From a virus (taxonomy: Duplodnaviria; Heunggongvirae; Uroviricota; Caudoviricetes), in the IMG/VR virus record IMGVR_UViG_3300046004_001633, positions 36,792 to 100,791 of that record: DNA of 64,000 nucleotides. One strand, given 5' to 3'. The notes below the pieces were generated by a model that saw only the letters and a list, made by a program, of their open reading frames with translations, was not told the origin of the DNA and made no database searches. Below, in pieces: positions 1 to 64,000 of this stretch. Numbering within the stretch: the first letter of the stretch is position 1; each line of letters starts with the position of its first letter. The position numbers and the translations under genes were made by a program.

Positions 1-199
1 CTAAGCCATACCATTCCCCACTACCATTTGGAGATAAACGAGGTTTACCATCTGGAAATTCATCCTTTACATGGCCATCGGGATACACTGTCTTAGCAAT
101 CTTAATTACTGGCTTCTTGTATACTGGTTTTTTGCAAAGCATTCCTTTGCTGCGCAACCATAAAAATAATGTTGTCTTGAAGTTTCTTTTATGTGTCAT
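1..199 (-). CDS. hypothetical protein (partial, continues beyond window start)
   Basis: Minus-strand ORF starting at ATG 199..197 (MTHKRNFKTT...) and open to position 1. Preceded by a CTTATAATAT -10-like element. Confidence 0.3.
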   Translation of the reverse strand, partial: MTHKRNFKTTLFLWLRSKGMLCKKPVYKKPVIKIAKTVYPDGHVKDEFPDGKPRLSPNGSGEWYGL

Positions 200-231
200 A
201 GCTCTTTTTTTATATTATAAGAAAAAGTAAT

Positions 232-250
232 TAAATAACCAAGAACTGTG
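232..250. repeat. 19-bp perfect inverted repeat, arm 1 (partner at 623..641)
   Basis: accaagaactgtgggagtt. Confidence 0.8.
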
Positions 251-270
251 GGAGTTTTTTTGTTATTTAA

Positions 271-606
271 TTAGCAGATAATAGTCTTCTTTGACTTATC
301 TGTCTTGGTAGTTAATTTTGATTCCAATTGATCGATTCGGGAATCAGTGTATCTTCCAGCATGATCAGCAACATGCTGACACTGGGTGACCCGTTCAGAC
401 CTTTCGGCATCGATACCATTAATCAATGTACGTTCTATCATATTGATATCCTGATACATGTCCCGAGTTGAATCGTCTAGACGACGGTTCATTGTTAATA
501 ATTGTTTAGTTAAACTTAGTACCTTAAGCAATCCTAAAACTGCACATATCGCTACTGCGAATGTTACAATCGAAAGAACACCTATAGTAAATGAATATAG
601 TTCCAT
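271..606 (-). CDS. small membrane protein with one N-terminal TM helix and a coiled-coil region
   Basis: 111 aa ORF. Hydrophobic N-terminus IGVLSIVTFAVAICAVLGLL. Strong AAGGAG Shine-Dalgarno 8 nt upstream of the ATG. Flanked by 19-bp perfect inverted repeats. Confidence 0.55.
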   Translation of the reverse strand: MELYSFTIGVLSIVTFAVAICAVLGLLKVLSLTKQLLTMNRRLDDSTRDMYQDINMIERTLINGIDAERSERVTQCQHVADHAGRYTDSRIDQLESKLTTKTDKSKKTIIC

Positions 607-622
607 ATGTTGTCTCCTTGTT

Positions 623-641
623 TAACTCCCACAGTTCTTGG
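623..641. repeat. 19-bp perfect inverted repeat, arm 2 (exact reverse complement of 232..250)
   Basis: aactcccacagttcttggt. Confidence 0.8.
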
Positions 642-786
642 TTAAATTTATTTTACTGCGAGTATTGCGAGGCACATGAATATAGCTCCTATTTCATGGC
701 CGGTAATTAATAATAATGTAGCACTACTGATTAATGCTACGTAAAGTATTAGTTTATATAAATTATTTTCTTTCATAATCTGAATA

Positions 787-1359
787 TTAATCCCACCATC
801 TATCTATGTTCTGGGACATTAGTTTGAATATTAAATCTTTGCATTTCTTTTGTCGAAGATCACCCATAATCATTGCAACTAGTTGTTTGTCTGTATGATC
901 ATTTGTGAATGACTTTTGATGGTCTTTGATAAATTGAACTGCTTTTTTATGGCATAGTGGATATTTTGCAAAGTACTCGTTATATTTTTCCCATATAATT
1001 TTTGCATTCCAAGTTGAATATCCAGGTATACCCTCACATGGTGTAAACCAATGTTTATCTTCAGCATAATCCATATATTCCATATTGTAGAATTCATCTT
1101 GCTCTAACTTGATTAGTTTGACAACCAATCGCATACAGTTAGCATCCTGCTTTGCTCGGGTATGAAAGCCTCTGTCACCGATATATTTGGCTTGGAACTC
1201 TAACTTTTTAGCTAGTAGGTTGTATATGAAATCATGATCCCAATCTCTCTGCTTCCAGATAGTTGGAAACCATTTCCATAGATTCTTTACTCCAATTCTG
1301 AAATCTCTAGGTATATGTTGAACTTCCCAACGCCACCATCTTCTTATCTTATTGAACAT
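787..1359 (-). CDS. hypothetical protein
   Basis: 190 aa ORF, Trp/Lys-rich, no recognisable motif. An internal 72 aa ORF 879..1097 in another frame looks like a shadow ORF. Confidence 0.5.
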   Translation of the reverse strand: MFNKIRRWWRWEVQHIPRDFRIGVKNLWKWFPTIWKQRDWDHDFIYNLLAKKLEFQAKYIGDRGFHTRAKQDANCMRLVVKLIKLEQDEFYNMEYMDYAEDKHWFTPCEGIPGYSTWNAKIIWEKYNEYFAKYPLCHKKAVQFIKDHQKSFTNDHTDKQLVAMIMGDLRQKKCKDLIFKLMSQNIDRWWD

Positions 1360-1360
1360 C

Positions 1361-1600
1361 TTAATCTAAATTTAAATTCCATTCACTTAATATCTCTCTA
1401 ATGGATTCCCGTGTTGCTTCTGCGACTATATGTTCAATCCCAGTTGCTGGATCGGTGTCTTTAAGTTGACTCGTTCCGTATTTGGTTGTTTTTCTTAGTC
1501 GTTGGTCTAGTTCCCACATGGCATTCTTCCATTTATAACCATCTAATGCTACTTGAAGATCGTCTCTTTCTTCGTCTCCGAATTCTAATGTTAATTTCAT
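1361..1600 (-). CDS. hypothetical protein
   Basis: 79 aa ORF packed 1 nt after the upstream gene. Confidence 0.45.
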   Translation of the reverse strand: MKLTLEFGDEERDDLQVALDGYKWKNAMWELDQRLRKTTKYGTSQLKDTDPATGIEHIVAEATRESIREILSEWNLNLD

Positions 1601-1833
1601 AATCTATCTTCTATTTCCCAATATTCGTCCTGTGTTATTTCTTCTCGCATTACCATATTATCTAGCTCCCTACATATATTATCTACATATAAACTTCGCT
1701 GAAATTCTAATGCTGGGATATCATAAAAAAATGGAACTTCGGTTGCATATTTCAATTGCATGAACTTTCCATGTTCCCACTCATCGTGTAGTCTAGCTTC
1801 ATACATTTCTACTAGGGCATCTATATCTACCAT
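1597..1833 (-). CDS. hypothetical protein
   Basis: 78 aa ORF with a 4-nt overlap to its neighbours (operon-style packing). Confidence 0.45.
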   Translation of the reverse strand: MVDIDALVEMYEARLHDEWEHGKFMQLKYATEVPFFYDIPALEFQRSLYVDNICRELDNMVMREEITQDEYWEIEDRL

Positions 1834-2528
1834 AACCAGTTAACTTCGTTTGTAATCGGATTCCAATCAAATGTCAAAGGCTTTTGAGTGTAATTGTATC
1901 GCTCATTTAATACAGAAGCATTAAAGTAATGCGTTTGCCCATTAAAATAATACCCATATCCTGAATGAATATGTCCACATACATGGATCTTTGGTTTAAC
2001 TACCTCATTTATATGCTTTGCTAGCAACTCACAACCTAAATGGTCTCCACGTCGACCTTCAACATCATCCAATGTTCCCCAAGCTGGAGAATGTGTAACT
2101 AGGATATCTGTGTTGGTTGGAATTGCATCCCATTTTGATTGCAGTTCCTCTCCGTTGCGAGGTAGGTTAAACGCCCAATTATAAAAATAAGGTTGCCATG
2201 GTGAACCATAAATAACTAATTGTTGATCTTCTTTATCCCATAAATCTAATCTAGCATCTTCAAGATAATCAATAGTCTTATATCCAGTCAATATTCCTTT
2301 TGCTTCCTCCGGTTCATCTTGCATCCAACGATCATGATTACCAGCAATAAATATTTTTGCATCGTAATTATCAATTTCATCGAACCATTTAAAGAATTGC
2401 ATTGCCTCCATTGGATTATATCCCGAAGTCATAAAGTCACCTGCATGGATAAGCAAAGCACCACCCGGTAGATCTTCTGTTACTTGTTTATGCTTTGCGT
2501 GTGTATCTGAAATTAGTGTTATTTTCAT
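1827..2528 (-). CDS. calcineurin-like metallophosphoesterase
   Basis: Motifs LISDTH, GDF, GNHD and GHIHSG match the metallophosphatase signature D-x-H...GD...GNH[DE]...GH. Confidence 0.75.
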   Translation of the reverse strand: MKITLISDTHAKHKQVTEDLPGGALLIHAGDFMTSGYNPMEAMQFFKWFDEIDNYDAKIFIAGNHDRWMQDEPEEAKGILTGYKTIDYLEDARLDLWDKEDQQLVIYGSPWQPYFYNWAFNLPRNGEELQSKWDAIPTNTDILVTHSPAWGTLDDVEGRRGDHLGCELLAKHINEVVKPKIHVCGHIHSGYGYYFNGQTHYFNASVLNERYNYTQKPLTFDWNPITNEVNWLW

Positions 2529-2914
2529 GACATTACAATATAAAGTGTATAATTAGAATTCTGTGTTTTAAATACAATTGTTCTGATACTACCGGCAATG
2601 ACATCACTTTCAATTTCTTTGATTGGAGTTGTTAACCAAGTGTATGCCGCATATTGAGGGTCTAACACACAACTAAAACCAACTGCCGGTTCATCATGTA
2701 ACTGCTTAGCTCGACTGCCTATTGCGTCACCTTCAAATTCAACAAATTTAACTAGCGATCCTCTCAATGTGAAGTCGTTTTCTTTTACTATTGTAACCGG
2801 AGAATTTGTTGTATCACAGACATTGCATATGGTAACGGTAACTCGTAACCCTTTTTGTCTATGATCTGTAATTGCATTGCACTCAGTACAATATATGTTT
2901 AATATGCTTTCCAT
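2525..2914 (-). CDS. hypothetical Zn-ribbon protein
   Basis: 129 aa with CTEC...CNVC paired cysteines near the N-terminus. Confidence 0.45.
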   Translation of the reverse strand: MESILNIYCTECNAITDHRQKGLRVTVTICNVCDTTNSPVTIVKENDFTLRGSLVKFVEFEGDAIGSRAKQLHDEPAVGFSCVLDPQYAAYTWLTTPIKEIESDVIAGSIRTIVFKTQNSNYTLYIVMS

Positions 2915-2947
2915 ACTAATAATATATAAAATTTATTTCATAAAACC

Positions 2948-2992
2948 AAAAAAACCCTAGCAGTTTCTGTGGATCAAACAGTCTTACTAGGG
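2948..2992 (-). terminator. rho-independent terminator-like hairpin plus U7 tract
   Basis: CCCTAG...CTAGGG stem enclosing an inner CTGT/ACAG hairpin. Followed on the minus strand by UUUUUUU. Sits between the tRNA/ncRNA block and the gene starting at 2914. Confidence 0.55.
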
Positions 2993-3340
2993 TGTGATAA
3001 TTGGTTATATGGTTGTCCATGAAGGCACCGTCGTGCACCCATAAATCAGATCCAATTTCCCAATATCGGAAAAGACCATCTAGGTGAGCGGATCTTACGG
3101 GACGCCCGATGGTTCTTGAGCCTGCAGATTCTATCTACAGGGGGCAAAAGACACATCCTGGTACGCGCAACCGGAGACACTCCGATCCATTAAGCGTGAT
3201 GTGTACTATTGTTTATAAATATTTAAAATAAAAGCTAGGTCACCGATGCCACCTAGCTGTGGAGAGTTATTTAATGACATTTTTTTACTTAAGCAGCAGG
3301 GTCTCTCTTAACTGTCAAACCCGAATCGGTATTAAGGTGT

Positions 3341-3445
3341 AGTCAGGACAGGATTCGAACCTGTATGTGTAACTTTCTTGGCCCTTCCCCAATGGCACAC
3401 TATCCACTCGTTAATTTAGCGTCTAACCAATTCCGCCACCTGACT
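3341..3445 (-). ncRNA. aberrant 105-nt tRNA-like gene
   Basis: Acceptor AGTCAGG/CCTGACT, D-arm GCGG-AATTGGTTAGA-CGC and T-arm ACAGG-TTCGAAT-CCTGT are all canonical. About 50 nt lie between the D- and T-arms with no clean anticodon stem. Inner hairpins GTGTG/CACAT and TTGG/CCAA are present. Confidence 0.4.
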
Positions 3446-3994
3446 AATACCGACGCCTTTACTTTCACGAGGACTTGCATGTCTTTTTCAATATTTCTAT
3501 CTTAGGACCCCACCGGTATTTTTTGTAGGGCTCCCAATATCCCTACACGCACCTAAAGTTTTATCCCTAAAGTGATTACTCACCGCAAATCGGGGCCGGC
3601 TGGTGTTTATCCTTTAACCGGATTGGTTTTAATAGTTGAGGTTGAGAACCTCTGTGTTGTGTATGCAGAACTTCTCATACCTTCATCTCATTCATACCTC
3701 ACATGAACAACACATTTAATAAAACTAAGGCGTATTACATTATACTACTTTCTCTTACGAGCCTGTGACAGTTCTAGCTGCCTATTTCCTTAGTTTTAAT
3801 AACATACCCTGTCAGCCCAAGTTGCTGAATATTAGACTTAGCATTAAAGGGTTGTCCTAATATCCTTCCGCAAACAACTCCACTCTTGGTTGTGGATTCT
3901 AACTTCAATAGTTTCTGTACCGAAATACAGGTTGGAATACACAACAGTTATTTGTTTACTTCAAGCAGGGTAATATTTCAAAGAACGTTTTAGA

Positions 3995-4063
3995 AGCGGA
4001 TTCAGGACTCGAACCTGGCCATGGGGTTATGAGCCCCTTGTGCTACCAATTACACCAAACCGC
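3995..4063 (-). tRNA. tRNA-Met/fMet (anticodon CAT), short form
   Basis: T-arm CCAGG-TTCGAGT-CCTGA. Anticodon loop CTCATAA with a GGG/CCC anticodon stem. D-loop TAATTGGTAG. Acceptor has a 1-72 mismatch (initiator-like). Confidence 0.6.
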
Positions 4064-4069
4064 AATGTG

Positions 4070-4143
4070 TACTCCTAGCAGGACTCGAACCTGCAACGAC
4101 TAGATCCTAAATCTAGTGTGTCTACCAATTCCACCATAGAAGC
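4070..4143 (-). tRNA. type-I tRNA with anticodon TAG (Leu-decoding anticodon, short 5-nt variable loop)
   Basis: Clean cloverleaf. Acceptor GCTTCTA/TAGGAGT with two G-U pairs. Anticodon stem CTAGA/TCTAG, loop TTTAGGA. Variable loop TCGTT. T-arm GCAGG-TTCGAGT-CCTGC. Discriminator A. Confidence 0.55.
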
Positions 4144-4170
4144 ATTTATACCAATATTGTCAATGAACTT

Positions 4171-4226
4171 TGTCTTCTTAATTACTCTTATATAATAAGA
4201 AATAAATCAATTGAATCCAACCTTTT
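4171..4226 (-). promoter_or_regulatory. sigma70-like promoter motif TTGGAT-N17-TATTAT inside the tRNA cluster
   Basis: Minus strand: TTGGAT (4220..4215), 17-nt spacer, TATTAT (4197..4192). Shares the AGAAAT spacer signature with 8 other copies. Confidence 0.5.
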
Positions 4227-4242
4227 CGGAAACTTTTTTGAG

Positions 4243-4312
4243 TATAAGGTAAGAATCGAACTTACACTATTAGTTTTGCAGACTAACCGACCACCCCAAT
4301 CAACTTATACAA
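4243..4312 (-). tRNA. tRNA-Cys (anticodon GCA)
   Basis: Acceptor GTATAAG/CTTATAC. Anticodon stem TTAGT/ACTAA, loop CTGCAAA. T-arm GTAAG-TTCGATT-CTTAC. Weak D-stem. Confidence 0.5.
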
Positions 4313-4315
4313 TTG

Positions 4316-4388
4316 TGGACAGAGAGGGAATTGAACCCGCGACACCTAGAGCTTCAATCTAGTGCTCTACCAACTGAGCTACCTGTCC
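4316..4388 (-). tRNA. tRNA-Phe (anticodon GAA)
   Basis: GGACAGG-TA-GCTC-AGTTGGTAGA-GCAC. Anticodon stem CTAGA/TCTAG, loop TTGAAGC. T-loop TTCAATT. Confidence 0.85.
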
Positions 4389-4456
4389 TTCTTCGGGGAG
4401 GACTTGGCTGAGGTATCCTAACGGTTCTACCCTCAACACTCGCCTCCCGTCTTATG
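4389..4456 (-). ncRNA. GC-rich 68-nt hairpin element between tRNA-Trp and tRNA-Phe (possible tRNA remnant or small RNA)
   Basis: Minus strand GGGAGGCG...CCTCCCCG forms a long stem. No T-loop or anticodon architecture. Confidence 0.25.
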
Positions 4457-4530
4457 CACGCCTGGATGGATTCGAACCACCAACACTTGGATTTGGAATC
4501 CAATGCTCTACCAATTGGAGCTACAGACGC
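4457..4530 (-). tRNA. tRNA-Trp (anticodon CCA)
   Basis: GCGTCTG-TA-GCTC-CAATTGGTA-GAGC. Anticodon stem TTGGA/TCCAA, loop TTCCAAA. T-arm GGTGG-TTCGAAT-CCATC. Confidence 0.8.
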
Positions 4531-4574
4531 ATTTTATCCGACCTAGCTCGGATCACACATCGGATCTTTTATTG

Positions 4575-4647
4575 TACCCTTACAGAGACTCAAACTCCAA
4601 TCTTCCCCTTAGAAGGGGGATGTTCTATTCAATTGAACTATAAAGGC
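4575..4647 (-). tRNA. tRNA-Arg (anticodon TCT) with non-canonical T-loop TTTGAGT and a D-loop lacking GG
   Basis: GCCTTTA-TA-GTTC-AATTGAATA-GAAC. Anticodon stem TCCCC/GGGGA, loop CTTCTAA. T-arm TGGAG-TTTGAGT-CTCTG. Confidence 0.7.
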
Positions 4648-4652
4648 ATTAG

Positions 4653-4724
4653 TACCCTCAAAGAGATTCGAACTCCTATTCCTCGGTTCGTAGCCGAGTG
4701 TTCTATCCGTTGAACTATGTGGGC
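4653..4724 (-). tRNA. tRNA-Arg (anticodon ACG)
   Basis: GCCCACA-TA-GTTC-AACGGATA-GAAC. Anticodon stem CTCGG/CCGAG, loop CTACGAA. T-arm AGGAG-TTCGAAT-CTCTT. Confidence 0.8.
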
Positions 4725-4730
4725 AATTTG

Positions 4731-4804
4731 GGTGAATGGTGGGTTTCGATCCCACTACCTCCAGAATCACAATCTGGCACTCTTCCGATTGAGCTACAAA
4801 CACC
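4731..4804 (-). tRNA. tRNA-His (anticodon GTG) with extra 5' G-1
   Basis: G-1 opposite C73. D-arm GCTC-AATCGGAA-GAGT. Anticodon stem CCAGA/TCTGG, loop TTGTGAT. Unusual T-loop ATCGAAA in GTGGG/CCCAC stem. Confidence 0.7.
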
Positions 4805-4805
4805 A

Positions 4806-4836
4806 TTTAAAAAACCCCACTCCGTAAGTGGGGAGG
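4806..4836 (-). terminator. hairpin plus U7 tract immediately 5' of tRNA-His
   Basis: CCCCAC-UUACGGA-GUGGGG on the minus strand followed by UUUUUUU. Ends 4 nt before the tRNA-His 5' end. Confidence 0.5.
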
Positions 4837-4839
4837 GCA

Positions 4840-5066
4840 ACTTAAGGCAATGCCATTGGATGAACTAGTCATCGCCATTACATGCACACTTTGTGTACCG
4901 TAGTACCGAGTAATGGTAATGATCCACTCTAAGGTCGGATATGAACCAACCTCGGTCCCTGACCACTCGGCATTCTGTGGAAGACAGTGTACTCGAAACA
5001 CATACCTTGCGGTACCACTCGCTTAGCAGGCGGTGACAGTTCCTAACTGCTTTACCTTCCATTGTG
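4840..5066 (-). ncRNA. ~225-nt ORF-poor structured spacer in the tRNA cluster (candidate stable small RNA)
   Basis: No tRNA signatures. Only short shadow ORFs. Moderately GC-rich with many local stems. Position is analogous to the T4 tRNA-region stable RNAs. Confidence 0.25.
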
Positions 5067-5140
5067 TATTCAAGATAGGATTTGAACCTATGACCTCCTC
5101 GGTATCAGCGAGGCGCTCTAACCAACTGAGCTACATGAAT
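5067..5140 (-). tRNA. tRNA-Ile (anticodon GAT)
   Basis: ATTCATG-TA-GCTC-AGTTGGTTA-GAGC. Anticodon stem CCTCG/CGAGG, loop CTGATAC. T-arm ATAGG-TTCAAAT-CCTAT. Confidence 0.85.
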
Positions 5141-5146
5141 ATATTG

Positions 5147-5218
5147 AGGACTAGGGGAATTACGATATCCCGACCTGACGCTTAACAGGCGCCTGCTCTG
5201 CCTCTGAGCTACCAATCC
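5147..5218 (-). tRNA. tRNA-Asn (anticodon GTT) with atypical T-loop ATCGTAA
   Basis: GGATTGG-TA-GCTC-AGAGGCA-GAGC. Anticodon stem GGCGC/GCGTC, loop CTGTTAA. T-region GGGAT-ATCGTAA-TTCCC. Confidence 0.65.
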
Positions 5219-5224
5219 TTATAG

Positions 5225-5308
5225 TGCCGCAGGTAGGATTCGAACCTACTCAGCCTTCCGACAACAGATTTACAGTCTGCCCCGACTCTCCAACTTCAGC
5301 GCTACGGC
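5225..5308 (-). tRNA. tRNA-Tyr (anticodon GTA), type II with long variable arm
   Basis: Acceptor GCCGTAG/CTGCGGC. Anticodon stem GCAGA/TCTGT, loop CTGTAAA. 14-nt variable arm. T-arm GTAGG-TTCGAAT-CCTAC. Confidence 0.8.
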
Positions 5309-5313
5309 ATTTG

Positions 5314-5386
5314 TACACCCTATAGGATTCGAACCTATGACATTTGCTATGTAAAAGCAATGCTCTACCAACTGAGCTAAAGGTGC
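5314..5386 (-). tRNA. tRNA-Val (anticodon TAC)
   Basis: GCACCTT-TA-GCTC-AGTTGGTA-GAGC. Anticodon stem TTGCT/AGCAA, loop TTTACAT. T-arm ATAGG-TTCGAAT-CCTAT. Confidence 0.85.
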
Positions 5387-5395
5387 ATTTGTTTG

Positions 5396-5469
5396 TGATC
5401 CCGGTGAGGTTCGAACTCACGACTCCCTAATTAAAAGTTAGGTGCTCTAACCAACTGAGCTACGAGATC
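5396..5469 (-). tRNA. tRNA-Lys (anticodon TTT)
   Basis: GATCTCG-TA-GCTC-AGTTGGTTA-GAGC. Anticodon stem CCTAA/TTAGG, loop CTTTTAA. T-arm GTGAG-TTCGAAC-CTCAC. Confidence 0.85.
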
Positions 5470-5539
5470 GGTCGTTTGCGATACTTATCGCTCTTGTCAC
5501 TTTCCATGATCTACCTTTTATTTGTTATTAACTGTTTTG

Positions 5540-5612
5540 TCGAAAGTGCCAGATTCGAACTGTGCTTGAATGTCCCAAACATCCCGTGCTACCGGATTAC
5601 ACTACACTCTCG
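5540..5612 (-). tRNA. tRNA-Pro (anticodon TGG), irregular T-stem
   Basis: CGAGAGT acceptor. D-arm GTG-TAATCCGGTAG-CAC. Anticodon stem GGATG/CATTC, loop TTTGGGA. T-loop TTCGAAT with only 3 clean T-stem pairs. Overlaps the last codons of ORF 5597..6229. Confidence 0.55.
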
Positions 5613-6229
5613 ATATAATTTTTAATAATTGAAATATCACCATATATTATATTAATACATGTTGAAACTTTTTCCATTTTTTCTTTGCCCACTTCCATAC
5701 AATGTGGATTTTTTGGATCTAAATACATATCATAGTCAGTCAAATAAAAATCTGGATAATATAATCTAGATTTACCATCATTACTAATCCATTTAATACA
5801 AGCAGGTCGTATCCACTTTATATTTTTACTATCTAATAATTGAGCTATTTCCAATTCCCAACTCGATTCTAAAACAACTCCGTTATATATTATAGTTTTC
5901 CTACTGCCGTTTCTATAAGAACGATTCGTGCTAGCGCTAATACTACATAGTCTAGAACATGTTTTCTTTTTTCTATTATTATATTCTAATTTAGTTTTAC
6001 AAATTTTACAATGATTTGGATTTTCATTATATAATAATATATTTTTAGCGAGTATTTTATCTGACCCATTATACATACTTCTAAATGGTTGAAGTTTTAG
6101 TATACTATCCGATATTTTCTTTTTAACTTCATCGCTCCGATCTCTGCTATTTCTACATTGCAAAGAACAATATGAAACCAAACCTTTTGTGGGTTCAAAT
6201 TCATCGCTACATTTCTTACATATTTTCAT
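5597..6229 (-). CDS. Zn-finger protein with PD-(D/E)XK-like C-terminal region (possible homing endonuclease embedded in the tRNA cluster)
   Basis: Two Cys4 ribbons (CKKC...CSLQC and CKIC...CSRLC). C-terminal LESSWELEIAQLLD...YYPDFYL resembles a restriction-endonuclease-like core. AT-rich gene between two tRNA blocks. Confidence 0.35.
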   Translation of the reverse strand: MKICKKCSDEFEPTKGLVSYCSLQCRNSRDRSDEVKKKISDSILKLQPFRSMYNGSDKILAKNILLYNENPNHCKICKTKLEYNNRKKKTCSRLCSISASTNRSYRNGSRKTIIYNGVVLESSWELEIAQLLDSKNIKWIRPACIKWISNDGKSRLYYPDFYLTDYDMYLDPKNPHCMEVGKEKMEKVSTCINIIYGDISIIKNYIESVV

Positions 6230-6289
6230 ACAATTCCTTTATTATAAATATAGAGTCGAACCTCAAACCATACAATCAAACTGTTATTG

Positions 6290-6373
6290 AGGAAGCCTGA
6301 GGTATCGATCCCCATACCTTTCGGTACCACTAGTTTTCAAGACTAGGTTAAGCGCCAGCTTAATTAAACTTCC
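6290..6373 (-). tRNA. tRNA-Ser (anticodon TGA), type II with atypical T-loop ATCGATA
   Basis: Acceptor GGAAGTT/GGCTTCC. Anticodon stem CTAGT/ACTAG, loop CTTGAAA. Long variable arm TGGTACCGAAAGGTA. T-region TGGGG-ATCGATA-CCTCA. Confidence 0.65.
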
Positions 6374-6378
6374 TTATG

Positions 6379-6450
6379 ATCTCCCCCAAGGTCTCGAACC
6401 TTAATTTTATGGCCCAAAACCACACGTCCTGCCAATTAGACGAGGGGAGA
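6379..6450 (-). tRNA. tRNA-Gln (anticodon TTG)
   Basis: TCTCCCC-TC-GTC-AATTGGCAG-GAC. Anticodon stem TGTGG/CCATA, loop TTTTGGG. T-arm TAAGG-TTCGAGA-CCTTG. Confidence 0.7.
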
Positions 6451-6487
6451 ATTTAATTTACCAATATGTCAAACAACTTTTATTCTG

Positions 6488-6560
6488 AGCTTTCTATAGG
6501 ATTCGAACCTATGACCCCTTCATTACAAGTGAAGTGCTCTACCAACTGAGCTAAGAAAGC
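6488..6560 (-). tRNA. tRNA-Thr (anticodon TGT)
   Basis: GCTTTCT-TA-GCTC-AGTTGGTA-GAGC. Anticodon stem CTTCA/TGAAG, loop CTTGTAA. T-arm ATAGG-TTCGAAT-CCTAT. Confidence 0.85.
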
Positions 6561-6568
6561 ATTAATGT

Positions 6569-6599
6569 AAAAATCCCGAGCCTAATTAAAGACCCGGGA
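6569..6599 (-). terminator. hairpin plus U5 tract immediately 5' of tRNA-Thr
   Basis: TCCCGGGUC-UUUAAUUAGG-CUCGGGA on the minus strand followed by UUUUU. Ends 9 nt before the tRNA-Thr 5' end. Confidence 0.4.
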
Positions 6600-6794
6600 C
6601 AAATTCGTTTATATGTAAATTATATTAACTTATCCCAGGGCTTCCTGTATACTGCTTCGGATCTAGAATCGACGTCGCAACTAACTCGCGGCCATGATTC
6701 ATCACCTGATTGACACTCGGCCAACTAAAGCAATTTGTTATGTTAATATTTCTTTCCATCTTCGTATAAATATAGGTCTATTTACTTTTTCTTC

Positions 6795-6850
6795 TTATTA
6801 TACTATAAATATAATAAATTTTATTCTTATATCCAACCTTTTTTGTTACT
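6795..6850 (-). promoter_or_regulatory. sigma70-like promoter motif TTGGAT-N17-TATATT upstream of the tRNA cluster
   Basis: Minus strand TTGGAT (6836..6831), 17-nt spacer, TATATT (6813..6808). Confidence 0.5.
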
Positions 6851-6858
6851 TTGTTTGC

Positions 6859-7212
6859 TTATTGTGTTACAATTGTTACAAATGAATATTTTGAGGTTCC
6901 ATCTTTAGAAAAATAAATACGGGATACGAATTCATTTTCATACATGATGATCCAATACGGATCTCCTACTGAATCGGTTCCTTTTGGAAACTCAATACTT
7001 TGATCGTCTTTACTTAATACTCGCTTTAATTCTTCGCGAGCAGCATCATGTTCTGCATAGAAGAAGGATTGATTATTAAATTCTTTGTCTCGTATCACAT
7101 ACCATTGTTCAACTGGCACTTCAGATGTTGATTTTTCTACTGTCATTATACTTTGAGCGTTAACAGCTACGGTAGCTAGAAACATTGACAATGTTAAAAT
7201 TAATTTCTTCAT
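6859..7212 (-). CDS. secreted protein with Bacteroidota-type signal peptide
   Basis: N-terminus MKKLILTLSMFLATVAVNAQS (Ala-x-Ala/Gln cleavage typical of Bacteroidota exported proteins). 117 aa. Confidence 0.6.
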   Translation of the reverse strand: MKKLILTLSMFLATVAVNAQSIMTVEKSTSEVPVEQWYVIRDKEFNNQSFFYAEHDAAREELKRVLSKDDQSIEFPKGTDSVGDPYWIIMYENEFVSRIYFSKDGTSKYSFVTIVTQ

Positions 7213-7265
7213 AGGTTCTTTTTATATATTATATTGAATTTAAATTAATAATCCAACCTTTATTC
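7213..7265 (-). promoter_or_regulatory. sigma70-like promoter TTGGAT-N17-TATAAT
   Basis: Minus strand TTGGAT (7256..7251), exact 17-nt spacer, perfect TATAAT (7233..7228). About 15 nt of leader before the ATG at 7212. Confidence 0.55.
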
Positions 7266-7285
7266 TGCAATGTTTGATTTCATTA

Positions 7286-8515
7286 TTAATTACTTAAGGG
7301 AGCTTTAATTGATGGGTGTGACTGATAGTTTTGAATTTGAAAGTCGGATATTTCAAGTCCTTGAAGATTTGTTGCTAATGGTCCTACACCACATTCTCCG
7401 GATTCCGTTGGCCAAAACTCTGTGTTGATGTTTAATGTAGGTAGTGGATATGGTTCTCTTGTTCGTTTTGGGATACCAGCTTTATCAAATTGTTCTTCAC
7501 GAGACCAATCATTCATTCTAAACTCATATCCTTTATCTTCAAACATTATATACCTTTCAGATTCACTTAATTCCCTCCCAGTTTGTTCTTTTGCTTGTTC
7601 AATATGATTCAAATACAAATGCGTATCACCCAAGTTTCCAATCAATTCATCAGGAACCATATTAACTGCCTTAGCAATGATTTCTAATAACAGGCCGTAA
7701 GATGCAATGTTGAATGGTAAACCTAAGAATGTATCTACTGAACGTTGATTCCACATTAAAGAGATTGCTCTGGTTGGGCTATTTTCGTAATTTAAATCTT
7801 CTTCAATTTGTTCTCTCGTTCTGTTTAGATAATATAAACCTCTAACATTATGAGAATATTCAAATCGTTCTTCCCAACTCAACTCTCTTGTATAAACTTG
7901 AAACCCATAATGACATGGTGGAAGTACCATTAAATCCAATTCTCCAACATTCCAAGCATTAACCATCAATCGTCTTGAGTCCGGGTTTGTTTTAAGGTCG
8001 TTGATTAGGTTTGTAATTTGGTCTGTAACTTTAACTGCAACTTGACAATTTTCTTCTGTTACATTATATGGTATGAATTGCTTCCATTCTCTCCATTGTT
8101 TACCATACACGGGACCTAAGTCACCAAACTGATCAGCATGCCATTTATCGAGACTAATCGACTTAATCAACTCTTCCTGTGTAAACTTTTTAGGTACATC
8201 AAACGGTGTGGTTTTGCTCATATGTTCATACCATTTTTCATATGCTTTATAGGCATCCCCATCCCAAATATGACAATCATTGTCTACTAAATACTTAATG
8301 TTTGTATCACCACGTAAGAACCATAACAATTCTGTTGTAATTGTTTTGAATGGCATTTTCTTTGTTGTAAGAAGTGGAAATCCATCACTCATTTTATGAC
8401 GGATCTGTCTACCAAAAACACTAATTGTGCCAGTCCCAGTACGATCCATTTTACGGGTACCATTATCTAAAATGTCCTGTAATAAATCTGTGTATTGCCT
8501 ATCTAAATTATTCAT
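7286..8515 (-). CDS. thyA: thymidylate synthase (ThyA type) with insertions
   Basis: DRTGTGT, LLWFLRGDTN, PPCH (catalytic Cys), QRSVDTFLGLPFNIASY, GDTHLYLNH and HPSIKAPL all present. 409 aa because of inserts, one of which is duplicated in the adjacent ORF. Confidence 0.85.
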   Translation of the reverse strand: MNNLDRQYTDLLQDILDNGTRKMDRTGTGTISVFGRQIRHKMSDGFPLLTTKKMPFKTITTELLWFLRGDTNIKYLVDNDCHIWDGDAYKAYEKWYEHMSKTTPFDVPKKFTQEELIKSISLDKWHADQFGDLGPVYGKQWREWKQFIPYNVTEENCQVAVKVTDQITNLINDLKTNPDSRRLMVNAWNVGELDLMVLPPCHYGFQVYTRELSWEERFEYSHNVRGLYYLNRTREQIEEDLNYENSPTRAISLMWNQRSVDTFLGLPFNIASYGLLLEIIAKAVNMVPDELIGNLGDTHLYLNHIEQAKEQTGRELSESERYIMFEDKGYEFRMNDWSREEQFDKAGIPKRTREPYPLPTLNINTEFWPTESGECGVGPLATNLQGLEISDFQIQNYQSHPSIKAPLSN

Positions 8516-8633
8516 AACTTTCTATTTTTTTGTTGTCCTTACCAATTCCATTAACTTCTCATACTCGTCAGGTAATTCTTTTTTTATTAACTCTAATTGA
8601 TAGCCGAGTGGTGTTAAATATTTTTTCTTTTTC

Positions 8634-8978
8634 TTACTCATAACTTTCTATTGTCGTATCGTTGTATTTAACTGTGATTAGTTTGGTTGGTATTCCTGCT
8701 TTATTGTATTGTTCTTCTTTAGACCAGTTATTCATCATAAATTCATAACCCCTTTCATCGAATATTTGATATCTTTCTTTCTCAATCAACTCTCGTTCTT
8801 CAATCTTTAATCCCCACTTTTCAGAGAACTCTGGATCTGTTTTGATTTTGTTAATGAATTCTTCTTGTGTTAAACACTTATTAGTATAAGGTCCAGAAAA
8901 TGGTGGATTTTCTTTTAACCATTCTGTTTGATAGTTCTTATAAGCCTCATCCACTAATTCTTGTTGTTCTTTACTCAT
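8634..8978 (-). CDS. hypothetical protein sharing a ~30-aa module with the ThyA insert
   Basis: C-terminal ERYQIFDERGYEFMMNNWSKEEQYNKAGIP versus ThyA ERYIMFEDKGYEFRMNDWSREEQFDKAGIP. About 70% DNA identity over ~90 bp. Confidence 0.5.
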   Translation of the reverse strand: MSKEQQELVDEAYKNYQTEWLKENPPFSGPYTNKCLTQEEFINKIKTDPEFSEKWGLKIEERELIEKERYQIFDERGYEFMMNNWSKEEQYNKAGIPTKLITVKYNDTTIESYE

Positions 8979-9131
8979 CTTTGTTTTTTATTATCTAAGT
9001 ATTCTGTTTTATATCTTTGTACCAACAATATGGATTCTCTAATTTTTTCATCGTGAGTTGATTCGTGTAACATTTTTAATGTCTTATCAAACTCATCCAT
9101 TATTGGGTCTGGTTCTTCAAACCATTCTTCT

Positions 9132-9533
9132 TTACTCATATAACTTAGGATTATTTTCTAAAATTGCAGCAATAGAATAAACGATTTCTTCTGGTTCAAA
9201 TGATGTTTTCCAATCACATTCATCCAAAACTTCATCTACCCACTGCATGTATAACTCAAACAATTTTTCTTTATCTATTGTCATCTTTTTTGCATTTTCC
9301 CAATTTTTAACTTGTCTAGCTATATCCTCCATTATTGGATTCATTATATTCTCAGGTACTTTTTCGGGATACGTGAATATATTCTTTATAGTTCCCAAAT
9401 TGATAATATCTTTAAGTCTTCTAATCTCAGCAATCACATCATCACCTAGTTCAATCCGGGACATCATGGATAGGTCTACTACTTGTGTCATTAATACTTC
9501 AATCAGTTTGTCTTTTGCTTGGTCTTTGTTCAT
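9132..9533 (-). CDS. hypothetical protein
   Basis: 133 aa acidic ORF. Confidence 0.45.
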   Translation of the reverse strand: MNKDQAKDKLIEVLMTQVVDLSMMSRIELGDDVIAEIRRLKDIINLGTIKNIFTYPEKVPENIMNPIMEDIARQVKNWENAKKMTIDKEKLFELYMQWVDEVLDECDWKTSFEPEEIVYSIAAILENNPKLYE

Positions 9534-9541
9534 ATGTTTCC

Positions 9542-9850
9542 TTATTTAGAGCCAAACGTTGGGTTGAATTTGAAATCAACCCAAACTTTAGCAACAATTA
9601 AATTTAATCCTATCATGTAGCAGTTTACTAGATTACCTTCCCCAAACGTCTTTTTGATGGTGTCAGCATTATCTTTTCCAGCTTTTGTTCGACCAACTGC
9701 TCTAGATCGTTTGGCCCAAATACCTAATGACCACTTACGTCTAATGTCATTAGCCTCATAGTTTTCTAAAATGCTATCAGATCCTTCTTCCCATCGGTGT
9801 CTCAACACCCATGTTGCTTTAAAGCTTCCTATTCTAGTTCGTGTTATCAT
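9542..9850 (-). CDS. hypothetical protein
   Basis: 102 aa basic ORF abutting the ligase gene. Confidence 0.4.
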   Translation of the reverse strand: MITRTRIGSFKATWVLRHRWEEGSDSILENYEANDIRRKWSLGIWAKRSRAVGRTKAGKDNADTIKKTFGEGNLVNCYMIGLNLIVAKVWVDFKFNPTFGSK

Positions 9851-10977
9851 TAGTGTGAGTCTCCTACGTTATGTTTTTCTCCGTAGATTAAGTAATCTGG
9901 ATTGATCACTTTAGCTACTTTGTTTCTAGCTCCAGACCATTCCTTAATTACAATACCTTCGTGTGGCACTTTAGTTCCCGGGATAAAGTTCTTAAAGACA
10001 TATTTATCTTGCACTGCTTGGGACCATTTACCGATGTATAGTTCTTCTACACAAGGTAATCCCAACAATCCGATTGTTATCACAGAATTAAATGCATTCT
10101 CATACTTACCATTTACTACCACATCAAATCCAACAAACTCAATATCAGTTAACCCATAATCATAATTCGTTTGAATCCCAGCACCATAAATTTCTCCATA
10201 CAATACAATACCAGAACCTAAGTCAGATGGATAATCATAAATTTGTTCTACATGATCCCACAGCATTCGTCTGATATTGTATTTATCTGCAACTGTTCTC
10301 CATACATCAGTCGAGTAGAATCCTTGTGAATCAGATCCTTTCTCGCAATTATGTGATCCATATACATATTCATAGTCAATCCATTTATTAGCAACTCGGA
10401 AGAATTTCTTCAACTTGTCCCATCTAGATAGTGTCGTTTTCTTTACGATTCCATAACGTGCATTGGTGCCGTGTATCTTACGTGTAATCTCAACATTATC
10501 CTCTTCTGTAAACATACCCGTAACATTCTTGAGGTTAGGGAACTTGTAGTAGATGTGGAAGTTTGGATTGTCACGGTATTTAATCTTACGACCAGAAGCC
10601 AATTGGATTTGTTTAACTGGTGGTTCATACTTAGTAATGCCAAGTTCTTCCATTACATCTGTTCCATCTGTAATCGACTTAAATCGGATATGTACAATTG
10701 GAATAATTAAACATTCACTATAAACGCCGCGAAGTTTAACTGTTCTTACTCGTTGTCCTTTTCTCAAGTATCCGGTTACTCCAACCTTGTCAGATAATTC
10801 TTGTGGAATTACAGCATCAGTAGTTGCAATTATAACTAAGGAATCTTTGTTATATTCACCTTTTTTGGTAATTGCATTCCAACCACCTACTACTGCTAAC
10901 TCAATGTTGTCTGCGCCTTCAATTGCTTTAATTTCGGTTACTCGTCCTACGTAACATACGCTGTTTTGATTTTCCAT
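9850..10977 (-). CDS. ATP-dependent RNA ligase, Rnl2/Rnl5-like with N-terminal OB-like domain
   Basis: Nucleotidyltransferase motif I KIHGTN (as in T4 Rnl2 K35) at ~residue 168. Preceded by a ~160-aa N-terminal domain as in Naegleria/Deinococcus Rnl5-type nick-sealing ligases. Adjacent to kinase and phosphoesterase genes. Confidence 0.55.
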   Translation of the reverse strand: MENQNSVCYVGRVTEIKAIEGADNIELAVVGGWNAITKKGEYNKDSLVIIATTDAVIPQELSDKVGVTGYLRKGQRVRTVKLRGVYSECLIIPIVHIRFKSITDGTDVMEELGITKYEPPVKQIQLASGRKIKYRDNPNFHIYYKFPNLKNVTGMFTEEDNVEITRKIHGTNARYGIVKKTTLSRWDKLKKFFRVANKWIDYEYVYGSHNCEKGSDSQGFYSTDVWRTVADKYNIRRMLWDHVEQIYDYPSDLGSGIVLYGEIYGAGIQTNYDYGLTDIEFVGFDVVVNGKYENAFNSVITIGLLGLPCVEELYIGKWSQAVQDKYVFKNFIPGTKVPHEGIVIKEWSGARNKVAKVINPDYLIYGEKHNVGDSH

Positions 10978-10980
10978 TTC

Positions 10981-11364
10981 TTACAATTTTATTTCAAATC
11001 TGTTTTTCATTTGTTCTAACTTGTCTGCTGGTACTCCGTGGGCATTTACGCTGGCGTGTCGGTTTTCAACAATAACAGAAGAAACACGATATCCATATTG
11101 TTCAGCTAACCAATAATAAGCATCCATTTCCCATTCCTGAGTAAATGTGTTTGAAACTACAATGCTAAATCCTTTTACCATCCATGCTTCTGTCACTTCT
11201 TGGCACCATTTATGGGCTGCTTTGAGTTTAGATGCATCGAATTTATATTCACCATCATGCATAAAGTATCGATCTGCCTCAACATGATGAGTATCAACTA
11301 AATGTTTTGCAAATGTTGTTTTACCACTGCCAGGTAAACCTCTTAATAAGATTAATTCTTTCAT
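10981..11364 (-). CDS. P-loop polynucleotide kinase-like protein (5'-OH kinase)
   Basis: LRGLPGSGKTTFAKHL Walker A. 127 aa AAA_33/Pnk-like kinase domain. Genomic context between ligase and phosphoesterase. Confidence 0.55.
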   Translation of the reverse strand: MKELILLRGLPGSGKTTFAKHLVDTHHVEADRYFMHDGEYKFDASKLKAAHKWCQEVTEAWMVKGFSIVVSNTFTQEWEMDAYYWLAEQYGYRVSSVIVENRHASVNAHGVPADKLEQMKNRFEIKL

Positions 11365-11376
11365 AGCTAATTTATG

Positions 11377-11898
11377 TTAACGGGTAATTCCTAATTGTTC
11401 CAATGTCTTTGGCGTGTAATCAACTTGCTCACATGATACTCCGTGGTATCTACGATCAACACGCTTAAATATAGTGAAGCCCATAATGGTTATTTGCTTC
11501 ATTACAATATTTTCATGAATATGGCCGTGAATGATGCGTGGTACGCGGTGTTCTAACTCCATCGGGTGCACTGGGCAATGAGATAACCAAATGCCTTTAT
11601 ATCGTGTTAAACCACTAACAGATTGAACATACTTCATCAACTCCAGAATATCTCTTGGTAGATCATGATTTCCTAACACAACCTTTTTCATTCCGTTTAG
11701 TCTGGATAACAATGGATACGGTTTAGCCGATTCCATTGTTACATCACCTAGGATATATGTTAGGTCTTGTTTTTTAACTACACTGTTCCATTGGGTAATG
11801 ATGTGCTCATCATGTTCCTCTACTGTAGCAAAGCCACGTTTCAATGCCATGTTAACATGACCAAAATGTAGATCTGCTATAAATCTTACTTGTGCCAT
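11377..11898 (-). CDS. calcineurin-like phosphoesterase (candidate 2',3'-phosphatase of the RNA repair cassette)
   Basis: DLHFGH, GDV, GNHD and GHIHE metallophosphatase motifs. 173 aa. Same fold as the phosphatase domain of Clostridium thermocellum Pnkp. Confidence 0.6.
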   Translation of the reverse strand: MAQVRFIADLHFGHVNMALKRGFATVEEHDEHIITQWNSVVKKQDLTYILGDVTMESAKPYPLLSRLNGMKKVVLGNHDLPRDILELMKYVQSVSGLTRYKGIWLSHCPVHPMELEHRVPRIIHGHIHENIVMKQITIMGFTIFKRVDRRYHGVSCEQVDYTPKTLEQLGITR

Positions 11899-11920
11899 TC
11901 TTTTTCTTTATAATAAGAAA

Positions 11921-12151
11921 TTAATCGGCAATATCCAAATCTATATCAGGAATTGTTTCGCAAAACATAAAATGAGTTCCTGATTGAATAACTATATCAG
12001 CTCCACACCATTGTTGGAACATTTCTATGTATTCTCTGCGAGGAGCAGTGTCAATGCGTTCAGCAAAGTGATGTATTAGTTTTTGGTGTAGCACATGATA
12101 TGCTACGTCGTTGTGTGTTATGATGTTACCTAGCATAGCTCTGGAATACAC
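11921..12151 (-). CDS. hypothetical protein
   Basis: 76 aa. Overlaps the next ORF by 26 nt. Confidence 0.35.
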   Translation of the reverse strand: MYSRAMLGNIITHNDVAYHVLHQKLIHHFAERIDTAPRREYIEMFQQWCGADIVIQSGTHFMFCETIPDIDLDIAD

Positions 12152-12461
12152 AAATGAATTCTAAATCGTTGTCAGCTCCATGTTCATCGTTCATTACTTT
12201 GTGGAACATTCCACCTGGTATTAAAACAATGTCTCCTGGTTTAATTGGGATGATCTCATCGCCTAATTGCATAGAGCCATAACCGGTTTGGAAGAAGTAT
12301 ACCTCATCTAAGTCGTCATGGCTATGTCCTGTGGTGGTATGGGTTGGGTGTAGTATTGTTTTAGATAATGTTAAATTGTTTAGGATTGCATTGTCTATTA
12401 CCGTGTATACGGCGGTCTCCCGCACTATAGTGCCGGCAATGTCTTGTGTATTTACTTTCAT
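12126..12461 (-). CDS. cupin-fold protein
   Basis: Both cupin motifs present: G-x5-HSH-x3-E-x6-G and GDIVLIPGGMFHKVMN. Confidence 0.6.
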   Translation of the reverse strand: MKVNTQDIAGTIVRETAVYTVIDNAILNNLTLSKTILHPTHTTTGHSHDDLDEVYFFQTGYGSMQLGDEIIPIKPGDIVLIPGGMFHKVMNDEHGADNDLEFICVFQSYAR

Positions 12462-12721
12462 TTTACCGATTCTTCATAAGCTGTTATGATGGCATCTGAT
12501 ATGTCCATCTTTGGATTGTTCTTCATGAGCTTGAGTGCCCATGTTACTACTTTTGTTTCCATTCCTAGATCCATGGCATCTTTAAGAACTATATCGACAA
12601 CCTCGAAAGACCGATGAAATTCCTCCACCGGTCTCTTAGATTGTTTACCCCTTACTATTTTTTTAAATTTATTAAAAAGATCCATGTCTTCAATAAATTT
12701 GCGTAATGGCATTTGTTTCAT
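12458..12721 (-). CDS. hypothetical protein
   Basis: 87 aa. Not GroES-like despite its position next to groEL. Confidence 0.4.
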   Translation of the reverse strand: MKQMPLRKFIEDMDLFNKFKKIVRGKQSKRPVEEFHRSFEVVDIVLKDAMDLGMETKVVTWALKLMKNNPKMDISDAIITAYEESVK

Positions 12722-12723
12722 GA

Positions 12724-14349
<1,626 letters not shown>

Positions 14350-14397
14350 TTATTTTTCCTTTTTTATAACTATTTAATATAAATATTACATTGCAAT

Positions 14398-16461
14398 TTA
14401 TTTTGCAATTTCCAAAAACTTTTGATTTATTGTCTTTGCGATATCAACCATACTATCAGGTCTAATAAATTTAGAGTCCTGACCATACATTGTTTTAAAG
14501 TTTCGACGATCACTATCATATATATTTTGCTCATATATAAAATAACTAATGATGTTCATACCAATTTCTCGCATATCACCAATTACCTTTCTAGTAAATA
14601 CCACACCATCATAGACACTGCCTGTTCCATGGACCGGAGTAGGAGCTCCATCTGAGTAATTAATAAAAATTAGTTCATCCCCTTTAGCATCTGCTCGGAG
14701 ATCCTTTTCTATACTTTTAAAAGACAGACCTTCTGGTGTGCAACCAAATGTGGATAGATATTTAAAGTAATTACGAATCTTGCTTATTTTATCATGAGCT
14801 GAATCATATGCATATAAGGTAACACATCTTTCAACCCCGCCAGTTTGTGAATCAGTTCCGCGCAATGATATTTGTACCCGGATGCCGGTCGTCATTGATG
14901 CTGCTTGGGCAATTGCTACTGCACTAGTCATGGCTTGCTCTAACTTGTTTCCATGCATCGACCCAGATGCATCAATTGATATATGGATAAAATAATTCTT
15001 GAATCTATCAGTAACTATTCGGTGAAACACATTAGCATTATCAAAACCCAATTGAGCTACTAGTCGACGATCGATCTTTCCGGCTCCTAGTCGGGTTGAC
15101 TTAAGAGTCCTATCTGTGTTTCTCATTTGCAATTTGTTACCAAGCTGTTTACCTAATATTAGGCCTCTAGTAACAGCATCAGTCATCTTGATTATATCAC
15201 GCATATTATATGAATCTGTAGCGTAATTGCCATTCATTATCTCTGCAGATCGACTAGTAAACAAACTAGGCATCGATGAAATGACTCCTGGTGTTAGTTT
15301 CTTGATAACAACTGTAGTGATCGGATTATATTTACCATCTGGGCTAGTATTAATATCGCGGGTTTCTGTACCAGAATCGCGCATTGCATTAACCAATCGC
15401 GATTGAGCTTTTGATAACTTACCGGTTTTCTTTTGTTCTCCATTAATGAATTCTCGCTGAGCTTCAATAACTTTTTCTAGCTTTGCTTTATCTCGATCCG
15501 AAAGTTCCGGGGTATCATTAGTTTCATCATCGTCACCATCCCCGTCTTCCTCATCATCAGGCTCACCATCCCCAGCTCCGCCTGGTAGTATATCTAAATC
15601 ATTGCCACCTTTTTTATTGTCTGCATCATTGCCGGCTTCATATACCTTTTGTAATTCTTCAAGCTCAGTAGCCAACACCGCTGCAGCAACAATTTTATAT
15701 ACCTCACACGATAACATTAATGCATCGATAGTCGATTTTAATCTGCTGATATTCCCTAAATCGATTAAGTTCCATACATCTCGTAGTTTGGATAAAGAAT
15801 CCAATTGTCGATTTGCATTCGTAAAGTTAATGAGATGGAACATATAACAATCCCAATCTTCTTTAACCTTCACCTTACTAATTAATGCAGTATCAATAAT
15901 TTTATCATTGAAGTATTTATTATACATTGCTTCGTAATACATTCGATATCCTGGAGCAGATGTATATACGGTATAATCAATACGGCGATCTTCAATCCAA
16001 TTCAATATATCTTTAATGATACCGTATTTCTTTTCATTTAATGTCACAGGATCGATCTCGGTGTTGTTCACTATGCTAGCCATTTTAGTTCCAGCTAAGG
16101 TATATGCTTTTCCACCAGTTGGTGTTTTAAACAAACTAAAATCAGTATATGCAATATGAGAACCTTCATGCAATGCTAATCCAACAGCTGGGTCAAAGTT
16201 AGTACCATCTAATTTAGTACCAATTGTTACGGAGGCGCCATCAGTATAACTAGAATCATTGTTTTGAAATACTACAGGTATTTGTTTGCCTGTAACGATA
16301 TTAACGAAATTACCAATTGCTCGTTGAGCTGCTGCTAATTTAGTATAATCGACTGTGTTACCTACTTTAAAGCTAACATCGAAATCTCGATCTAACCAAA
16401 AACTAGATGCATATTTCTGAAATGCCTTCCCTGCTACGTATGTTGTTTTAATCTTTGCCAT
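14398..16461 (-). CDS. cobT: CobT-like protein with C-terminal vWA domain
   Basis: 687 aa. Central acidic tract PDDEEDGDGDDDETND as in aerobic cobaltochelatase CobT. C-terminal MIDAS motif DASGSM. Confidence 0.6.
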   Translation of the reverse strand: MAKIKTTYVAGKAFQKYASSFWLDRDFDVSFKVGNTVDYTKLAAAQRAIGNFVNIVTGKQIPVVFQNNDSSYTDGASVTIGTKLDGTNFDPAVGLALHEGSHIAYTDFSLFKTPTGGKAYTLAGTKMASIVNNTEIDPVTLNEKKYGIIKDILNWIEDRRIDYTVYTSAPGYRMYYEAMYNKYFNDKIIDTALISKVKVKEDWDCYMFHLINFTNANRQLDSLSKLRDVWNLIDLGNISRLKSTIDALMLSCEVYKIVAAAVLATELEELQKVYEAGNDADNKKGGNDLDILPGGAGDGEPDDEEDGDGDDDETNDTPELSDRDKAKLEKVIEAQREFINGEQKKTGKLSKAQSRLVNAMRDSGTETRDINTSPDGKYNPITTVVIKKLTPGVISSMPSLFTSRSAEIMNGNYATDSYNMRDIIKMTDAVTRGLILGKQLGNKLQMRNTDRTLKSTRLGAGKIDRRLVAQLGFDNANVFHRIVTDRFKNYFIHISIDASGSMHGNKLEQAMTSAVAIAQAASMTTGIRVQISLRGTDSQTGGVERCVTLYAYDSAHDKISKIRNYFKYLSTFGCTPEGLSFKSIEKDLRADAKGDELIFINYSDGAPTPVHGTGSVYDGVVFTRKVIGDMREIGMNIISYFIYEQNIYDSDRRNFKTMYGQDSKFIRPDSMVDIAKTINQKFLEIAK

Positions 16462-16520
16462 ATCTCTTTCTTTTCTATATAATAAGAAATTTATCAGTAC
16501 TATCCAACCTAATTGCTAAA
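16462..16520 (-). promoter_or_regulatory. sigma70-like promoter TTGGAT-N17-TATTAT
   Basis: Minus strand TTGGAT (16507..16502), 17-nt spacer with AGAAAT signature, TATTAT (16484..16479). Confidence 0.5.
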
Positions 16521-16569
16521 AATAAAAGGAGCTGGGCTGACCATACTCCTTATTTTCGAGCTATGAAAA

Positions 16570-17340
16570 TTAAAATGGCATATTGTTAACCGTATCTGGT
16601 TCGGTACCGACACTAAATATATCTTTCTCAACCGTTGCGATATGTTTCTGGATAATTTGTTTAACAAAAGTCCTTTCAGAATCAGATCCTCCCGATGCAT
16701 CAAAGAATGGAATGATTGCTACCTCAGACGCCTCAGCTAATGTAAACCCATCTGCTAGCAACTCACATACTCTAACAGTCATACGAGTTGATACCATAGT
16801 CGTTAACTTGCCTTCTTCAGAACGCCATTCTTTACGGGTTGCATCAGCAATGTCAGCTACTGAGTGAATCAATGTGGCACTAACTTGTTTGCCATATCGA
16901 TGCTTCAATAATGCTTCTTCGCGTTCCAATGTAAGGATATCAACCTCAATGATTTCGAAACGATCCATTAATGCTCTATCTATTACACGAGTTGATGTGT
17001 ACTCAGTACCAATATTGGCTGTTGCAATAAATGATACGCCCGATGCAACATGTATTGTCGGAGAGTTAACATCTTCATCTAATCGAAGATATCTTTGTCC
17101 TTCATCTAATACTGGCATTAAAATATTCCATGCTTCTGGGTGTGCTCGGGATAATTCATCTAAAAGTATTACGGCATTCTCTGTTTTGATTGCCTTAACA
17201 AAGGCTGATTCATCGAATGATGTCTGTCCATCTTTGAAATGTGTATTACCAATCAATGTAGATCTAGGATCTTGTGTTGCCCCTAGGTTAAAATAGAAGA
17301 ATGGTCTCTTACTTTCAATTTTAACTTTAAATTTTTCCAT
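16570..17340 (-). CDS. cobS: CobS/MoxR-like AAA+ ATPase, C-terminal half (Walker B and sensor regions)
   Basis: VILLDELSRAHPEAWNILMPVLDE (Walker B region) and FIATANIGTEY...IDRALMDRFEII (sensor/arginine-finger region). No Walker A in this ORF. Confidence 0.6.
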   Translation of the reverse strand: MEKFKVKIESKRPFFYFNLGATQDPRSTLIGNTHFKDGQTSFDESAFVKAIKTENAVILLDELSRAHPEAWNILMPVLDEGQRYLRLDEDVNSPTIHVASGVSFIATANIGTEYTSTRVIDRALMDRFEIIEVDILTLEREEALLKHRYGKQVSATLIHSVADIADATRKEWRSEEGKLTTMVSTRMTVRVCELLADGFTLAEASEVAIIPFFDASGGSDSERTFVKQIIQKHIATVEKDIFSVGTEPDTVNNMPF

Positions 17341-17398
17341 AGCTTTTTTTATTATTATAAGAAATTTATTTTATTAATCCAACCTTTTTTAGAATTGT
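17341..17398 (-). promoter_or_regulatory. sigma70-like promoter TTGGAT-N17-TATAAT in front of the ATPase C-half ORF
   Basis: Minus strand TTGGAT (17382..17377), 17-nt spacer, TATAAT (17359..17354). Confidence 0.5.
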
Positions 17399-18058
17399 AT
17401 TTACTTGCCATTTACTAAGTTCGGTAACTTTACAGATTTCAGAACGTATGCTATTATCAGTGTACATACTAATAACAACTTGTTTAATATCATTGGTTAT
17501 TATAACTTTTGGCTTGCGCCCGGAATTTGACAAATCTCTATTTTTATATATTTCACTATTACGAATACCTTCTCGTATAGCGTTTATTCGACTATCTTTA
17601 TTTTCTTTCCAATTTTTACTAATTTTTTCTGAACGCTTAAGTTTTGTTGCAGCGGACATGTTTTTATGAAAATTAGTAATTGATTTTTTAAGTTTTTCTT
17701 TCGATGTGGAACATTTCCATTTTTCAGTTGAAATTTTACTCATTTTATTTGAAAACTTATCCCAATCTGATTTAGTAAATCCTTTAAAATTTCCAACCCC
17801 GTAATTTTCTTCTGCTATATTATAGAATTTGGTACTAGTAGCGGCATCAAATTTTTTAATCCAAAATACTTCCTTATCTCGTAATTCATCATATGTGTTA
17901 CAATATTCTAATATTTCTTTTTTAAAATTTTCTTTACCGTACTTTTTTATAGCAGAGTGTAATCTTTTCCCGGATCCTAAATAATTTGGATTGTTATGTT
18001 TGTCTTTACCAATATAAGATTTACCGTTAACTAGATTAGTTGTTTTATATACCACCAT
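17366..18058 (-). CDS. GIY-YIG homing endonuclease (free-standing, Seg/I-TevI-like)
   Basis: N-terminal VVYKTTNLVNGKSYIGKD...YLGSG...EVFWIKKF matches the GIY-x10-YIG module. Lys-rich C-terminal DNA-binding region. Sits exactly between the two halves of the AAA+ ATPase gene. Confidence 0.75.
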   Translation of the reverse strand: MVVYKTTNLVNGKSYIGKDKHNNPNYLGSGKRLHSAIKKYGKENFKKEILEYCNTYDELRDKEVFWIKKFDAATSTKFYNIAEENYGVGNFKGFTKSDWDKFSNKMSKISTEKWKCSTSKEKLKKSITNFHKNMSAATKLKRSEKISKNWKENKDSRINAIREGIRNSEIYKNRDLSNSGRKPKVIITNDIKQVVISMYTDNSIRSEICKVTELSKWQVNTILKKVGLIK

Positions 18059-18121
18059 AATATTCTTTACTTTATTATAAATATGATAATATAGGGAAAA
18101 ACATTATGGTGGTATTAATCT

Positions 18122-18619
18122 TTACAACTTAGTTACCGAAATAACATTTGGATCTTTTAGGAGTGTCTGGTATTCTTCTTCTGTAACTTCTAATTGGTTA
18201 ACAACTGGGACATTAACCAATGCTTTTGCGGCTTGTGTCTTACCGCTACCTGCTGGACCAACACACATTATATTCTTACCTCTAACGGCAGATCGAACTA
18301 GATACTTCCATTTGATATCAGACATCTCTAAATCCTTTGGCTTAATTTCGTGTGAACGATTAATCAATGCCATTACTGGATCTAAAGTTACATCAACTGC
18401 TGTTTCCATTGCCGGCAGTATCTCTGCAGGAATTCCATCTGCGGATATTCTACGAGCCTTTTGGGTTTCGTGATTAAACACTAAAGCATCATTGCTAGCC
18501 TCAGCTGCGTCGATCATCGATTTTCTAAAAAGATGTGTGATGTCTTCTCCGGTGCTTACTTCAAATACTAATTTACCAGATAAACTTGTGGTAATTGTTC
18601 CATACTGTTTGTTATTCAT
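18122..18619 (-). CDS. cobS: CobS/MoxR-like AAA+ ATPase, N-terminal half (Walker A)
   Basis: Walker A GPAGSGKT 37 aa before the stop. Continuation of the AAA+ domain is found in ORF 16570..17340. Confidence 0.6.
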   Translation of the reverse strand: MNNKQYGTITTSLSGKLVFEVSTGEDITHLFRKSMIDAAEASNDALVFNHETQKARRISADGIPAEILPAMETAVDVTLDPVMALINRSHEIKPKDLEMSDIKWKYLVRSAVRGKNIMCVGPAGSGKTQAAKALVNVPVVNQLEVTEEEYQTLLKDPNVISVTKL

Positions 18620-18678
18620 AGCTCTTTATTTTATATTATTATAATAAGAAATAAAAAACTAATATCCAACCTTTATTG
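18620..18678 (-). promoter_or_regulatory. sigma70-like promoter TTGGAT-N17-TATTAT
   Basis: Minus strand TTGGAT (18669..18664), 17-nt spacer, TATTAT (18646..18641). Confidence 0.5.
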
Positions 18679-19752
18679 TAACTTTTTCACGGAAGTTCCA
18701 TCATCATATATTACAATTACAATGCCTCGATACTCTTCAGTAACTAGTTGTCCTAATAGGTTGATAGTTCTAACTATGAATTTATGTGGACGGTTGTCGA
18801 CTGAGATAGGACCATATTGTTTGAAGTTGCCATCATAGTCAACCTGTGTTAATCGGTAATAGTTTATGGCTGCCGGTGCATCAGTATCAACAAAATTATA
18901 ATCTAATAACTGAGTACTATTCCCAGCACCAGTTGTCATGTTTATAACATCCTTCTCGGTAAAGTCTCCGGTGGTTGTTCGTTCTAATATAAAGTGACTC
19001 GAGTTGTGTTCGGAAGCAGTCTGCCATTTTAATACATTGTACTCAGAATATTTTGTTCCTGTGAATTCAGTTAATTCAACCGGTAACGAATAAACTCTGA
19101 CTAATTCGATGTTATCTATCCACCATTCTTCTCCAGCCGAATTTACTCTACAAAATAAATCTATAGCTACTTGTGTTATTCCGGTTGGTAAGTATAGAGA
19201 TATAAATGTTGGGCCTGTAGTACTAGCACCTGCAGGAGCTTGGTATAAATCGCCAGTCGGAGCAGCAGAGTTTGTATAAGACCCATTTGCTGTATGATTA
19301 ATGGATCCTGTTGATGTATACGGCCATGATGCGTTAGCATTTCCTGTTATCCTAAGTTCGGAAATATAAGTAGCTCCTCCATTAGTTGATACTTGCACAT
19401 CAACAAAGTCTGCGACATCAACGCCTTTAGTTGTTGCCGTTGATGTAAATGAATGTGAAGCTAATCTAAATTTGAGTTGGTATTGTGATGTTGCACTTAA
19501 CCCAGTAACATTTGGCATCGAATACCAATCCTGTTCAGTACCAGACGCTCCATTGCCACTTCCATATATTACGGCACTCGTATTAGATGAAACTGATACA
19601 TTCGTTGCCCAAGTAGCTGTTGGCACTCCGAACCACCAACCAGCTGTTAAATAATTTGTGGAAGATGCTTCCATAAAATCATACTCAATTACTGTTTGGG
19701 CATGGATTGATATGTTAAATAATAAACATAGAGATAGTATTAACTTTTTCAT
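18673..19752 (-). CDS. secreted protein with signal peptide and C-terminal T9SS sorting domain
   Basis: N-terminus MKKLILSLCLLFNISIHAQ. C-terminal ~80 aa (...YRLTQVDYDGNFKQYGPISV...IVRTINLLGQLV...IVIVIYDDGTSVKKLQ) matches the Bacteroidota Por-secretion CTD pattern. Confidence 0.65.
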   Translation of the reverse strand: MKKLILSLCLLFNISIHAQTVIEYDFMEASSTNYLTAGWWFGVPTATWATNVSVSSNTSAVIYGSGNGASGTEQDWYSMPNVTGLSATSQYQLKFRLASHSFTSTATTKGVDVADFVDVQVSTNGGATYISELRITGNANASWPYTSTGSINHTANGSYTNSAAPTGDLYQAPAGASTTGPTFISLYLPTGITQVAIDLFCRVNSAGEEWWIDNIELVRVYSLPVELTEFTGTKYSEYNVLKWQTASEHNSSHFILERTTTGDFTEKDVINMTTGAGNSTQLLDYNFVDTDAPAAINYYRLTQVDYDGNFKQYGPISVDNRPHKFIVRTINLLGQLVTEEYRGIVIVIYDDGTSVKKLQ

Positions 19753-19962
19753 AGATCTAGATTTCGGTGTTTTGGTTTTCTGGTGTAATTTTTCTTGGAA
19801 GGAATTGATCGGGCAACGAATCGACCATCGAAATAGCCTTGTTGCTTTTGAGATTCTCTGCTCGCGGTTAAGCAGATCTTATGCATTGTATTTGCTTTCA
19901 TGATAACTTTATTATAATTATAACGTTCTAGTTGTATACCAACTTAAACCAGGTAAATCGAC

Positions 19963-20292
19963 CTAGTCAAATACCGGCTTCAATTGTTGAAATGCGTGTT
20001 CATATGCCTTAACGGGTTCATATGGATACAATGGTAACAGTGTATATACTAATTCAAATACATCTCGCTGTATTCCATATGAATACGCTTCCATCATAAT
20101 ATCTTCAATCTCATCAATCTGTGCCATTATTATCCTTATTATATATAAAAAAATTATTAATTCCAAATTACCAGGCTCTGCAGCTCCAATATCTTGCAGA
20201 TGTTCTGTCTTTAGCTGTTGCACATTTATGACGAGCCCGGAAACTTTTTCTACGGGCAGGTATATTCTTTTTGATCCGCATATTAGGATCAC
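19963..20292 (-). CDS. hypothetical protein (start probably at internal Met near 20127)
   Basis: Overlaps the upstream ORF by 125 nt in another frame. MAQIDEIEDIMMEAYSYG... is a plausible true start. Confidence 0.35.
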   Translation of the reverse strand: MILICGSKRIYLPVEKVSGLVINVQQLKTEHLQDIGAAEPGNLELIIFLYIIRIIMAQIDEIEDIMMEAYSYGIQRDVFELVYTLLPLYPYEPVKAYEHAFQQLKPVFD

Positions 20293-20605
20293 CGAAGTTA
20301 ACTTTAACTACATTGCCTTTTTCATTCTTAACATACACCGATCGTTTCTTTGGTCCACCTGGTGTTAAGAATGGTTTGCCTAGCTTGACTTTCCGGCCTT
20401 GATACTCAGCTTCATTAAGACCTGATTGTATTACCGTAATATGCTCAGATTCCGTTACACTTCGTTTAATTGCCTCAACTAAGCATGTTGGACAATATTC
20501 ATCAGTTTCTTTGATAGGAACACAATTTGGTACTTGTTTCCCGCCTTTTTTCTTCATTCCAATTTGTTGATATCCATCCCAACAAGCTTCATCAATGTAT
20601 TGCAT
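20168..20605 (-). CDS. basic hypothetical protein
   Basis: 145 aa, Lys/Arg-rich C-terminus (GKPFLTPGGPKKRSVYVKNEKG...RRKSFRARHK). Confidence 0.45.
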   Translation of the reverse strand: MQYIDEACWDGYQQIGMKKKGGKQVPNCVPIKETDEYCPTCLVEAIKRSVTESEHITVIQSGLNEAEYQGRKVKLGKPFLTPGGPKKRSVYVKNEKGNVVKVNFGDPNMRIKKNIPARRKSFRARHKCATAKDRTSARYWSCRAW

Positions 20606-20606
20606 T

Positions 20607-21356
20607 TTACAATTCCTGTCGTATACTCAATTGCGGCAGATATGTTCTCCACACCTTAAGTATTTGTTCTTTATCTGGTTCTGTTATTGTGTTGTTCTGT
20701 GTCCACACGTCCAAGTAATCATTGACAACTTGTTTGAATGGCAGTCGGCTTTTCTTGGCTTTAATATACAATCCTTGAATCATTGCTGGTATCTCTTTTT
20801 TAAGAAGGAAATACTGTTTAGTTGCTACTTCGCCGGAGCCAATCTTTTCTCTGCGTGATTTGTCTGATGGGAGGAATTTGCCTTGTTTAAGATTCCAACC
20901 ACTTTGTGTTGTATGTTCAATTTCATGACGAAGCACATCGCGTAGGTTCATCGCAACCTCACTTAACAGGGTAGGATATTCTGCAGGATCTAATTCAAAT
21001 CTAATTTCAATCAATGGCATCTCTTCAGACACTCGTTTAGTATCATTATAAGCATCGCCGCCCATTCGAAGATCATTCAATCCATCGATCCATTGAACCT
21101 TAAGGGCTAAATAAAAGTCTAATGGGATATCCATGTTTTCAACTTCCTCAAACCATATCTTTTCAAATTGATCATCATCATCGATATCCGGTACAGCTTC
21201 TCCTTGTTTGAAATGAATCTTTTGTCCGGAGAACTCCCCCTTAGGATTTTGAGTAGCAGAGAAACTATCTTTTATAACAGTTAGCAGTTTACGAGACAAT
21301 TCAGTCACGATGCTATCATACCGGCCTTCGATAATTAATTTCTTCATTGATATCAT
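20607..21356 (-). CDS. hypothetical protein
   Basis: 249 aa, acidic patch DIDDDDQFEK. Confidence 0.5.
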   Translation of the reverse strand: MISMKKLIIEGRYDSIVTELSRKLLTVIKDSFSATQNPKGEFSGQKIHFKQGEAVPDIDDDDQFEKIWFEEVENMDIPLDFYLALKVQWIDGLNDLRMGGDAYNDTKRVSEEMPLIEIRFELDPAEYPTLLSEVAMNLRDVLRHEIEHTTQSGWNLKQGKFLPSDKSRREKIGSGEVATKQYFLLKKEIPAMIQGLYIKAKKSRLPFKQVVNDYLDVWTQNNTITEPDKEQILKVWRTYLPQLSIRQEL

Positions 21357-21369
21357 ATTAATAAATATA

Positions 21370-21930
21370 CTAATCAGATAAATTGTTATAATTCCAAAAT
21401 GCTTCTTTATCTGCCTTAAATGGTGCTCCTACTTGCTGATAATAACAGTTAAGACAAAGCATTTGTATGTTTTCAACCCGGTGGTTTGTGATATCGCCAT
21501 CCATATGATCAAGTAGCAGTGGAACAGTATCATCTGTGACTCTGCGTTCGGAATATCCACAGCTTGTGCATTCTTCTGGCATTATTGCTAAAGCTAGTAA
21601 TCGATTGCGAAGTTTCCATCCCGGATACTTTGGGTATTGACCTTGAAGAATCAAATCAATACTGTATGGACTACCATCGGCTCTGCTGGTATCTTTTGGA
21701 ATACCTACTCCGGCTTGGTTAGTGTGCATATCATACAATGTCTTTCCCGTTTCCCGATCAATATACATGTTTGCATACTTCTTCCAGGTTGTGAATGATA
21801 CTTTCATGAAGCGAGCCGCTTCTGCATTCGACTGCGTGTTTGCTATTGCATATCGAATGTCAGATTCAGGCAAGTCCATTGCTGAGCGACCCCTGCCATA
21901 TACATACTTATATTGTGGCTGATCACTCAT
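21370..21930 (-). CDS. HNH endonuclease
   Basis: CTSCGYSE...LLDHMDGDITNHRVENIQMLCLNC gives the H-N-H core with flanking Cys pairs. Confidence 0.6.
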   Translation of the reverse strand: MSDQPQYKYVYGRGRSAMDLPESDIRYAIANTQSNAEAARFMKVSFTTWKKYANMYIDRETGKTLYDMHTNQAGVGIPKDTSRADGSPYSIDLILQGQYPKYPGWKLRNRLLALAIMPEECTSCGYSERRVTDDTVPLLLDHMDGDITNHRVENIQMLCLNCYYQQVGAPFKADKEAFWNYNNLSD

Positions 21931-21932
21931 TA

Positions 21933-22319
21933 TTAATATACTCCGTGTTTACGTAGTTCTAATATTGCTTGTTTAGGAAACGTTTTATTCTCCCACATCT
22001 CAATCATTACTGGTTTTAATTTGCTAACCAAATCCAAGAATGTTGCGTGATAAACTCCTGATTGTGTTTTAACTACATTGTACCAATTTGAATACACACT
22101 GTACTCGGAATCGAAACGATCTTCTGGCGTTCTATTTTCCCAATACTCTAGTTGGTCTTGCAATGGCCATAGATTTAATGGTACGTTAGAATCTTTTCGA
22201 CGTTCCGGTAAAGTTGGTTTATCCTTTGCTCTATTTGAATTTCGTGTGATGAATTTATCCATCAAGTTGATTGCAGCATCTTTTGGAGATTGGCCGGCTC
22301 TTGCATCTTTTTTACTCAT
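21933..22319 (-). CDS. hypothetical protein
   Basis: 128 aa. Confidence 0.45.
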   Translation of the reverse strand: MSKKDARAGQSPKDAAINLMDKFITRNSNRAKDKPTLPERRKDSNVPLNLWPLQDQLEYWENRTPEDRFDSEYSVYSNWYNVVKTQSGVYHATFLDLVSKLKPVMIEMWENKTFPKQAILELRKHGVY

Positions 22320-22504
22320 AACTGTTTTTCCGTTATCTTTTCGGTTAATAAAACTAATTTACGCCAAGCATCTTCAGCTTTATAAACGTATTTTCTAAAT
22401 TTAATGATATCTAATAATTCCCTCGCAGCATCAGCTTTTTTAATATTCCGATGATATGTTGCATGGAGTAATCCAATGCGAAGTTTAATAAACCATTTAC
22501 GCAT
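22316..22504 (-). CDS. hypothetical small protein
   Basis: 62 aa, 4-nt overlaps on both sides. Confidence 0.3.
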   Translation of the reverse strand: MRKWFIKLRIGLLHATYHRNIKKADAARELLDIIKFRKYVYKAEDAWRKLVLLTEKITEKQL

Positions 22505-22865
22505 AACTTTTATATTTTGTGATTGTTACTGTTAATCCTAATGAATGTAGTTCTTGTCTTGCTGATTCACAAAACTCCCAAAAATCTACGAACACTGATA
22601 CCGTTCCTACTCGGTGTATGATTGTAGCACATTGTACAGCTTGTAAATAACTATGATTACAAACCTCCATTAAACTGTCTATAACATGATCAAATGTATT
22701 GTGGTCATCATTGAGCACATTAACTTGCCATTGTCCTCGAGGTGTTTTAATTGATTGTTTTTTCGACATCGCGAATGATTGCACATTGTTCATAAAACTC
22801 ATTTTTCTCGGCATATTGGAGACACGCTTGCAAGAATCGATGTTTCCGTTCAGTATCCCAAGCAT
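22497..22865 (-). CDS. clpS: ClpS-like ATP-dependent Clp protease adaptor (N-degron recognin)
   Basis: QWQVNVLNDDHNTFDHVIDSLMEVC...AVQCATIIHRVGTVSVFV...ESARQELH follows the ClpS pattern V.LLNDD.T....V...L......A...M...H..G. The real start is probably an internal Met (about 22769-22799), which reduces the overlap with ORF 22747..22950. Confidence 0.6.
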   Translation of the reverse strand: MLGILNGNIDSCKRVSNMPRKMSFMNNVQSFAMSKKQSIKTPRGQWQVNVLNDDHNTFDHVIDSLMEVCNHSYLQAVQCATIIHRVGTVSVFVDFWEFCESARQELHSLGLTVTITKYKSYA

Positions 22866-22950
22866 CTGGCCATGTCCACGAATCCGTCTTCATGTGGTTA
22901 ATTGATGCTATTAATAACTTATCTATAAAATTCTCATCCATACTATCCAT
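22747..22950 (-). CDS. hypothetical small protein
   Basis: 67 aa. Confidence 0.35.
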   Translation of the reverse strand: MDSMDENFIDKLLIASINHMKTDSWTWPDAWDTERKHRFLQACLQYAEKNEFYEQCAIIRDVEKTIN

Positions 22951-22985
22951 ACTATAATATATAAAAATTTCTATAAATAACCAAA

Positions 22986-23765
22986 TTATTTTAGTTTAAT
23001 CTTGTCGCCTGGTTTTATATCATCGCCGCTAGTTAAACCATTAACTGATTTAATATCATCTAGTGTCATACTATGATTTAATGCTATTTTAAGTAGAGTA
23101 TCGCCAGGTTTTACCACATAGGTTGATTCTGCATATGATTTTGCAAGTGCACTATCTATCCAATCAATACCAGATGGATTTGAATCTGTTTTTTTCGATG
23201 TTGTAGCTATAGCAGGTTTTGTTTTTAATTCTTTAGCGTATTTAGTAAATGCATCCGCATTAGATTGCATTCTAGCTACTACTCCGCGGAACTTACCCGG
23301 GTTTGTAAAATTTGGGTGTTGCAAATATTTTGTAGCAACATCATCCCATTGGCCTGCATTTATAGTTTTAATTGTTACCGGACCTAAGTCGCCTCTGTAG
23401 ATTGCATTTAAAATTGCAGCTCGTACATATTTTGGATATGAATCATATTTTGCAATTAAACCTCGAGCTTTTACTTCGTGTTCTGTAATACCTTTTGTTA
23501 GCAATGACTCGGCATTGGATGGAGATATTTTCATCCCTGCTTTTAGTCCAGGAAGTACTGAATCAGTTGTTCCATATCCAATTGTTAATGTGCCGCGGAC
23601 TGGCTGACCTGGAGTTGCTGGTCTAGACGGATTTGCATCATCATATGCTAAATGGTTGTTTGCTTGATCAGTTGGGCCCGGTCCTTCCCATGATTTAACT
23701 TGTTCGCGGAATTCGTTATCTGTTGACAACGTTGCTTCTGACAATAAGTTCTTTAACCGTATCAT
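22986..23765 (-). CDS. endolysin: GH24 phage lysozyme domain plus C-terminal LysM
   Basis: WEGPG...YDD...TLTIGYGTTD fits the T4-lysozyme-type E...D...TIGxG catalytic region. C-terminal YVVKPGDTLLKIALNHSMTLDDIKSVNGL...IKPGDKIKL is a LysM motif. Confidence 0.7.
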   Translation of the reverse strand: MIRLKNLLSEATLSTDNEFREQVKSWEGPGPTDQANNHLAYDDANPSRPATPGQPVRGTLTIGYGTTDSVLPGLKAGMKISPSNAESLLTKGITEHEVKARGLIAKYDSYPKYVRAAILNAIYRGDLGPVTIKTINAGQWDDVATKYLQHPNFTNPGKFRGVVARMQSNADAFTKYAKELKTKPAIATTSKKTDSNPSGIDWIDSALAKSYAESTYVVKPGDTLLKIALNHSMTLDDIKSVNGLTSGDDIKPGDKIKLK

Positions 23766-24106
23766 TTTTTAGTTTCATGTATAATTAGTTCGCCTAATAC
23801 TTCTAAACGGCCTACTTCGCGTTGAAATTCAATTTGAGTCATTGATGTAGATATTTTTTTATATGTAGAATCAAATTCTTTTTGAGCTTCTGCTAAATCA
23901 AATTTGCCAGCTGCGGCTCGTTTATAATAAGACAATTTAACTTTGAAATGATGCCATGTTAATAATGCAAGTCCGCCTTTTGATTTAGCTGTGTTAGAAA
24001 TCTTCTCAGCGCCTGCTTCTCTAGTGTCTGCAAATGTTTCAAACGTATCTGGTTTGTCTTTTGATTCGAATAATAAATCGTATAGTTTCATATTAATAAA
24101 TATCAT
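23762..24106 (-). CDS. hypothetical protein
   Basis: 114 aa. Confidence 0.45.
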   Translation of the reverse strand: MIFINMKLYDLLFESKDKPDTFETFADTREAGAEKISNTAKSKGGLALLTWHHFKVKLSYYKRAAAGKFDLAEAQKEFDSTYKKISTSMTQIEFQREVGRLEVLGELIIHETKK

Positions 24107-24738
24107 TATTTTACATTTTTAAATTCTGTGATATACGAATAATCCGTTTCTACTTTACGTTTATTTTCTACGCTATATTCATTCATGTCAATTTTATACC
24201 CAGGATTTTTTTCTATTCTTTTATATGTCCATGCATCATCTCGCCATATAATTCTGTTATTTGGATAAATAAAAAAATTACCGTTATCCATTTTAAACAA
24301 ATGACCACATTTATGCTCAGGAGTTTCTGAAAAGTTTACATTCATTATGCCGGCTTTATTTTCCCAGGCCCAATCTAACGTGAACATGTATGTACCTGGG
24401 TGTTTTGTTCCGGTGAAATCTATTAGTTCAGCTTGAAGTCCTGCTAATCGTTGACGAACTTGTACATCGATATATGGACTAAAACAATCCCAATACATAT
24501 GATATTCTATAGGCAGTTTAGGTGCATCTTTTTTCCAACAAAATGCCGTGATTGGTCTTCTTGTCCAATTAACTCCATTTTCTAAAAATGCCTCAAATAA
24601 TGGAACTCGTTTTTCCATAGATGCTACACTGTGTACATCAGCTAATGTATATTCACCACTACCAGATTCATGATTAAACATATACTCATTGCGTATGTAA
24701 CATGTTATTGTTGGTATGTTATGATTTAAGTATGCCAT
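24106..24738 (-). CDS. hypothetical protein
   Basis: 210 aa, Trp-rich. Confidence 0.45.
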   Translation of the reverse strand: MAYLNHNIPTITCYIRNEYMFNHESGSGEYTLADVHSVASMEKRVPLFEAFLENGVNWTRRPITAFCWKKDAPKLPIEYHMYWDCFSPYIDVQVRQRLAGLQAELIDFTGTKHPGTYMFTLDWAWENKAGIMNVNFSETPEHKCGHLFKMDNGNFFIYPNNRIIWRDDAWTYKRIEKNPGYKIDMNEYSVENKRKVETDYSYITEFKNVK

Positions 24739-25175
24739 TATTTTCTTTGTTTTGAAATTTCAATTGCTGCAAGTTGTTTAAGGGCTGCCTTCTTCGTAGA
24801 ATGAGTACCTAAACGTTCTCCTCCTTTGCTAGGATATACTACCCACGCGCCATCTATATGTTGTATTTTCTCAGGTATTAGTTTCTTAAGATGATTCTTA
24901 AAACTAGCTGGGACAAACTGTGGCTTCTGAGAATTATATGCCGTGTCTGAATCGGTATGCCCTGATCTTCCTATTAAGAAATGATACACTTCTTCAACAT
25001 CATCTGCAGAAGTTGCAATATGATCTACTGCCCATGAATGACCATCAGTTAACGTATGATCTACATGTTCCGGATCCATTTTTAATAATTCGCCAACTGC
25101 ATGATGTATTGTCTTTAAATTTTGAAAGAACATGTAGTTTGTTGATTCGGTGTTCTTTCCGCCAACATTATGCAT
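24738..25175 (-). CDS. hypothetical protein
   Basis: 145 aa, His-rich. Confidence 0.45.
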   Translation of the reverse strand: MHNVGGKNTESTNYMFFQNLKTIHHAVGELLKMDPEHVDHTLTDGHSWAVDHIATSADDVEEVYHFLIGRSGHTDSDTAYNSQKPQFVPASFKNHLKKLIPEKIQHIDGAWVVYPSKGGERLGTHSTKKAALKQLAAIEISKQRK

Positions 25176-25176
25176 A

Positions 25177-25347
25177 TTATGCCTTTTTAATTACGATAGA
25201 CCAGATTGCTCCAGTAAGTGTGCATACACCACCAATTAACTCAGTTACCATTGTTTCATCTAATAAACCTTTGGTAATTAAGATACCACCAACGAATGTT
25301 AGTGTGTGACGAATAATTCCTAGTACTTGTTCTTTTGTAAATTTCAT
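25177..25347 (-). CDS. small membrane protein (56 aa, below the ORF-track cutoff)
   Basis: ATG 25347..25345 to TAA 25179..25177: MKFTKEQVLGIIRHTLTFVGGILITKGLLDETMVTELIGGVCTLTGAIWSIVIKKA. Two hydrophobic segments. Fills an otherwise empty 190-nt gap. Confidence 0.35.
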   Translation of the reverse strand: MKFTKEQVLGIIRHTLTFVGGILITKGLLDETMVTELIGGVCTLTGAIWSIVIKKA

Positions 25348-25368
25348 AATTTTCCTTTTATATAAATA

Positions 25369-26058
25369 TTAAGTTGGCTGAATAAATAGTGTCATATTAA
25401 ATACGCTGCCTGTTGGTGCTGTTCCTGCTAACGTTGCACCACCAGATCCGTTAGCCAATCTAATAGAGCCGGCAATATAATCACCTTTATTCACTCCCTT
25501 GCCAACTTTATTACTGCTAGTAGCCTCGAATACATTTGATTGTAACTTATCGATACTAGCAGTTTCTGCGCCAGTTTTATTATAGATTGATATATAATAA
25601 CCATCTCCATCACCATTGCCGGGTATACTCGTGCCAGTAGTTATTGATGCTGATACTATAATCCCAGTAACTGGCATCATAACGCCCATTATATATTTTG
25701 CTGAGGCCGTTATTATTGGTTGTGGTAGGCCTAGTCCAAAATAATATTCAAATCCGGGGATCAATGTTGACGCACTATATGTAGCAAATTGGATCGGCAT
25801 CATATAGGTTGTTAGTCCGCCGCCAGTTGCATTCAACGCATAACTTGCTGTTGTTGCGAATGAACTAGAGACTGCTCGGGATGCTGATGTAGCAAATGAT
25901 GCGGTACCTGTTAGTGGTCCGGTGAAAGACCCTGTAAATGAACCGGTTGCTATAATTGTATCTGTGCTAACACCAGTCAATGCATCAATTGTACGAGTTA
26001 CATGTTCTGCTTGTATAGTTCCACCGTTTGTGATACCTGTTTTATTTAATATTGCCAT
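25369..26058 (-). CDS. Ser/Thr/Gly-rich structural-like protein (possible fibre or tail component)
   Basis: 229 aa low-complexity STGA-rich sequence with a GNGDGDGYY motif. Confidence 0.4.
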   Translation of the reverse strand: MAILNKTGITNGGTIQAEHVTRTIDALTGVSTDTIIATGSFTGSFTGPLTGTASFATSASRAVSSSFATTASYALNATGGGLTTYMMPIQFATYSASTLIPGFEYYFGLGLPQPIITASAKYIMGVMMPVTGIIVSASITTGTSIPGNGDGDGYYISIYNKTGAETASIDKLQSNVFEATSSNKVGKGVNKGDYIAGSIRLANGSGGATLAGTAPTGSVFNMTLFIQPT

Positions 26059-26252
26059 TATTTATCCTTGTTTCTATTTTTGTACATTGGCCAATGCTTT
26101 GTTTTTTCATTGACCCATTCTTGTCGATCATCACATCCGCAATCTTCATTTAGCAGTTGGGCTATTCGCTTTGCAATTTGGTCTAACCCGGTTGCTGAGG
26201 TTATCTTTTTAATATCATCCCCTAGTCCTCTACTTTGCATCAATACCTCCAT
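26058..26252 (-). CDS. hypothetical small protein
   Basis: 64 aa with CGCDDRQEW. Confidence 0.3.
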   Translation of the reverse strand: MEVLMQSRGLGDDIKKITSATGLDQIAKRIAQLLNEDCGCDDRQEWVNEKTKHWPMYKNRNKDK

Positions 26253-27585
26253 TGTTAATAGATTGTTGCAACTGCATTATCATTGTTTGATATTGGGCAG
26301 TGTGTGGAATCTCAAAGACATTGCGTCCTGGAAATTGATAATCATGTTCTGGGTGCATCATTAACATATGGCCGGTGTCATCTATTCCTAATACTTTGTG
26401 GGCTACGTCTTTCATTGTGATGCAGCCATCCTCAGTTGGTATCATTGTGCAACGTCCCGGGTGATCCCATTGTCCACGTGGATCTGTTACTGCTCCTGAT
26501 TTTTTAATAATAGATTTCCAATCCGTTGGATTCAATGATTTTCTTTTTGTTACGTGCATTATCAAAGATTCAGTCATCTCTTTCTCTACATCTTTCTGTA
26601 ACGATGATGGTAATATATATTTATCCATTTTTAGGGCTTTTGCTAATACTGCAACTAGACTTCCTCCTGGCGCGATGGCCATGGTGGTGAGACCTAGCAT
26701 TTTAATTACATCTCCTAATTGATTGCGAACCCATTTCCATTCTTCTGTGGTTAGCTTCTTTCCATTGATGTGTTGAAGAAGCATCTTCATGGCTTGTTTA
26801 GTCTCCGCAGTCTCGGTTTTCATTGCACCGAAGAATCTTTTTACTTGTTGCTTGGTTTTATCCTTTATATTGGATATATCTAGTTCATTTACAACACCTT
26901 CTAGCTCTAGACGTCCTTTTGATATAGATTGTTCTAGTCGGTTTAATCGTTCGATATATCCTTGATTACGAAGATGTTTGTATGCCATGTTTTCAATTGA
27001 GTATTCGCCTTCGGCTTCTAAACCGGTTTGGCGAAGATGTCGTAATCGTTGTTTTAAATTTTTAATTTTGAATTCTGCTTTTGGATCGGCATCTGTTAAT
27101 GCATCGATCTCATATTCATATGGTTCTGATTTTAATTGGATTGCTGCATCATCTATAGATACAATATCAGCACTAGGCTTTTGTAACCATTTGCCTTCTC
27201 GAACTGAATATATACCAACCGTTGAATGTAGATCCTGATTTGAATCTTGAGCATATAACTCTATGGTCATTCCTTTATATGTTAATGGATAATTCACATT
27301 CCAATTACTTTTTTTGGCGTGCATATAATTACTAACCAAATGCATATTGTCTCCAACAGCCATATAATTAACTACAACATGCAAATCAATATCGCTGAAT
27401 TTAGTCCAATTATAATTAGCATTGCTACCAATAAGAAGTACGTCCTCGATGCTAGTTTCTATTTCTAGGAAATCATAAAATGCTTTTGCAATTTTCATGA
27501 AGCCAATTCTCAGTTTTGGTTTCAACTGATCCCCGTCCCATAGTAATGGATTAAGTGTGCTATGTGTTTTATATTCCTGAATCAT
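26230..27585 (-). CDS. protein with N-terminal nucleotidyltransferase-fold domain
   Basis: LLIGSNANYNWTKFSDIDLHVVV fits the hG[GS]-x9-13-DhD NTase signature. Long coiled-coil middle. His/Cys-rich C-terminal region of unknown function. Confidence 0.45.
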   Translation of the reverse strand: MIQEYKTHSTLNPLLWDGDQLKPKLRIGFMKIAKAFYDFLEIETSIEDVLLIGSNANYNWTKFSDIDLHVVVNYMAVGDNMHLVSNYMHAKKSNWNVNYPLTYKGMTIELYAQDSNQDLHSTVGIYSVREGKWLQKPSADIVSIDDAAIQLKSEPYEYEIDALTDADPKAEFKIKNLKQRLRHLRQTGLEAEGEYSIENMAYKHLRNQGYIERLNRLEQSISKGRLELEGVVNELDISNIKDKTKQQVKRFFGAMKTETAETKQAMKMLLQHINGKKLTTEEWKWVRNQLGDVIKMLGLTTMAIAPGGSLVAVLAKALKMDKYILPSSLQKDVEKEMTESLIMHVTKRKSLNPTDWKSIIKKSGAVTDPRGQWDHPGRCTMIPTEDGCITMKDVAHKVLGIDDTGHMLMMHPEHDYQFPGRNVFEIPHTAQYQTMIMQLQQSINNGGIDAK

Positions 27586-27601
27586 ATATCAATAAATATG
27601 A

Positions 27602-27949
27602 TTATTTCCAAAAGAGCTGGACTATAATTAAAGAAAATGCTAACAACAATGATATTGCGGTTTTCACTGTGATTGCCTCTTCCCGGAATATGTAAGTCAT
27701 CAAAGTAAATATGAATATTCCAGCAACGAATGATACGAATCGACCAGGCCAGAATAGACCTCCAAACCCTGCAACTATTAAACGGGTTGCTTCCATAAAC
27801 AATGCCGTAATTGGAATGCCTAGGACAAGTAATCCTAATTTCCAGGTCTTAGCCCAAGGCCATATAAGTGGGCCATTGACTTGTACCCAAACGAGCACTT
27901 GTCCAACCAGAAATAAAAGAAATGAGAATAATATATAACGGTAATTCAT
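27602..27949 (-). CDS. 4-TM small membrane protein (GtrA/SMR-like or holin-like)
   Basis: 115 aa with four hydrophobic helices. Sits at the head of the lysis and glycosylation blocks. Confidence 0.45.
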   Translation of the reverse strand: MNYRYILFSFLLFLVGQVLVWVQVNGPLIWPWAKTWKLGLLVLGIPITALFMEATRLIVAGFGGLFWPGRFVSFVAGIFIFTLMTYIFREEAITVKTAISLLLAFSLIIVQLFWK

Positions 27950-27978
27950 ACCTTATTATAATGAAAAATCTTATATAA

Positions 27979-28446
27979 TCAAAGTCTTTCGCCTTTATGT
28001 TTGTCTAACTTATCTAAGATAGTATTCAATATATCAGCCTTAATAAATCCAGACATTGATGCGTTTTTAAGTGCACTTATTAATTGGAATACGATAAATG
28101 GAATAAGTATAGTTTCACTTAACCAGCCAGTACCAGTAAATCCTCGTTCTATGATTAATATAGTAGTTAAAAACATAACCCATATAAACAAAGTGCGAAT
28201 TACTTTTAATGCTTTGTATGTTTTGAATCCTTCTCGGCGTATGCCGGCAATGACTCCAAAGAACCCATCTAGTAATACTGTTGCAACTACTGCTAGATAT
28301 TGTTCAAAATTATCCAGGGTTAGTTTGAAAAAATATGAACATATAAATGATGTTATGGTAGTTAGGGATAATGCTATAATCAATGTGGTTGTTTTCATAT
28401 AAATAGTTCTTACAATGTTTTTAACATGGTTATCATTCGCGGACAT
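27979..28446 (-). CDS. membrane protein, holin-like
   Basis: 155 aa, 3-4 TM segments. Immediately 5' of and overlapping the amidase gene. Confidence 0.45.
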   Translation of the reverse strand: MSANDNHVKNIVRTIYMKTTTLIIALSLTTITSFICSYFFKLTLDNFEQYLAVVATVLLDGFFGVIAGIRREGFKTYKALKVIRTLFIWVMFLTTILIIERGFTGTGWLSETILIPFIVFQLISALKNASMSGFIKADILNTILDKLDKHKGERL

Positions 28447-29084
28447 GGATAAATATCAACTTTATCTTTTCTGTAGCTGTTATGCGAATATAATCCGTTA
28501 GTACCAGATAATGCTTTTGTGTTTACAATAAACATTTGATTGTAATCATATTTTAAATCGATGCCATATGTTTTAGACCAATAAACTAGAAGATCATGAG
28601 TTGCTTCAATTTGTGCATCTGAATAACGATGGAAGTGTGTATATCCTTTATACGGTGTTGCTAGTGTAGTAACTTGATCTGCTGGTACTTCTCGGTCTAC
28701 ATAGTTAATGTATTTACCGCCAATCAATTCTAATTGTCCCCAATTGCAAATTTCAATACCAATTGCAAGTTTATCTATTATTTGATGTGGAACTTTATAA
28801 GCTCTAAAGACTTCTTGTTTGATACCTAAATGATATGCCCAATGCTTTGAACTAAATCCTTGAACTATCTCGCCATCTACCGAGTTCTTTGCGCCTAGAC
28901 CTGATATTGATACACACGTTGCAATACGTCCTCGATCATCAGTATTCCAATTTTGCATTACATTAACCGCAGAAGCATTTCCAGCTGTATGGTGTAATAC
29001 TATTTGTTTCTTAGTTGTTTCCTCTTTGTAATACTGTGATTCACTTAATGGATACTGCTTAATCTTTGTTAAATCCAAACTCAT
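28410..29084 (-). CDS. N-acetylmuramoyl-L-alanine amidase (amidase_2/PGRP fold)
   Basis: KQIVLHHTAGNAS motif typical of T7-lysozyme/PGRP amidases. 224 aa. Confidence 0.65.
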   Translation of the reverse strand: MSLDLTKIKQYPLSESQYYKEETTKKQIVLHHTAGNASAVNVMQNWNTDDRGRIATCVSISGLGAKNSVDGEIVQGFSSKHWAYHLGIKQEVFRAYKVPHQIIDKLAIGIEICNWGQLELIGGKYINYVDREVPADQVTTLATPYKGYTHFHRYSDAQIEATHDLLVYWSKTYGIDLKYDYNQMFIVNTKALSGTNGLYSHNSYRKDKVDIYPCPRMITMLKTL

Positions 29085-29101
29085 TGTTATTCCTATGTAA
29101 A

Positions 29102-29359
29102 TTAAATTTCAGGTTCCTTATCTTTTGGTTCCTTAGCAAATTTTTCTACAGATGTACTAAATAGAGCTCCTATTACAATATATTTAATTGCATCTACTAA
29201 TACAGCAGATGGAGCAATTGATTTTGGATATAATGCGTTAATAAACATAATGATTATTAAACATAAAAATCCAATAAACCCAATTACCCGTTTTGAAGAT
29301 ACTTCTCCACTTTTGCAATCAGATAACATACTCTTTATAAAGCTTTTTTTTGTCGCCAC
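29102..29359 (-). CDS. small 2-TM membrane protein (holin-like)
   Basis: 85 aa: hydrophilic N-terminus, two TM helices, charged C-terminus KEPKDKEPEI. Confidence 0.45.
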   Translation of the reverse strand: MATKKSFIKSMLSDCKSGEVSSKRVIGFIGFLCLIIIMFINALYPKSIAPSAVLVDAIKYIVIGALFSTSVEKFAKEPKDKEPEI

Positions 29360-29416
29360 CGGTCATTCCTTTTTGCTGGAACTGATTCAATATCGTAACT
29401 TTATTATAAATATGGT

Positions 29417-30601
29417 TTAATCTACTTTAATCAGATTTTTTTCATAGGATTCAATATGATGGATTGTTATCTTGAGATTTCCTAAACGGAACTCGCCAAT
29501 TTCTCCAGATGCCTGTATAATTTCCGGAAGCAGGAATATATAAGCCGCATCATCATTTGTCATTCGTTTAGCATCAACTTCTACTACAATATCATCGTAA
29601 TCGTGTGGATTATTGTATTCGGCTGTCATGACTCTAGTTTTGAGATCAAACTTAGTTTTAGACTGTTCTGAATCAATGTAATGGGATGTTAACACCTGCA
29701 TTGTATCTTCTATATAGATTCGAGTGCAATATGGTTCTAATAATTCTAATATAGCACTAGTGCAATTTGCTACTTGTATTCCTATTTGATATACAGGAGC
29801 TTTGCTTCTAGTTCCCCATTTACGTATATAGTTCCGAAGTGATTGCAATTCAATTTGCTGAGTTCTATTTTGATATTCTTCTGAGAATCTAGATGTCTTG
29901 CTTACGAAGTGATAACACATTGCATCTAATGCTGTAAAACACGTCATACCTAATAACTCCCAACGTCGTATTAAATCATCATCTTCGCAGAACATTGGAT
30001 TAAATAAATTATCTAATCCTCCCATAGCTAATAACTTGATTCGAGACATACACATAAAGAATGTAATACCCGGCTCTGTTTTATCTGTATACTTGGATTT
30101 TTGTGTTTCTACATATGAGTATAAAGCCCCTTTATCAAATGTCTCTAGCTCCGTGCCTAAATCATGAATAAGTTTACCCGGGCGTTCGTGTCCTGCGAAT
30201 ATAGGCGGTTCTATTGTGGTATATGACACCACATTATCTGGACTGATATGTTTTTCTAGATTTTCTAAAAATCCAGGAGCCAACACAATATCATTATGAA
30301 GATATGCTACGTAATCTGTTGTTGCTAATTCAGCTGCTTTATTAAATGTATCAGCAAATGTTTTTTGTTCTTCTGAATAAAAGTACTTAAGATTATTATC
30401 TGCTAAACTATCTAACCATTCATGTGTACCATCTGTAGATCCATAACTTACAAAACATAATTCAACTTCTGGATACAATTCTCTTGTTGTTATGTAAAAG
30501 TGTTTATTGTAGTCTAAATTATTTTTTAATCCAACTAGTAGCGCTATGTTATTTTTCATATTAAATTTTAATGTATTGTCCATTATAGTATTGTACTCCA
30601 T
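29417..30601 (-). CDS. glycosyltransferase (GT2-like)
   Basis: 394 aa with CFVSYGSTDGTHEWL...YVAYLHNDIV DxD-like region. Confidence 0.5.
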   Translation of the reverse strand: MEYNTIMDNTLKFNMKNNIALLVGLKNNLDYNKHFYITTRELYPEVELCFVSYGSTDGTHEWLDSLADNNLKYFYSEEQKTFADTFNKAAELATTDYVAYLHNDIVLAPGFLENLEKHISPDNVVSYTTIEPPIFAGHERPGKLIHDLGTELETFDKGALYSYVETQKSKYTDKTEPGITFFMCMSRIKLLAMGGLDNLFNPMFCEDDDLIRRWELLGMTCFTALDAMCYHFVSKTSRFSEEYQNRTQQIELQSLRNYIRKWGTRSKAPVYQIGIQVANCTSAILELLEPYCTRIYIEDTMQVLTSHYIDSEQSKTKFDLKTRVMTAEYNNPHDYDDIVVEVDAKRMTNDDAAYIFLLPEIIQASGEIGEFRLGNLKITIHHIESYEKNLIKVD

Positions 30602-31253
30602 ATCCTAAAACTCGTTCCATGCCATGGGCTAATGAGTTTGGTATATGTCCTAATTCAAATTGATTGTATAACAGATCCAAATCAATATCCTTAAATAATA
30701 TAGTTAAATAAATTGAATTAACCAACCACATTGTGCCGGCAAAGAAAGCTCCTTCGTTTGATATATTCAAAAGTTGAGCTGCCTTGTTAATAAATTCTAT
30801 ATTATTTAGTCGATTAATATGATCAACTGGTTCTTTAAACATATCATGATAATATATAGTATTACCTAGCATCCATGGCCATGGAATTGAAACTGTTTGA
30901 TCTAGGATATTGTCATAGTTTTCAGCAATGCCAAAATATGATTCTTGTCGCCACCAGTCCCCTACTCCTGGAGTATGCACTGATTTCTTTCCGTGAATCT
31001 TAAGATACGTTGTGTAATCTAAATGTTTAATTTTATTATAAACATATATGAATGGAGCGACATCGGCGCCCCGATTTTCAATAACGAATAACTCAGTAGC
31101 AATCTTACGAATATCATCTAGAATCTGATTGGAAGAATCTGTTACTGTAACATATAAATGAACATCTAGGTTCTGTAGTAATGGTTGTAACTTTTCTTTA
31201 AATTCGTCCCATAGATCTAAATAATATAAATGTAAAATAATACAGTGTTTCAT
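30561..31253 (-). CDS. RgpF-like (rhamnan synthesis protein F family) glycosyltransferase
   Basis: N-terminal HCIILHLYYLDLWDEF matches the RgpF hLHlYY.DL signature. Confidence 0.5.
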   Translation of the reverse strand: MKHCIILHLYYLDLWDEFKEKLQPLLQNLDVHLYVTVTDSSNQILDDIRKIATELFVIENRGADVAPFIYVYNKIKHLDYTTYLKIHGKKSVHTPGVGDWWRQESYFGIAENYDNILDQTVSIPWPWMLGNTIYYHDMFKEPVDHINRLNNIEFINKAAQLLNISNEGAFFAGTMWLVNSIYLTILFKDIDLDLLYNQFELGHIPNSLAHGMERVLGYGVQYYNGQYIKI

Positions 31254-32122
31254 TATAAATTATTTATTATAGTCGTATATACATGTACATGTTGTTTTGC
31301 TACATATGTGCTAGCACATAGATCAGTTATGTAATCCGGGGCTTCAGTTTCTATACTTAAAATATTTCCTGCATTGTCAATTAAATACATATAGCCAGGA
31401 ACATCGCAACACCAACCTTCTAATGTAGTACGACCTAATAAAATACCTGCGGTGAAATTCATGCACTGCACTAAATTTTCAGTGTCCCATCGTTTATCAA
31501 CATATTTTATGTTAGGATGATTAAAATCAAATCGACTATCACTCATTAGATATAAGTCCCAATCATTTTCAATACACTGATTAACTAGATGTTGTACAGC
31601 ATTAAATCTAATTGGATCTAATACTTCGCCAACAAATATCCCAGAATGTTTGCTAAATTTAGTAGCATCTTCTGTGTTGAATCTAGATCGATCAATTGGA
31701 TTATAAATTAATGATACTTTTGATTTTGGTATTTTATAATCATTAACAAGCATATTAGCAATTGGTTGTCGTATTGCTATATAATGAGATATTCTAGAAT
31801 CTAATACCGGGTCTTCTGATCTAATTTCCGAATGGATGATACTAATGATTGGAGTACTAGCGAAATGGTTCAATATAAAGTTATTTACTTCAGGCTGACT
31901 AGCTACTATGATATCAAATTTTTCTGTAATATCCAAATTCGTAGTATCTAATTGCCTAACATGTTGTAATTTCAATCTAACTTCATTTGTCCAATCAATT
32001 TGCCGCAAAGTAAACAGTGTGACATCATGGCCTAGTAGATCCAATTCACGAGCTAATTCATAATGATACATTTCACTACCGCCAAATCCATTTGCATTAA
32101 TGCAAGATAAAAGTATTTTCAT
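31253..32122 (-). CDS. glycosyltransferase, GT-B (GT4-like)
   Basis: MKILLSCINANGFGGSEMYHYELARELDLLGHDVTLFT is a GT4-type N-terminus. Confidence 0.5.
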   Translation of the reverse strand: MKILLSCINANGFGGSEMYHYELARELDLLGHDVTLFTLRQIDWTNEVRLKLQHVRQLDTTNLDITEKFDIIVASQPEVNNFILNHFASTPIISIIHSEIRSEDPVLDSRISHYIAIRQPIANMLVNDYKIPKSKVSLIYNPIDRSRFNTEDATKFSKHSGIFVGEVLDPIRFNAVQHLVNQCIENDWDLYLMSDSRFDFNHPNIKYVDKRWDTENLVQCMNFTAGILLGRTTLEGWCCDVPGYMYLIDNAGNILSIETEAPDYITDLCASTYVAKQHVHVYTTIINNL

Positions 32123-32703
32123 GGTTTAAACTTTAAATAATTTTCTATAATAGATTCATTGTAATCCCGGAAACCGTCCTGTAAATCAGAATGGGATGGT
32201 AATTGATATGCAATCATTGGATCGCACATATACACGTTATGGTTTGCCATTAATTTTGAATAGCATACATCAATTTCAAAATCTAATTTCAAATTTAAAA
32301 TAGTATCATAAAATCGTTCATGAACCATATATGCGTGAGTTGTATATGCTCCTGATAATTTAAGTAGTAGCGTGGTAATACTATGAGCGGGTGAATTTAA
32401 ATTTGCTCCTAGATATAGCATATCCCATTGTTTGTTTTGAATTTGATCAAATGCTGAATTGAATATTGAAATGCAATTATCAGTAAACATGGCGTCGTCT
32501 TCTAAAATTAATACATACGGTAAATTATTATCTTTTGCAAGTTGTATACATTTAAGATGTGACGCAAAACATGTTTTTGTTTCATCCCGGATTGCATCGA
32601 CAATTTCATATGATAGTCTCGGGAGTTTTTTTATTTCTTCGAGAATATATGATTTTCTATCCGTACGTTCTTTTAAATTTATTATGTATGTAGGTATCAT
32701 CAC
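32119..32703 (-). CDS. glycosyltransferase family 25 (LOS/LPS galactosyltransferase-like)
   Basis: IPTYIINLKERTDRK, CFASHL and ILEDDA motifs of GT25. Confidence 0.6.
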   Translation of the reverse strand: MMIPTYIINLKERTDRKSYILEEIKKLPRLSYEIVDAIRDETKTCFASHLKCIQLAKDNNLPYVLILEDDAMFTDNCISIFNSAFDQIQNKQWDMLYLGANLNSPAHSITTLLLKLSGAYTTHAYMVHERFYDTILNLKLDFEIDVCYSKLMANHNVYMCDPMIAYQLPSHSDLQDGFRDYNESIIENYLKFKP

Positions 32704-33680
32704 AGATCTTTGTTATACGTAGTTAACCAATATTCTATCATTTCATCTAACATTGTTTCAAGCGTGTATGTGTGTTTCCAACCAATTTTTTGTATTAATT
32801 TAGTTGGATCTCCCTTAAGGTTATGTAGTTCCTCGGGACGTAAATATCGATTATCGGTAATTACATAATCTTTCCAATCTAGATCTAGATATGAAAATAC
32901 ATACTTACATAAATCTTTTACTGAGTGAGATACGCCGGTAGCACACACATAATCATCAGGTTCATCCATTTGTAACATTGACCACATAGCTTCTACATAA
33001 TCTTTTGCATGTCCCCAATCTCTAGTTGCGTCTAGATTACCTAATTTTAGTTTATCAGATAGTCCCAATTTAATTCTAACTGCTTCTTTACAAACTTTAT
33101 TAGTTACAAAGTTAGTGCCACGTCTAGGTGATTCGTGATTAAATAATATCCCATTTGAAATAAACATATTATATGAATGTCGGTAATTCCTACTTATATT
33201 ATAAGCATATACTTTTGCACAACCATATGGCGATACTGGATTCATGGAAGTTGTTTCTCGCTGATATCCGTCGCTATCTATATTATTGCCAAACATTTCA
33301 GAAGACGATGCTTGGTATATTTTAGTATCTGGTTTTATCAATCGAATAGCTTCTAATAAATTTAATGTTCCAACTCCCGTTGCCTGCGCAGTATATACTG
33401 GCTGATCAAATGATATTCCTACATGAGACTGTGCTGCTAAATTATATACTTCATCTGGCATTACTTTTGTAATAACTCTTACTAATGAAGCCATGTCGGT
33501 TAAATCAGCATATTCTAGTTGTATTTTATTAAATACAGTATCGAGTCTAAATGTTTGATTCTCAGCTACTGAGTTTCTTTTTAGTGTACCAGTTACTTCA
33601 TATCCTTTAGATAATAGCAATTCGGCTAAATATGATCCATCTTGGCCGTTTATACCTGTTATTAATGCTTTTTTAATCAT
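32700..33680 (-). CDS. gmd: GDP-mannose 4,6-dehydratase
   Basis: KALITGINGQDGSYLAELLL, YNLAAQSHV, YGCAKVYAY, NGILFNHESPRRG, DWGHAKDYV and LKGDPTK are near-identical to the E. coli Gmd signature blocks. Confidence 0.85.
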   Translation of the reverse strand: MIKKALITGINGQDGSYLAELLLSKGYEVTGTLKRNSVAENQTFRLDTVFNKIQLEYADLTDMASLVRVITKVMPDEVYNLAAQSHVGISFDQPVYTAQATGVGTLNLLEAIRLIKPDTKIYQASSSEMFGNNIDSDGYQRETTSMNPVSPYGCAKVYAYNISRNYRHSYNMFISNGILFNHESPRRGTNFVTNKVCKEAVRIKLGLSDKLKLGNLDATRDWGHAKDYVEAMWSMLQMDEPDDYVCATGVSHSVKDLCKYVFSYLDLDWKDYVITDNRYLRPEELHNLKGDPTKLIQKIGWKHTYTLETMLDEMIEYWLTTYNKDL

Positions 33681-34833
33681 TATTAATTATTTTTATTACT
33701 CGATCTAATTCGATATTAGTTAAACTTTGATGATTTGGAATATAAAATCCATATTTATCTACTAGTTCACAATTTTGTAATCCTGGCTTATTAAAATGTT
33801 CATACCAAAATGGCTTATTGGCTAAATTCCCAGCAATCAATGGTCGGCACTCAATATTATTTTCAATTAAATTATTTACTATTGATTCTTTATTTTTACT
33901 AACAATTGGCATTGCAAAATTTGAGATAAAGTTAGTAGGCGATATTTGTATATTTAATTCATTACCTGTAATATTATTTATATAGTAATTAAAATTTGAA
34001 TTCCTGGCTGATGAAAATGTATCTAATTTATCGATTGCTTTGATGCCAATAAATGCTTGTAGATCAGTGGATCTTAAATTCATTCCTGGCAAATAAAAGT
34101 TATATAGATTTTCGAATTGATTTAAATTATACTTTTCTTTATAATTTTCTTGTTGTTGGGTTGGTAAATCTCTTGCCCATCCATGGCTTCTCATCATTAA
34201 TAATGCATAGTATAATTCTTCATCATTTGTATTAATAAAGCCGCCTTCAATAGTACTTAAGTGATGACCGAAATACATAGAGAAAAAGGAAGCCATTCCA
34301 AATGTACCTAAATAGCTATCATTAAACTTAGAACCCATACTTTCACATACGTCTTCTAATAAAACAACATCATAGTTTTTACATAGTTCTAAAATTTTAT
34401 CCATTTGTGGAACTAGACCTAAAACTGATACTAATATAACAGCTGCAGGTGATTCTTGTATAAATAATGATTCTAGGTGTACCAGATCACATGATAAATC
34501 AGTTAAGTTACAATCACATAATATTGGATCAAATCCTAATAATATAGGCGATGATAAATCAGTAGCCCAACTTAGAGCTGGCACGACTATTTTATTATTT
34601 TTTAATCTGTTTGTATGTTTTAATGCTGCTAATGTTAACAATATAGATGAAGATCCCGAGTTAACAAATACTGAATATTTTGATCCTAACTTATCAGCCC
34701 ATTTTTTTTCTAATTCAATTGTTAGATCTCCTTTGGTTAATCTTGGTATTGGATCTTGTTTTAACCAGTCGATTAGACTGTCAATATCAACGCGATTAAT
34801 TGTATCACTTACCAGTTGTATATTTTTATCCAT
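33673..34833 (-). CDS. DegT/DnrJ/EryC1 aminotransferase-fold enzyme, ColD-like (active-site Lys replaced by His)
   Basis: SGSSSILLTLAALK PLP-fold region. In SFFSMYFGHHLSTIEGG the position of the Schiff-base Lys (SFHxxK....GEGG) is His. This is the hallmark of GDP-4-keto-6-deoxymannose 3-dehydratase ColD. Confidence 0.55.
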   Translation of the reverse strand: MDKNIQLVSDTINRVDIDSLIDWLKQDPIPRLTKGDLTIELEKKWADKLGSKYSVFVNSGSSSILLTLAALKHTNRLKNNKIVVPALSWATDLSSPILLGFDPILCDCNLTDLSCDLVHLESLFIQESPAAVILVSVLGLVPQMDKILELCKNYDVVLLEDVCESMGSKFNDSYLGTFGMASFFSMYFGHHLSTIEGGFINTNDEELYYALLMMRSHGWARDLPTQQQENYKEKYNLNQFENLYNFYLPGMNLRSTDLQAFIGIKAIDKLDTFSSARNSNFNYYINNITGNELNIQISPTNFISNFAMPIVSKNKESIVNNLIENNIECRPLIAGNLANKPFWYEHFNKPGLQNCELVDKYGFYIPNHQSLTNIELDRVIKIINND

Positions 34834-34880
34834 ATAATTCTTTTTATTAATATAATTAAATTATTTCATTAATCCAAATT
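34834..34880 (-). promoter_or_regulatory. sigma70-like promoter TTGGAT-N17-TATATT
   Basis: Minus strand TTGGAT (34877..34872), 17-nt spacer, TATATT (34854..34849). Upstream of the ColD-like gene. Confidence 0.45.
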
Positions 34881-34885
34881 GAATT

Positions 34886-35503
34886 TTATTCGATTATCGA
34901 CCAACTCTCCCAGATCCAATCATAATTCCACGACAATGTATGTGTTTTAGATAATTGTTCATGAATAGCCGTTCTACGTATGTCACAATCTGGTATAAAT
35001 CTATGAAACTGCACTTGTAAGTTTTTTATAGTTGATAACATTTTTTGATCGATTAATCTTTCTATTACATCATATTCAGAACCTTCTATATTTAACTTAA
35101 GTAAATCTACTGACTGTATTTTATTTGAACGTAAATATTTAGAAATATCAATACACTGAATTGTTTCACTACTGCCAGATCCATATAGCGATGACCCATC
35201 ATTATCTAAATAAATTATATCTTCTTTTGTCGAATTTGATAATCCTAATTGATTAATAATAATTTTCGGATTTGAACTAAATTTAGATTCTAATACATCA
35301 AACATTGATTTTATCGGTTCAAATATATGTACATAACAATCGTATTTATCATGTATAATATCTGTAAATTCCCCTCGATATCCGCCGGCGTCTATCACAA
35401 TCGAATCTTTAGTTAAATTATAAGTATACTGTAAATTTTGTGTTTGATTTGCATTTACAAAATTATTATATACTTGCATATCAAATGGAACGTAAAATTT
35501 CAT
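34886..35503 (-). CDS. FkbM-family methyltransferase
   Basis: VIDAGGYRGEFT SAM-binding glycine motif of the FkbM family. 205 aa. Confidence 0.55.
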   Translation of the reverse strand: MKFYVPFDMQVYNNFVNANQTQNLQYTYNLTKDSIVIDAGGYRGEFTDIIHDKYDCYVHIFEPIKSMFDVLESKFSSNPKIIINQLGLSNSTKEDIIYLDNDGSSLYGSGSSETIQCIDISKYLRSNKIQSVDLLKLNIEGSEYDVIERLIDQKMLSTIKNLQVQFHRFIPDCDIRRTAIHEQLSKTHTLSWNYDWIWESWSIIE

Positions 35504-35504
35504 A

Positions 35505-36527
35505 TTAATCCTTATTTAAAATTGTGTTATACCATGTTATGAATTCAACTACGCCGTCCTTTATAGATTTCAATTGAAAACTACCAAATTCATTTTTATA
35601 TCGATCCAATGAATTCCATACAATAGTTGGCGCAGAAACTGATACTGCATTATTTGATTTACCTTTTATAATTTCTTTATTAACAGTTGCTCCTATAATT
35701 TCAGCCAATTCATGAATTGTGCATTCTTCTTCGCCGCATATATTATATACATTCTGTGTTCCATTTAATGCAATGTTTAATAGCATCAATGTAAAGTCAG
35801 TAACATGTAAATAGCGTCGTTTAGCACTACCATCATCAAATAACTGTATTGTATCGTTTGACCCTATAGCCTTCTGTACTAATTCACTTAATACTCGAGA
35901 ATCATCTTCTAATACGCCTGGGCCGTAACATAATGATACTCGTGCTGAAATTGCATTATATCCTTGGTTTCTTAAATTGTTAACAATCAATTCGCCGTTA
36001 ACTTTTCCTAAAATATAAAAGTTTCGTTTATTATTCAAATCAATATTAATATTATCTGATTCGGTATGTGCTGTTTGTTTATCAGATGCTGAGTATATTT
36101 CTGAACTACTTAAATAAATACATGTTGCGTTTGAATTACTATTGAAAATGGATTCAAATGTATTAGCTACTCCGTATGAATTAAGTAATAAAGTAGTCAT
36201 CGATTGTGATAAAAATTTTAAAGGTTGAGCATATCCTGCACAATAGAAACAAAAATTAATATCGGGAACTATTAAATTATCTTTTGATAAATCAGTACTT
36301 ATATATGTAACATCATCTCTATCTAACAAATGTATTATTCGACTAGGTATTGTCGATAAACTAGTTAATGTTAATTTAATGTTGTAATCATGAGTATCAT
36401 TTAAATATGAGAATAAATCAGCTAGAAATCCCCCTATAAGCCCATTAGCACCAGTAATTAAAATGTTAGCATTACTAAGCTTAGTTAAATTTAGTTGTGA
36501 TATAATTTTTTCGTAATCGTGTTTCAT
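35505..36527 (-). CDS. NAD-dependent epimerase/dehydratase (extended SDR; candidate GDP-sugar 4-reductase/epimerase)
   Basis: ILITGANGLIGGFL Rossmann motif and YILGK (YxxxK). Confidence 0.6.
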   Translation of the reverse strand: MKHDYEKIISQLNLTKLSNANILITGANGLIGGFLADLFSYLNDTHDYNIKLTLTSLSTIPSRIIHLLDRDDVTYISTDLSKDNLIVPDINFCFYCAGYAQPLKFLSQSMTTLLLNSYGVANTFESIFNSNSNATCIYLSSSEIYSASDKQTAHTESDNINIDLNNKRNFYILGKVNGELIVNNLRNQGYNAISARVSLCYGPGVLEDDSRVLSELVQKAIGSNDTIQLFDDGSAKRRYLHVTDFTLMLLNIALNGTQNVYNICGEEECTIHELAEIIGATVNKEIIKGKSNNAVSVSAPTIVWNSLDRYKNEFGSFQLKSIKDGVVEFITWYNTILNKD

Positions 36528-37393
36528 AATTGTAATTTGTTCAATATTGTGTTAGTATCCATACCAGATGCTTGTCGTAAGTCATCATATGAACCGTATT
36601 CTGTAATAAATTTATTTTGTATTCCAATTCTAGTTACGGCTACATTAAATGTAGAGCTTATTAAGTCTCCTAAGCCGCCAGTAATAAAATGATTTTCTAC
36701 TGAGAATATTTTGCTATCACTATTGAATACTTTTGAAATTTCATTAATGGACTCTGTTGAGATATTTGATAATGTAGAAACATAGAATATTCCAATTTCT
36801 TCATCACGCAATACATCATCTAATAGATGTCCTGTTACAAACACGTATTTATTATTTTTAGATTTTTGAATAATATTAATCTCATTAGATTTAACTACTA
36901 GATCTTGTGTATGTGAATGATTTGATAATCGAAAATACTTAGGATTACCATTAGCCCATGATTGTTTAAATAATTGTTCGAATTCGGAAGCAGATCCGGG
37001 TTCGTATACATCCATTCCCGGAATACTTCTCATTAATGCAATATCACTATAACAATGATGAGTACAGCCCAAGTCAGCATAATCATATGTTCCACCAACA
37101 GTAATAATTGTAACATCGGTATTTTGATATCCTAATCCAACTTTTATTTGTTCATACGCTCTTTCTACAACAAATGGAGCAATTGTATGTATGATTGGTC
37201 GCATCCCTTCGAGAGACATACCAGCAGCAACATTAACTGTAGATTGTTCGCAAATTCCTATATTAAAAAATCGATCCGGTGCTAGATTCTGGGCATCGCG
37301 CAACAAGTAGTGACTAATATCTCCTATTAATATTACAGATTTGTCATCAGTTTGTACAATATTTTTGCATATTTCTGCGAATTTAGTTCTCAT
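36524..37393 (-). CDS. transketolase, C-terminal subunit (pyrimidine-binding domain)
   Basis: FFNIGICEQSTVNVAAGMSLEGMRPI...GGTYDYADLGCTHH matches the Tkt Pyr domain. Confidence 0.65.
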   Translation of the reverse strand: MRTKFAEICKNIVQTDDKSVILIGDISHYLLRDAQNLAPDRFFNIGICEQSTVNVAAGMSLEGMRPIIHTIAPFVVERAYEQIKVGLGYQNTDVTIITVGGTYDYADLGCTHHCYSDIALMRSIPGMDVYEPGSASEFEQLFKQSWANGNPKYFRLSNHSHTQDLVVKSNEINIIQKSKNNKYVFVTGHLLDDVLRDEEIGIFYVSTLSNISTESINEISKVFNSDSKIFSVENHFITGGLGDLISSTFNVAVTRIGIQNKFITEYGSYDDLRQASGMDTNTILNKLQL

Positions 37394-38126
37394 ATATTTC
37401 TTGTATAAATTGTGTATATTCTTCTAACGTCGGGGCTTTATGATGCCAGGTAAACATATTTGATTCTAGTTGATTAATTCCTTTACCTTTAATTGTGTTA
37501 GCAATAATAAATGTAGGCATATCTGTTTTTGTATTTATCAATGATTGCATAATTTCATTTACGTCATGGCCATCAGTTTCGATTGAATTGCATCCGAATG
37601 ATTGAAACTTATCCTTAAGGTTGCCTAATGGTAATGATCGAATCTGAGATTGATTATAATCAACAATACAAACTAAATTATCTAATTTATGTGCAGCTGC
37701 TAGCATTACAGATTCCCATATACTTCCCTCATTGCATTCACCATCTCCAATTATACAATAAAATTTACCGGGCTTGTTAAGTATCTTTCTTGCCATGGCT
37801 GCACCAATTGCTGTTGGTAATCCTTGACCTAAAGACCCAGTCGATGTATATACTTTATTGATTTTATTTTTGTCCGGATGGCCTCCTAATTTACTTCCAG
37901 ATTTACCAAATTTGCGAAGTTCATCTACAGTTAATTCACCAATGATAACTAAATACGCATAATATGCTAAGCAGCCATGGCCTTTACTTAAAATAAAAAT
38001 ATCGTCCAGGGTCATAGTTTCATGTAGTGCACATATAATATCTACAATTGATAATGCACTTGGAATATGGCCATGCTTAGCATGAAATGCTGCATCTACA
38101 ATTAATTTTCTAATTTCTTTTTCCAT
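37383..38126 (-). CDS. transketolase, N-terminal subunit (thiamine diphosphate-binding domain)
   Basis: HIPSALSIVDIICAL, SKGHGCLAYYA, GSLGQGLPTAIGAAMA and GDGECNEGSIWE. Confidence 0.65.
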   Translation of the reverse strand: MEKEIRKLIVDAAFHAKHGHIPSALSIVDIICALHETMTLDDIFILSKGHGCLAYYAYLVIIGELTVDELRKFGKSGSKLGGHPDKNKINKVYTSTGSLGQGLPTAIGAAMARKILNKPGKFYCIIGDGECNEGSIWESVMLAAAHKLDNLVCIVDYNQSQIRSLPLGNLKDKFQSFGCNSIETDGHDVNEIMQSLINTKTDMPTFIIANTIKGKGINQLESNMFTWHHKAPTLEEYTQFIQEIYEN

Positions 38127-38130
38127 AAAT

Positions 38131-38628
38131 TTATATTAGTTTAGTTTTTGTATCTCGATGTGATAATATCGGCGAAACAATAGGCCAATAAATATTAATG
38201 TTAGGATCGTTCCACGTTAATGTAAACTGATCATCTACATCTGCATACGCGCCATCATATGCCCATTTATAATGAAGTAATGCTTGTTTGCTTAATACTA
38301 AGAATCCAATTGCAAATCCAGGAGGAGTTAATACTTGTTTTCTGCTTTTATCATCTAATATTATCCAATCCCACTTTAGGTAGTTTATAGAATCTCGACG
38401 ATTGTCTACTACGATAAAATATAATTCTCCGGATAAACAACTAGTTAGTTTCCATGATTTATTATCTCCATGTAATCCTCTTATTACATTTTGTCTAGAT
38501 GATGATATTTTATCATGTTTAAAATTTAGTTTTGGTTCAAACTCATCTTGATTCCAAATAGTTAATAAATCGCCTCGGAAATCAGTAAAAATATCTGGCT
38601 GATATACGGTAACTTCTGGAAATATCAT
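38131..38628 (-). CDS. RmlC-like cupin sugar-nucleotide 3,5-epimerase
   Basis: RGLHGD...KLTSCLSGELYFIVVD...PPGFAIGFLVLS...LHYKWAY follows the dTDP-4-dehydrorhamnose 3,5-epimerase pattern. Confidence 0.55.
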   Translation of the reverse strand: MIFPEVTVYQPDIFTDFRGDLLTIWNQDEFEPKLNFKHDKISSSRQNVIRGLHGDNKSWKLTSCLSGELYFIVVDNRRDSINYLKWDWIILDDKSRKQVLTPPGFAIGFLVLSKQALLHYKWAYDGAYADVDDQFTLTWNDPNINIYWPIVSPILSHRDTKTKLI

Positions 38629-39479
38629 AACTTAGTAAATATATTTTTAAACAACCAATCTTCTGTTACGGCATATTGTTTTGCTAATTCTAAATTTTCA
38701 TATGCATATTTTAATTTCGATTGATATAATTCTGGGGTAAGTGATGCTAAAATATCATCTAGTTCATCAGCTGAGTTAAAACAAATAAAACCATCAGTGT
38801 TAAAAAACTCTGATATATTTGGACAGCCCCAATATATTGGTATTGTTCCTACAACTAAACAATCTACAATTTTTTCGGTAAAATAATTTAATTGATTAGA
38901 ATTTTCTATTATTATTGAAAACTGATAATCTTGTAATCCATCTTCTTTGTTGATTAATGGTTTTGCAGATCCATGTCCGTAATAATCAATCCCAGATGAT
39001 TGAAATCGATTTGCAATTACGTGTCGTAATCGATGTCCAGTTAATTGTTGTCGTCCAGAGTATATCATCGAAACTAACTTTGTTTTGTTATGCATTTTCC
39101 AATTAGATTCATTAATCCAACAACCGCCAATTGGATACATTTTAGTTTTCTCCGGATAGGTTTTTAATAAGTCAGGATCATGGGTTAGTACAAAATCATA
39201 ATGATCTTTATATTGATCGAACGTATTATAAAAATGAGGATGTAATTCTCGAGACTCCATTAACCAACCAATCTTGTATTTACTATTAATTCTCGTAGCA
39301 ATTCCTGAATTTATAAAACTGTCAGTAAATAATGTAATTCCTTGCCAATTACTTTGATTTTTTACATATGTTGTGTAGTTTGTGCTTTTAGAGAAAACGT
39401 GTGAATATTTGCCATCTAGTGTCACTAAATGATCAAATGCCGTATCAAATAAATTAATTTCCATAATTATGTTATTCAT
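38625..39479 (-). CDS. glycosyltransferase, GT10-like (fucosyltransferase-like)
   Basis: FSIIIENSNQLNYFTEKIVDCLVVGTIPIYWG resembles the alpha-1,3-FucT FENS...YxTEK...G.VPIYxG motif. Confidence 0.45.
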   Translation of the reverse strand: MNNIIMEINLFDTAFDHLVTLDGKYSHVFSKSTNYTTYVKNQSNWQGITLFTDSFINSGIATRINSKYKIGWLMESRELHPHFYNTFDQYKDHYDFVLTHDPDLLKTYPEKTKMYPIGGCWINESNWKMHNKTKLVSMIYSGRQQLTGHRLRHVIANRFQSSGIDYYGHGSAKPLINKEDGLQDYQFSIIIENSNQLNYFTEKIVDCLVVGTIPIYWGCPNISEFFNTDGFICFNSADELDDILASLTPELYQSKLKYAYENLELAKQYAVTEDWLFKNIFTKL

Positions 39480-40272
39480 TAATACATACCCAATTTTCTG
39501 GGAACATATCTATTGTTGATAAATTATTAACAGTTGCCGGACCAAACCATCGATTGGGATATATTACTGTTTTAGTTGGATTACAATTAAGCCATGCGCC
39601 CCACCAACTAAATGTAGAATTTGCTATGATATTATGTTTGCACAAAGACATCAAGTATAAATCTTCTATATCAGATTGCGATTCTATGAATATATAATTA
39701 TTTCCGACAAACATGGTTTTACACCAATCTATATCATCACTGAATACTAAATACTTTGTTCCTGTTGAAAATTGTTTCACTGCATTTAAGTAATATGAAA
39801 TAGATAAATTATGATGAAAATCTGATAATGTTAAATAGTCGCCTCGACGTATATGCAATGAAACAGTATTTTCTTGTAATACTGGATATTTGTTATTTAA
39901 TTTAGTTAATACAATATTATTTGGTGCAAATAATTTTTGTATTTCGCTATTAAAATCGTGAAAATATTTATAAGATTGATAATATCCATGTAATATAATA
40001 TTAGATGTAATATTGACAATAGGCGTATATCGAAAACTTGGTTCGTGAAATTCAATTAGATTATGGTTATGAGTATATGGGATAAGTTTATTAAAAATTG
40101 TATCTAGATAATCACTCGGTGGTTTTGGTCTTGAATGTCCATGACCAATTTCTGTATATTGTGTGTTAATTAAATATTCAGCTCCGCTTCTTTTTGATAA
40201 TGAATATCCAGCAGCAACCTGAAATAACATATTACCTAATCCGCCCATTAATTTTGAAGTAATTATATTCAT
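39472..40272 (-). CDS. glycosyltransferase family 11 (alpha-1,2-fucosyltransferase-like)
   Basis: GGLGNMLFQVAAGYSL and HIRRGDY GT11 motifs. Confidence 0.65.
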   Translation of the reverse strand: MNIITSKLMGGLGNMLFQVAAGYSLSKRSGAEYLINTQYTEIGHGHSRPKPPSDYLDTIFNKLIPYTHNHNLIEFHEPSFRYTPIVNITSNIILHGYYQSYKYFHDFNSEIQKLFAPNNIVLTKLNNKYPVLQENTVSLHIRRGDYLTLSDFHHNLSISYYLNAVKQFSTGTKYLVFSDDIDWCKTMFVGNNYIFIESQSDIEDLYLMSLCKHNIIANSTFSWWGAWLNCNPTKTVIYPNRWFGPATVNNLSTIDMFPENWVCINE

Positions 40273-40892
40273 AGTGTGTTATAATAATTATTTTGTCGTA
40301 TTTGTCGTTCTATTGTCTTTGCATGATACAATGAATACGATTCTTCCATTGGTAATTGTGCAAATGTTTGAATACCAGTTAACTTTTCGTGTACCTTGTT
40401 CTCCCACTGAATCGACGGATGATTCTTATAGATTCTTCCTTGCCAATCCGGCCAATTAATCCAACCCTCACTATTAACACGCCATCCCCACTTTTTAATG
40501 TGGTCTGCAGTTAGATCAGAAACCGTGTTAACTCTTGGCACCCATATCATATCAACGCCGTCATTTGCACTTAATATAGCAGGTAAGGCTTCTATAATAG
40601 GAGTACATGGAATTTCATCTGCATCTATTTGGAATATATAATCTCCGGTGCAAAGTCTAGTTAATTTATTTTTCCAATCCGCAAAGTTTCCTTCGAATTT
40701 ACCTTTATGCCATGCAAACTCTCCATTAATGGAATGCGATCTTAAAAATGCTTCGATTTCAGAATCTCCATTTGTTTCATCATATAAAACCGTAATTGAG
40801 TCTTGAGCTCTTTTATGTTTTAAAAGAAATGCAATGAGTCTCTGTATTTCCATGAACTCATTGCATACTGTAATTGCGTAACTTATCTTCAT
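40269..40892 (-). CDS. glycosyltransferase family 2
   Basis: KISYAITVCNEFMEIQRLIAF N-terminus, DADE. Confidence 0.5.
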   Translation of the reverse strand: MKISYAITVCNEFMEIQRLIAFLLKHKRAQDSITVLYDETNGDSEIEAFLRSHSINGEFAWHKGKFEGNFADWKNKLTRLCTGDYIFQIDADEIPCTPIIEALPAILSANDGVDMIWVPRVNTVSDLTADHIKKWGWRVNSEGWINWPDWQGRIYKNHPSIQWENKVHEKLTGIQTFAQLPMEESYSLYHAKTIERQIRQNNYYNTL

Positions 40893-40921
40893 ACTATATT
40901 ATAATGAATTTAATTGATAAA

Positions 40922-42172
40922 TCAAATCTTTTGAAGCTTAGGTAAAGATAGAGTTGGTAATTTCAATTCAACTGATTTAGGAATACTAGTTAATCCGCCA
41001 TCAACAATACTCAATACAGTTTCATATGTTTTTGCAATTGCCGTACGAGTAAATGCAGTATTCACAAAGTATCGTTGGCGCTTACCTAACTCTAACCAAG
41101 TTTTATAATTCTTAATAACTTCTTGCATCATCTTACCGGCATATCCATAATCAACACTAAACCACTTTGCATCGCCAATTAAGAATTGATTTTGTGCTGT
41201 TGCGTGTATTGGTGATAATGTTCCTGGAAGTGCACATATGAAATCCTTCTTAAGGAAGTCTGCTTGTCCTGAATAATGTGGTGCTAGGATAGGTTTACCG
41301 GTTGTTGCAAATTCTAATAGAGGTCTTCCAAATCCTTCTGCTTTAGTAAATGATACCATTGCTTTAACTTTGGAATGATTATACAATGCATTCATTTCAT
41401 CATCAGATAATTCGCCATGAATCAAATATACATTTGGTAATTTAGCTTTGCCGAACATTGCTCCAACTTGATTGATCTTTCCTTCAATTTCCATGCGATC
41501 CATAACACTATATGTTGCTCCGGAGCATTTCATAATTAAAGCAGGTTGATTCTTTGTGTCCTTAAATGTATTAAAGAAACAATGCACCATACCTCCGATA
41601 TTTTTTCGGTCTTCCCCTACTTGGCCTTGCAACCAATGTCCAACTGATAGAAATGCCCATGATTCTGGTATTTCATCTAATTGAGCTATCGGTTCTTTAA
41701 TTTCAGAGGTAGTATACACTGATTCATCGAAATATTCAGGTATCACTTGCAAGTTGCATGTAATTGCTTTATCATGCTTCTTAGCTGTCTCTACAAACAC
41801 TGATTTTGTAAACTCACTAGGAACAATTACTAGGTGCATTGCATTTAGGTTATCGATCCAGTCTACTGGGCAGATATCACCTTCGGTACCTGCTGTTACT
41901 CCAATATTGTATTTTCCTACTGCTTGGAATTCATTTGGCACTGATATTTGAACCCAAACATCTGGTTGTTCCGTTAACGGTAATGGAATTATTCTTAACT
42001 GTAAATCCGTTGAAATTGGATATGTCATTGGGGTATGTCCCCATGGCAATGAAACTAATTTAACATCCCATTCAGAACCTCGTTGTTCTATAATGTTTGT
42101 AATAACTTCTCTTGCATGATGTCCGTAACCTGATTGTGTTGCTACTGGACTGGCTATAACTACTTTTCTCAT
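40922..42172 (-). CDS. glycosyltransferase, GT-B fold
   Basis: 416 aa. C-terminal KAEGFGRPLLEFATTGKPILAPHYSG is an EX7E-like GT4 motif. Confidence 0.5.
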   Translation of the reverse strand: MRKVVIASPVATQSGYGHHAREVITNIIEQRGSEWDVKLVSLPWGHTPMTYPISTDLQLRIIPLPLTEQPDVWVQISVPNEFQAVGKYNIGVTAGTEGDICPVDWIDNLNAMHLVIVPSEFTKSVFVETAKKHDKAITCNLQVIPEYFDESVYTTSEIKEPIAQLDEIPESWAFLSVGHWLQGQVGEDRKNIGGMVHCFFNTFKDTKNQPALIMKCSGATYSVMDRMEIEGKINQVGAMFGKAKLPNVYLIHGELSDDEMNALYNHSKVKAMVSFTKAEGFGRPLLEFATTGKPILAPHYSGQADFLKKDFICALPGTLSPIHATAQNQFLIGDAKWFSVDYGYAGKMMQEVIKNYKTWLELGKRQRYFVNTAFTRTAIAKTYETVLSIVDGGLTSIPKSVELKLPTLSLPKLQKI

Positions 42173-43662
42173 TCTGCTACTATTCCTGTTCGTTCATATT
42201 TTACTGGTTCAACTTTATTTACTGTGAATAAAGGTCTTCTTTCTCTATGCATTGCAAATAAATCATTAAACATGGAAATCATTTTGTTACCCATCTTCTC
42301 GGCAGTTAATCCATTAGCTAAAGCCCATTGTCGGCCTTCAAAACCACAAGCAGCCCTATTTTCTTCTGTCATGTCCCACCACGATCTTAATGCGGCTGCT
42401 ACATCTTCATATTTAACTCGGTCATCAAAGATATATGGTGTTTGGGGTGATCCTTGAAGGCTTCGGTTGCTAGGAAATACTGGTTTAACCCAAGATCCAT
42501 GTTTCTTGTATTTACCGGTGTGATTCGTTGCAAATTCTCCATCAAATCGAAGCCATTCGCCATTCTCATCTTCAAAGCCACATTGATCTTGTAAACCACC
42601 AGTAACATTGTTAACGATTGGCGTTCCTGCAAGAATGGCTTCTGTTGAACTAAGTCCCCAACCTTCGTTGCTTCCAATATTCACAACTACATCAGCAACA
42701 TTATACATTGCATTAAGATCCGGTGCTGACAGCTTTTGTTCTGAGAATATAATTTTACAATTGGGCGCCAATGTTTTCCATACTGCAATTAGATCCGTTC
42801 CGTTTTCATCTACTGGTTGTGTATGCATTAATAATGCTACACGGTCTTGTTGATCTGCTGGTAACCTATCTACGAATGTTTTGAATGCTAATATCAAATC
42901 GCCTGGCTGTTTTCTTCTAATATTGCGATTATTCCACATTACTATGAAATCAACCTTATTTGTTTCTTTGATTTGTTTTAACATTGAAACATGTAATGGA
43001 TCACTTGATGATAATGGTTTGAATATGTTGTGATTCAATCCGTGAGGAACATAACCTGTTATAATATCATTCCATTTCTTATCCATCGGCAATGTATCTG
43101 ATTCATCATAGTTAATTACGCCAAAACCATTCTGTTTAAGCACTTCTCTATGAATATTGTCTGACTGTTTGCTTATTCCCATAATCATATCGCAACTACC
43201 GTAAAAAGGTGCGTTCCACATTGGATAAGGTAGGTCATCCCAAATAGAGTAATATGTAATAGGAATTCCGAATGTAGTTTTAATTTCGTGTTCAATTGCA
43301 TACAACCAAGTCCAGTAACGAGGATCTGTAAAGTGTAGGATTGCATCTGGCTGTTCTTGATTGATAATAGCAAATAAGATATTTCTATCGCCATATCCAT
43401 TCCATGGAATCAACTTAACTGATGCATCTTCAATTCCAGTCTCTCGAATAATATCCTGAGATAAATCAAATGCTTGTCCTGCGTCTGGATGATTTAATGC
43501 TCCGCCTAATTGAACCCAATCAAATTCTTTAACGGTATTCAAAATGATTTCTTTGCTGACCGTTCCGATTCCAGATGGTAATCTAAAATCATCGCCTAAA
43601 AGAAGTATTTTCTTTTTTTGTGGCTTGTTGGGGTCAATTTTTTGTAACTTTGGTAACTCCAT
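42169..43662 (-). CDS. glycosyltransferase, GT4-like
   Basis: 497 aa. NEGWGLSSTEAILAGTPIV GT1/GT4 signature. Confidence 0.55.
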   Translation of the reverse strand: MELPKLQKIDPNKPQKKKILLLGDDFRLPSGIGTVSKEIILNTVKEFDWVQLGGALNHPDAGQAFDLSQDIIRETGIEDASVKLIPWNGYGDRNILFAIINQEQPDAILHFTDPRYWTWLYAIEHEIKTTFGIPITYYSIWDDLPYPMWNAPFYGSCDMIMGISKQSDNIHREVLKQNGFGVINYDESDTLPMDKKWNDIITGYVPHGLNHNIFKPLSSSDPLHVSMLKQIKETNKVDFIVMWNNRNIRRKQPGDLILAFKTFVDRLPADQQDRVALLMHTQPVDENGTDLIAVWKTLAPNCKIIFSEQKLSAPDLNAMYNVADVVVNIGSNEGWGLSSTEAILAGTPIVNNVTGGLQDQCGFEDENGEWLRFDGEFATNHTGKYKKHGSWVKPVFPSNRSLQGSPQTPYIFDDRVKYEDVAAALRSWWDMTEENRAACGFEGRQWALANGLTAEKMGNKMISMFNDLFAMHRERRPLFTVNKVEPVKYERTGIVAE

Positions 43663-43692
43663 TTTTTCCTTATAACTTTTATATAAATATGA

Positions 43693-44097
43693 TTATCCTA
43701 AAATAACCACGGGTTTTTTTAACTTGTTTACATTGGTATATGCAGTCTTTAATACTGGATCTAATGTAGTGTCTTGTGTTAGTATCATCATGTAATCACA
43801 TTTCTCTGCTATAAGCTTCATACGATGATGTAATTGGCTGAAATGATATGATTTACCATAATATGATTCTGGCATTGCTGAGTATAAATTATATCCAGAA
43901 AAAGAAGGATTATATTCACTGTAATTGATACCAAATTCCAATGCATACTTCTTAATCATTAAATTAGCACCTTCTGCACCTCCGGCTCCAATTAACATTA
44001 GATCTTCCGGGAATCGTTTCTTTAACTCTTGAAGTGTTTGTTGAACTTTTCTTTTATTCTGCCAACCTGTGCTTCCTATAACTGCTACTTTTGTCAT
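43693..44097 (-). CDS. DUF2493/SLOG-family protein
   Basis: KVAVIGSTGWQNKRKVQQTL...LMLIGAGGAEGANLMIKKYALEFGI matches the SLOG pattern (ViGsR...v.GGa.GaD). Confidence 0.45.
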   Translation of the reverse strand: MTKVAVIGSTGWQNKRKVQQTLQELKKRFPEDLMLIGAGGAEGANLMIKKYALEFGINYSEYNPSFSGYNLYSAMPESYYGKSYHFSQLHHRMKLIAEKCDYMMILTQDTTLDPVLKTAYTNVNKLKKPVVILG

Positions 44098-44301
44098 TTA
44101 TTTTTCATATGAAAATTTAACACTCTTTGGCAAATGGCCATAAATTAATCTTAGCATCGATTCTAATAGAACGCGATTCTCTTTGCTATTAGCATTATCA
44201 ACGTCAGTACACAGGGTATATTCACATTCTACAGTCCCACCAGCTTTTGCTGCTAATGGAAACCTATATACATATGTATGTTTATGTGTGTATTTAATCA
44301 T
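44098..44301 (-). CDS. hypothetical small protein
   Basis: 67 aa. Confidence 0.35.
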   Translation of the reverse strand: MIKYTHKHTYVYRFPLAAKAGGTVECEYTLCTDVDNANSKENRVLLESMLRLIYGHLPKSVKFSYEK

Positions 44302-44319
44302 AACTTATTATAATGAATT

Positions 44320-45276
44320 TTATTCACGAATCCTAGATTCTTTAGCACAATTTGCATAATCTGTTTTCCATGGGCAATACTTGCAATTTTTGTCCCCTTT
44401 ACCTGAGATTGCCATATATGCCCTATCAGCATTCTTATTGCCTTCTAAATCAAAACATGATTCAACGAATCTATCAATTTGCCTTTGGACTTTGCGTTGA
44501 GTTACTGTACCCGATGCTGGGATAACTTGTTGCACTCGTTTCTGTGGGAACATTGATTCCTCTAGCATTTTTCTTTTCACAATAAAAAACTCTACATCAA
44601 TATTCTCTACAACGGCTCCAAATTGCTTAGCAAAATAATTCTTATAGGCAATTAATTGAGCCATTTTTATTGCATCTGCTTTTTGATATTTATTCCAACC
44701 ACTTCGACTAGTTTTAATGTCTAGAATGTGTATTTTATTTGTTTTAGTGTTTCTCAATACAACATCGATAAATCCATACCAAAATACAGAAGGATTTGCA
44801 TCAGATGCTTGGGTACATAGTTCCATTTCAATTGCAACCAGTTCCCAATCCTTTGTGGAGAAGTATGTGGATCTGCGATTCTTGAACCAACTCAATATAG
44901 CAGCTCCATCTTCAAGATACTCTGCTAATTGTAAAGGATTAGAAAAGTGTGCGCCTGTCTGCTCTATGTTACGAGCATATTCAGCACGAAGATTAGTTGT
45001 AAGCAATTCCCTTAAATCTATTGCATCAGCTCGTTTAATTGAGTCAGTGTACATCACAGTCAAGTAGGTTTGTAAGGTTTCGTGAAATGCTGTTCCAAAA
45101 CAAGTATCAATGCTAGATTGAAATGGTGCTAACCCATCTATATACGCTAGCTTCCATTGATTAGGACATTTCTCATACATGGACCATTGTGAATAAGATA
45201 TTCGTCTAGGAACTGTTGTTGCATCTACTAGGGCCAATTTGTATATTGGCGCAATGTAATTTACATTTTCTTTCAT
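44320..45276 (-). CDS. PD-(D/E)XK nuclease, Cas4/RecB-like with Cys cluster
   Basis: N-terminal Cys (YEKCPNQW). GFIDVVL...ILDIKTSR PD-(D/E)XK core. C-terminal CKYCPWKTDYANC. Confidence 0.6.
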   Translation of the reverse strand: MKENVNYIAPIYKLALVDATTVPRRISYSQWSMYEKCPNQWKLAYIDGLAPFQSSIDTCFGTAFHETLQTYLTVMYTDSIKRADAIDLRELLTTNLRAEYARNIEQTGAHFSNPLQLAEYLEDGAAILSWFKNRRSTYFSTKDWELVAIEMELCTQASDANPSVFWYGFIDVVLRNTKTNKIHILDIKTSRSGWNKYQKADAIKMAQLIAYKNYFAKQFGAVVENIDVEFFIVKRKMLEESMFPQKRVQQVIPASGTVTQRKVQRQIDRFVESCFDLEGNKNADRAYMAISGKGDKNCKYCPWKTDYANCAKESRIRE

Positions 45277-45319
45277 ACTATAATATAATAAAAAAAAACA
45301 TAGAAACCAACCGAACAGT

Positions 45320-45346
45320 AAAAAAGTGCAACCGGTTAGATTGCAC
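45320..45346 (-). terminator. rho-independent terminator
   Basis: GTGCAA-UCUAACCGG-UUGCAC hairpin followed by UUUUUU on the minus strand, just 3' of gene 45362..45781. Confidence 0.6.
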
Positions 45347-45361
45347 TTGTTAATTTGTATA

Positions 45362-45781
45362 TTAATTTATATCTTTGAACAATCCAACAATTATATTTTG
45401 AATAGCATTCTTTGCTGATTGGTTATTGTTATTAGATTTAAACAGCTTTGTTGCTCTTTGCAATTGTCCAACATCACATCGTTCGAAGCATGCTTGATCA
45501 TCTAGATCCGGAACTAGTTTTCCATCTTTTTGGTACCACGATCCTTTTTTGATACTATCATCATGGAACCATTCTACGAACTTTTCGGCAATTGTTACAA
45601 TTCCTTCAATATCATTTGCAGCAATTGCCTCGTTAATATCGCTAGCAAATCCTTCTGCTCCGACTCTAGACATATCAGGAGCCTCACACCAGTATTTATA
45701 ATCTTGACCCGTTTTAGATTCTTTCAAATTTTTAGTTCCAAATCTGCGCATATTTTCTGCTAATAGGTTTCTTTTCATCAT
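45362..45781 (-). CDS. hypothetical protein
   Basis: 139 aa. Confidence 0.45.
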   Translation of the reverse strand: MMKRNLLAENMRRFGTKNLKESKTGQDYKYWCEAPDMSRVGAEGFASDINEAIAANDIEGIVTIAEKFVEWFHDDSIKKGSWYQKDGKLVPDLDDQACFERCDVGQLQRATKLFKSNNNNQSAKNAIQNIIVGLFKDIN

Positions 45782-45815
45782 ATTCCTTTAAATTTATAAA
45801 TAAATATTGCATAGT

Positions 45816-45842
45816 AAAAAAACCGTAACATTTCTGCTACGG
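45816..45842 (-). terminator. rho-independent terminator
   Basis: CCGUAGCAG-AAAU-GUUACGG hairpin followed by UUUUUUU on the minus strand, 3' of the SPFH gene. Confidence 0.6.
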
Positions 45843-45866
45843 CTTATATATGGTTTAGGTGTTGTC

Positions 45867-46772
45867 TTACTTATTGATATTCAAAAACATTCCTGCTCCG
45901 CCTGCCATTGTGGTTGGCAACTTACCATCCCAAGCTTGGGCCTTTAAATATTCAATATAGGTAGGTGTAAGTTGAGATTGCTTAATTTTAATTGATAATG
46001 CTGCTGCGTTTGCATTAATAACCATCTCAGCACTGTCTGCCCTTGCTACTGCTACTTTACGCTTACCTTCAGCAATTGCTGTCAATGCTTGTTGCTCAGA
46101 TGCTTCTGCTTGCTGGATTGCTCTTGTTTTAGAAATAATTGCTTCCTGCAACGCTTCCGGTGGTGTGATATTAGTTCTTAATTGTGATACATTGAACCAT
46201 TTAGTTAGTCTCAAGTTACATTCTGCAACAATTGATGCCTCAAATGCTTGTCTATGACCAAAAATGCTATCAATTTCCCATGTATTGGCTACGTCATTAA
46301 CTGCTCCGATAATTGCATTTTTAAGCCAACCTTGTTCTACGTCTTTAGTATCTAATCGTAGATTCACAAACATATCACCAATTGCATCTTCTTTTAGGGA
46401 ATAGTTAAAGGTAGGTTTAATAGTTGCTGGGAATCCACCTTTAGTAATTACTTGCTGATCATCATATTCGATGTGTTGCTGATACAATGGGAATTCTTTT
46501 AATTGTTCCGTCCATGAATTGTAAACTACCCAACCTGTCTTGTATTGATAATTTGTTGCTCCTCGTTGCGACCCAACTAAACTAATTTTCAATCCTTTGT
46601 AACCATTATCAACTTTTTCGAATGAATATGGTTGAATAAAAGCTATAACTACTCCAACGACTGCAATAATAATTCCGTTTCGGATACCGGCTGCACTGTC
46701 ATCATTTAATGCGTTAAAAAATTTAATTCCTCCTACGATAAGGAATACTGCGATAATAATACCTGTAATCAT
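45867..46772 (-). CDS. SPFH/band-7 (prohibitin/stomatin-like) membrane protein
   Basis: N-terminal TM helix. SPFH-like core. Long Ala/Gln-rich coiled-coil tail (QQAEASEQQALTAIAEGKRKVAVARADSAE). Confidence 0.55.
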   Translation of the reverse strand: MITGIIIAVFLIVGGIKFFNALNDDSAAGIRNGIIIAVVGVVIAFIQPYSFEKVDNGYKGLKISLVGSQRGATNYQYKTGWVVYNSWTEQLKEFPLYQQHIEYDDQQVITKGGFPATIKPTFNYSLKEDAIGDMFVNLRLDTKDVEQGWLKNAIIGAVNDVANTWEIDSIFGHRQAFEASIVAECNLRLTKWFNVSQLRTNITPPEALQEAIISKTRAIQQAEASEQQALTAIAEGKRKVAVARADSAEMVINANAAALSIKIKQSQLTPTYIEYLKAQAWDGKLPTTMAGGAGMFLNINK

Positions 46773-46990
46773 TTTTCTTTTGTTTTAATTGGTTTTGTAA
46801 AATAACTAATTATAATTTGTACTTGCCAGACACTATAAACTAATGCAAAAAAGCTGGCACCTAATTGCAATATTGAATCGACTTCCCGACTAATAACATA
46901 ATCGAAGAATAGGTTCATAATAAAAACATAAACAATTGTTAATGCTAATACGCCCCATCCCGAAATTTTAAATTTAAAAATGTCTTTCAT
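46769..46990 (-). CDS. small 2-TM membrane protein, cotranslated partner of the SPFH gene
   Basis: 73 aa, two hydrophobic helices, 4-nt overlap with the SPFH start. Confidence 0.4.
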   Translation of the reverse strand: MKDIFKFKISGWGVLALTIVYVFIMNLFFDYVISREVDSILQLGASFFALVYSVWQVQIIISYFTKPIKTKEK

Positions 46991-47036
46991 ATCTTATTTT
47001 TTATATAATATAAGAAATCATTTTGATATATCCAAG
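46991..47036 (-). promoter_or_regulatory. sigma70-like promoter TTGGAT-N17-TATATT
   Basis: Minus strand TTGGAT (47035..47030), 17-nt spacer, TATATT (47012..47007). Confidence 0.5.
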
Positions 47037-47254
47037 AATTCTGGTGGAATTTTATACTCTTTTAAGTAAATATCAATTAGGTCTTTAGTTTTAGCCAAGT
47101 CCTGTTCAAAGGTGCCTTTAAGTCGACATCTTACAATGCGTTTGATTAAATCAAATTCATAACTGTTTAACGCCCACTCATCTGCAAACTTGTAAAGACT
47201 GTCTTTGCCTCGATAATGTGATTGTGTGTTTATTGTGCTCATATTGTTTATCAT
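47018..47254 (-). CDS. hypothetical small protein
   Basis: 78 aa. Confidence 0.35.
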   Translation of the reverse strand: MINNMSTINTQSHYRGKDSLYKFADEWALNSYEFDLIKRIVRCRLKGTFEQDLAKTKDLIDIYLKEYKIPPEFLDISK

Positions 47255-47892
47255 CTATAAATGGACCCAGTAACACCAGGAACCATAGTTTTAATTTCGT
47301 ATGATGAGTATTTTTGTGATAATGGAGTATTGGTTAAAGAAAGAAATCCGCCTACTTTTAAATCACCTGGTAATGTTGTAATTGCGGATCCGTCTAACCA
47401 AATATGGCCAGGTACTTTTAAATTAGCTGGCAATGATGTTATTGCAGATCTCTGGAGATTAATACTTCCACCTACTTTTAAATTGTTTGGCAACGTTGTT
47501 ACCAGCGTGTCTCTCACCCAAAGAGTTCCGCCTACTTTTAAATTAGCTGGTAATGTTGTTATTGGGGTATCGGATAAATTTAAATCTTTACCTACTTGTA
47601 AATTATCTGGTAACGATGTTATCAGAGTACCACTTAAATCTAAAGTTCCGCCTACTTTTAAATTAGCTGGTAATTGTTTTATCCGAGTATTAGCTAAATT
47701 TAAATCTCTACCGACAGTTATACCGGCCGGTAATGATGTTATCTTCGTACCACTTAAATCTAAATCTTTCTTTGTGTTAAAATCTTCTGCCGTAACTGAG
47801 TCCGGTTCGTACATCAGTTTTAATTTCAATGGTACTTGGTATTGCGGTTCCTTCGATTCTATGAATTTGAATAAGTTGAGTATATTTGTCAT
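47251..47892 (-). CDS. leucine-rich-repeat-like protein (eight ~23-aa repeats)
   Basis: Repeats of the form L-x-x-T-x-I-T-S-LP-x-NLKVGG-x-L-x-L. The mirror plus-strand ORF 47261..47899 is a repeat artefact. Confidence 0.6.
   Translation of the reverse strand: MTNILNLFKFIESKEPQYQVPLKLKLMYEPDSVTAEDFNTKKDLDLSGTKITSLPAGITVGRDLNLANTRIKQLPANLKVGGTLDLSGTLITSLPDNLQVGKDLNLSDTPITTLPANLKVGGTLWVRDTLVTTLPNNLKVGGSINLQRSAITSLPANLKVPGHIWLDGSAITTLPGDLKVGGFLSLTNTPLSQKYSSYEIKTMVPGVTGSIYR
47330..47800. repeat. tandem ~69-bp DNA repeats encoding the LRR-like units
   Basis: Recurring ccgcctacttttaaattagctggtaatg... units. Confidence 0.6.
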
Positions 47893-47930
47893 TTGGTAGT
47901 TTCTATATTTCTAAGTTGATTATTTTGTTA

Positions 47931-48566
47931 TTAAATTATAGAGTCGTCATCTTTATCCATATATGAGCTTTCTTCGTAGCTAAATTGATATTTTTCATCA
48001 GAGCCGGGTTTCATGAAAATGAATAAAGGTCCTTTTGTAATATAATCATCATAATGTCTCCGGGTATTTCCTGTTGATGTGCACCATTCTGTTCCAGAAC
48101 CTAATTCACAGGATGCTCCATATAAATCTTTGCGATCCTTTGGTAATTTATACACATCAAATCCATCTACTGATCCTATATGAAATTCCAAGTATTTATT
48201 TGTTTTTGCTACTCCTTTTTGTTGAGATGGATCAGCTTTTTCTTTGTCAGCAAGTTCAACAGATTTTGTTATAAACTTCGATATATCATTCACTGTTTTA
48301 TATTGATTTAAATCTTGAAATGGATATTCTCGTTTCCGGCGGTCAAATACACGAAAATATGTATTGTATTTGTATATATCTTCCGCTTTGATAACTTTAT
48401 CTGCAACTTTTTTAGTTAACCAGGTAGCATATGCCGATTTCCCTCCAGTAGCATCTATAATTTCAGTAAATTCTGAATCTGTTATTTTATTCGAATCAAC
48501 GAATTGTGTTTTTAATTGGTCGAGCGATGCCTCTAGCAATAAGTTAGTTAATGATATTCGTGACAT
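47931..48566 (-). CDS. hypothetical protein
   Basis: 211 aa. Confidence 0.45.
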   Translation of the reverse strand: MSRISLTNLLLEASLDQLKTQFVDSNKITDSEFTEIIDATGGKSAYATWLTKKVADKVIKAEDIYKYNTYFRVFDRRKREYPFQDLNQYKTVNDISKFITKSVELADKEKADPSQQKGVAKTNKYLEFHIGSVDGFDVYKLPKDRKDLYGASCELGSGTEWCTSTGNTRRHYDDYITKGPLFIFMKPGSDEKYQFSYEESSYMDKDDDSII

Positions 48567-48594
48567 TAATTAGCGTCCTTTAATATAAATATGA

Positions 48595-49092
48595 TTATTT
48601 TCTAATTCCTTTACTCATTGTTTTAATCTCAGCAACCGTGTATCCATATAGTGCCAACATTCGAGTGCATGCCGTTTGATCTAACAATTCTGCGTAATCT
48701 GCTGCCTCTGCTTTGCTAACTTGATAATGTTCTGCAATTTGTGCAATCAACTTATCAGAATATGTATCATCTTTTTTGCCTTTTATGTATTTAGCAAATC
48801 CTTTGGATTCTGGAAGAAATTCATAATATAACCGATACGTTTCCTTAGGACGCAATAATCCAATTGTATATGTTTGGAACTCATTAATTAACTCAGTAAA
48901 ATCCATTCTCATTGATAGCCATCGATTTACCATAAACGCACTGAATCGTTTCTGATCAGTTTCTGAATAGCTTGACCATTCTTTCTTTTTATGTGTTACT
49001 CCATCGATAAAATTGAAAATTGTTGCCCCTTGTGTTGCACCCTTTTTTACTGCCATATTATAGTTTATATTTAATTTTCCATTTTTCTTCAA
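48595..49092 (-). CDS. clamp-loader small subunit, T4 gp62-like
   Basis: FSAFMVNRWLS and LIAQIAEHYQVSKAEAADYAELL align with T4 gp62 YSKFMVENALS and LIIKLLAKRYQVNTNDAINYKSIL. Gene order 45-44-62 is conserved. Confidence 0.45.
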   Translation of the reverse strand: MKKNGKLNINYNMAVKKGATQGATIFNFIDGVTHKKKEWSSYSETDQKRFSAFMVNRWLSMRMDFTELINEFQTYTIGLLRPKETYRLYYEFLPESKGFAKYIKGKKDDTYSDKLIAQIAEHYQVSKAEAADYAELLDQTACTRMLALYGYTVAEIKTMSKGIRK

Positions 49093-49270
49093 ACAGCCGG
49101 CCTACTCCAATTTCTACAATTACTGCATTATCTGGAATACCCGGTAGTTTCTTGTCTAGAATATCATCGATACATTTATTTCGAAATGTTTTCATTTTAG
49201 TACGAGCATTGCTTCGATTCGATGTTTTGAAAACAATTGTTATGTTATCTTTATGATATGCTATTGACAT
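49058..49270 (-). CDS. hypothetical small protein
   Basis: 70 aa. Overlaps the gp62-like start by 35 nt. Confidence 0.3.
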   Translation of the reverse strand: MSIAYHKDNITIVFKTSNRSNARTKMKTFRNKCIDDILDKKLPGIPDNAVIVEIGVGRLFEEKWKIKYKL

Positions 49271-49482
49271 TATTTTTTCATTTTAATTGGTTGGAACTCT
49301 TCTGGTATTGCTCCACAGTCATCACATCGGAATACTGGAATTGGAACCATTGTGTCCTTATCTGCGCCTGTTAGCAATCTGCTAACCTTGTTAATCGCCA
49401 TTACTTGACGAAAATACAATCCATCACATTCAGTGCATTGGATAGGTTGCATATCTGTTGGTTTTATATTTGGGTTGTTCAT
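49270..49482 (-). CDS. Zn-ribbon protein
   Basis: CTECDG...CDDCG four-Cys ribbon, 70 aa. Sits where T4 carries regA. Confidence 0.4.
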   Translation of the reverse strand: MNNPNIKPTDMQPIQCTECDGLYFRQVMAINKVSRLLTGADKDTMVPIPVFRCDDCGAIPEEFQPIKMKK

Positions 49483-49483
49483 G

Positions 49484-50485
49484 TTAAATTTCGTTTAATA
49501 GGTTTACAAACATTGCCATTATATTGACTTCTTTATCAACAACTGAGGCATCCTTGAATTGAGATTCTGCAATAATTAGAATTGCTCCCCCAATATGTCC
49601 GGTAGCAAACTCATCTAAGTTGTCATATAAGAATGTATACATTGGAGTAAAGTCTCTAACTTTGCTATCAGCAATCACTTGGCGGATTTTATTGAATGCA
49701 GCTTTCTTATCTTTGCTTGATGTCAATATAGCCAATACTTCAGTCATATAATTAGCTTGAAGTGTACTAGCCTTATCTAATGTCAATTTATTATTAATTA
49801 CGCAGCTTTGAGCTGAATTAAGAGCTCTACGAACATCTGGATATGATGAATTAATAATAGCCGCAACATCTTTGATATCATATGCTACTCCTTTAGATTC
49901 TAACACTGCAACTAATCGTTTTGCTACATCTGTTTTATTAGGGGGAGTAATTGCAAATGTTTGACATCTAGATTGAATTGGATCTATAATCTTTTCAACA
50001 TAATTACATGTTAATATAAATCTAGTTGATTTGCTATAAGTTTCCATCAAGTTACGAAGTGCTGCTTGAGCATTAGGTGTCATGAAGTCGAACTCATCTA
50101 ATATAACAATCTTCCAACGCTTAAATCCTACAGATGATGCAAATCTAGAAATTTTATCTCTAACCACATCTACTGAGTTCTCATCTGATGCGTTTATATA
50201 CATTGTTTGACTGTCTACTGCATTTGATAGTATCTTTGCCAATGTTGTCTTGCCGGTTCCAGCAGATCCGTAAAACAATAGATGAGGTAGCTCGTTATTT
50301 GCAATCCAAATTTTTGCTTTCTCAATCAATGCCTCATTACCGATATAACCATCTAATGTTGAAGGTCTAAATGCTTCAGTCCATAAATCGTGTTCTATAT
50401 TCTCCATATTCTTATTTACCTGTTGATCCGAATCCACCATCTCCTCTGTTAGAATCAGATAATTCATCTGTTTCGCTCCATTCAA
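49484..50485 (-). CDS. clamp-loader large subunit (T4 gp44/RFC-like AAA+ ATPase)
   Basis: WTEAFRP...LLFYGSAGTGKTTLAKIL (Walker A), ILDEFDF (Walker B) and SRC motif. True start is probably the internal Met at ~50407, which removes the overlap with dut. Confidence 0.8.
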   Translation of the reverse strand: MNGAKQMNYLILTEEMVDSDQQVNKNMENIEHDLWTEAFRPSTLDGYIGNEALIEKAKIWIANNELPHLLFYGSAGTGKTTLAKILSNAVDSQTMYINASDENSVDVVRDKISRFASSVGFKRWKIVILDEFDFMTPNAQAALRNLMETYSKSTRFILTCNYVEKIIDPIQSRCQTFAITPPNKTDVAKRLVAVLESKGVAYDIKDVAAIINSSYPDVRRALNSAQSCVINNKLTLDKASTLQANYMTEVLAILTSSKDKKAAFNKIRQVIADSKVRDFTPMYTFLYDNLDEFATGHIGGAILIIAESQFKDASVVDKEVNIMAMFVNLLNEI

Positions 50486-50942
50486 TTTGCGGATACGGTA
50501 CTATTACTAATTGCCCAATTTTATCGCCTACTTCGTATGCAGTTTCTCCACAAAAATAACTTTTCTTGATGCCTGGGTATGCATATGTATATTGCATCTC
50601 TGTATCTTTAAATCTAAATTTAATTTCGCCTCGATATCCACTATCAACAACGCCAACATGATTTGCAAGTATTAATGATGTTTTTGAGATTGATGATCTT
50701 GCAAATATTAATCCTACATGTCCTTCTGGTACTTCTACTGCTATGCCTGTTCCATATTCTACATATGAACCATCATTAGCAATCGTAGCACTAATTGCTA
50801 CCATATCCATTCCAGCATCCCCAGCTTTTGCATAACTAGGGATAACTGCGTTAGGATGTAATTTTTTTATTAGTACTTGCATATTAATTCTGTAATTGAA
50901 CCAACCAGTACGATGAATCAAAATCTGCTCCGGTAAAATCAA
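50412..50942 (-). CDS. dut: dUTP diphosphatase
   Basis: AGDAGMD, GVVDSGYRGEI, GDKIGQLVI and RGDGGFGSTG trimeric dUTPase motifs. Likely start at MQVLIKKL (~50882). Confidence 0.8.
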   Translation of the reverse strand: MILPEQILIHRTGWFNYRINMQVLIKKLHPNAVIPSYAKAGDAGMDMVAISATIANDGSYVEYGTGIAVEVPEGHVGLIFARSSISKTSLILANHVGVVDSGYRGEIKFRFKDTEMQYTYAYPGIKKSYFCGETAYEVGDKIGQLVIVPYPQIEWSETDELSDSNRGDGGFGSTGK

Positions 50943-51594
50943 CTCTTGTTAATCCATCTGGAGAGATATGCATAGTTCCCATATCACCTTTATTAGCAAC
51001 CAATACTTCTTTTAATTTATCTGCTGAGAAACAGATCGGTTCCATATCAGTTACCGGTGTATTGCCAATTTCAAATGAGATGTTATCTGCGTTAATAGTA
51101 GTATAATTAATTATAAATTTAATCACACCATTCTTAACCTGCACTGCAAAATTCTTTGCATCAGGCAATGCATTTTTTGCTTTAATATATTTGTTAATGA
51201 ATTCCTCATTCACATCAATTACAACATGATAATCAGGCTCTGTATTAATTGAAGGAACTGCCGGGATAACTGTGGTATCTGCTAACATGAATGTCAACTT
51301 AGTAGATCCTTCACTGATTTTCATTGCAAAGTTCTTTCCGGCTGCATCTTGCACTTGAATATCAATTTTCTCGCCAACTGCCCCTAACATTTTAGTTAAA
51401 GCACTAGTGTGATTAATACCCAAAGATCCCTTAAGGAATGGAGTCGTTTTCCATTGGATTTTACCTACTACGGTTTGATCCATATCTATCAATTCACAAC
51501 CGATACCAGTTTCATTTTCTTTTAATGTTACAGCTTCACAATTTCCTGCTAGATAGTAGCGATTGATGAATGATAATAATTTTGATTTTTCCAT
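50884..51594 (-). CDS. sliding clamp, T4 gp45-like
   Basis: 236 aa (T4 gp45 is 228 aa). Position directly upstream of the clamp-loader genes. Weak similarity only. Confidence 0.45.
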   Translation of the reverse strand: MEKSKLLSFINRYYLAGNCEAVTLKENETGIGCELIDMDQTVVGKIQWKTTPFLKGSLGINHTSALTKMLGAVGEKIDIQVQDAAGKNFAMKISEGSTKLTFMLADTTVIPAVPSINTEPDYHVVIDVNEEFINKYIKAKNALPDAKNFAVQVKNGVIKFIINYTTINADNISFEIGNTPVTDMEPICFSADKLKEVLVANKGDMGTMHISPDGLTRVDFTGADFDSSYWLVQLQN

Positions 51595-51610
51595 GTTTGT
51601 TAACTTTTAT

Positions 51611-52861
51611 TTAAAATTTAAAAAATTCGTTGAATTTGTGAGCATCAGTGGTAGATATACTATCTCCGCCAAATTTCTTGTATGTTTTCTTGTATGTTTC
51701 ATATACGTGCATTGCGTTGTCTGGATCTGCGAACATATCGTGTAATGATAGGATAACATTGAATAATTCACTTGGTATTGCGGTTTCTAACAATTCTACG
51801 TGACTATCAACTAGCTTATCAACATCCTTTGCCATATTAACATAAAGATGTGTATTATGCACAACCATTCTAGGCATTCCTTCTTGTGAATTGCGACACA
51901 ATCCTTCTGGAGTCTGTCCCCCTAGGTATTCATATGTGAAATCTCTACAAGCTGGGCAATCTATACTGCATGGTACATGTTTTGACTTATCAATTTCAAT
52001 AGTTGATTTACCTTGACGAGCATGCGACTTTCTTCGATATTCAGCATTCTTAGGAAAATACAATTCCGTAAAGGTTTGCGTTTTATAATTAGTTGAATGA
52101 AGATATGTTCCATATACCGGATATTGACCTGGGGAAGAAGAATCTGTGGATAATTGAACTCTACCGCCTGTTAAGTCATTTAATAACTTTTGCAGGGTGG
52201 ATAGAATAAAGAAATCCGATATTTTAGATATTCCTAAAAGGTGAATAAACTCTACATGTTTCTTTTCAAATTCTCGTTCTTGAAGCATTAATGCAATAAC
52301 ATACATAAAGTCTACTAACCGTTTAGGTCCGCCAATACACCAACCATTAAAGGCAAAGTCTTTGAACTTGTGATACCAAGTATTATATTCTTCATTGTAT
52401 GTTCCTTGTATTACATTGAGGAACTTAGTTTTACCACTTTGATGAGTTTCAAACCATTTAAAGTTATCAAAACTAATATCCATTGAATCTTGGAATCGAT
52501 TTTCAAATGTAACCCGTGGTGGAATATCCAAGTTAGCTGCCACATCACTGTTTGCTTCTAACCAATGAAAGATCTTTTCTCGGATAGTTGTATCCCATTT
52601 CAATGCACCAGTTGCAATCTGGAATCCTCCGGAATCACCAAATACCAATACTTCATCATCTAAGCCCATTTGCTGGCGGAAGTCCATCTTCTTGTAATGA
52701 TGCCCTGCGGTGATTAGAAAATACGGGTGTCTCCATTCTTCTGGATATTCCTTTGAGAAGAATCTCATAGTTGTACCGTCTGAGAACTTGGTATCCTTCT
52801 TAAATGCAGATACCATACTCCCGGCTGATAAACTCGGATAGTATATAAACTTTTTACTCAT
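51611..52861 (-). CDS. dpdA: DpdA-like 7-deazaguanine DNA transglycosylase (TGT family)
   Basis: VFGDSGGFQ (TGT catalytic Asp motif) and Zn site CSIDCPACRD...H. Genome also carries folE, queD and queE. Confidence 0.65.
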   Translation of the reverse strand: MSKKFIYYPSLSAGSMVSAFKKDTKFSDGTTMRFFSKEYPEEWRHPYFLITAGHHYKKMDFRQQMGLDDEVLVFGDSGGFQIATGALKWDTTIREKIFHWLEANSDVAANLDIPPRVTFENRFQDSMDISFDNFKWFETHQSGKTKFLNVIQGTYNEEYNTWYHKFKDFAFNGWCIGGPKRLVDFMYVIALMLQEREFEKKHVEFIHLLGISKISDFFILSTLQKLLNDLTGGRVQLSTDSSSPGQYPVYGTYLHSTNYKTQTFTELYFPKNAEYRRKSHARQGKSTIEIDKSKHVPCSIDCPACRDFTYEYLGGQTPEGLCRNSQEGMPRMVVHNTHLYVNMAKDVDKLVDSHVELLETAIPSELFNVILSLHDMFADPDNAMHVYETYKKTYKKFGGDSISTTDAHKFNEFFKF

Positions 52862-54050
52862 TGTAACCTTGTTGTTTTAATAAATACTTGCAATATTCTA
52901 ATTCGTGCCAAACATTAATTTCTTGTTGCATATCATTAGCAATTATATATGCTTCCATTTGTCGACCGTAATCTGCAATTGCTGCAAAGTTATAATCTCG
53001 TGTATATTCTTCATCGCATACCACTGTTAATGTATATACCGCATCTTTTACCGAAAATGGTGTATACATTCGATCTGCCGGAATAAATTCTGGGAATGAT
53101 CTAAAATTTGGAAATACTACATCACATCCGAATGCCGTAGATTCCAATACGGTCCATGATACATAGTCTTGAAGTGAACTATTGAATTGAACTTTAGCAG
53201 TTGCTAATTCATAGTAATATTCTTCTTTTGTTAGATTAGCTAACAATTTAAATCTAGGAACGCGCGCTGCTAATGCCGTCATTGCTTCAATCACACCAGG
53301 AACCATTGATTTAAATGATTTACCGGAAGTTGTCACGTGCCACACATAATCTGGATTATCACTTAAAAATAGCTCAGCTACTTCAAGCATAAAGAACGGA
53401 TTCTTTTCTTTGTCTAGACGACTAGAATATACCACTTTGTTTTGCTTTTTAATCAAACCATGTTGTAATGCATCAGAATAATTAGGCAATTTAGCTAAAG
53501 TCATATCTAAATGCAATGGCAATGACACAACATGAATTGGAGCATTAAATCCAGCTTCTCGTAATTGTTCTTTATGAATAGTAGATCCCACAAATATACC
53601 TGTCATTCGGTTATCTAGTCCCAATTCATAATGACGCATCCATTGACGCATAGGCCAAGTAAAATCATATTCATCAACACTTTGTGCATGAAGCATTGCA
53701 TAAACTTTAACTTGGATACCATATAAATCTAATGCATACCAAATTGCATCCATACCTGGAGTCCAATAATCTTGCAAGAAGATTACATCGCCATCCTTAA
53801 CCTGATCGGTATTGATCATATCTAAGAAATTGCTACACTGACTCATAGCAAATTTACCTCGGCCAACGGCATCTAATACAGCTCCAACTTTAATTTGCTG
53901 GTCTGGATCAAATTCTCCTGGAATATCAATAAATTCTAATTCGCCGGCCGTTTCGTATGGAGCAAATGTTGCTGGCATCCATTCCTTACTCAATTGGTAA
54001 GTATATCGAGCTTTAAGGGGCTCGAGCCCAAAGTAAAATACTTTTCTCAT
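52854..54050 (-). CDS. GT-B-fold glycosyltransferase-like protein adjacent to dpdA
   Basis: YSSRLDKEKNPFFMLEVAELF and ESTAFGCDVVFPN resemble GT4 R/K-pocket and EX7E regions. Function unknown. Confidence 0.35.
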   Translation of the reverse strand: MRKVFYFGLEPLKARYTYQLSKEWMPATFAPYETAGELEFIDIPGEFDPDQQIKVGAVLDAVGRGKFAMSQCSNFLDMINTDQVKDGDVIFLQDYWTPGMDAIWYALDLYGIQVKVYAMLHAQSVDEYDFTWPMRQWMRHYELGLDNRMTGIFVGSTIHKEQLREAGFNAPIHVVSLPLHLDMTLAKLPNYSDALQHGLIKKQNKVVYSSRLDKEKNPFFMLEVAELFLSDNPDYVWHVTTSGKSFKSMVPGVIEAMTALAARVPRFKLLANLTKEEYYYELATAKVQFNSSLQDYVSWTVLESTAFGCDVVFPNFRSFPEFIPADRMYTPFSVKDAVYTLTVVCDEEYTRDYNFAAIADYGRQMEAYIIANDMQQEINVWHELEYCKYLLKQQGYNE

Positions 54051-54051
54051 A

Positions 54052-54414
54052 TTAAAATTCTTTGCTTCTTTTAATTACTGCTCCATTTTCCCAATCTTCC
54101 CAAACTTCTACTTTGTATAAAGCCGGGAATTCTTCTAATAACCATTCTCCGATCATTTCACACGACATTGCATCAAATTCCAAAACACTAGTTAATTCTC
54201 TGGAAAATTGATTTCTAAGCCCTTTTTGAATTTTACGATTCAATAAAATAAATTCTTCATCTCTGTCAGTATGAGTTACTTTAGCATAACAACGAAATCC
54301 AAACATATGACGATGTCTATCTGCGAGGAATGCTACTTCTGGAAATACTTCTTTGGCATCTGGCCAACAATGAAACCCTTCAATACTAAAACTAACTATT
54401 ATACTATATTTCAT
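54052..54414 (-). CDS. PTPS/QueD-like T-fold protein (second paralogue)
   Basis: FHCWPD...ADRHRHMFGF resembles the Cys...H-x-H Zn site of 6-pyruvoyl-tetrahydropterin synthase-like proteins. Confidence 0.35.
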   Translation of the reverse strand: MKYSIIVSFSIEGFHCWPDAKEVFPEVAFLADRHRHMFGFRCYAKVTHTDRDEEFILLNRKIQKGLRNQFSRELTSVLEFDAMSCEMIGEWLLEEFPALYKVEVWEDWENGAVIKRSKEF

Positions 54415-55040
54415 ACTTTATTTATTTTTTTTAGTTGTTGCCTTTTTGTCTGAGCGGCTTGCATTTTAATAATAGTCTCATTTGAAAATATTCTACCCTT
54501 CAAGGTATCAGCTCTTTTTTGATTTGATTCAGCTGTTTGAATTTTTCCTAAATGAGCTTCTCTATTTTTTTGTTTAGATTCCACTGTATGTGATTTGCCT
54601 AACATTGGTGATGGCTTATCTAAATGGGCTTCTCTATTTTTTTGTTTAGATTCCACTGTATGTATTCTTTGTTTACTAGCTTCTCCAATTTTACGTTTAT
54701 GTTCTGCCGATAATTTCCTACTACTCATTTTTTTAGCAAATATACATTTAACACGTTCATATTCTCTCGATGATATTTTATAATTTCGTATCATATTTGC
54801 AGATCCTTGTTTATTACACATTGCCCAATAAGCATAAAATAATTTATCATTATCTGGGTACATTTCAACAAGTAATTTATGTACTATAAAATGTTGTCGA
54901 GCTGTTAGTTTAACTAAATTTTCTTTATCATTAGTACCACCCATACATTTAGGAATAATATGATGTTTTTCGCTATACCCTAATAATTTTTGATTATGGG
55001 CTATAGCAATAATAGAATCATGTATTCTTTGGTAATTCAT
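54411..55040 (-). CDS. HNH homing endonuclease with NUMOD3 repeats
   Basis: HHIIPKCMGGTNDKENLVKLTARQHFIVH HNH core. Tandem HTVESKQKNREAHL-type NUMOD3 units. Confidence 0.7.
   Translation of the reverse strand: MNYQRIHDSIIAIAHNQKLLGYSEKHHIIPKCMGGTNDKENLVKLTARQHFIVHKLLVEMYPDNDKLFYAYWAMCNKQGSANMIRNYKISSREYERVKCIFAKKMSSRKLSAEHKRKIGEASKQRIHTVESKQKNREAHLDKPSPMLGKSHTVESKQKNREAHLGKIQTAESNQKRADTLKGRIFSNETIIKMQAAQTKRQQLKKINKV
54555..54675. repeat. direct ~72-bp DNA repeat encoding NUMOD3 units
   Basis: ttctctatttttttgtttagattccactgtatgt occurs twice, about 72 bp apart. Confidence 0.55.
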
Positions 55041-55438
55041 ATTAAACTATTTGCTATTAATTGTTTGTATTTAGTGGTCGACCAACCATGGTCTCTGTTT
55101 AGATAGTGAATTGGAATATTCAAATCGTCGCCGGTAAATGGCTTATCTATATAATCATCTCCTAGGAATCTTACATCGAGTTTACCTTTTGCTAAAGCCT
55201 CATATAACTCAGCCTCAGTTTGATATAAAAATATAAAATCTACTTGCTTGAGTGATCCTAATATTTTATAACGATCGCTCCAATGTAAAATTGGCTTTAA
55301 TTTTTCAGGTCTTTCAAGACTTGGATCTTCGTGTAGACAAACTATAAGATAATCACAATGCTTTTTACATTCAGTAAACATTGCAATATATCCCGGATGA
55401 ATAACATCAAAGTTACCTGCTATAACGCCACGCTTCAT
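55037..55438 (-). CDS. cytidylyltransferase-like nucleotidyltransferase (HxGH family)
   Basis: GVIAGNFDVIHPGYIAMF matches the G-x-FD-x-x-H-x-G-H motif of glycerol-3-P cytidylyltransferase / RfaE-II / PPAT-type enzymes. Confidence 0.55.
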   Translation of the reverse strand: MKRGVIAGNFDVIHPGYIAMFTECKKHCDYLIVCLHEDPSLERPEKLKPILHWSDRYKILGSLKQVDFIFLYQTEAELYEALAKGKLDVRFLGDDYIDKPFTGDDLNIPIHYLNRDHGWSTTKYKQLIANSLI

Positions 55439-55875
55439 AGTTCTTCATCAAATTTATATGAGTCGGGGGTTGTTTCTTGCATATGCATCTTAGCAATCAT
55501 ATGACAACGATACCAACCAGCATCTATACTCACTGTATCGGTTGCTTTTAGCAGTTGTAATGCGTCATCCTGAATTCTATAAATAATGTGGCATCGATTA
55601 ACCAAATCAGTGGAAATGCCCTTTAAAGTAGCTTTATTGGCTTCTATTGTTACTACTGCGTGTGTGGTATCTAATATTTCGCGGATTGCTTTGAAATGCT
55701 TACTATCTTTAGATTCAATCATGGAAGCGATATACTCAATAGTGAAATAATAATGAGGATATTCGTTAAGATCATCTACATTAATTCCTTCTCCATATTC
55801 TCTAATAAATAGAGTCATCATATCAGTGTAGCGGCCTTCTACTTCTCTTCCGCGCCATTGTTGTTTTCCGTACAT
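55435..55875 (-). CDS. hypothetical protein
   Basis: 146 aa. Confidence 0.45.
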   Translation of the reverse strand: MYGKQQWRGREVEGRYTDMMTLFIREYGEGINVDDLNEYPHYYFTIEYIASMIESKDSKHFKAIREILDTTHAVVTIEANKATLKGISTDLVNRCHIIYRIQDDALQLLKATDTVSIDAGWYRCHMIAKMHMQETTPDSYKFDEEL

Positions 55876-55920
55876 ATAACTTTTTTATTTAATATAATGA
55901 ATTTATTTCTATTATCCAAA
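55876..55920 (-). promoter_or_regulatory. sigma70-like promoter TTGGAT-N17-TATATT
   Basis: Minus strand TTGGAT (55919..55914), 17-nt spacer, TATATT (55896..55891). Between the DNA polymerase stop and the next gene. Confidence 0.5.
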
Positions 55921-58422
55921 TGAAAAGAATTTCTTCGCGTTATTATTTTCTGGTAAACTTCCCCAACTCATTGCGGCATAAAAGTCATTGAACTTGTTGC
56001 TTAAGTCACTTACGAACATTTTGTTATGATCCAAGTATTTTGCAGCAAAGTCAACTATTTCAACCGGATCTCGGTAACCACGAAGTGCCATAGTTTCAAA
56101 CCCATATGGATTATTCAACAAGTAACCCCATTTAATTTTTTCACCATTTGATATAGGTAATATATCACCAGTTAATGTGGTTAACATATCATTAAAGTTA
56201 ATTGCTGCTTTAGCGTGTGCGGTAGTTCCTTTAATAAATCCGGTGAATGGCTTACGACCTCTAATGTATTTCGATAGTTCTTTAACACTGGAATTCTTCA
56301 TTACATTGAGTACTTCTGAACTTCTTATATTAGATTTAAAGTTATGTATTAAGGTGGATGTATCCTGTTTGTTTCTACCTTTAAGAATATACCACAATGT
56401 TTCCTTCATTATCTTTTTGAAATCTTCTGGGAAACTAGATCTTACAACATCTAGGCCTTTAATATCCAATTTATCCGTAGGTTTACCTTCTTTGAAAATA
56501 ACCCACTGAGCATAACGTTTCTTTGCAATCCATAAACCAGATTTAGCAATATATTCTTGCTTAATTTGAAATCTATGAGATGCTGTATTATGGAATACTA
56601 AGGAATATTGATTGTACATGTTATTTACATGTTTTTGTATCTCAGAAGCAATTGCATTGGTTTGTTCAATCATGAATTGTTCATCCTCTATATCACATCC
56701 AGGGAATCGGTGTTGAATCAAAGGTAAACTGCTACAAAACGTTGAATCTGTATCTGTGTAGAATGCAAACTCTGCTTTGTCGCCGCTAGCATTAATAAAA
56801 TGGTCTGTTCCTAGTTCTTTTTCATAGTACTTGTTAATAACTTTTGCTGAGAACTTAATTACACTTTGACCGACAGCTGTAATAGCGCCGGCATTATCTA
56901 GGTCATAGAATCGGAAAGTCTTTAATCCTAATACTCCATAAAATGAATTAAGCAATACTTTTTGAGTTAATTGCAATGCATCATAGAATTTATAATCTTC
57001 TGTTCCAACTTCAAATGTATCTCGCTTATCTTTAAAGATAACACGTTCATTAAACCACTTTTCTAGAATGGTTGGTAAGAATCCTCGTTTATCATTTCGA
57101 TACACTACGCCATTACTAGTAACTGAATAATTATTATCTTGTAGCCACTGTTTGATATTTTGTGCATAGGTGCCGTCAGTGAATTGTACTTGAGTTGATG
57201 TTGGTTTTAATAAGCATTCCTGATTCCAATCTTTTATGATTGCTACTTTAGTTTCTGGAGATATATTAGCAGTCATAATGATACTAGGATACAAGGAAGT
57301 TAAATCTAAATCATAGATCCATTTATACAATCCAGGTATCGGTGGCATTACATATGCTCCTGCTAGAGATTCGTCATTCTCATCTTCTACAAACCGAAAT
57401 TGTTTATTTGGAGCAACGAATCCGTTTCTCTTAAGATCTACAATTGCGGCTCCATCCAAATATTTAGATGCATAGTATACGTCCTCATATGGTACGTGAC
57501 CTTTATGGCATATAGATCGGGCTAGATTCAATAATTGAAGCTTTTCATCCATTTCCTCAATTAAATCAACATCCGTCATATTGTAATAAGCAAACTTATG
57601 AATGTCTTGAGTAAACAATGTATCTAAATCGCCATCATATTCGACTTTACCTCGACCTAGTTCCTTTTTAGCAACAGTGTCTAATCGATAATTTGGTAGT
57701 TCTGTATATGTGAAGTTTTTATACAATTTAATGTAATCTAAACTAGATACTCCAAAGATTTTCCATTTCCCGGTCTTTGTGTTTTGATTAACAATACCAG
57801 CTGGCGAGAATTTCTTAATTGATTGAGCTCCTAATACTTTTTTGCATCGACCCATCATATATGGGATATCATATCCATCAGTGTTCCAACCAGTAATTAC
57901 TGTGGGTCTAATCTCTGCAAATTTATTAATGAATCTAGTTAATAGGGCTTTCTCAGTTCGGAATATTTCTAAAACATAGTTTTCACCCTGTATTTCTGTT
58001 TCTTTTATTCGACCTTGTTCATCTAGTATTAATACTCGACGATCTTTAGTGGCTTTATCAAAATATGCAATAGAAGTAATGGCTGTTCGAACATCATCAA
58101 TAGTACTATACCCATTTTCATCTTTAGCCGTTTCAATATCAAAGAAGAAGTCTCTGTGACCTTTAGATGGTTCATCTGATTCATAGTATAAATCAATAAG
58201 TGTGCGTACTTCTTCATTTAAATCTGATTCGAATGATTTATGGTTATCTCGATGATTCCCCGGAACCTTTTTAAGTCTAATTCCATCTAATGATTGAAAT
58301 TGCCCATTATCATCCGGAAGATATCCATATGGTTTAAATGTAAATTGTTGATGTCCTAACTCATCGTCCCAAACATGCATTGTTTCGGTTTTCTTATCAT
58401 AACCGATTGATTGATATGCCAT
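55912..58422 (-). CDS. DNA polymerase, family B (T4 gp43-like)
   Basis: Exo I FFFDIETA, motif A DLTSLYPSII, motif B KVLLNSFYG, motif C FYTDTDS. Confidence 0.9.
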   Translation of the reverse strand: MAYQSIGYDKKTETMHVWDDELGHQQFTFKPYGYLPDDNGQFQSLDGIRLKKVPGNHRDNHKSFESDLNEEVRTLIDLYYESDEPSKGHRDFFFDIETAKDENGYSTIDDVRTAITSIAYFDKATKDRRVLILDEQGRIKETEIQGENYVLEIFRTEKALLTRFINKFAEIRPTVITGWNTDGYDIPYMMGRCKKVLGAQSIKKFSPAGIVNQNTKTGKWKIFGVSSLDYIKLYKNFTYTELPNYRLDTVAKKELGRGKVEYDGDLDTLFTQDIHKFAYYNMTDVDLIEEMDEKLQLLNLARSICHKGHVPYEDVYYASKYLDGAAIVDLKRNGFVAPNKQFRFVEDENDESLAGAYVMPPIPGLYKWIYDLDLTSLYPSIIMTANISPETKVAIIKDWNQECLLKPTSTQVQFTDGTYAQNIKQWLQDNNYSVTSNGVVYRNDKRGFLPTILEKWFNERVIFKDKRDTFEVGTEDYKFYDALQLTQKVLLNSFYGVLGLKTFRFYDLDNAGAITAVGQSVIKFSAKVINKYYEKELGTDHFINASGDKAEFAFYTDTDSTFCSSLPLIQHRFPGCDIEDEQFMIEQTNAIASEIQKHVNNMYNQYSLVFHNTASHRFQIKQEYIAKSGLWIAKKRYAQWVIFKEGKPTDKLDIKGLDVVRSSFPEDFKKIMKETLWYILKGRNKQDTSTLIHNFKSNIRSSEVLNVMKNSSVKELSKYIRGRKPFTGFIKGTTAHAKAAINFNDMLTTLTGDILPISNGEKIKWGYLLNNPYGFETMALRGYRDPVEIVDFAAKYLDHNKMFVSDLSNKFNDFYAAMSWGSLPENNNAKKFFSFG

Positions 58423-58427
58423 TATTT

Positions 58428-58937
58428 TTAATTAATTTTATAAATATCTTGTAAATTTCGTTTAAGTCCGTAATCATCTAATCCATAGCCTAATACCCAT
58501 TCATCACCTATTTCAAAGCCATGAAAATCAGTCATACCAACACCATTTTTACGTTTTAACAAGGTAACAACTTTAACTTCAGCAGCCATTCGACTATTTA
58601 CCATAAATAATGCTTCTAACATTGTAGCTCCTGAATCGCAAATATCATCTATGATATATACTCGCTTTCCTTTAAGATCTAATTCTAAATCTTTGATTCG
58701 ATCAATGCCGCCGGAGTTATCTTGTCCTTCATATGATTTAAGTCGAATAAAATCAACTTCACAATCTATACTCATCTGTCTAGTTAAATCAGAAAAGAAA
58801 TGGAATGCTCCATTTAGCACACAAATTAGTACCGGCGGTAAAGGAGTCTTACTGTTAATCTGATGATCCGTTGATATTTGTTCAGCTAGTTCTTGTACTC
58901 GCTGACGTATTTCGTCTTGTCTGATGATGATTTCCAT
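58428..58937 (-). CDS. hpt: hypoxanthine-guanine phosphoribosyltransferase
   Basis: PRPP-binding VYIIDDICDSGATM, 169 aa. Confidence 0.75.
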   Translation of the reverse strand: MEIIIRQDEIRQRVQELAEQISTDHQINSKTPLPPVLICVLNGAFHFFSDLTRQMSIDCEVDFIRLKSYEGQDNSGGIDRIKDLELDLKGKRVYIIDDICDSGATMLEALFMVNSRMAAEVKVVTLLKRKNGVGMTDFHGFEIGDEWVLGYGLDDYGLKRNLQDIYKIN

Positions 58938-58959
58938 AACCTGTATATTTTACACTTAA

Positions 58960-59265
58960 TCAATCGTTTTGTTGAATCATAGCAATTTCAGATTCGCGAA
59001 TTAACACGAATACATCATCGCCAATTACAACTTCTTTGTGTGATCCTAAATTATTGCGACTTACAAGCACTTTGTTTCCAACTTTAACTGTTACTGGGAT
59101 TCTATCACCTGTGTGTGTAAATAACCCGTCTCCGGTTGCATATACTTCAGCATTAACGAAATTGTCGTTGCTATCCATAATGATAATTCCGCTTCTGGTA
59201 CGATCACTTTTTACTTCGTCTAATTCTTTAAGGAGTACTTGATCTCCAATTGGTTTCCAATTCAT
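58960..59265 (-). CDS. groS: co-chaperonin GroES (Hsp10)
   Basis: KPIGDQVLLK...GIIIMD...VYATGDG...VKVGNKVLV...VVIGDDVFVLIRESEI aligns along full length with GroES. Confidence 0.8.
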   Translation of the reverse strand: MNWKPIGDQVLLKELDEVKSDRTRSGIIIMDSNDNFVNAEVYATGDGLFTHTGDRIPVTVKVGNKVLVSRNNLGSHKEVVIGDDVFVLIRESEIAMIQQND

Positions 59266-59278
59266 AACTTGTTTCTAT

Positions 59279-59527
59279 TTATTGTTTATATAATCTTCGT
59301 ATTTCTGATTCGCTAATTGCGGATCCTACTAATCTGCCTTGTTCTCGTGAATTACTAACTATCAATACCGTTGGGACATTTCGTATATTCCATGTTTGTG
59401 CTGATTGATAACTTACATCGGTATCAATTGATACGATTGTCATTTCTCCCTGAAGTCGTTGCATCATTGGTTTTAGTGCAGCACACGGAGCACAACTAGG
59501 TGCGTGAAAGTATAATACTTGTTTCAT
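59279..59527 (-). CDS. thioredoxin-like protein
   Basis: APSCAPCAAL contains a CxxC redox motif in thioredoxin context. 82 aa. Confidence 0.65.
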   Translation of the reverse strand: MKQVLYFHAPSCAPCAALKPMMQRLQGEMTIVSIDTDVSYQSAQTWNIRNVPTVLIVSNSREQGRLVGSAISESEIRRLYKQ

Positions 59528-59581
59528 CGTATAATATAATTAATTTGGTAATCGCCAAAGGTTGTTGTTACTGTATACATA

Positions 59582-60355
59582 TTATACTCCTCTTTTTGTG
59601 TCGAATGCGATAATGTGGTCTCTACCTGTCATGTTATAGCCATGTTCCGCACACATATCAAATACCAATGGATACATTTCAATCAATGTTTCTCTGGTGT
59701 CGCCTGCTGGCATTATGTATGTTTTGCTTTTAGGGATAAACATTTTTACTCGGAAATCTTCTATTTCTTGTAAATTTTCTGCAGTGCCGTCCCAGACTGG
59801 TTTATAATGGTAATCTGTATGAAATTCAATCATTGAAGCAATTGCCTCATAGTTTAATCTGAATTTTTCATGCTGCCGAACCATTTTCTCATCCACCACC
59901 ATTTTTTGCGGTGTAATAGCACCCACAACGGGAATGCTATTGCGAAACTTAGGACTAAGGCTAATGAGCCCAATAGGATAGTCAGTTTCAACAAAATGTG
60001 AACCTTCAGTCTCAATAGTAATAAGAATGTCTCTTTCATAAGCAAATCGTGTAAGTTCATTTACCAATGCTGGATGCATTGTCGGAGAACCTCCCGTTAA
60101 CATCATTTCTTTGATATGCGGGTTACTATCATAAATATTGATAATATCATTAAACGTGAAAGTTCCTTTTTCTGGGTGTATACTTGTATACCATGAATCA
60201 CACCATCCACCCTCGCCAAAATAACATCGGTGTGTGCATCCGGTAGTTCTAATTGCTATTGTAGGTCTACCGAATCTGCTTCCTTCTGATTGCACGCATC
60301 GATATACTTCGATAATTGGAAGTGTTTTATTGTAATCTTCTATTCTTTTTCTCAT
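59582..60355 (-). CDS. queE: 7-carboxy-7-deazaguanine synthase QueE (radical SAM)
   Basis: LPIIEVYRCVQSEGSRFGRPTIAIRTTGCTHRCYFGEGGWCDSWYT matches the QueE N-terminal cluster and substrate region. MLTGGSP matches the SAM-binding motif. Confidence 0.65.
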   Translation of the reverse strand: MRKRIEDYNKTLPIIEVYRCVQSEGSRFGRPTIAIRTTGCTHRCYFGEGGWCDSWYTSIHPEKGTFTFNDIINIYDSNPHIKEMMLTGGSPTMHPALVNELTRFAYERDILITIETEGSHFVETDYPIGLISLSPKFRNSIPVVGAITPQKMVVDEKMVRQHEKFRLNYEAIASMIEFHTDYHYKPVWDGTAENLQEIEDFRVKMFIPKSKTYIMPAGDTRETLIEMYPLVFDMCAEHGYNMTGRDHIIAFDTKRGV

Positions 60356-60357
60356 AA

Positions 60358-60717
60358 TTAAAATGGTAAATCGTCATCATCTTCAACTAATTCAGCGGCT
60401 GATTCTGGCAGCTTAAGTAAAAGTGCAACTTGTGTTTCTAACATAGTTACGCGTTCAGTTAATAGTTCTAATTCTGTTTTTGGTTTTACTTCAAAGTATT
60501 CATCCAAAAACGACATTGGATATGTAGCAACTGATGGATATTCTTTTGTCTGTTTATGTTCTGGTAATTGTTCATATACAATATTAATGCCTTTTGCCTT
60601 AGCAGCTGCGTATACCTGTTTACCAATACCAGATATGCGGGTTGGTTGCCCTTTATAATTGTATAGGGATACATATGTTTCATTGTTCATATATACTAGA
60701 ATTATTGTCGTTTTCAA
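60358..60717 (-). CDS. small protein with SSB-type acidic C-terminal tail
   Basis: C-terminus ELVEDDDDLPF resembles the SSB DDDIPF protein-interaction tail. 119 aa. Confidence 0.3.
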   Translation of the reverse strand: MKTTIILVYMNNETYVSLYNYKGQPTRISGIGKQVYAAAKAKGINIVYEQLPEHKQTKEYPSVATYPMSFLDEYFEVKPKTELELLTERVTMLETQVALLLKLPESAAELVEDDDDLPF

Positions 60718-61156
60718 AACATTCTACTTTAATACATTGGCATCGTCCACCATCTGTTTTAGATAATACCTCATTGAACTTATCATAAACTAATTTAGCA
60801 CACGATTCTGCTCCCATTTTAGCCATAACGCGAAGTGCACAAATACCTTCCATTGACATTGTTTCGAATAAATCTAAGTATGGATCATCTTTTTCTATTA
60901 ATAGTGTATGATCCCACATATAATTCATCCAAGATTTTAATCCATTACCTTTAGGTGCATCTTTGAATCCTCCGTAATCAACAATCCAATTCATGTCATC
61001 TAATTGGTTCTCTTCGATGGGTTCATTAGAAGCAAACCATACTTTAAACTTTAAAGCATATCCGTGTAATAACTCGCAATGAGAATGAGATGCTTTATGT
61101 TGTCTAAGTGCTACTGAATAATTTTCAAATAGCTTTGTTGAAATATATCTCGACAT
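60680..61156 (-). CDS. queD: 6-carboxy-5,6,7,8-tetrahydropterin synthase QueD
   Basis: SHSHCELLHGYALKFKV contains the QueD CxxxHGH Zn motif. Confidence 0.7.
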   Translation of the reverse strand: MSRYISTKLFENYSVALRQHKASHSHCELLHGYALKFKVWFASNEPIEENQLDDMNWIVDYGGFKDAPKGNGLKSWMNYMWDHTLLIEKDDPYLDLFETMSMEGICALRVMAKMGAESCAKLVYDKFNEVLSKTDGGRCQCIKVECFENDNNSSIYEQ

Positions 61157-61157
61157 A

Positions 61158-61859
61158 TTAATAACCTTTTACAAATTGATAAAATTCTGATCTTGCATTT
61201 CCGTCATCTAAAAATGCTCCTGATAGTTTTGCTGTTTTCATTGAAGCTCCTTGATGCTTTACGCCGCGGCATGACACACAATTATGAGTTGCTTCAATCA
61301 TTACAGCTACACCTTTAGCTCCTTCAATTAATTCTTCAATTGCATGATGTATAGCAACAGTTAATTGTTCTTGTATTGCACCGCGTCTACCAAAGTGTTC
61401 AACTACTCGATTAATTTTACTTAATCCGATAACATTACCGTTATCTGCTGGAATATATGCAATATGAACTTTTCCTCCGATTGTTTGATGGTGATGTGAA
61501 CACATTGATGTTAATGGAATACCTCCCTCGAACACAATACCATCGTATCCATCACTTGGGAAAGCTGTGATATCTGACATTGATTCATAACGTCCGCGCC
61601 ACAAATCATTTACATATGCTTTTGCTACTCGGTTAGGTGTATTATCTGAATTTGGATCTGATTCCCATGCAACTCCTAAAGCTCGAAGAAATTCTCCGTA
61701 ATAGTATGCTGCATCTGCAATAATAGCTTGTTTTTCTTCTTTAGTCAACTCAGCTTCGGGATCATTTAGCATCGCTCTTTTAGTTGCTAATTGAGTTGAT
61801 ATACCGTTCGCGAAACCAGATTTAACTAGTTCTAGATTTTTCTTTTTCTTATCTGACAT
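61158..61859 (-). CDS. folE: GTP cyclohydrolase I
   Basis: MCSHHHQTIGGKVHIAYIP (CxHH...HxAYIP active-site block) plus typical FolE flanks. Confidence 0.85.
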   Translation of the reverse strand: MSDKKKKNLELVKSGFANGISTQLATKRAMLNDPEAELTKEEKQAIIADAAYYYGEFLRALGVAWESDPNSDNTPNRVAKAYVNDLWRGRYESMSDITAFPSDGYDGIVFEGGIPLTSMCSHHHQTIGGKVHIAYIPADNGNVIGLSKINRVVEHFGRRGAIQEQLTVAIHHAIEELIEGAKGVAVMIEATHNCVSCRGVKHQGASMKTAKLSGAFLDDGNARSEFYQFVKGY

Positions 61860-61894
61860 ATAACTTATTTCTTACTTATATAATATAATGTATT
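61860..61894 (-). promoter_or_regulatory. AT-rich promoter-like region upstream of folE (degenerate TTGAAA / TATATT)
   Basis: Minus strand TTGAAATCTCAATAAAATACATTATATTATATAAG. Confidence 0.3.
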
Positions 61895-62098
61895 TTATTG
61901 AGATTTCAAAGTTTTTTCATCTTTATTATATGGGCAATGCCTACAACCATTACCACAGCAATGTCCGCGCCGTTCGTGATATGATTCAGTGAATACTCGA
62001 TAACCGTTTTCATAGTAGAAATCTGTAGGAAGGAGCTTGTTTCCAAACTCCCTCACATACAGTTGTTGTACCCAATCTTTAGATGCTGATACTATCAT
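61895..62098 (-). CDS. small Cys-rich protein (C-C-G-N-G-C-R-H-C-P-Y cluster)
   Basis: 67 aa ending ...RGHCCGNGCRHCPYNKDE. 4-nt overlap with nrdJ stop. Confidence 0.4.
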   Translation of the reverse strand: MIVSASKDWVQQLYVREFGNKLLPTDFYYENGYRVFTESYHERRGHCCGNGCRHCPYNKDEKTLKSQ

Positions 62099-63951
62099 TT
62101 AACTTCGCAAGCTCCGCCTGCACAAGCTAATTCACCTGATAGGTCTGTGTTATCATCTAATTCAATTACATTGCTTAAATCAATATTATGCAAAGATTTC
62201 ATCATTTCGTCATAGTGCTCTTTTGTGCAATCTTCGAATGGAGCTTGAGTATATGTTCCACCATTATATGGTAATACTGATAAACCATTATAATGATCTC
62301 TGTTATCCCACATCCACTGTCCTGCTAAGTCCCACTCATCATCTCTTAATGATACAGTTGCTGATACATTATGAGTATTATTTCCTGAACGATGTCCTGG
62401 TTTAACCCACTCTAAATGCACTTTCTTAATTCTGTCTAACAATTGGAAAGGAGATTCTGTTCTCATAATTGCGCCTTCTGGTGCTTTTTGTGGAATAGAA
62501 ATTACTGCGGTATCGTGTGGGCGGAAATACTCATCTTCAATTAATTCTGGATGATTAATTGCTAGGTATGAATAAATTGCTTCATTTTTACCTACACGAA
62601 TACGACGAATATAATAATCATTGTGCCATGCGTGAATTCCAGATGATGTTCCTAATGCTAATGAGGTTGTTCCAGCTGGTTTTACGGTAGTTGTACGAGC
62701 TGACTTATTAATTCCTATAATATTAGCAACTCTTTCATTTTCTAATTTAACTGCCTTAGCTGCAGCCTTCATATCATATCCTAATACTACCCCAGATCCA
62801 ATACCTGTCATTGATACACCAATAAGTGCATCTTTTTCAGTGGTTCTTTGCCATATTGGGCGAAGGTAATGAAAATTAGTATATCCTGCTTGAAGCGTTC
62901 CAATAAATGCTGCTGCTTTTACCCGCGCTTCTAAATCTTCTTGTGATTCAATATCCGATGCATTTACTTCACATAGGTTGCAGAATTGGAATGGACGAAG
63001 TGCAATCTCACAACATGGGTTAGTTCCCCAATCTTTGTCATTTGTAAGATATATTCCAGGCTCTCCAGCTCCAGACAATTCAACACGCTTCCAAAGATCC
63101 ATAAAGAACTCATTTGTCAATTTATGACGCATTAATGTTGCTGAATTATTTGCTCTACCTCTTTGTGGGTTATGTTCCCACCAACTTCCAGATTTACAGG
63201 AAATCATATCTTCATCATCTGCTGAGAACAAAGAAATAAGTGCGGCTCTACGAATACCGCCGGCTAATACTGCATCAGCAACGTGACAAACCATATCGTG
63301 CACTTCGATTGGAGATAATTTATCACCATCTTCTTTAGAATCTAAAATACCCTGAAGTTTAATCAAACATTCTTTAAGTGGTTGTGGGCCTGGAGCTTTT
63401 CCTCCTGATGTTACTAATCTAGCGCCTTTTTGACGAATATCAGAAAAATCAAATATAAATGATGAGCTACCAGTAAAATATGATTTAACGAGCACTTTAA
63501 CTGCATCTGCCCAACCTTCAATTGAATCCGCAATTAGATAACGACGACTTCGGTTTGGATTTGGTTTGTGTATTTCTGGTAATAATTCAACATGGTGTTT
63601 TTGTACCGAATATCCTACCCCAGTTCCGCCTAATAACAAGAACATTGCTTCACCAAATGCTCGGTGATCGTCAATTGGCAAATATGCACAGTTATAAATC
63701 CGGTTTGGGGAAATTTCAATTGGTTTACCGCCAAATTGCAAACTACGCATCGATGGTAATATTTTCTTACTATAAACAAATTCATATGCTGCCTCAATTT
63801 CCTCAGCTAACTGTGGATATTTCTTAAGATGCATCGCTTTATTACGAGTAACTAATTCAGCCCATGTTTCTCTGCGATTGAGTTCTGGGACATACTTTGC
63901 ATACTTCATGTACACAGTAATTTCACTTAAAATTTTGTTTGAAATTTCCAT
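62095..63951 (-). CDS. nrdJ: ribonucleotide reductase class II (adenosylcobalamin-dependent, NrdJ)
   Basis: NPCCEIALRPFQFCNLCEVN active-site block and C-terminal LACAGGACEVK redox pair. Confidence 0.8.
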   Translation of the reverse strand: MEISNKILSEITVYMKYAKYVPELNRRETWAELVTRNKAMHLKKYPQLAEEIEAAYEFVYSKKILPSMRSLQFGGKPIEISPNRIYNCAYLPIDDHRAFGEAMFLLLGGTGVGYSVQKHHVELLPEIHKPNPNRSRRYLIADSIEGWADAVKVLVKSYFTGSSSFIFDFSDIRQKGARLVTSGGKAPGPQPLKECLIKLQGILDSKEDGDKLSPIEVHDMVCHVADAVLAGGIRRAALISLFSADDEDMISCKSGSWWEHNPQRGRANNSATLMRHKLTNEFFMDLWKRVELSGAGEPGIYLTNDKDWGTNPCCEIALRPFQFCNLCEVNASDIESQEDLEARVKAAAFIGTLQAGYTNFHYLRPIWQRTTEKDALIGVSMTGIGSGVVLGYDMKAAAKAVKLENERVANIIGINKSARTTTVKPAGTTSLALGTSSGIHAWHNDYYIRRIRVGKNEAIYSYLAINHPELIEDEYFRPHDTAVISIPQKAPEGAIMRTESPFQLLDRIKKVHLEWVKPGHRSGNNTHNVSATVSLRDDEWDLAGQWMWDNRDHYNGLSVLPYNGGTYTQAPFEDCTKEHYDEMMKSLHNIDLSNVIELDDNTDLSGELACAGGACEVK

Positions 63952-64000
63952 TGTTTGTAATCTTCTTGTTATAAATGTAAATGTTTTTAGATAAAAATTC

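Follow-up and report, generated by a model that had tools for sequence, protein, structure and literature searches.

One phage gene for a MoxR/CbbQ-class AAA+ ATPase is likely to have become two genes through the insertion of a mobile cassette centred on a free-standing GIY-YIG endonuclease gene. The locus lies in a 64,000-nt stretch of the IMG/VR virus record IMGVR_UViG_3300046004_001633 (Caudoviricetes; positions 36,792 to 100,791 of the record), and this whole stretch is referred to as the window. The cassette site corresponds, by alignment, to the loop-coding sequence between helix alpha1, which comes right after Walker A, and strand beta2. With the insertion, the upstream piece (half 1) gains an acidic tail of 31 aa and a stop codon, and the downstream piece (half 2) gains a basic head of 11 aa together with a start codon and a promoter motif of the phage type. 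Because beta1 is a central strand of the AAA+ fold, the two pieces would have to co-fold, and the ATPase that they are proposed to form would be functional, with Walker A and Walker B carried by separate chains. A hairpin that buries the AUG of the endonuclease gene would block its translation on read-through transcripts, whereas transcripts starting at a ATATTTATA-type promoter in the hairpin loop would free it, by analogy with I-TevI, segB and mobE. The endonuclease itself presumably cuts intact alleles in or near the conserved coding stretch from Walker A to beta2. The judgement of likelihood given above covers this explanation as a whole, including reassembly, endonuclease control and cleavage. 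To our knowledge, only a handful of T4-like phage genes are documented as having been fragmented by free-standing homing endonucleases, and the idea that tails act as an antidote to fragmentation has a single biochemically studied case, Aeh1 NrdA.

Layout and class of the split ATPase gene

The three genes lie on the minus strand in the order half 1 (18122..18619), GIY-YIG endonuclease gene (17366..18058) and half 2 (16570..17340). Half 1 is an ORF of 165 aa with the Walker A motif GPAGSGKT at residues 121-128 and a stop 37 aa later, and half 2 is an ORF of 256 aa that extends from Walker B onward. The halves are 781 nt apart, of which 63 nt and 25 nt, on the two sides of the endonuclease gene, are non-ORF sequence. 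All of these positions and both spacer lengths reproduce those of the original prediction, which was made from the window alone and had described the two ORFs as halves of one ATPase gene. That description is borne out by thousands of contiguous homologues of about 380 aa, with up to 82% identity and 100% coverage of the concatenated halves; since these homologues span the joined halves, the two ORFs are parts of one gene. The family HMM assigned positions 1-132 to half 1 (181 bits) and 135-381 to half 2 (537 bits), with about two profile positions missing between them. Accordingly, the half 1 core (18218..18619) is homologous to residues 1-132 of intact proteins and contains the N-terminal domain, beta1, Walker A (18236-18259) and helix alpha1, and the half 2 core (16570..17307) is homologous to residues 135-381 and contains beta2, Walker B (VILLDE, 17155-17172), sensor 1, the Arg-finger region and the CbbQ_C lid. 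Alignment to an intact homologue and the family HMM showed that all catalytic motifs are present across the split halves. Walker A has the form GPAGSGKT in the window and in two 79%-identical alleles (P0242 and P0243), and the family form is GPAGCGKT. In Pfam, half 2 matched AAA_5 (5e-14), at profile positions 25-139 only, as well as CbbQ_C, and half 1 gave only weak P-loop matches.

Profile and structure matches place the product of the split gene in the MoxR/CbbQ/NorQ class of AAA_5 ATPases, and its partner is of the VWA type. The intact homologue P0002 was found to match AAA_5 (3e-22), CbbQ_C (4e-5) and, weakly, bpMoxR, and the closest solved structures are midasin AAA domains, NorQ and CbbQ. 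Thus, of the earlier designation "CobS/MoxR-like", the MoxR class stands and CobS does not: no CobS-specific domain was present among the listed Pfam matches of intact homologues, the sole link to CobS being the PHROG label "porphyrin biosynthesis", and among the examined ORFs none was noted as a cobalamin gene. The partner gene (14398..16509, minus strand) encodes a 687-aa VWA/CobT_C-like protein (Pfam CobT_C, 1.5e-4; phrog_5298) and has its own copy of the recurrent GGTTGGAT promoter motif (16478-16509, minus strand). A long ORF immediately follows the ATPase gene in most related loci with listed context, split and intact alike.

The split form is in the minority, being found in about 11 clusters (at 90% identity) versus thousands of intact alleles, and it could carry a cost. 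Each examined split allele has both halves as uninterrupted ORFs, including those alleles whose endonucleases are only 64-80% identical, and this integrity in spite of endonuclease divergence points to a long persistence of the split. One further candidate, P0266, a "half 1" of 158 aa whose end coincides with the split site, was rejected as a frameshift in a low-coverage long-read contig. The INPHARED phage collection held no close relative; its best match was Microcystis phage Mel-JY01, with an intact ATPase domain in a 560-aa protein at 49% identity.

The endonuclease gene and apparent mobility of the cassette

The gap between the halves had been ascribed to a free-standing GIY-YIG homing endonuclease gene, and database matches agree. 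The 230-aa product (17366..18058, minus strand), in which a catalytic domain at the N-terminus is followed by an HTH-like region at the C-terminus, matched SegE_GIY-YIG (1.2e-5) and GIY-YIG (2.3e-3) in Pfam, with HTH-type matches in its C-terminal part, and phrog_314 "homing endonuclease" (3.5e-29) in PHROGs. Its sequence contains VVY..YIG and the Arg, Glu and Asn residues. It is an ORF of its own, parted from the halves by stop codons and the two spacers. The gene is present as a single copy in the window, and its dN/dS between alleles is 0.10-0.20. All close homologues with examined context sit in the same ATPase split. A scan of IMG/VR with the endonuclease revealed no close relative of the 230-aa protein, only distant relatives matching the N-terminal domain.

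The inserted cassette was delimited by blastn breakpoints against a nearly isogenic intact allele (L003) at 17305..18224 (minus strand), and comprises the tail-coding part, the hairpin, the endonuclease gene, the promoter and the head-coding part. These 920 nt of the window stand in place of 25 nt of L003. Comparison with relatives free of the endonuclease had been proposed as a check, and L003 was found to lack precisely the endonuclease-bearing segment. The GC content of the cassette is 26.7%, and that of the flanking halves is 39-40%. Outside the cassette, the window and L003 are 96% identical over the downstream 3 kb, 96.1% identical in the DNA of the half 2 core and 100% identical over the 71-nt intergenic sequence that they share upstream of half 1. 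A short tract adjoining the junction (18225..18265, minus strand) is diverged, with about 10 mismatches in 41 nt, mostly at third codon positions, compared with merely 3 mismatches in the adjoining 115-nt stretch. This tract is probably a co-conversion tract derived from the cassette donor. In a second near-isogenic pair, the split L091 and the intact L093, the flanks are 97.4% and 98.4% identical, and substitutions are clustered near the junction, within the final ~40 nt on its upstream side and ~33 nt on its downstream side. Both pairs therefore show a presence/absence polymorphism with substitutions clustered within ~30-40 nt of the junctions, and such diverged junction tracts fit the double-strand-break repair pathway described for homing.

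Comparison with more distant split alleles pointed in the same direction. Parts of the cassette are 97-100% identical between the window and two other loci (L006 and L007), whereas identity falls to 86.9% in the flanking half 2 and to 77.1% in the VWA gene; a near-identical cassette amid diverged flanking genes indicates horizontal transfer, and the cassette thus appears to be mobile. The first 25 nt of L006 are odd, probably as a contig-end artefact, and L007, which encodes an identical endonuclease protein, has the standard tail. The same order of half 1, 230-aa endonuclease and half 2 was observed in L004, L005, L088, L089 and two more contigs, with endonuclease identities of 64-99%.

The acidic tail, the basic head and the expression signals

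The 31-aa C-terminal tail of half 1 (VNVPVVNQLEVTEEEYQTLLKDPNVISVTKL; 18125..18217, minus strand, with the stop codon at 18122-18124) and the 11-aa N-terminal head of half 2 (MEKFKVKIESK; 17308..17340, minus strand) are both absent from intact proteins, the head according to alignment and HMM. Neither matches the family profile, and both lie within the inserted segment. The tail is acidic (pI 4.1-4.7) and the head basic (pI 9.5-11.2). The tail was found to be conserved in 11 half 1 clusters, with dN/dS of 0.04-0.16, and the head takes the form M[EK]KFKV[KRQ][IV].. in other alleles, with pN of 0.04-0.16 and high pS; for tail and head together, pN is 0.04-0.19 and pS 0.4-0.9 or higher. In the 45 codons preceding the tail, pN is 0.08-0.17 with saturated pS, and a low pN against saturated pS was likewise obtained for the Walker A region, tail, head and half 2, the dN/dS of the half 2 core being unreliable for L088, in which indels are unaligned. 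These codon comparisons show the tail, the head, both halves and the endonuclease gene all to be under purifying selection, for the tail and head across at least 11 clusters.

The extensions also persist when the gene between them changes. In L091, the tail, the head and the half 2 promoter are kept although the gap is filled by a different, inverted GIY-YIG gene, and in a distant subfamily (L095) a similar tail and head flank a third kind of ORF. A search of 1.84 billion representatives with the tail returned four proteins, each with the tail at the C-terminus of a Walker A-bearing half 1 piece; within the limited power of a 31-aa query, the tail was found neither as an internal insert of an intact protein nor in another gene family. 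The tail and head probably help the two pieces to reassemble. It is also plausible, at somewhat less than even odds, that they constitute a portable "antidote" module that travels with the cassette, outlives endonuclease turnover, may have moved between ~50%-identical MoxR subfamilies, and lets the AAA+ nucleotide-binding fold be restored, with no covalent link, from separate pieces bearing Walker A and Walker B. An AlphaFold2 model of the joined halves, from a 50-sequence alignment, had a mean pLDDT of 63, with block means of 47-56 and no clear structure in the tail and head. As to the origin of the tail, a MAFFT alignment and a by-eye likeness to the AAA_5 consensus had raised the idea of a diverged duplicate of the beta2 segment; this was not supported, as the family HMM gave the tail -2.3 bits and an hhalign comparison between tail and family profiles gave a probability of 0.3%.

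Two classes of promoter-like motif recur in the window. The form GGTTGGAT..TTATWATA occurs in 5 copies versus 0 expected, all on the minus strand, and its relaxed form in 11 copies versus 1.9 expected. One of the five exact copies, GGTTGGAT-N-TTATTATA, lies upstream of half 1 (18640..18671, minus strand). The TTGGAT-N17-TATAAT promoter predicted earlier for half 2 is indeed present and belongs to this recurrent phage motif (17353..17384, minus strand): its -35 element, TTGGAT (17377-17382), lies within the last codons of the endonuclease gene, and its -10 element is TATAAT (17354-17359). The motif is almost unchanged in L091, where the endonuclease gene was replaced. The TATAAATATG motif that had been assigned to the endonuclease gene, by contrast, lies on the plus strand at 18076-18085, which is the wrong strand. 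On the endonuclease strand, the same bases are part of the second recurrent motif, ATATTTATAWWAAAK, which occurs in 7 copies versus 0.06 expected, all on the minus strand and each 7-25 nt upstream of an ATG. The copy at this locus, ATATTTATAATAAAG (18070..18084, minus strand), is part of the hairpin loop and precedes the endonuclease ATG by 11 nt, and its ATATTTAT is conserved in other alleles. A generic sigma-70 scan of this region found no excess over chance.

The predicted RNA hairpin (18049..18115, minus strand) has a 19-bp main stem, and its 3' arm holds the endonuclease AUG (18056-18058). Its folding energy is -30.6 kcal/mol (z = -7.0), and none of 200 shuffled sequences folded as well. 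The stem was found to be kept in 5 alleles, in which changes on the non-coding 5' arm preserve pairing.

Alternative explanations and known systems

Could the two halves be joined again at the RNA or protein level? A group I intron that carries the endonuclease ORF would be spliced from the mRNA, giving one ATPase polypeptide. The insertion costs the reading frame almost nothing (~2 profile positions), introns frequently encode GIY-YIG enzymes, and this one is called a "group I intron endonuclease" in public annotation. However, no group I or group II intron matched in Rfam at E<=10 in 16300-18900, where only microRNA-like matches corresponding to the hairpin, and others far under gathering scores, were obtained. 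The tail and head, which an intron would have to include, evolve as codons, and 3' of the endonuclease ORF only 25 nt of A/T-rich non-ORF sequence and 33 nt of head-coding sequence remain. Half 2 has a conserved promoter motif and an ATG of its own. In L091, everything from the tail stop codon to the half 2 promoter is replaced by an unrelated opposite-strand gene, so that no conserved RNA core exists there. An intron is therefore very improbable, in agreement with the original prediction, which had preferred a fragmented gene. Even more improbable are split intein halves that join the ATPase pieces by protein trans-splicing, as in the "fractured genes" (Dassa et al., 2009, PMC2677866), although the gene order of half, free-standing endonuclease and half is identical and the opposite charges of the two extensions resemble those of split-intein halves (PMC2677866). 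In the split inteins described there, the N part measures 88-105 aa and the C part 33-54 aa, and the residues present include Cys1, Thr-x-x-His and a final Asn with Cys after it (PMC2677866). Here, the 31-aa tail begins with V, A, I or L and contains no Cys, the 9-11-aa head has no terminal Asn or +1 nucleophile, and no intein domain appeared among the Pfam matches of either half. With no intein motifs and extensions far too short, any reassembly must be non-covalent.

Two further readings concern the fate and history of the gene. The split gene might be inactivated, with half 1, half 2 or both decaying and tolerated as the ATPase is dispensable; the rarity of the split allele relative to intact ones and the departure of its Walker A from the family form (window, P0242 and P0243) would suit this. 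Such decay is nonetheless improbable, given that the halves remain open in every split allele examined, even at 64-80% endonuclease identity, that non-synonymous divergence is low against saturated synonymous divergence, and that the catalytic motifs are all retained. Alternatively, the gene may have been split, with its tail and head, before any endonuclease was present, and endonuclease genes may have colonised the gap later. Two unrelated GIY-YIG genes, oriented oppositely, do occupy a single scaffold of tail, head and promoter, the third kind of ORF in L095 is flanked by a similar tail and head, and a precedent has been suggested for gene 43 of Aeromonas phages 25 and 44RR (PMC2988022). 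However, no split allele without an endonuclease-like gene was present among those found, and the tail and head belong to the low-GC segment that differs between near-isogenic alleles and move together with the endonuclease gene. This order of events is considered unlikely, and it would alter the history of the locus but not its present mechanism. Fragmentation by a mobile endonuclease cassette is thus the preferred explanation.

How does such a fragmentation compare with known systems? The parallel drawn earlier with nrdA-a/mobE/nrdA-b of Aeromonas phage Aeh1 proved apt, including the tails and the RNA hairpin (PMC3045599, PMC2988022). In both, a conserved enzyme gene is broken between its catalytic elements by a free-standing endonuclease gene, the halves have start or stop codons of their own, the insert has a lower GC content than its flanks, and RNA structure masks, or here is predicted to mask, endonuclease translation. 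The tails were shown to be essential for the split Aeh1 NrdA ("genes in pieces"; Crona et al., 2011, PMC3045599), and the authors predicted that similar tails had been overlooked elsewhere (PMC3045599). Unlike in Aeh1, the endonuclease here is GIY-YIG rather than HNH, the host enzyme is an AAA+ ATPase of the MoxR class and not a ribonucleotide reductase, and the charge polarity is reversed, the tail being acidic and the head basic. Half 2 here is preceded by a promoter motif of its own, which overlaps the 3' end of the endonuclease gene, whereas Aeh1 relies only on a polycistronic early transcript. Moreover, tail conservation and mobility are seen here in sequence comparisons of many natural alleles.

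Phage genes split around endonucleases comprise 39/60, nrdA and 43 (PMC2988022). In T4 39/60 (mobA) and gene 43 of Aeromonas phages 25 and 44RR, as here, genes that are contiguous in relatives are cut into two polypeptides around an endonuclease gene, although the host genes and endonuclease families are different. Tail-like extensions have been noted on gp39 and gp60, and it has been proposed that an endonuclease may occupy an already split site (PMC2988022). A translational bypass element like that of gene 60 was not seen at this locus. Control by a hairpin and a late promoter, and promoters embedded in endonuclease genes, have also been described (PMC2988022). As with I-TevI, segB and mobE of T4, a stable hairpin here would cover the translation start and a later-class promoter would yield transcripts without the 5' arm, although in the present case this is predicted from sequence and covariation only. 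In addition, as with T4 seg and mob genes, the putative promoter of the downstream host gene is embedded in the coding sequence of the endonuclease.

The locus fits the prediction of the Aeh1 authors that further tails exist, in a different enzyme class. It also offers a natural allele set absent from the Aeh1 case: intact alleles, split alleles with 64-99% identical endonucleases, a replaced endonuclease and a distant subfamily. Across this set, comparisons show tails that are conserved, selected and co-mobilised. If the reading of tail and head as a portable module is true, it would give the idea that tails neutralise fragmentation its first comparative backing from many natural alleles. The split gene also gives a directly testable system for the tolerance of a P-loop ATPase to separation of Walker A and Walker B, and its tail and head may be a natural supply of short peptides for assembling split proteins. 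Public metagenome annotation labels half 1 "hypothetical protein" and the endonuclease "group I intron endonuclease", and with such labels the split has been overlooked until now.

Layout and identity of the split ATPase gene

Throughout this part of the window, the genes lie on the minus strand. A promoter-like motif (GGTTGGAT..TTATTATA, 18640-18671) comes first and is followed by half 1 (18122..18619, 165 aa), which carries the Walker A sequence GPAGSGKT at residues 121-128; beyond a 63-nt spacer lies an ORF of 230 aa (17366..18058), and beyond a further 25 nt half 2 (16570..17340, 256 aa), which runs from Walker B onward, and then the VWA partner ORF (14398..16461, 687 aa). These re-derived ORFs have the coordinates and counts of the original prediction. 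According to Pfam and PHROGs, the 230-aa ORF is a GIY-YIG homing endonuclease (SegE_GIY-YIG, 1.2e-5; phrog_314, 3.5e-29), half 2 matches AAA_5 starting at profile position 25 together with the CbbQ_C lid, half 1 shows only weak P-loop matches, and the 687-aa ORF encodes a protein of the CobT_C/VWA type. In public annotation, half 1 is a "hypothetical protein".

The original proposal of a single ATPase gene in two halves was borne out by contiguous homologues. The joined halves, searched against 5.8 billion proteins, gave at least 8000 matches, the best of those listed being ~380 aa long, with up to 82% identity and 100% query coverage. In a family profile built from 120 of these ~380-aa homologues, positions 1-132 align with half 1 and positions 135-381 with half 2, placing the breakpoint between positions 132 and 135, so that only ~2 positions of the intact protein are missing from the two halves together. 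The 31 C-terminal residues of half 1 (the tail) and the 11 N-terminal residues of half 2 (the head) showed no match to the ATPase family in the alignment or the profile. In an AlphaFold2 model of low confidence and standard topology, the break comes after helix 127-134 (GKTQAAKA) and before strand 179-183 (FFYFN), in the predicted alpha1-beta2 loop of the AAA+ fold; the loop is at the centre of the protein's most conserved stretch. The intact homologue matches AAA_5 (3e-22) and CbbQ_C, and its closest solved structures are midasin AAA domains, NorQ and CbbQ; it is a MoxR/CbbQ/NorQ-class ATPase. Of the earlier label "CobS/MoxR-like", the MoxR part stands; for the CobS part, no specific domain is listed among the Pfam matches of the intact protein.

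The phage is uncultured and distantly T4-like, its PolB sharing 42% identity with the Microcystis phage Mel-JY01 protein and ~30% with cyanomyovirus gp43. Directly upstream of half 1 lies a 359-aa ORF (18673-19752, minus) with no Pfam or PHROG match; present in the window and in the related locus L004 and missing at the same position in L005 and L093, it appears to be a lineage-specific insertion. The ATPase/VWA pair is followed immediately by a full-length GroEL-like chaperonin gene (12724-14346, minus; phrog_5725, 2e-175), and the intact-allele loci L093 and L094 have a Cpn60-family gene at the same position.

Insertion and apparent mobility of the cassette

An intact allele is found on the ENA contig L003, where the 71 nt preceding the gene match the window at 100% identity and the 3 kb downstream from 17304, through the VWA gene, at 96%. 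Window positions 17305-18224 are missing there, 920 nt standing in place of 25 nt in L003. This segment, the cassette, comprises tail, hairpin, endonuclease gene, half-2 promoter motif and head, and has a GC content of 26.7% against 39-40% in the flanking halves. The final 41 nt before the junction (18225-18265) differ from L003 by ~10 substitutions, of which most fall in third codon positions, and the adjoining 115 nt by only 3. A second pair of alleles, split in L091/L092 and intact in L093/L094, has flanks 97.4% and 98.4% identical, with substitutions clustered in the final ~40 nt upstream of the junction and again in ~33 nt downstream of it (RPIISVNLGS against RPFFYFNLGA). In L006/L007, the window's cassette is found at 97-100% identity (97% for the tail, 99.1% for the endonuclease gene, and 100% both for the spacer and for promoter plus head), whereas outside it half 2 is only 86.9% and the VWA gene 77.1% identical. 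These three footprints, namely a cassette more alike than its surroundings, near-isogenic presence and absence, and short diverged borders, are those expected of endonuclease homing via double-strand-break repair (PMC2988022). The cassette is thus an insertion and appears to be mobile, in agreement with the original prediction of a homing-endonuclease insertion that fragmented the gene; the endonuclease would cut intact alleles within or close to the conserved coding stretch from Walker A to beta2.

Conservation of the split and its extensions

The order of half 1 (160-169 aa), a 230-aa GIY-YIG gene and half 2 (246-258 aa) was found in L004, L005, L088, L089 and two JGI contigs, L004 matching the window exactly across 4.4 kb of compared sequence (14300-18720). 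Endonuclease identity across the split loci ranges from 99% down to 64%, and every close homologue with readable context is located in this split. A half-1 search returned proteins of 160-169 aa with the same terminal tail, which form 11 clusters at 90% identity. An apparent further 158-aa half 1 ending exactly at the split site (L096, 4001-4919) was rejected, as the gene is otherwise contiguous and the contig is a 5x long-read assembly with frameshift errors.

The tail (consensus xNVPVVxExEVTEEEYQxLLKDPNVISVTKL) is acidic (pI 4.1-4.7, net charge -2 to -5) and the head (M[EK]KFKV[KRQ][IV]..K) basic (pI 9.5-11.2). Among 1.84 billion cluster representatives, the tail occurs only at the C-termini of Walker A-bearing half-1 pieces and never as an insert within an intact protein. 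In pairwise codon analysis, synonymous divergence is saturated (pS 0.5-0.9) and non-synonymous divergence low: pN is 0.08-0.17 in the 45 codons preceding the tail, 0.08-0.19 in the tail (dN/dS 0.04-0.16), 0.04-0.16 in the head and ~0.09-0.10 in the half-2 core, and dN/dS of the endonuclease gene is 0.10-0.20. Selection therefore keeps both halves, both extensions and the endonuclease, and the split is old and maintained. A 76-aa metagenome protein, P0307, combines a standard Walker A and the tail with 25 unrelated N-terminal residues (MGNITVPTKETLATEYFVKKFIFVN...); recombination, degeneration of a half 1 or an error in gene calling could account for it.

L091 and L092 keep the tail, the half-2 promoter, the head and AAGATTGGATTAATAAAATAA, which in the window codes for the endonuclease C-terminus. 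From the tail stop codon to AAGATTGGATTAATAAAATAA, they carry an unrelated 212-aa GIY-YIG gene on the strand opposite the ATPase halves (L091 1527-2165; L092 1416-2054), without blastp similarity to the window endonuclease, which indicates endonuclease turnover inside a fixed split. L095 (4001-5866) holds a distant MoxR subfamily near a gp32-like gene, and there too the split is at the alpha1-beta2 position. The L095 tail, of 31 aa (..TETVTRERYEEMKRDGRYEILKVY), aligns with that of the window without gaps, V, T, E and Y being invariant; the closest tail pair in this comparison, the window and P0273, shares 8/31 residues. The L095 head is of the KIKVEY type, and its gap holds a 323-aa ORF with a faint HNH PHROG match and no Pfam match, whose C-terminal motifs (EYNGIKWH..., FDVLVIWSDE) resemble by eye those of Vsr-like endonucleases of "fractured genes" (PMC2677866). 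Because the same scaffold of tail and head surrounds different gap ORFs, it predates at least one of its resident endonucleases.

A gene that was already split, its gap colonised later by endonucleases, is a possible history, and one that leaves the present working of the locus unchanged. Purifying selection and long persistence argue against the split gene being a degenerating remnant. A group I intron with a spliced ATPase mRNA, disfavoured in the original prediction as well, is ruled out to the extent that sequence analysis allows: no Rfam model matches, tail and head evolve as codons, the centre of the insert is replaceable by an unrelated gene (L091/L092), and half 2 is equipped with a promoter motif and an ATG of its own. 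A split intein was rejected, the extensions being far too short and all catalytic residues missing.

Precedents and predicted regulation

Every element of the locus has a precedent in T4-like phages. In T4, mobA lies at the split between genes 39 and 60, and Aeromonas phage 25 has a split gene 43 (PMC2988022). The analogy drawn earlier with Aeh1 nrdA-a/mobE/nrdA-b is apt, as that system also has insertion-derived, oppositely charged tails, which are essential for activity (PMC3045599); in the window, the acidic tail and basic head likewise lie within the inserted segment. The two halves presumably assemble, and tail and head may help them to do so. No paper among the full texts searched describes an endonuclease-split MoxR or AAA+ gene. 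The locus adds a natural allele series in which tails are conserved, selected and co-mobilised.

Two motif classes mark putative transcription starts. The class 1 motif GGTTGGAT-N-TTATWATA has 5 exact copies in the window against 0 expected, and 11 against 1.9 in relaxed form, and is located before half 1, half 2 and the VWA gene, consistent with the claim that half 2 has its own promoter. The -35 element of the half-2 copy lies within the final codons of the endonuclease gene, as in T4 seg and mob genes, where a downstream promoter within the endonuclease gene is thought to favour endonuclease retention (PMC2988022).

The class 2 motif ATATTTATAWWAAAK has 7 copies in the window against 0.06 expected, all on the minus strand and each 7-25 nt upstream of an ATG (6237-6251, 14372-14386, 18070-18084, 25355-25369, 29399-29413, 43676-43690 and 48578-48592). 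It probably represents a second class of promoter in this phage (middle or late?), separate from the one with GGTTGGAT-N17-TATAAT. The copy that precedes the endonuclease ATG does so by 11 nt; TATAAATATG, proposed originally as the endonuclease promoter, was read on the wrong strand, and is the reverse complement of part of this motif. The same copy occupies the loop of a hairpin (18049-18115; dG -30.6 kcal/mol, z = -7.0) whose 3' arm holds the endonuclease AUG. Five alleles retain the stem, changes in the non-coding arm preserving pairing (C-G to U-G, G-U to A-U), and the region between the halves contains no predicted intrinsic terminator. Read-through transcripts would fold the hairpin and leave the endonuclease silent, and transcripts begun inside the loop would lack the 5' arm and be translated. 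Hairpin and loop promoter may thus regulate the endonuclease as in I-TevI, segB and mobE, for which this logic of hairpin and late promoter has been demonstrated (PMC2988022; PMC3045599). A class 2 copy was also observed before the GroEL-like gene.

Follow-up and report, generated by a model that had tools for sequence, protein, structure and literature searches.

What sugar does a phage build with a block of glycan-biosynthesis genes, and where does the finished glycan go? The 64,000-nucleotide stretch of DNA analysed here (the window), from a large freshwater phage, carries 16 back-to-back genes on its minus strand (29417-43662), which encode a GDP-mannose 4,6-dehydratase (GMD), a ColD-type dehydratase, a cupin epimerase, a split transketolase (TK), an SDR, an FkbM methyltransferase and nine glycosyltransferase-like (GT) proteins (Table 1). 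The sequence-only reading had recognized a phage-borne glycan-biosynthesis island, and profile searches recovered every family that it named at the coordinates given there, on the minus strand; its count of 15 genes is at odds with the 16 ORFs and with its own list, which also sums to 16. We propose, tentatively and with a probability of about 0.4, that the island would make a yersiniose-like GDP-linked 3,6-dideoxyhexose branched at C4, to be transferred by soluble glycosyltransferases, most likely to a phage-encoded acceptor.

Table 1. Features of the glycan island and its borders, by descending window coordinate.
Feature	Coordinates	Strand	Remarks
Promoter-like motif, copy 1	43676..43690	-	ATATTTATATAAAAG; 14-28 nt upstream of GT1b start codon
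GT1b	42169..43662	-	GT-B (GT4-like) glycosyltransferase, 497 aa, lineage core gene; Pfam Glycos_transf_1 26.1 bits, slightly below 26.4 cutoff; phrog_2170; 45% identical to immuto, about 45% to Mel-JY01
GT1a	40922..42172	-	Second GT-B glycosyltransferase, 416 aa, conserved; C-terminal LPxLxK repeat tail (C-terminal tails compared); 43% identical to immuto, 40% to Mel-JY01
GT2b	40269..40892	-	Small GT-A-like protein, 207 aa, closes conserved 5' block; weak Pfam Glyco_tranf_2_4 match; 53% identical to immuto 'glycosyltransferase family 2', 37% to Mel-JY01
GT11	39472..40272	-	Alpha-1,2-fucosyltransferase-type, opens variable low-GC centre; Pfam PF01531 96 bits; phrog_2644 E 5.5e-56; HIRRGDY in translation
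GT10	38625..39479	-	Fucosyltransferase-type; Pfam PF00852 41.9 bits, cutoff 23.9
Cupin epimerase	38131..38628	-	RmlC fold, GDP-4-keto-sugar type
TKN	37383..38126	-	Split TK N (ThDP-binding) subunit; Pfam PF00456 124 bits
TKC	36524..37393	-	Split TK C (pyrimidine-binding) subunit, non-canonical subfamily
SDR	35505..36527	-	Extended SDR, always directly behind TKC
FkbM	34886..35503	-	FkbM-family methyltransferase; Pfam PF05050 38.6 bits; TIGR01444 56.7 bits
ColD-type enzyme	33673..34833	-	Predicted PMP-dependent GDP-4-keto-6-deoxymannose 3-dehydratase; His at PLP-lysine position
GMD	32700..33680	-	Pfam PF16363 395 bits; TIGR01472 397 bits, slightly under 415 cutoff
GT25	32119..32703	-	LOS-type; Pfam PF01755 65.9 bits; phrog_2835
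GT4-type	31253..32122	-	N-domain alone detected; Pfam PF13439 43.5 bits
RgpF-like	30561..31253	-	Pfam PF05045 64.9 bits
GT2a	29417..30601	-	GT2 glycosyltransferase, conserved 3' end; Pfam PF00535 53.4 bits; 37% identical to immuto gp169, 27% to Mel-JY01
Promoter-like motif, copy 2	29399..29413	-	Directly behind GT2a stop codon
Holin	27979-28446		63% identical to annotated immuto holin; above Pfam Phage_holin_4_1 cutoff

Gene content and gene order place the contig among the T4-like phages, with Flavobacterium phage immuto as a relative. Besides 17 tRNAs it bears a T4-type PolB, an RNR, a clamp loader and the pair of holin and endolysin; its genes are syntenic with those of isolated phages. The lineage consists of roughly 160-kb T4-like aquatic phages, including immuto, Microcystis phage Mel-JY01 and many uncultured relatives. 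Judged by synteny with immuto and Mel-JY01, the island represents this phage's version of a hypervariable locus for glycan biosynthesis, which occupies a fixed site across the whole lineage, with PD-(D/E)XK nuclease/SLOG genes on one side and lysis genes on the other. The same comparison points to conserved ends and a variable centre. The lineage keeps four glycosyltransferases, of which GT1b, GT1a and GT2b make up the 5' end and GT2a the 3' end, whereas the centre is wholly different among close relatives; in the relatives L172, L174 and L176 GT2b lies behind GT1a and is followed by unrelated genes. The RgpF-like gene is absent even from the closest relatives (L001-L004), and its 230-aa product covers only profile positions 271-499 of 503, so that the family assignment made earlier stands for the C-terminal part of RgpF alone. 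Close relatives thus hold quite different sugar genes at the same genome site, which makes this a swappable locus.

Base composition follows the same division. Gene GC is 0.275-0.329 in 13 genes (29417-40272) against 0.352 +/- 0.030 in the 58 other genes of the window, and for the 14 genes of 29417-40892 the difference from the remaining genes is significant (Mann-Whitney p = 1e-5). The low GC is confined to the 12 central genes and stops short of GT2b, GT1a and GT1b (0.354-0.368); the AT-richness noticed by eye therefore holds for the centre and not for these three genes, and it is the AT-rich part that looks separately acquired. This centre would be the exchangeable part of the locus and would set the outer sugars. 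Neighbouring coding regions abut or overlap, as in an operon. A 15-nt promoter-like motif has nine matches against 0.39 expected, all nine on the minus strand; one copy marks the upstream boundary of the operon and another starts the lysis-gene unit, with no internal match between these two flanking copies when at most one mismatch is allowed. The copy upstream of GT1b forms a 22-nt direct repeat with the copy at 29396-29417.

What might such a locus glycosylate? All 16 island proteins lack transmembrane segments, and among them there is neither a flippase nor a polymerase, priming transferase, ligase, transporter or export protein; the island is not the complete polysaccharide-building kit that the sequence-only reading had seen here. 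The 4-TM protein which it took for a GtrA/SMR-like partner preceding the island is the phage holin, separated from the island by an endolysin and an 85-aa membrane protein. Because all island enzymes are soluble, assembly would be cytoplasmic. The acceptor, we infer, is most likely a phage-encoded virion protein. Besides the missing membrane and export functions, two features of the conserved enzymes argue for this: they are shared by phages that infect bacteria from three phyla (Flavobacterium, Microcystis and Rhodothermus), and the best PDB match of GT1b is the chlorovirus glycosyltransferase B736L (E 8e-9). No acceptor is identifiable within the window; the structural genes lie outside it. 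The same enzymes and the same sugar could instead serve a host envelope glycolipid, for instance lipid A-core/LOS or, at the cytoplasmic face, an undecaprenyl-linked intermediate of O-antigen or capsule, with host transporters exporting a glycan that remodels the surface for superinfection exclusion or against adsorption of progeny to debris. GT25 is an LOS-type family, GT25, GT10/GT11 and GT2/GT4 enzymes together are typical of LOS and O-antigen assembly, and a hypervariable centre would suit an arms race over surface receptors. In bacteria, moreover, the TK genes described below are found at glycan loci of the ABC-transporter type (Wzm/Wzt-like clusters c6 and c10), and the usual interpretation of similar clusters in T4-like cyanophages is modification of the host cell wall (PMC12801897). 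We nevertheless consider a host acceptor somewhat less likely than a phage-encoded one: GT1b and GT1a are conserved although the hosts span three phyla with unrelated envelopes, the 76-94% identity of GT1b in more than 120 environmental clusters suits a phage-encoded rather than a host-specific acceptor, and the island brings no priming transferase, flippase or ligase.

The opening steps towards the sugar are predicted from two enzymes. GMD matches GMDs in the PDB at E 3e-97 and a GDP-heptose dehydratase at 1e-33, which places it with the true GDP-mannose enzymes and not with those for heptose. The ColD-type enzyme is closest to ColD (E 1.8e-63, against 5.7e-29 for the CDP-sugar dehydratase E1 and 2.6e-30 for perosamine synthase). 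Its SFFSMYFGHHLSTIEGG motif confirms the histidine at the PLP-lysine position, the ColD signature already pointed out from the translation: in the alignment, His188 of E. coli O55 ColD falls on the first His of HH, exactly the column in which the H188N and H188K mutant chains differ from wild type. This GHH motif is common to the phage and bacterial dehydratases that neighbour the TK genes. The pair predicts GDP-4-keto-3,6-dideoxy-D-mannose, which supports the first part of the GDP-3,6-dideoxy sugar route suggested earlier. Its continuation to colitose through the SDR finds no such support. Against the GDP-fucose synthase profile the SDR scores 42 bits (cutoff 500), and we rejected it as a ColC orthologue, which renders plain colitose doubtful; it is locked in a trio with the split TK, and epimerisation is assigned to the separate GDP-sugar-type cupin (C. 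jejuni GDP-4-keto-heptose 3,5- and 3-epimerases, E 6e-42; dTDP RmlC, 1.8e-24).

TKN, TKC and SDR form a fixed trio: of the loci examined, 64 of 84 viral and 22 of 80 bacterial ones have it, and the SDR adjoins TKC in all 86, including loci without ColD or cupin. TKN matches the split TK of C. hydrogenoformans at its N chain (E 1.7e-45), with catalytic His residues and the ThDP motif GDG..N invariant in 35 homologues. TKC retains the cofactor Glu, but TVGGTYDYADLGCTHH and RLSN stand where the canonical ATH..GEDG..HQ and RLGR would be. Of the trio loci, 21 of the 22 bacterial and 63 of the 64 viral ones share the TVGGTYDYADLGCTHH motif. Aligned to the split TK 6yaj, TKC has lost the equivalents of E. 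coli His461, Asp469 and Arg520, and on this alignment it is without the canonical sugar-phosphate-binding residues. Together with a GMD that is not of the heptose type, this loss makes C-branching of a 4-keto sugar a better fit than the ketose or heptose chemistry that the split TK had been thought to mark. Across the 72 distinct trio SDRs, conservation of GxxGxxG, S142, E143, Y171 and K175 is at least 90%. The trio often adjoins GMD (34 of the 64 viral loci) and His-variant DegT dehydratases (27 viral, 7 bacterial loci), and GT10-like genes stand beside it in 21 viral and 7 bacterial loci. Many trio loci have no GMD or 3-dehydratase detectable within 10 kb, and the sugar acceptor of the TK may therefore differ between loci. 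We know of no characterised enzyme from this TK-SDR family.

If the product were instead a plain GDP-3,6-dideoxy-L-hexose without a branch (colitose or its C4 epimer), the route would also begin with GMD and ColD, the first two colitose enzymes; cupin and SDR would replace the bifunctional ColC, and the TK would act elsewhere, for example supplying a precursor or acting on free sugar. C. jejuni makes GDP-6-deoxyheptoses with a cupin 5-epimerase and an SDR 4-reductase, as named in the PDB, and the GT11 family takes in colitosyltransferases as well as fucosyltransferases. Such a product appears improbable to us, given the unbroken SDR-TKC pairing, the lost phosphate-binding residues and the embedding of the trio, with overlapping coding regions, in a sugar-nucleotide operon. 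Five loci (L104, L116, L124, L137 and L148) add to this: their cupin, ColD and GMD share 69-87% identity with those of the window and the trio just 32-50% (one SDR 67%), so that the trio keeps its place between cupin and ColD while its sequence is swapped. Most remote is glycan hypermodification of the phage's DNA against restriction, like the glucosyl-hmC of T4 and the products of other virus-encoded DNA glycosyltransferases: GT1b and GT1a do sit amid replication and nuclease genes in all relatives, another phrog_2170-type glycosyltransferase adjoins a DpdA-like transglycosylase (51611-54050), and glycan modification of DNA by viral glycosyltransferases is documented in work cited in PMC12619734, but the ThyA homologue proves to be a genuine thymidylate synthase and the window therefore gives no sign of hydroxymethyl-pyrimidine synthesis, no DNA-modifying role is known for the GT10, GT11 and GT25 families, and DNA of immuto, which has the conserved glycosyltransferases, contained only dA, dC, dT and fdPreQ1 by LC-MS (PMC10516641).

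The version of the locus that bears the trio probably builds a rare branched sugar, by a route whose branching reaction, SDR role and order of steps we infer from the gene set. GMD would turn host GDP-mannose into GDP-4-keto-6-deoxymannose, from which the ColD-type dehydratase would form GDP-4-keto-3,6-dideoxymannose, and the cupin would invert C5 to give an L-series sugar. The non-canonical split TK with ThDP would then attach a two-carbon unit at the ketone of C4, generating a tertiary alcohol; the coupled SDR would reduce the side-chain carbonyl and the FkbM enzyme would methylate a hydroxyl, yielding a GDP-linked yersiniose-like 4-C-branched 3,6-dideoxyhexose. The GT10 and GT11 fucosyltransferase-type enzymes, both present as the sequence-only reading had them, may transfer this sugar, with GT25, GT4 and GT2 enzymes adding other residues. 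Two considerations weigh against branching: the natural acceptors of transketolases are aldehydes, not ketones, and the SDR could instead serve a colitose- or ascarylose-type pathway as its C4 reductase. A chemical parallel is yersiniose itself, which arises from CDP-4-keto-3,6-dideoxyglucose through a ThDP enzyme and a reductase (PMC12247030). Split-gene transketolases have been proposed to branch keto sugars in the pathways that lead to miharamycin and amipurimycin (PMC12247030), a Streptomyces precedent that is itself a proposal.

We propose, with a probability that we put at about one in four, that three adjacent genes of this T4-like phage, encoding the ThDP-binding N subunit (TKN) and the pyrimidine-binding C subunit (TKC) of a split transketolase and an extended SDR, represent a widespread and as yet uncharacterised nucleotide-sugar C-branching pathway whose acceptor would be the ketone of a GDP-4-keto-(3,)6-deoxyhexose, and that in this phage lineage the trio is one of many interchangeable cassettes of a serotype-like locus through which the virion itself acquires a variable glycan coat. 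The spread claimed in this model is roughly 200 viral contigs and bacteria of more than 10 phyla. The window is phage DNA, with 17 tRNAs, a T4-type PolB, RNR, GroEL, RNA ligase, clamp and clamp loader and a holin-endolysin pair, and a single strand carries all its genes. Among isolated phages, the closest to it are Flavobacterium phage vB_FspM_immuto (holin 63%, GT1b 45% identical) and Microcystis phage Mel-JY01 (PolB 42.5%). Megablast of the glycan-biosynthesis island against 50,697 phage records returned zero matches, and matches to the island flank were limited to tRNAs and a 247-nt thymidylate synthase segment. This segment shares 91% of its nucleotides with thyA of immuto, the rest of the two genomes being too diverged for megablast. 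The thymidylate synthase itself, at 409 aa, is about 100 aa longer than usual, and the models match it in two or three separate stretches; the extra length and the split matches suggest an insertion within the gene.

The island consists of 16 ORFs that overlap or abut, with biggest gaps of 30-52 nt. A sequence-only reading had listed 15 genes; its families are upheld by Pfam and NCBIfam, its count is not. The same reading had the island AT-richer than its flanks. This holds for a low-GC stretch that coincides with the variable centre, where the 12 genes between 30561 and 40272 have a GC of 0.275-0.328 against 0.352 +/- 0.030 elsewhere in the window (Mann-Whitney p = 1e-5 when the 14 genes of 29417-40892 are compared with all others in the window), and does not hold for GT2b, GT1a and GT1b (0.354-0.368). 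Directly downstream lies a lysis cassette; in L001, a close relative, the position of its amidase is taken by a GH19-type enzyme. The 4-TM protein of this cassette, formerly read as GtrA/SMR-like, is a holin by its Pfam family and its identity to the immuto holin, and lies outside the island. A YspA/SLOG-family protein is encoded directly upstream, a position kept in L172, L174, L176 and other close uncultured relatives, and an SPFH/Band-7 protein farther upstream.

Features of the window (island ORFs in transcription order, identities assigned with Pfam and NCBIfam)
Feature	Position	Strand	Remark
tRNA array	3993-6560	minus	n = 17; includes two tRNA-Met and two tRNA-Arg
Thymidylate synthase	7286-8515		
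Segment matching immuto thyA	7879-8125		
Lysis cassette	27979-29359		
4-TM holin	27979-28446		Pfam Phage_holin_4_1
Amidase_2 endolysin	28410-29084		
85-aa protein	29102-29359		predicted hydrophobic (TM-like) segments
Glycan-biosynthesis island	29417-43662	minus	
GT1b, GT-B glycosyltransferase	42169-43662	minus	first in transcription order
GT1b N-terminus	43630-43662		MELPKLQKI
GT1a, GT-B glycosyltransferase	40922-42172	minus	
GT1a C-terminus	40922-40970		ELKLPTLSLPKLQKI
GT2b, small GT-A-like protein	40269-40892	minus	
GT11	39472-40272	minus	PF01531 96 bits; HIRRGDY in translation
GT10	38625-39479	minus	
RmlC-fold cupin	38131-38628	minus	
TKN	37383-38126	minus	
TKC	36524-37393	minus	
Extended SDR	35505-36527	minus	
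FkbM methyltransferase	34886-35503	minus	
DegT-fold enzyme	33673-34833	minus	
GMD	32700-33680	minus	
GT25	32119-32703	minus	
GT4 N-domain protein	31253-32122	minus	
Protein matching RgpF C-terminal half only	30561-31253	minus	
GT2a, a GT2	29417-30601	minus	last in transcription order
YspA/SLOG-family protein	43693-44097		
SPFH/Band-7 protein	45867-46772		
DpdA-like protein and adjoining GT4-like protein	51611-54050	minus	416 aa and 398 aa
ATATTTATAWWAAAG motif sites	6237, 14359, 14372, 18070, 19907, 25355, 29399, 43676, 48578	minus	12-30 nt upstream of start codons

The window has nine matches to the ATATTTATAWWAAAG motif, where 0.39 would be expected, and all nine are on the gene strand. Copies stand ahead of the GroEL, lysis and glycan-operon units, and the motif is probably a phage-specific promoter. 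The T4 late promoter TATAAATA was rejected as a candidate, with only three matches on the gene strand; the recurrent motif is the reverse-oriented ATATTTATA. One ATATTTATAWWAAAG copy stands just upstream of GT1b, another just past GT2a, and none between, so that the island has the look of one 14.2-kb transcription unit with a repeat on either side. These two copies form a 22-nt direct repeat, and a direct-repeat search over the island found this motif as the sole meaningful repeat. The bracketing repeats could be recombination points for cassette exchange.

How variable is the locus? In immuto and Mel-JY01 the order is PD-(D/E)XK nuclease, GT1b, GT1a, GT2b, unrelated sugar genes and a GT2a homologue; immuto has an extra hypothetical gene before GT2b, and aminotransferases, methyltransferases, an acetyltransferase and an epimerase are among its sugar genes. 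Rhodothermus phage RM378 has the GT1b-GT1a pair only. More than 120 environmental clusters, formed at 90% identity, contain a GT1b that is 76-94% identical, and their contigs reach 166 kb. Three relatives keep the window's synteny as far as GT2b and then carry three wholly different gene sets: FkbM and other methyltransferases, a GMD-like gene and an ATP-grasp gene in L172; GT17, GT7, a TylF-like methyltransferase, DegT and an RmlD-like gene in L174; and GT2, a C-methyltransferase-type gene and a 3-beta-HSD-like epimerase in L176. GT1a ends in ELKLPTLSLPKLQKI and GT1b starts with MELPKLQKI; LPxL(K/Q)K repeats are also seen in the GT1a tails of relatives (QLKLPTLKKIELPQTKKVEIPRLKKL in immuto, QLKLPKLQKA in L001) and may be a docking or membrane-association peptide.

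Homologues of TKN at 55-97% identity are found on metagenomic contigs of viral appearance, and in 185,579 species genomes no match goes beyond 50%. Among INPHARED isolated phages no transketolase N subunit exceeds 42% identity to TKN, and tblastn against phage records gave canonical transketolases only (at most 42%), mostly in unannotated, fragmentary or bacterial-titled records. Adjacent TKN-TKC-SDR genes occur in 64 of 84 viral and 22 of 80 bacterial loci examined, with a non-canonical TKC motif in 63 and 21 loci, respectively; the trio, whose coding regions overlap in the window, is thus kept in 86 loci. Within 10 kb, a GMD (GDP-mannose 4,6-dehydratase) of 45% identity or more accompanies the trio in 34 of the 64 viral loci; a His-variant DegT gene is found in 27, a cupin in 25, a GT10 in 21 and a GT11 in 19. 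A marine phage-like group (L005-L008) has the window's same six module genes in rearranged order. The bacterial trio loci come from many phyla; in 13 of 24 the trio is joined by a further SDR and a methyltransferase, in many cases along with a GT10-like gene, and in seven to nine by a GHH-type dehydratase, to which some loci add a Nudix protein. Wzm/Wzt-like ABC transporter genes lie near several. Their two recurrent layouts are TKN-TKC-SDR-SDR2-methyltransferase(c3), with or without GT10, and TKN-TKC-SDR-(GHH dehydratase)-Nudix; the bacterial loci L009-L034 derive from CPR, Bacteroidota, Acidobacteriota, Verrucomicrobiota, Desulfuromonadia and others. Across 72 distinct trio SDRs, GxxGxxG, Ser142, Glu143, Tyr171 and Lys175 are kept at 90% or more. 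In five IMG/VR contigs (L104, L116, L124, L137, L148) the cupin, ColD-type and GMD proteins are 69-87% identical to those of the window and the intervening trio just 32-50%, except for one SDR at 67%. In these contigs a distant version has taken over the site of the trio, its position kept and its sequence swapped. Taken together, these comparative-genomic results tie the trio, in its predicted function, to GDP-4-keto-deoxysugar chemistry.

The first enzymes of the pathway are well defined by homology. GMD scores 395 bits with PF16363 and 397 bits with TIGR01472, slightly below the 415 cutoff, and among solved structures is much nearer GDP-mannose dehydratases (E 3e-97) than a GDP-heptose dehydratase (1e-33). 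GmhA, HddA and HddC are absent from the genes here, and an earlier suggestion that the split transketolase marks heptose chemistry therefore falls. The best solved match of the DegT-fold enzyme is E. coli O55 ColD (2gms, E 1.8e-63), ahead of perosamine synthase (2.6e-30) and the CDP-sugar dehydratase E1 (5.7e-29). Its GHH aligns with ColD SHH (His188), and the H188N and H188K mutant entries differ exactly at the first His, bearing out the His proposed at the PLP-lysine position. GMD and this ColD-type enzyme predict an NDP-4-keto-3,6-dideoxyhexose intermediate in its GDP form. For the cupin, the nearest proteins are the GDP-4-keto-heptose 3,5- and 3-epimerases of C. jejuni (E 6e-42; dTDP RmlC 1.8e-24), and the GT11 protein, with its Pfam GT11 domain and HxRRGDY motif, is a predicted alpha-1,2-fucosyltransferase. 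The SDR is far from all solved structures (best E 2e-14, a 'putative nucleotide sugar dehydratase').

TKN can be aligned from end to end with the N chain of a split transketolase from Carboxydothermus (E 1.7e-45) and retains the GH, SKGH, GHPD, GDGE..NEG, DYN and WH motifs, which are invariant in 35 homologues. The cofactor apparatus of a canonical transketolase is present, including the ThDP/Mg motif, the catalytic His residues (with WHH) and the cofactor-activating Glu of TKC (CEQS). TKC departs from the canonical enzyme where ATHAGLTVGEDGASHQ becomes TVGGTYDYADLGCTHH (against 6yaj, ATHAG..GEDGASHQ becomes TVGGT..ADLGCTHH) and where YIRLGRSG becomes YFRLSNHS (RLGR to RLSN). The altered positions are those of E. 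coli His461, Asp469 and Arg520, residues that contact the phosphate of the substrate and the C2-hydroxyl of the acceptor. Of the canonical sugar-phosphate and C2-OH-binding residues (Arg358, His461, Asp469, Arg520), only the N-terminal Arg is kept relative to 6yaj. The non-canonical motif (SVGxSYDYxxLGCTHHC, YFRLSE) defines a large subfamily, separate from the canonical split transketolases in the same scan.

What sugar would such an enzyme set make? By strong homology, GMD would convert GDP-Man to the 4-keto-6-deoxy sugar and the ColD-type enzyme would convert this to the 4-keto-3,6-dideoxy sugar. We infer that C5 would then be epimerised, that the transketolase would add a C2 unit at C4, that the SDR would reduce the side chain, and that O-methylation of the sugar and transfer by GT10 and/or GT11 would follow. 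This C4-branching sequence is proposed because the C4 ketone would be the sole electrophilic sugar carbon once GMD and the ColD-type enzyme have acted, and because it follows the logic of yersiniose, in which the ThDP enzyme YerE adds a C2 unit at C4 before the reductase YerF acts, and of the split-gene transketolases of miharamycin and amipurimycin biosynthesis, for which, as a 2025 review notes, the attachment of a hydroxyacetyl branch to keto sugars has been proposed (PMC12247030). The review counts 13 putative cases, all in Streptomycetes and none characterised (PMC12247030). The literature searched yielded no characterised transketolase for GDP/4-keto-6-deoxy branched-chain sugars, O-antigen or myophage settings. 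Since the island's ThDP enzyme is of the transketolase family and split, and not a YerE-type (decarboxylase/ALS-superfamily, FAD-binding) carboligase, its donor would probably be a hydroxylated C2 unit and not pyruvate-derived acetaldehyde.

In the main chemical alternative, the cupin and SDR would simply take the place of ColC and yield an unbranched 3,6-dideoxy-L-hexose. These two proteins could jointly supply the ColC function. GMD and the ColD-type His enzyme of the GDP-L-colitose pathway are both present, and a ColC-type C5-epimerase/C4-reductase was not found. The SDR is the island's only ColC candidate; it falls in the transketolase-coupled SDR family and, scoring 42 bits with the GDP-fucose-synthase model NF047922 (cutoff 500), is judged not to be a ColC orthologue. 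As a separate cupin, split transketolase, SDR and methyltransferase stand in place of ColC, the final sugar is probably not colitose.

Where is the glycan attached? The island had been described as a complete polysaccharide kit, and this description does not survive, because all 16 proteins are predicted to be soluble, with no transmembrane segment, and no Pfam family of a priming transferase, flippase, polymerase or transporter (Wzm/Wzt) occurs among them. It is thus neither a complete Wzx/Wzy nor an ABC-transporter locus. Nor is it a phage Gtr serotype-conversion system, made up of a 4-TM flippase GtrA, a TM-bearing bactoprenol GtrB and a polytopic Gtr(type), since the 4-TM protein is the holin and the island is without TM segments. 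The strong conservation of the conserved glycosyltransferases in phages of hosts from three phyla speaks for an acceptor that the phage itself encodes, a virion protein being the simplest choice. Among solved structures, GT1b matches a chlorovirus glycosyltransferase best (3oy2, E 8e-9), and mycobacteriophages and giant viruses are known to glycosylate their virions. A serious rival is a host glycolipid acceptor, with LOS or O-antigen intermediates remodelled at the cytoplasmic face; similar clusters of T4-like cyanophages are usually interpreted in terms of host-envelope remodelling (PMC12801897). Phage DNA is an unlikely acceptor, given that the ThyA homologue is a genuine thymidylate synthase and that immuto DNA contains dA, dC, dT and fdPreQ1 only (PMC10516641). 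In immuto, fdPreQ1 replaces all G (PMC10516641), and the window has a DpdA-like (DNA 7-deazaguanine transglycosylase) protein (Pfam TGT 26.5 bits, cutoff 26.3), adjoined by a third phrog_2170/GT4-like protein; by analogy, this phage probably also carries 7-deazaguanine DNA.

What are the implications of a virion glycan coat built by swappable cassettes? If the model is true, a common freshwater phage group owns an O-antigen-like hypervariable locus, and glycan 'serotypes' would be a property of phage as well as host, with consequences for how phages adsorb, how host defences or grazers recognise them and how they compete with each other. For transketolase-type nucleotide-sugar branching, the trio would be the first enzymology lead beyond a few unproven Streptomyces cases, its many-phyla reach would point to unknown branched sugars in environmental glycans, and a ketone-accepting transketolase would be of biocatalysis interest as a route to chiral tertiary alcohols. 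Should the reading be wrong, the island would be one more phage glycan cluster of putative role, of a kind already reported in T4-like cyanophages. That large aquatic phages are rich in glycosyltransferase and sugar genes is already known. Within what was searched, the architecture of conserved ends and swappable centre in this phage lineage, the ColD/cupin/transketolase/SDR module in a phage and the breadth of the non-canonical transketolase-SDR trio over viruses and bacteria appear new, and the trio is a worthwhile enzymology lead.

The closest known systems each resemble the island in part. With the GDP-L-colitose pathway (GMD/ColB, ColD, ColC; E. coli O55, Yersinia pseudotuberculosis) it shares GMD, a His ColD-type PMP-dependent 3-dehydratase, a GDP-mannose start and GT11-type transferases; it differs in having a separate GDP-sugar cupin epimerase, split transketolase, coupled SDR and methyltransferase instead of a bifunctional ColC/GDP-fucose-synthase-type enzyme. 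The yersiniose A pathway (CDP-4-keto-3,6-dideoxyglucose, YerE and YerF; related ErwE and MMAR_2332) likewise combines a 4,6-dehydratase, a 3-dehydratase, ThDP-dependent C-C coupling at a C4 ketone and side-chain reduction, but there the nucleotide is CDP and not GDP, the 3-dehydratase is E1/E3 and not ColD-type, and the coupling enzyme is a YerE-type decarboxylase-family flavoenzyme and not a split transketolase. The miharamycin and amipurimycin enzymes, compared by description only, are also split transketolases adjoining an oxidoreductase in a sugar-tailoring cluster, as in the overlapping trio; they belong to actinomycete secondary metabolism, whereas the trio is found in glycan loci of phages and many-phyla bacteria. 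T4-like cyanophage glycan or 'cell-wall modification' clusters (P-SSM2, S-SCSM1, S-SCSM2R) resemble the island in their setting in large T4-like aquatic phages, their many glycosyltransferases (GT10, GT11, GT25, GT2, GT1), NDP-sugar epimerases and RmlC-like genes. The phage lineage is different, and the defined architecture of conserved glycosyltransferase ends and swappable centre belongs to the lineage of the window; in PMC12801897, the terms transketolase and GDP-mannose were looked for and not found, and no ColD/TK/SDR module is mentioned for the cyanophage clusters. Finally, mycobacteriophage systems use only one to three glycosyltransferases, without a sugar-nucleotide pathway. Like the virion glycosylation systems of mycobacteriophages (capsid and tail-tube glycans), chloroviruses and Megavirinae (glycan clusters), the island would combine soluble virus-encoded glycosyltransferases and rare-sugar pathways in the cytoplasm with a clade-specific cluster content.

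Follow-up and report, generated by a model that had tools for sequence, protein, structure and literature searches.

A DpdL-type, QueC-independent 7-deazaguanine DNA-modification module with a coupled glycosyltransferase-like gene, predicted in an uncultured phage

Background

Which base would a phage place in its DNA if it encodes enzymes of 7-deazaguanine synthesis and a DpdA-like transglycosylase, but no QueC? The question is raised by an uncultured phage with a genome of ~160-170 kb, of which one 64-kb stretch (hereafter the window) was analysed. An earlier note had read a group of its genes as a phage 7-deazaguanine DNA-modification set (FolE, QueD, QueE and a DpdA-type transglycosylase, without QueC), with trx and groES interleaved, and had left the product open while favouring a dCDG type. 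All of the noted ORFs were found at their coordinates on the minus strand, the named genes have the expected family matches, thioredoxin and Cpn10 (GroES) included, and the general reading of the set is supported. The favoured product gives way to 2'-deoxy-7-deazaguanosine (dDG) as the leading prediction, since one of the T-fold proteins is recognizable as DpdL.

Results and discussion

The genes of the module are as follows.

61158..61859, minus strand: FolE, GTP cyclohydrolase I, 233 aa (PF01227 154 bits; NCBIfam FolE models ~150 bits)
60680..61156, minus strand: QueD-like T-fold enzyme, 158 aa (Pfam PTPS E 8.5e-11; phrog_2389 'QueD-like' E 2.6e-28)
60358..60717, minus strand: small conserved ORF between QueD and QueE, 119 aa from a TTG start
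59582..60355, minus strand: QueE-like radical-SAM enzyme, 257 aa (phrog_2076 E 1.3e-45; TIGR03365 E 1.7e-13, score below the curated cutoff)
58428..58937, minus strand: HGPRT-like purine phosphoribosyltransferase, 169 aa (PF00156 85 bits; TIGR01203 142 bits, cutoff 150)
55435..55875, minus strand: conserved ORF between PolB and the DpdL/GT/DpdA block, 146 aa
55037..55438, minus strand: small nucleotidyltransferase, 133 aa (PF01467, CTP_transf_like, E 7e-10; TIGR02199 E 1.3e-14; phrog_7878 E 1.9e-33)
54052..54414, minus strand: DpdL by homology, 120 aa (phiST DpdL E 1e-24; phrog_17812 E 3.9e-24)
52854..54050, minus strand: GT-B fold glycosyltransferase-like protein, 398 aa (weak GT4/GT1 matches; AF2 model)
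51611..52861, minus strand: TGT-superfamily DpdA-like transglycosylase, 416 aa (Pfam TGT marginal, 26.5 bits, cutoff 26.3; AF2 model)

Overlapping stop and start codons pack the genes from PolB to the DpdA-like gene, which lies in a replication block with the sliding clamp on one side and PolB on the other. An RTPR-like class II ribonucleotide reductase (triphosphate reductase) flanks FolE, and the HNH gene is a mobile insertion. The only dNTP-hydrolysing enzyme detected in the window is a dUTPase. Neither of the two conserved ORFs has a family match in Pfam, NCBIfam or PHROG. The 119-aa ORF has tblastn matches in 12 of 80 IMG/VR loci and counterparts of 130-136 aa in relatives, with an ORF at the same place in L008-L011. 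The 146-aa ORF is present in 51 of the 80 relatives, its position constant; hhalign rejected the idea that it is DpdL-like.

The first three enzymes recall those of Cellulophaga phage phiST, with identities of 64% for FolE, 39% for QueD and 62% for QueE. At the nucleotide level, 79% identity extends over a 295-nt span of the QueE-like gene. FolE would convert GTP to H2NTP, and the presumed CPH4 synthase (QueD-like) and CDG synthase (QueE-like) would carry it on to 7-carboxy-7-deazaguanine (CDG), a sequence of steps predicted from the homology to phiST and the established preQ0 pathway. The QueD motif, given earlier as CxxxHGH, is in fact CELLHGY (CxxxHGY), a variant that an alignment finds also in QueD of phiST, ACP17 and BUCT-ZZ01, and the QueE-like cysteine motif is C-x3-C-x7-C, again as in phiST. 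Both motifs depart from those of the canonical enzymes, which counts against the explanation that we favor.

No QueC was found in the window. The single SGGxDS in six frames belongs to a MoxR/CbbQ AAA ATPase (residue ~215), tblastn of the window with QueC of Vibrio phage nt-1 gave a best E of 0.44, and Pfam recognized no QueC, QueF or ArcS among 60 ORFs of the window, a set that takes in almost every larger one on the minus strand. In 80 IMG/VR relatives, too, no QueC lies at a distance of 10 kb or less from the module. Within the phage's own genome the search covers 64 kb of ~160-170 kb, so a distant queC is possible.

The gene that changes the predicted product is 54052..54414. The earlier note recognized it as a second PTPS-like T-fold protein, and it is a QueD paralogue, but its identity was missed: on sequence it is DpdL, 38% identical to that of phiST, with the motif FLADRHRHMF matching the signature LxxxHRHxF (PMC10516641). 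The protein has no Pfam match at all and is recognized by DpdL homology only; it is kept in 51 of 53 relatives. In phages of the phiST type, DpdL is proposed to decarboxylate CDG to 7-deazaguanine, and phiST, phi19:2 and phi13:1, which encode FolE, QueD, QueE, DpdL and DpdA3 without QueC, have their dG fully replaced by dDG (PMC10516641). Since the window holds DpdL and a QueC-less gene set of the phiST kind gives dDG, dDG is the best prediction here, with the proviso that dDG has been measured only in DpdA3 phages lacking a GT homologue, ACP17, BUCT-ZZ01 and PA5oct not being among them. Expression in E. coli of phiST or ACP17 dpdL with the phage's own dpdA (Cui et al.), for ACP17 a DpdA2 without the GT, yielded no visible dDG (PMC10516641).

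The comparison with phiST (Cui, Hutinet et al., NAR 2023, PMC10516641) extends to cluster position, which adjoins the replicative polymerase in both phages, PolIII alpha in phiST versus PolB in the window. However, phiST has a 259-aa DpdA3 unrelated in sequence to the window transglycosylase, and a P-loop kinase-like gene plus MazG where the window has the GT-B gene, of which phiST has no homologue.

If DpdL were not a decarboxylase here, the transglycosylase might insert CDG itself to give dCDG, as suggested earlier. Without QueC the canonical enzymes stop at CDG; VH7D DpdA2 can insert CDG at low efficiency and STSV-2 has dCDG (PMC10516641); and the lineage of L089 and L091 (DpdA-like protein 57-58% identical to that of the window) has no DpdL within 10 kb while retaining GT, the DpdA-like gene, FolE, QueD and QueE. 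Nevertheless, the retention of DpdL in the window and nearly all relatives, and the undetectable dCDG of phiST with the same enzyme set (PMC10516641), make this outcome highly improbable.

Base exchange would fall to the TGT-like protein. The DSGGFQ and Cys3-His zinc motifs described earlier are intact (residues 76-81; C298/C302/C305/H335), and its AF2 model is a confident TGT fold (pLDDT 91.9). The best 18 Foldseek matches in the PDB are all TGT, arcTGT, QTRT1 or DpdA 7ui4, the last ranking 14th with a TM-score of ~0.49. D76, S77, G78, G79, D112 and D240 are invariant among 60 diverse homologues, and at the position of F80, four residues past D76, family members have F, Y or H. Judged by sequence, the layout of D76/D112/D240 and F80 matches that of D95/D130/D256 and F99, the essential residues of Salmonella DpdA (PMC10164549). 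The Salmonella Montevideo enzyme (Dpd restriction-modification, PDB 7UI4) thus shares the three aspartates and the aromatic residue four past the first, along with the TGT-type barrel and zinc subdomain. Bacterial DpdA requires the DpdB ATPase and inserts preQ0; neither DpdB nor DpdC is present here, and Salmonella Montevideo DpdA gave no sequence match to the family profile at E <= 1.

The protein belongs to a family of 772 clusters at 50% identity and to a PA5oct-type clade that is outside every characterized DpdA subfamily. Assignment to DpdA3 was rejected (BLASTP to the phiST protein found nothing; hhalign 0.8%), and its likeness to DpdA2 is limited to ~180 columns of the barrel core. The full-length relatives, all uncharacterized, come from jumbo phages like PA5oct, and no other cultured group has such a homologue; the hhalign match to PA5oct EST35_0316 runs full length (99.95%, E 5.6e-38), although the PA5oct (Wroclawvirus) protein, at 540 aa, carries large insertions and shares only ~25% identity. 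PA5oct has the trio as well, in the order DpdA-like, GT, DpdL (EST35_0316, 0317, 0318), with QueE ~3 kb downstream; its GT belongs to the short subtype and is 21.6% (tblastn) or 22% (BLASTP) identical to that of the window. All three are annotated as hypothetical, and PA5oct DNA is reported to carry modified G (PMC12191111). Because the window enzyme stands outside the characterized subfamilies, we infer its substrate (DNA or tRNA) and base specificity from gene context, the TGT fold and the invariance of the catalytic residues; exchange of DNA guanine for a 7-deazaguanine base is its presumed role.

In fold, the enzyme is no nearer to DpdA than to tRNA TGTs, and the 17 tRNA genes of the window include His(GTG), Asn(GTT) and Tyr(GTA), classical position-34 TGT substrates, so that phage or host tRNA could be the target. 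However, bacterial tRNA TGTs insert preQ1, needing QueC and QueF, both absent here; the gene set matches that of phages with proven DNA modification (phiST); among cultured phages the closest homologue is that of PA5oct, whose DNA resists restriction; and the gene sits in a replication block. We regard action on tRNA as the least probable of the readings weighed.

Acting on DNA, the TGT-fold enzyme would excise guanine from replicated phage DNA and insert the deaza base by Asp-nucleophile double displacement, as in TGT and DpdA. A different route would operate on nucleotides: the HGPRT-like enzyme would ribophosphorylate CDG or 7-deazaguanine, kinases and the RTPR-like reductase would lead to 7-deaza-dGTP, PolB would incorporate it, and the TGT-like enzyme would merely patch residual G. 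The HGPRT-like gene does lie between the pathway genes and PolB, with the reductase flanking FolE; purine PRTases recur in the clusters of BUCT-ZZ01 and Tara Oceans phages; the phiST cluster contains its kinase-like gene and MazG; and full dG replacement in phiST is easier to picture before than after replication. Yet the catalytic residues of the TGT-like enzyme are intact across the diverse homologues, the window yielded no dGTP-specific pyrophosphatase, and the published model makes all 7-deazaguanines post-replicative (PMC10516641). Moreover, hpt, noted earlier as interleaved with queE/queD/folE, is accessory, occurring in 15 of 27 relatives that cover the position and missing in 12 that have the rest of the module. 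The nucleotide route is therefore improbable, and on the favored post-replicative exchange the HGPRT-like enzyme, where present, might return released guanine through GMP to GTP, the precursor of the pathway.

The GT-B gene is the new element of the module, and it goes unmentioned in the literature searched. Its clustering with dpdA was noticed earlier, but the tightness was understated: a homologue abuts the TGT-like gene, and is translationally coupled to it, in all 57 relatives with enough upstream sequence, and the window gene starts 1 nt past the DpdL stop and overlaps the DpdA-like start by 8 nt. Among 50,697 phage genomes, every record with a full-length GT-B homologue also has DpdL (18/18), while 11 of 29 DpdL records lack GT-B. 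The homologues touch or overlap DpdL or DpdA in the unrelated phages ACP17, BUCT-ZZ01, PA5oct and Phosso, and lie ~3 kb or less away in X1, BUDD and BCSR5. Acidovorax phage ACP17, Synechococcus phage BUCT-ZZ01 (GT 37.5% identical to ours; a purine PRTase also in its cluster) and Xanthomonas phages X1 and BUDD likewise encode FolE, QueD, QueE and DpdL, but their transglycosylase is DpdA2, in ACP17 ~34-36% identical to those of nt-1 and VH7D.

It is most likely that GT-B works at the DpdL step or later, and that the final base is dDG or a GT-dependent derivative; its conservation and coupling keep in play the further decorated derivative raised earlier. The protein might move a sugar from a nucleotide-sugar donor to 7-deazaguanine, giving a glycosylated purine in DNA; the acceptor could be the free base or, within DNA, dDG, and the electron-rich C7 is one conceivable site. 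The co-occurrence with DpdL has the pattern of an optional downstream enzyme, and the coupling and contact with DpdA or DpdL point the same way. Of the conserved residues (E10, R15-Y16-T17, D88, D94, D126, D129, R211, E215, K216, Q294, E303), R211, K216 and E303 are of the donor-binding type. Two GT subtypes (31 long, 26 short) replace one another at one position in close relatives, a further GT flanks the BUCT-ZZ01 DpdA2 on its opposite side, a sugar epimerase/dehydratase adjoins GT in Tara Oceans relatives, and some relatives add a gene like heptose-1-P adenylyltransferase. There is also a precedent in another phage system, in which a cytidylyltransferase and a GT-B enzyme produce heptosyl-5hmC (bioRxiv 10.1101/2023.12.21.572611).

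The small nucleotidyltransferase of the window resembles RfaE domain II and TagD and could make an activated sugar donor. Its motif is HPGY rather than the HxGH reported earlier, and it is indeed clustered with dpdA but is not a conserved partner (20 of 48 relatives), being missing in L008 and L010, whose TGT-like protein is 94% identical.

Several observations weigh against glycosylation. A sugar would find neither a hydroxyl nor an amino group at C7 of dDG, the literature searched reports no DNA with a glycosylated 7-deazaguanine, and phiST makes dDG without a GT-B homologue. The AF2 model (pLDDT 85.5) has as its nearest solved folds the retaining enzymes OtsA/Tps, MshA, BshA and TarM, which use small phospho-sugar or acid acceptors and not DNA; among viral models, the ACP17 homologue is one of the closest. 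T4 alpha- and beta-GT share the GT-B fold but are absent from the best matches, which are GT4/GT20-like, and the GT4 E-x7-E motif has Q/D in place of its first E. Unlike in the 5hmC systems, the genomic partner here is a guanine pathway and not a cytosine one; the window ThyA scores as a true thymidylate synthase, and no 5hmC-forming enzyme is present. We therefore consider a glycosylated base possible but rather unlikely.

Conclusions

The module is probably a QueC-independent system of the phiST (DpdL) type that replaces dG by dDG. FolE, QueD-like and QueE-like enzymes would supply CDG, DpdL would strip its carboxyl group to leave free 7-deazaguanine, as proposed for phiST-type phages, and the TGT-fold enzyme would exchange it into DNA; what the DNA finally carries may be dDG itself or a derivative decorated with a sugar. 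DNA with dDG in place of dG would resist restriction enzymes with G-containing sites.

Gene content of the module

All genes in the window lie on the minus strand, in DNA of about 35% GC that falls to 29-31% at 30-40 kb. Every open reading frame named in the earlier note was found in the window with its family assignment intact, and the main reading given there, a 7-deazaguanine DNA-modification gene set like that of Cellulophaga phage phiST, is judged right.

Genes of the module and a neighbour, with the family evidence for each
61158-61859, minus strand, FolE (PF01227, 154 bits)
60680-61156, minus strand, PTPS/QueD-like protein (Pfam PTPS, E 8.5e-11; PHROG QueD-like)
59582-60355, minus strand, radical-SAM QueE-like protein (phrog_2076 'QueE-like', E 1.3e-45)
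55037-55438, minus strand, CTP_transf_like protein (family match)
54052-54414, minus strand, DpdL, 120 aa (phiST DpdL homology; phrog_17812; no Pfam match)
52854-54050, minus strand, GT-B protein, here GT, 398 aa (weak GT4/GT1 matches)
51611-52861, minus strand, TGT-family protein, 416 aa (marginal Pfam score, 26.5 bits)

Family searches also confirmed an HGPRT-like phosphoribosyltransferase, a thioredoxin and GroES in the window. Two motifs had to be corrected, since the QueD-like protein reads CxxxHGY where CxxxHGH had been reported, and the supposed HxGH of the nucleotidyltransferase is HPGY. In alignment the CxxxHGY variant is common to the QueD proteins of the window, phiST, ACP17 and BUCT-ZZ01, and the window protein scores 25.6 bits with TIGR03367, far under the cutoff of 89. 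The best NCBIfam matches of the QueE-like protein are to five QueE models, none of which comes near its cutoff (50.7 vs. 206 bits), and the cysteine motif of the protein, read from the sequence as C-x3-C-x7-C, is non-canonical for radical-SAM enzymes and recurs as the same variant in phiST. Identity to the phiST proteins is 62% for QueE, 64% for FolE and 39% for QueD, and the queE of the phiST group is the sole nucleotide-level match of the region among 50,697 phage genomes.

The lack of QueC noticed earlier is borne out for the 64-kb window of this ~160-170-kb genome, where motif, tblastn and Pfam scans were all negative. A QueC hidden in the window is ruled out, since the single SGGxDS motif across its six frames falls towards the end of a MoxR-type AAA ATPase and tblastn with QueC of Vibrio phage nt-1 gave a best E of 0.44. 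Neither QueC nor QueF nor ArcS came up when 60 ORFs of the window, which make up nearly all the larger ones on the minus strand, were scanned with Pfam. The same holds for QueC within 10 kb on either side of the module in 80 IMG/VR relatives, whose TGT-like proteins are 57-100% identical to that of the window. Because the DpdL-type set of phiST also lacks QueC, its absence is the expected state of a known pathway type.

DpdL and the predicted base

The second PTPS-like T-fold protein of the earlier note is indeed a T-fold paralogue of QueD, but its specific identity, DpdL, had been missed. It is 38% identical over 118 aa to phiST gp040 (CGPG_00067; E 1e-24) and matches phrog_17812 (E 3.9e-24), and tblastn with it recovers the DpdL genes of phiST, ACP17 and others. 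The name DpdL was given to the phiST protein, a paralogue of QueD that has LxxxHRHxF where QueD has CxxxHGH (Cui, Hutinet et al., PMC10516641). The window protein has this signature as FLADRHRHMF, at the position aligned with phiST, BUCT-ZZ01, ACP17, Phosso and MA9V-3, and DpdL is kept in 51 of the 53 loci of IMG/VR relatives. A 146-aa ORF (55435..55875) between PolB and the block of DpdL, GT and transglycosylase was considered as a cryptic DpdL and rejected by hhalign. In Chryseobacterium phage MA9V-3 (L003:8452-9333), the annotation makes DpdL the C-terminal portion of a 293-aa ORF that begins with an HNH endonuclease-like portion; this is either a fusion or a mis-called start.

The phages phiST, phi19:2 and phi13:1 encode FolE, QueD, QueE, DpdL and DpdA3 without QueC, and their dG is completely replaced by 2'-deoxy-7-deazaguanosine (dDG) (PMC10516641). 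DpdL has been proposed as the decarboxylase of 7-carboxy-7-deazaguanine (CDG), and heterologous tests of this proposal failed (PMC10516641). By homology and the established pathway, FolE of the window would convert GTP to H2NTP, the QueD-like enzyme H2NTP to CPH4, and the QueE-like enzyme CPH4 to CDG. DpdL would then, if the published but unproven proposal is correct, turn CDG into 7-deazaguanine, and the TGT-like enzyme, judging from its fold, catalytic residues and context, would exchange guanine for the deaza base after replication. The excised guanine might be brought back into the pathway as GTP by the purine phosphoribosyltransferase in the cluster.

For the final base, dDG is thus the leading prediction. 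The earlier note had suggested a dCDG-type base, the CDG deoxynucleoside, if QueC was absent; the presence of DpdL and the chemistry of phiST both speak against dCDG, which we now consider very unlikely. Two relatives, L089 and L091, with TGT-like proteins 57-58% identical to that of the window, keep FolE, QueD, QueE, the HGPRT-like gene, GT and the TGT-like gene and have no DpdL within 10 kb. The product of their lineage may be different, e.g. dCDG or a GT-dependent derivative.

A transglycosylase outside the characterized subfamilies

The AF2 model of the TGT-like protein (pLDDT 91.9, pTM 0.91) is a TGT-type (beta/alpha)8 barrel with a C-terminal zinc subdomain. Its best 18 Foldseek matches in the PDB are all TGT, arcTGT, QTRT1 or the Salmonella DNA preQ0 insertase DpdA (7UI4), with probability 1.0, and its family profile matches arcTGT 1iq8 (E 3e-5). 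The family numbers 772 clusters at 50% identity, and from it we took 60 homologues of 21-47% identity for an alignment. D76-S77-G78-G79, D112 and D240 are invariant in all 60, with D76 lying within DSGGFQ and an aromatic residue, F80, four positions on. In DpdA, three aspartates and an aromatic residue four positions after the first are essential (D95, F99, D130 and D256; PMC10164549), and by motif D76, F80, D112 and D240 of the window protein probably correspond to them. The Cys3-His zinc site is formed by C298, C302, C305 and H335, in a stretch that the HMM aligns with the zinc motif of arcTGT; the histidine is conserved in 58 of the 60 homologues and the cysteines in 40-41.

Judged by sequence, the protein appears to fall outside the characterized subfamilies DpdA1-4, by direct alignment for DpdA2 and DpdA3 and by absence from tblastn results for DpdA1 and DpdA4. 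Assignment to DpdA3, the phiST type, was rejected for lack of any similarity. Assignment to DpdA2 was also rejected: the similarity is remote, covering ~180 barrel-core columns with the nt-1, ACP17 and BUCT-ZZ01 enzymes (hhalign 95-97%), and tblastn of the nt-1 DpdA2 against the window found nothing. The ACP17 enzyme was itself placed with the DpdA2 of nt-1 and VH7D by tblastn inference. The window protein has no PHROG family. Its tblastn search of the 50,697 phage genomes matched 22 records, namely the PA5oct group, Phosso, Pseudomonas putida phages of about 200 kb and Vibrio phage 2.275.O, with no DpdA1-4 prototype phage among them. EST35_0316, a hypothetical protein of the Pseudomonas jumbo phage PA5oct, and its kin are full-length relatives from cultured phages (hhalign 99.95%, E 5.6e-38).

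The TGT fold by itself does not separate DNA from tRNA specificity, and DNA is suggested as the substrate by gene context: the enzyme shares its location in the replication block with DpdL, FolE, QueD and QueE, and the DNA of PA5oct is restriction-resistant. That the enzyme instead modifies tRNA would agree with the tRNA-His, tRNA-Asn and tRNA-Tyr genes with GUN anticodons that the window encodes; however, genes for preQ1 synthesis were not found in the window and it is DNA that is modified in the related phages, so we give the tRNA reading only the slimmest chance. The tRNA genes form an array of 17 on the minus strand (3993-6560) that includes those for His(GTG), Asn(GTT) and Tyr(GTA), the classical TGT substrates.

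A GT-B partner of the DpdL route

The AF2 model of GT has a GT-B fold (pLDDT 85.5) and gives 361 PDB matches at E ≤ 1e-3, led by OtsA, MshA, BshA and TarM. The closest solved structures are retaining GT-B enzymes that act on small acceptors (trehalose-6-phosphate synthase, MshA, BshA, TarM and sucrose-phosphate synthase), and the closest named viral model is the ACP17 homologue; the Pfam matches lie under their gathering scores. The gene starts 1 nt past the DpdL stop, and its 3' end shares 8 nt with the start of the transglycosylase gene.

This arrangement is widely kept. A GT homologue abuts the transglycosylase gene in every one of the 57 IMG/VR loci with sufficient upstream sequence, and in seven unrelated phage lineages GT has DpdL or DpdA beside it or close by: it immediately adjoins one or both in ACP17, BUCT-ZZ01, the PA5oct group and Sinorhizobium phage Phosso, and is within about 3 kb of one of them in Xanthomonas phages X1 and BUDD and Burkholderia phage BCSR5. 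In tblastn of all the phage genomes, 18 records had a full-length GT homologue, each of them together with DpdL, while 11 of 29 DpdL-bearing records, phiST included, were without GT. Among phages with DpdA2, GT occurs solely in carriers of DpdL and is missing from the QueC-bearing Vibrio and Stenotrophomonas phages. Since GT occurs only with DpdL, and DpdL also without GT, this distribution fits an optional enzyme that would act at or after the DpdL step.

Two subtypes of GT interchange at the same position, a long one of 388-398 aa (window, BUCT-ZZ01) and a short one of 340-363 aa (ACP17, PA5oct, Phosso). Residues E10, R15-Y16-T17, D88, D94, D126, D129, R211, E215, K216, Q294 and E303 are common to both. 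Of the E-x7-E motif expected in GT4-like retaining enzymes, the first glutamate is replaced (Q294/D295), while R211, E215, K216 and E303 are kept in both subtypes. No paper in the literature searched ties a glycosyltransferase to 7-deazaguanine DNA, nor did we find there a report of a glycosylated deazaguanine or of a DpdA5, and the word stem 'glycosyl' is absent from the phiST paper (PMC10516641). As far as that literature goes, the GT-B partner of the DpdL route is previously undescribed.

GT might act on the product of DpdL, in which case glycosylated 7-deazaguanine would be present in the DNA of PA5oct, ACP17 and BUCT-ZZ01 and of a very large clade of uncultured aquatic phages; we put this forward as a tentative proposal. 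If true, it would be the first sugar-decorated purine in a genome, and GT would be the 'unknown enzyme' whose lack accounts for the failure to reconstitute the ACP17 pathway. As the final base of the window's phage, a sugar-decorated deazaguanine is possible but doubtful, and dDG remains our prediction.

In Synechococcus phage BUCT-ZZ01, a second GT1-like gene (L004:17010-18353, 447 aa) lies directly upstream of DpdA2, so that two glycosyltransferase genes flank the DpdA2-DpdL pair. Between its QueE and QueD genes is one for a xanthine/guanine phosphoribosyltransferase. At least 7,988 proteins of the collection searched are homologues of the BUCT-type GT. In two marine Tara Oceans sequences (L093 and L094, 192 and 245 kb), a BUCT-type GT, 75% identical, adjoins an NAD epimerase/dehydratase, FolE, a phosphoribosyltransferase and QueE. 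DpdL lies 6 kb upstream, and the same region encodes a DAO-type FAD oxidoreductase, a radical-SAM/SPASM-like protein and a cytochrome-b-like membrane protein. Within 7 kb there is no TGT-like gene, and 412-aa and 441-aa proteins of Tara Oceans contigs were rejected as TGT-like. In phiST, the position held by GT in the window, between DpdA3 and DpdL, is occupied by gp041 (L001:9545-10042), a P-loop protein with a weak match to the polynucleotide kinase-phosphatase kinase domain (E 2.7e-4).

Accessory and neighbouring genes

The cytidylyltransferase-like gene, named in the earlier note as a partner in the dpdA cluster, proved not to be core (20 of 48 relatives); it is missing from the close relatives L008 and L010 (transglycosylase 94% identical). 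The HGPRT-like gene was likewise rejected as a core member (15 of 27 relatives). Together with an RTPR-like class II reductase and PolB, the HGPRT-like enzyme could in principle make the base before replication, as a nucleotide; however, its gene is missing in 12 of the 27 relatives, and we regard this pre-replicative route as improbable. The genes for thioredoxin, GroES, PolB and the RTPR-like reductase are regarded as usual neighbours in a replication block.

An HNH/NUMOD3 gene (54411-55040), inserted between the nucleotidyltransferase gene and DpdL and with its NUMOD3-like peptide duplicated, was rejected as part of the system; it encodes a homing endonuclease, and 4 of the 80 relatives have it. 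Another gene of homing-endonuclease type, a SegE-like GIY-YIG, lies at 17366-18058. The window's ThyA homologue was considered as a dCMP/dUMP hydroxymethylase that would give GT a handle, and this was rejected on its score as a thymidylate synthase (TIGR03284, 308 bits). This 409-aa protein (7286-8515) carries an internal insertion, because ThyA models match it in two or three separate stretches. A Cys-rich DUF5522 protein of 67 aa (61895-62098) is encoded in the gap that separates the RTPR-like reductase from FolE, and relatives have it at the same place.

Elsewhere in the window, a low-GC island of ~14 kb (29417-43662, minus strand; 29-31% vs. ~35% elsewhere) holds 16 consecutive genes, 15 of them with glycan-biosynthesis family matches. 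They comprise GT2, RgpF, GT4, GT25, GDP-mannose 4,6-dehydratase, DegT aminotransferase, FkbM methyltransferase, epimerase/dehydratase, a split transketolase, a dTDP-4-dehydrorhamnose 3,5-epimerase-like gene, GT10, GT11, one ORF with no match and two GT1 genes. A variant form is present in relatives, and the target of the island could be the virion, the host surface or DNA. The phage also encodes a full-length bacterial-type GroEL (12724-14346; TIGR02348, 832 bits) and a separate GroES (58960-59265). A gene pair at 14398-17340 consists of a MoxR/CbbQ-type AAA ATPase (16570-17340) and a 687-aa CobT-like VWA-domain protein (14398-16461).

Significance

From its gene content, the system would be a variant of the DpdL-type dDG system with two departures from the prototype. 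Whereas phiST uses DpdA3 and has no GT, the window has a transglycosylase of an unclassified, PA5oct-type clade and a GT-B partner that is conserved and translationally coupled. So far, 7-deazaguanine DNA made without QueC has been known from one phage group, and the enzymology of this route is unproven. In the window the same DpdL-based route is joined to a transglycosylase clade that has no PHROG family, counts 772 metagenomic clusters at 50% identity and occurs in aquatic phages of ~160-170 kb, a widespread group. Resolving the role of GT would yield either a complete dDG pathway or a new class of DNA hypermodification, and both outcomes bear on how such phages evade restriction, CRISPR and glycosylases, and on bias in their sequencing.
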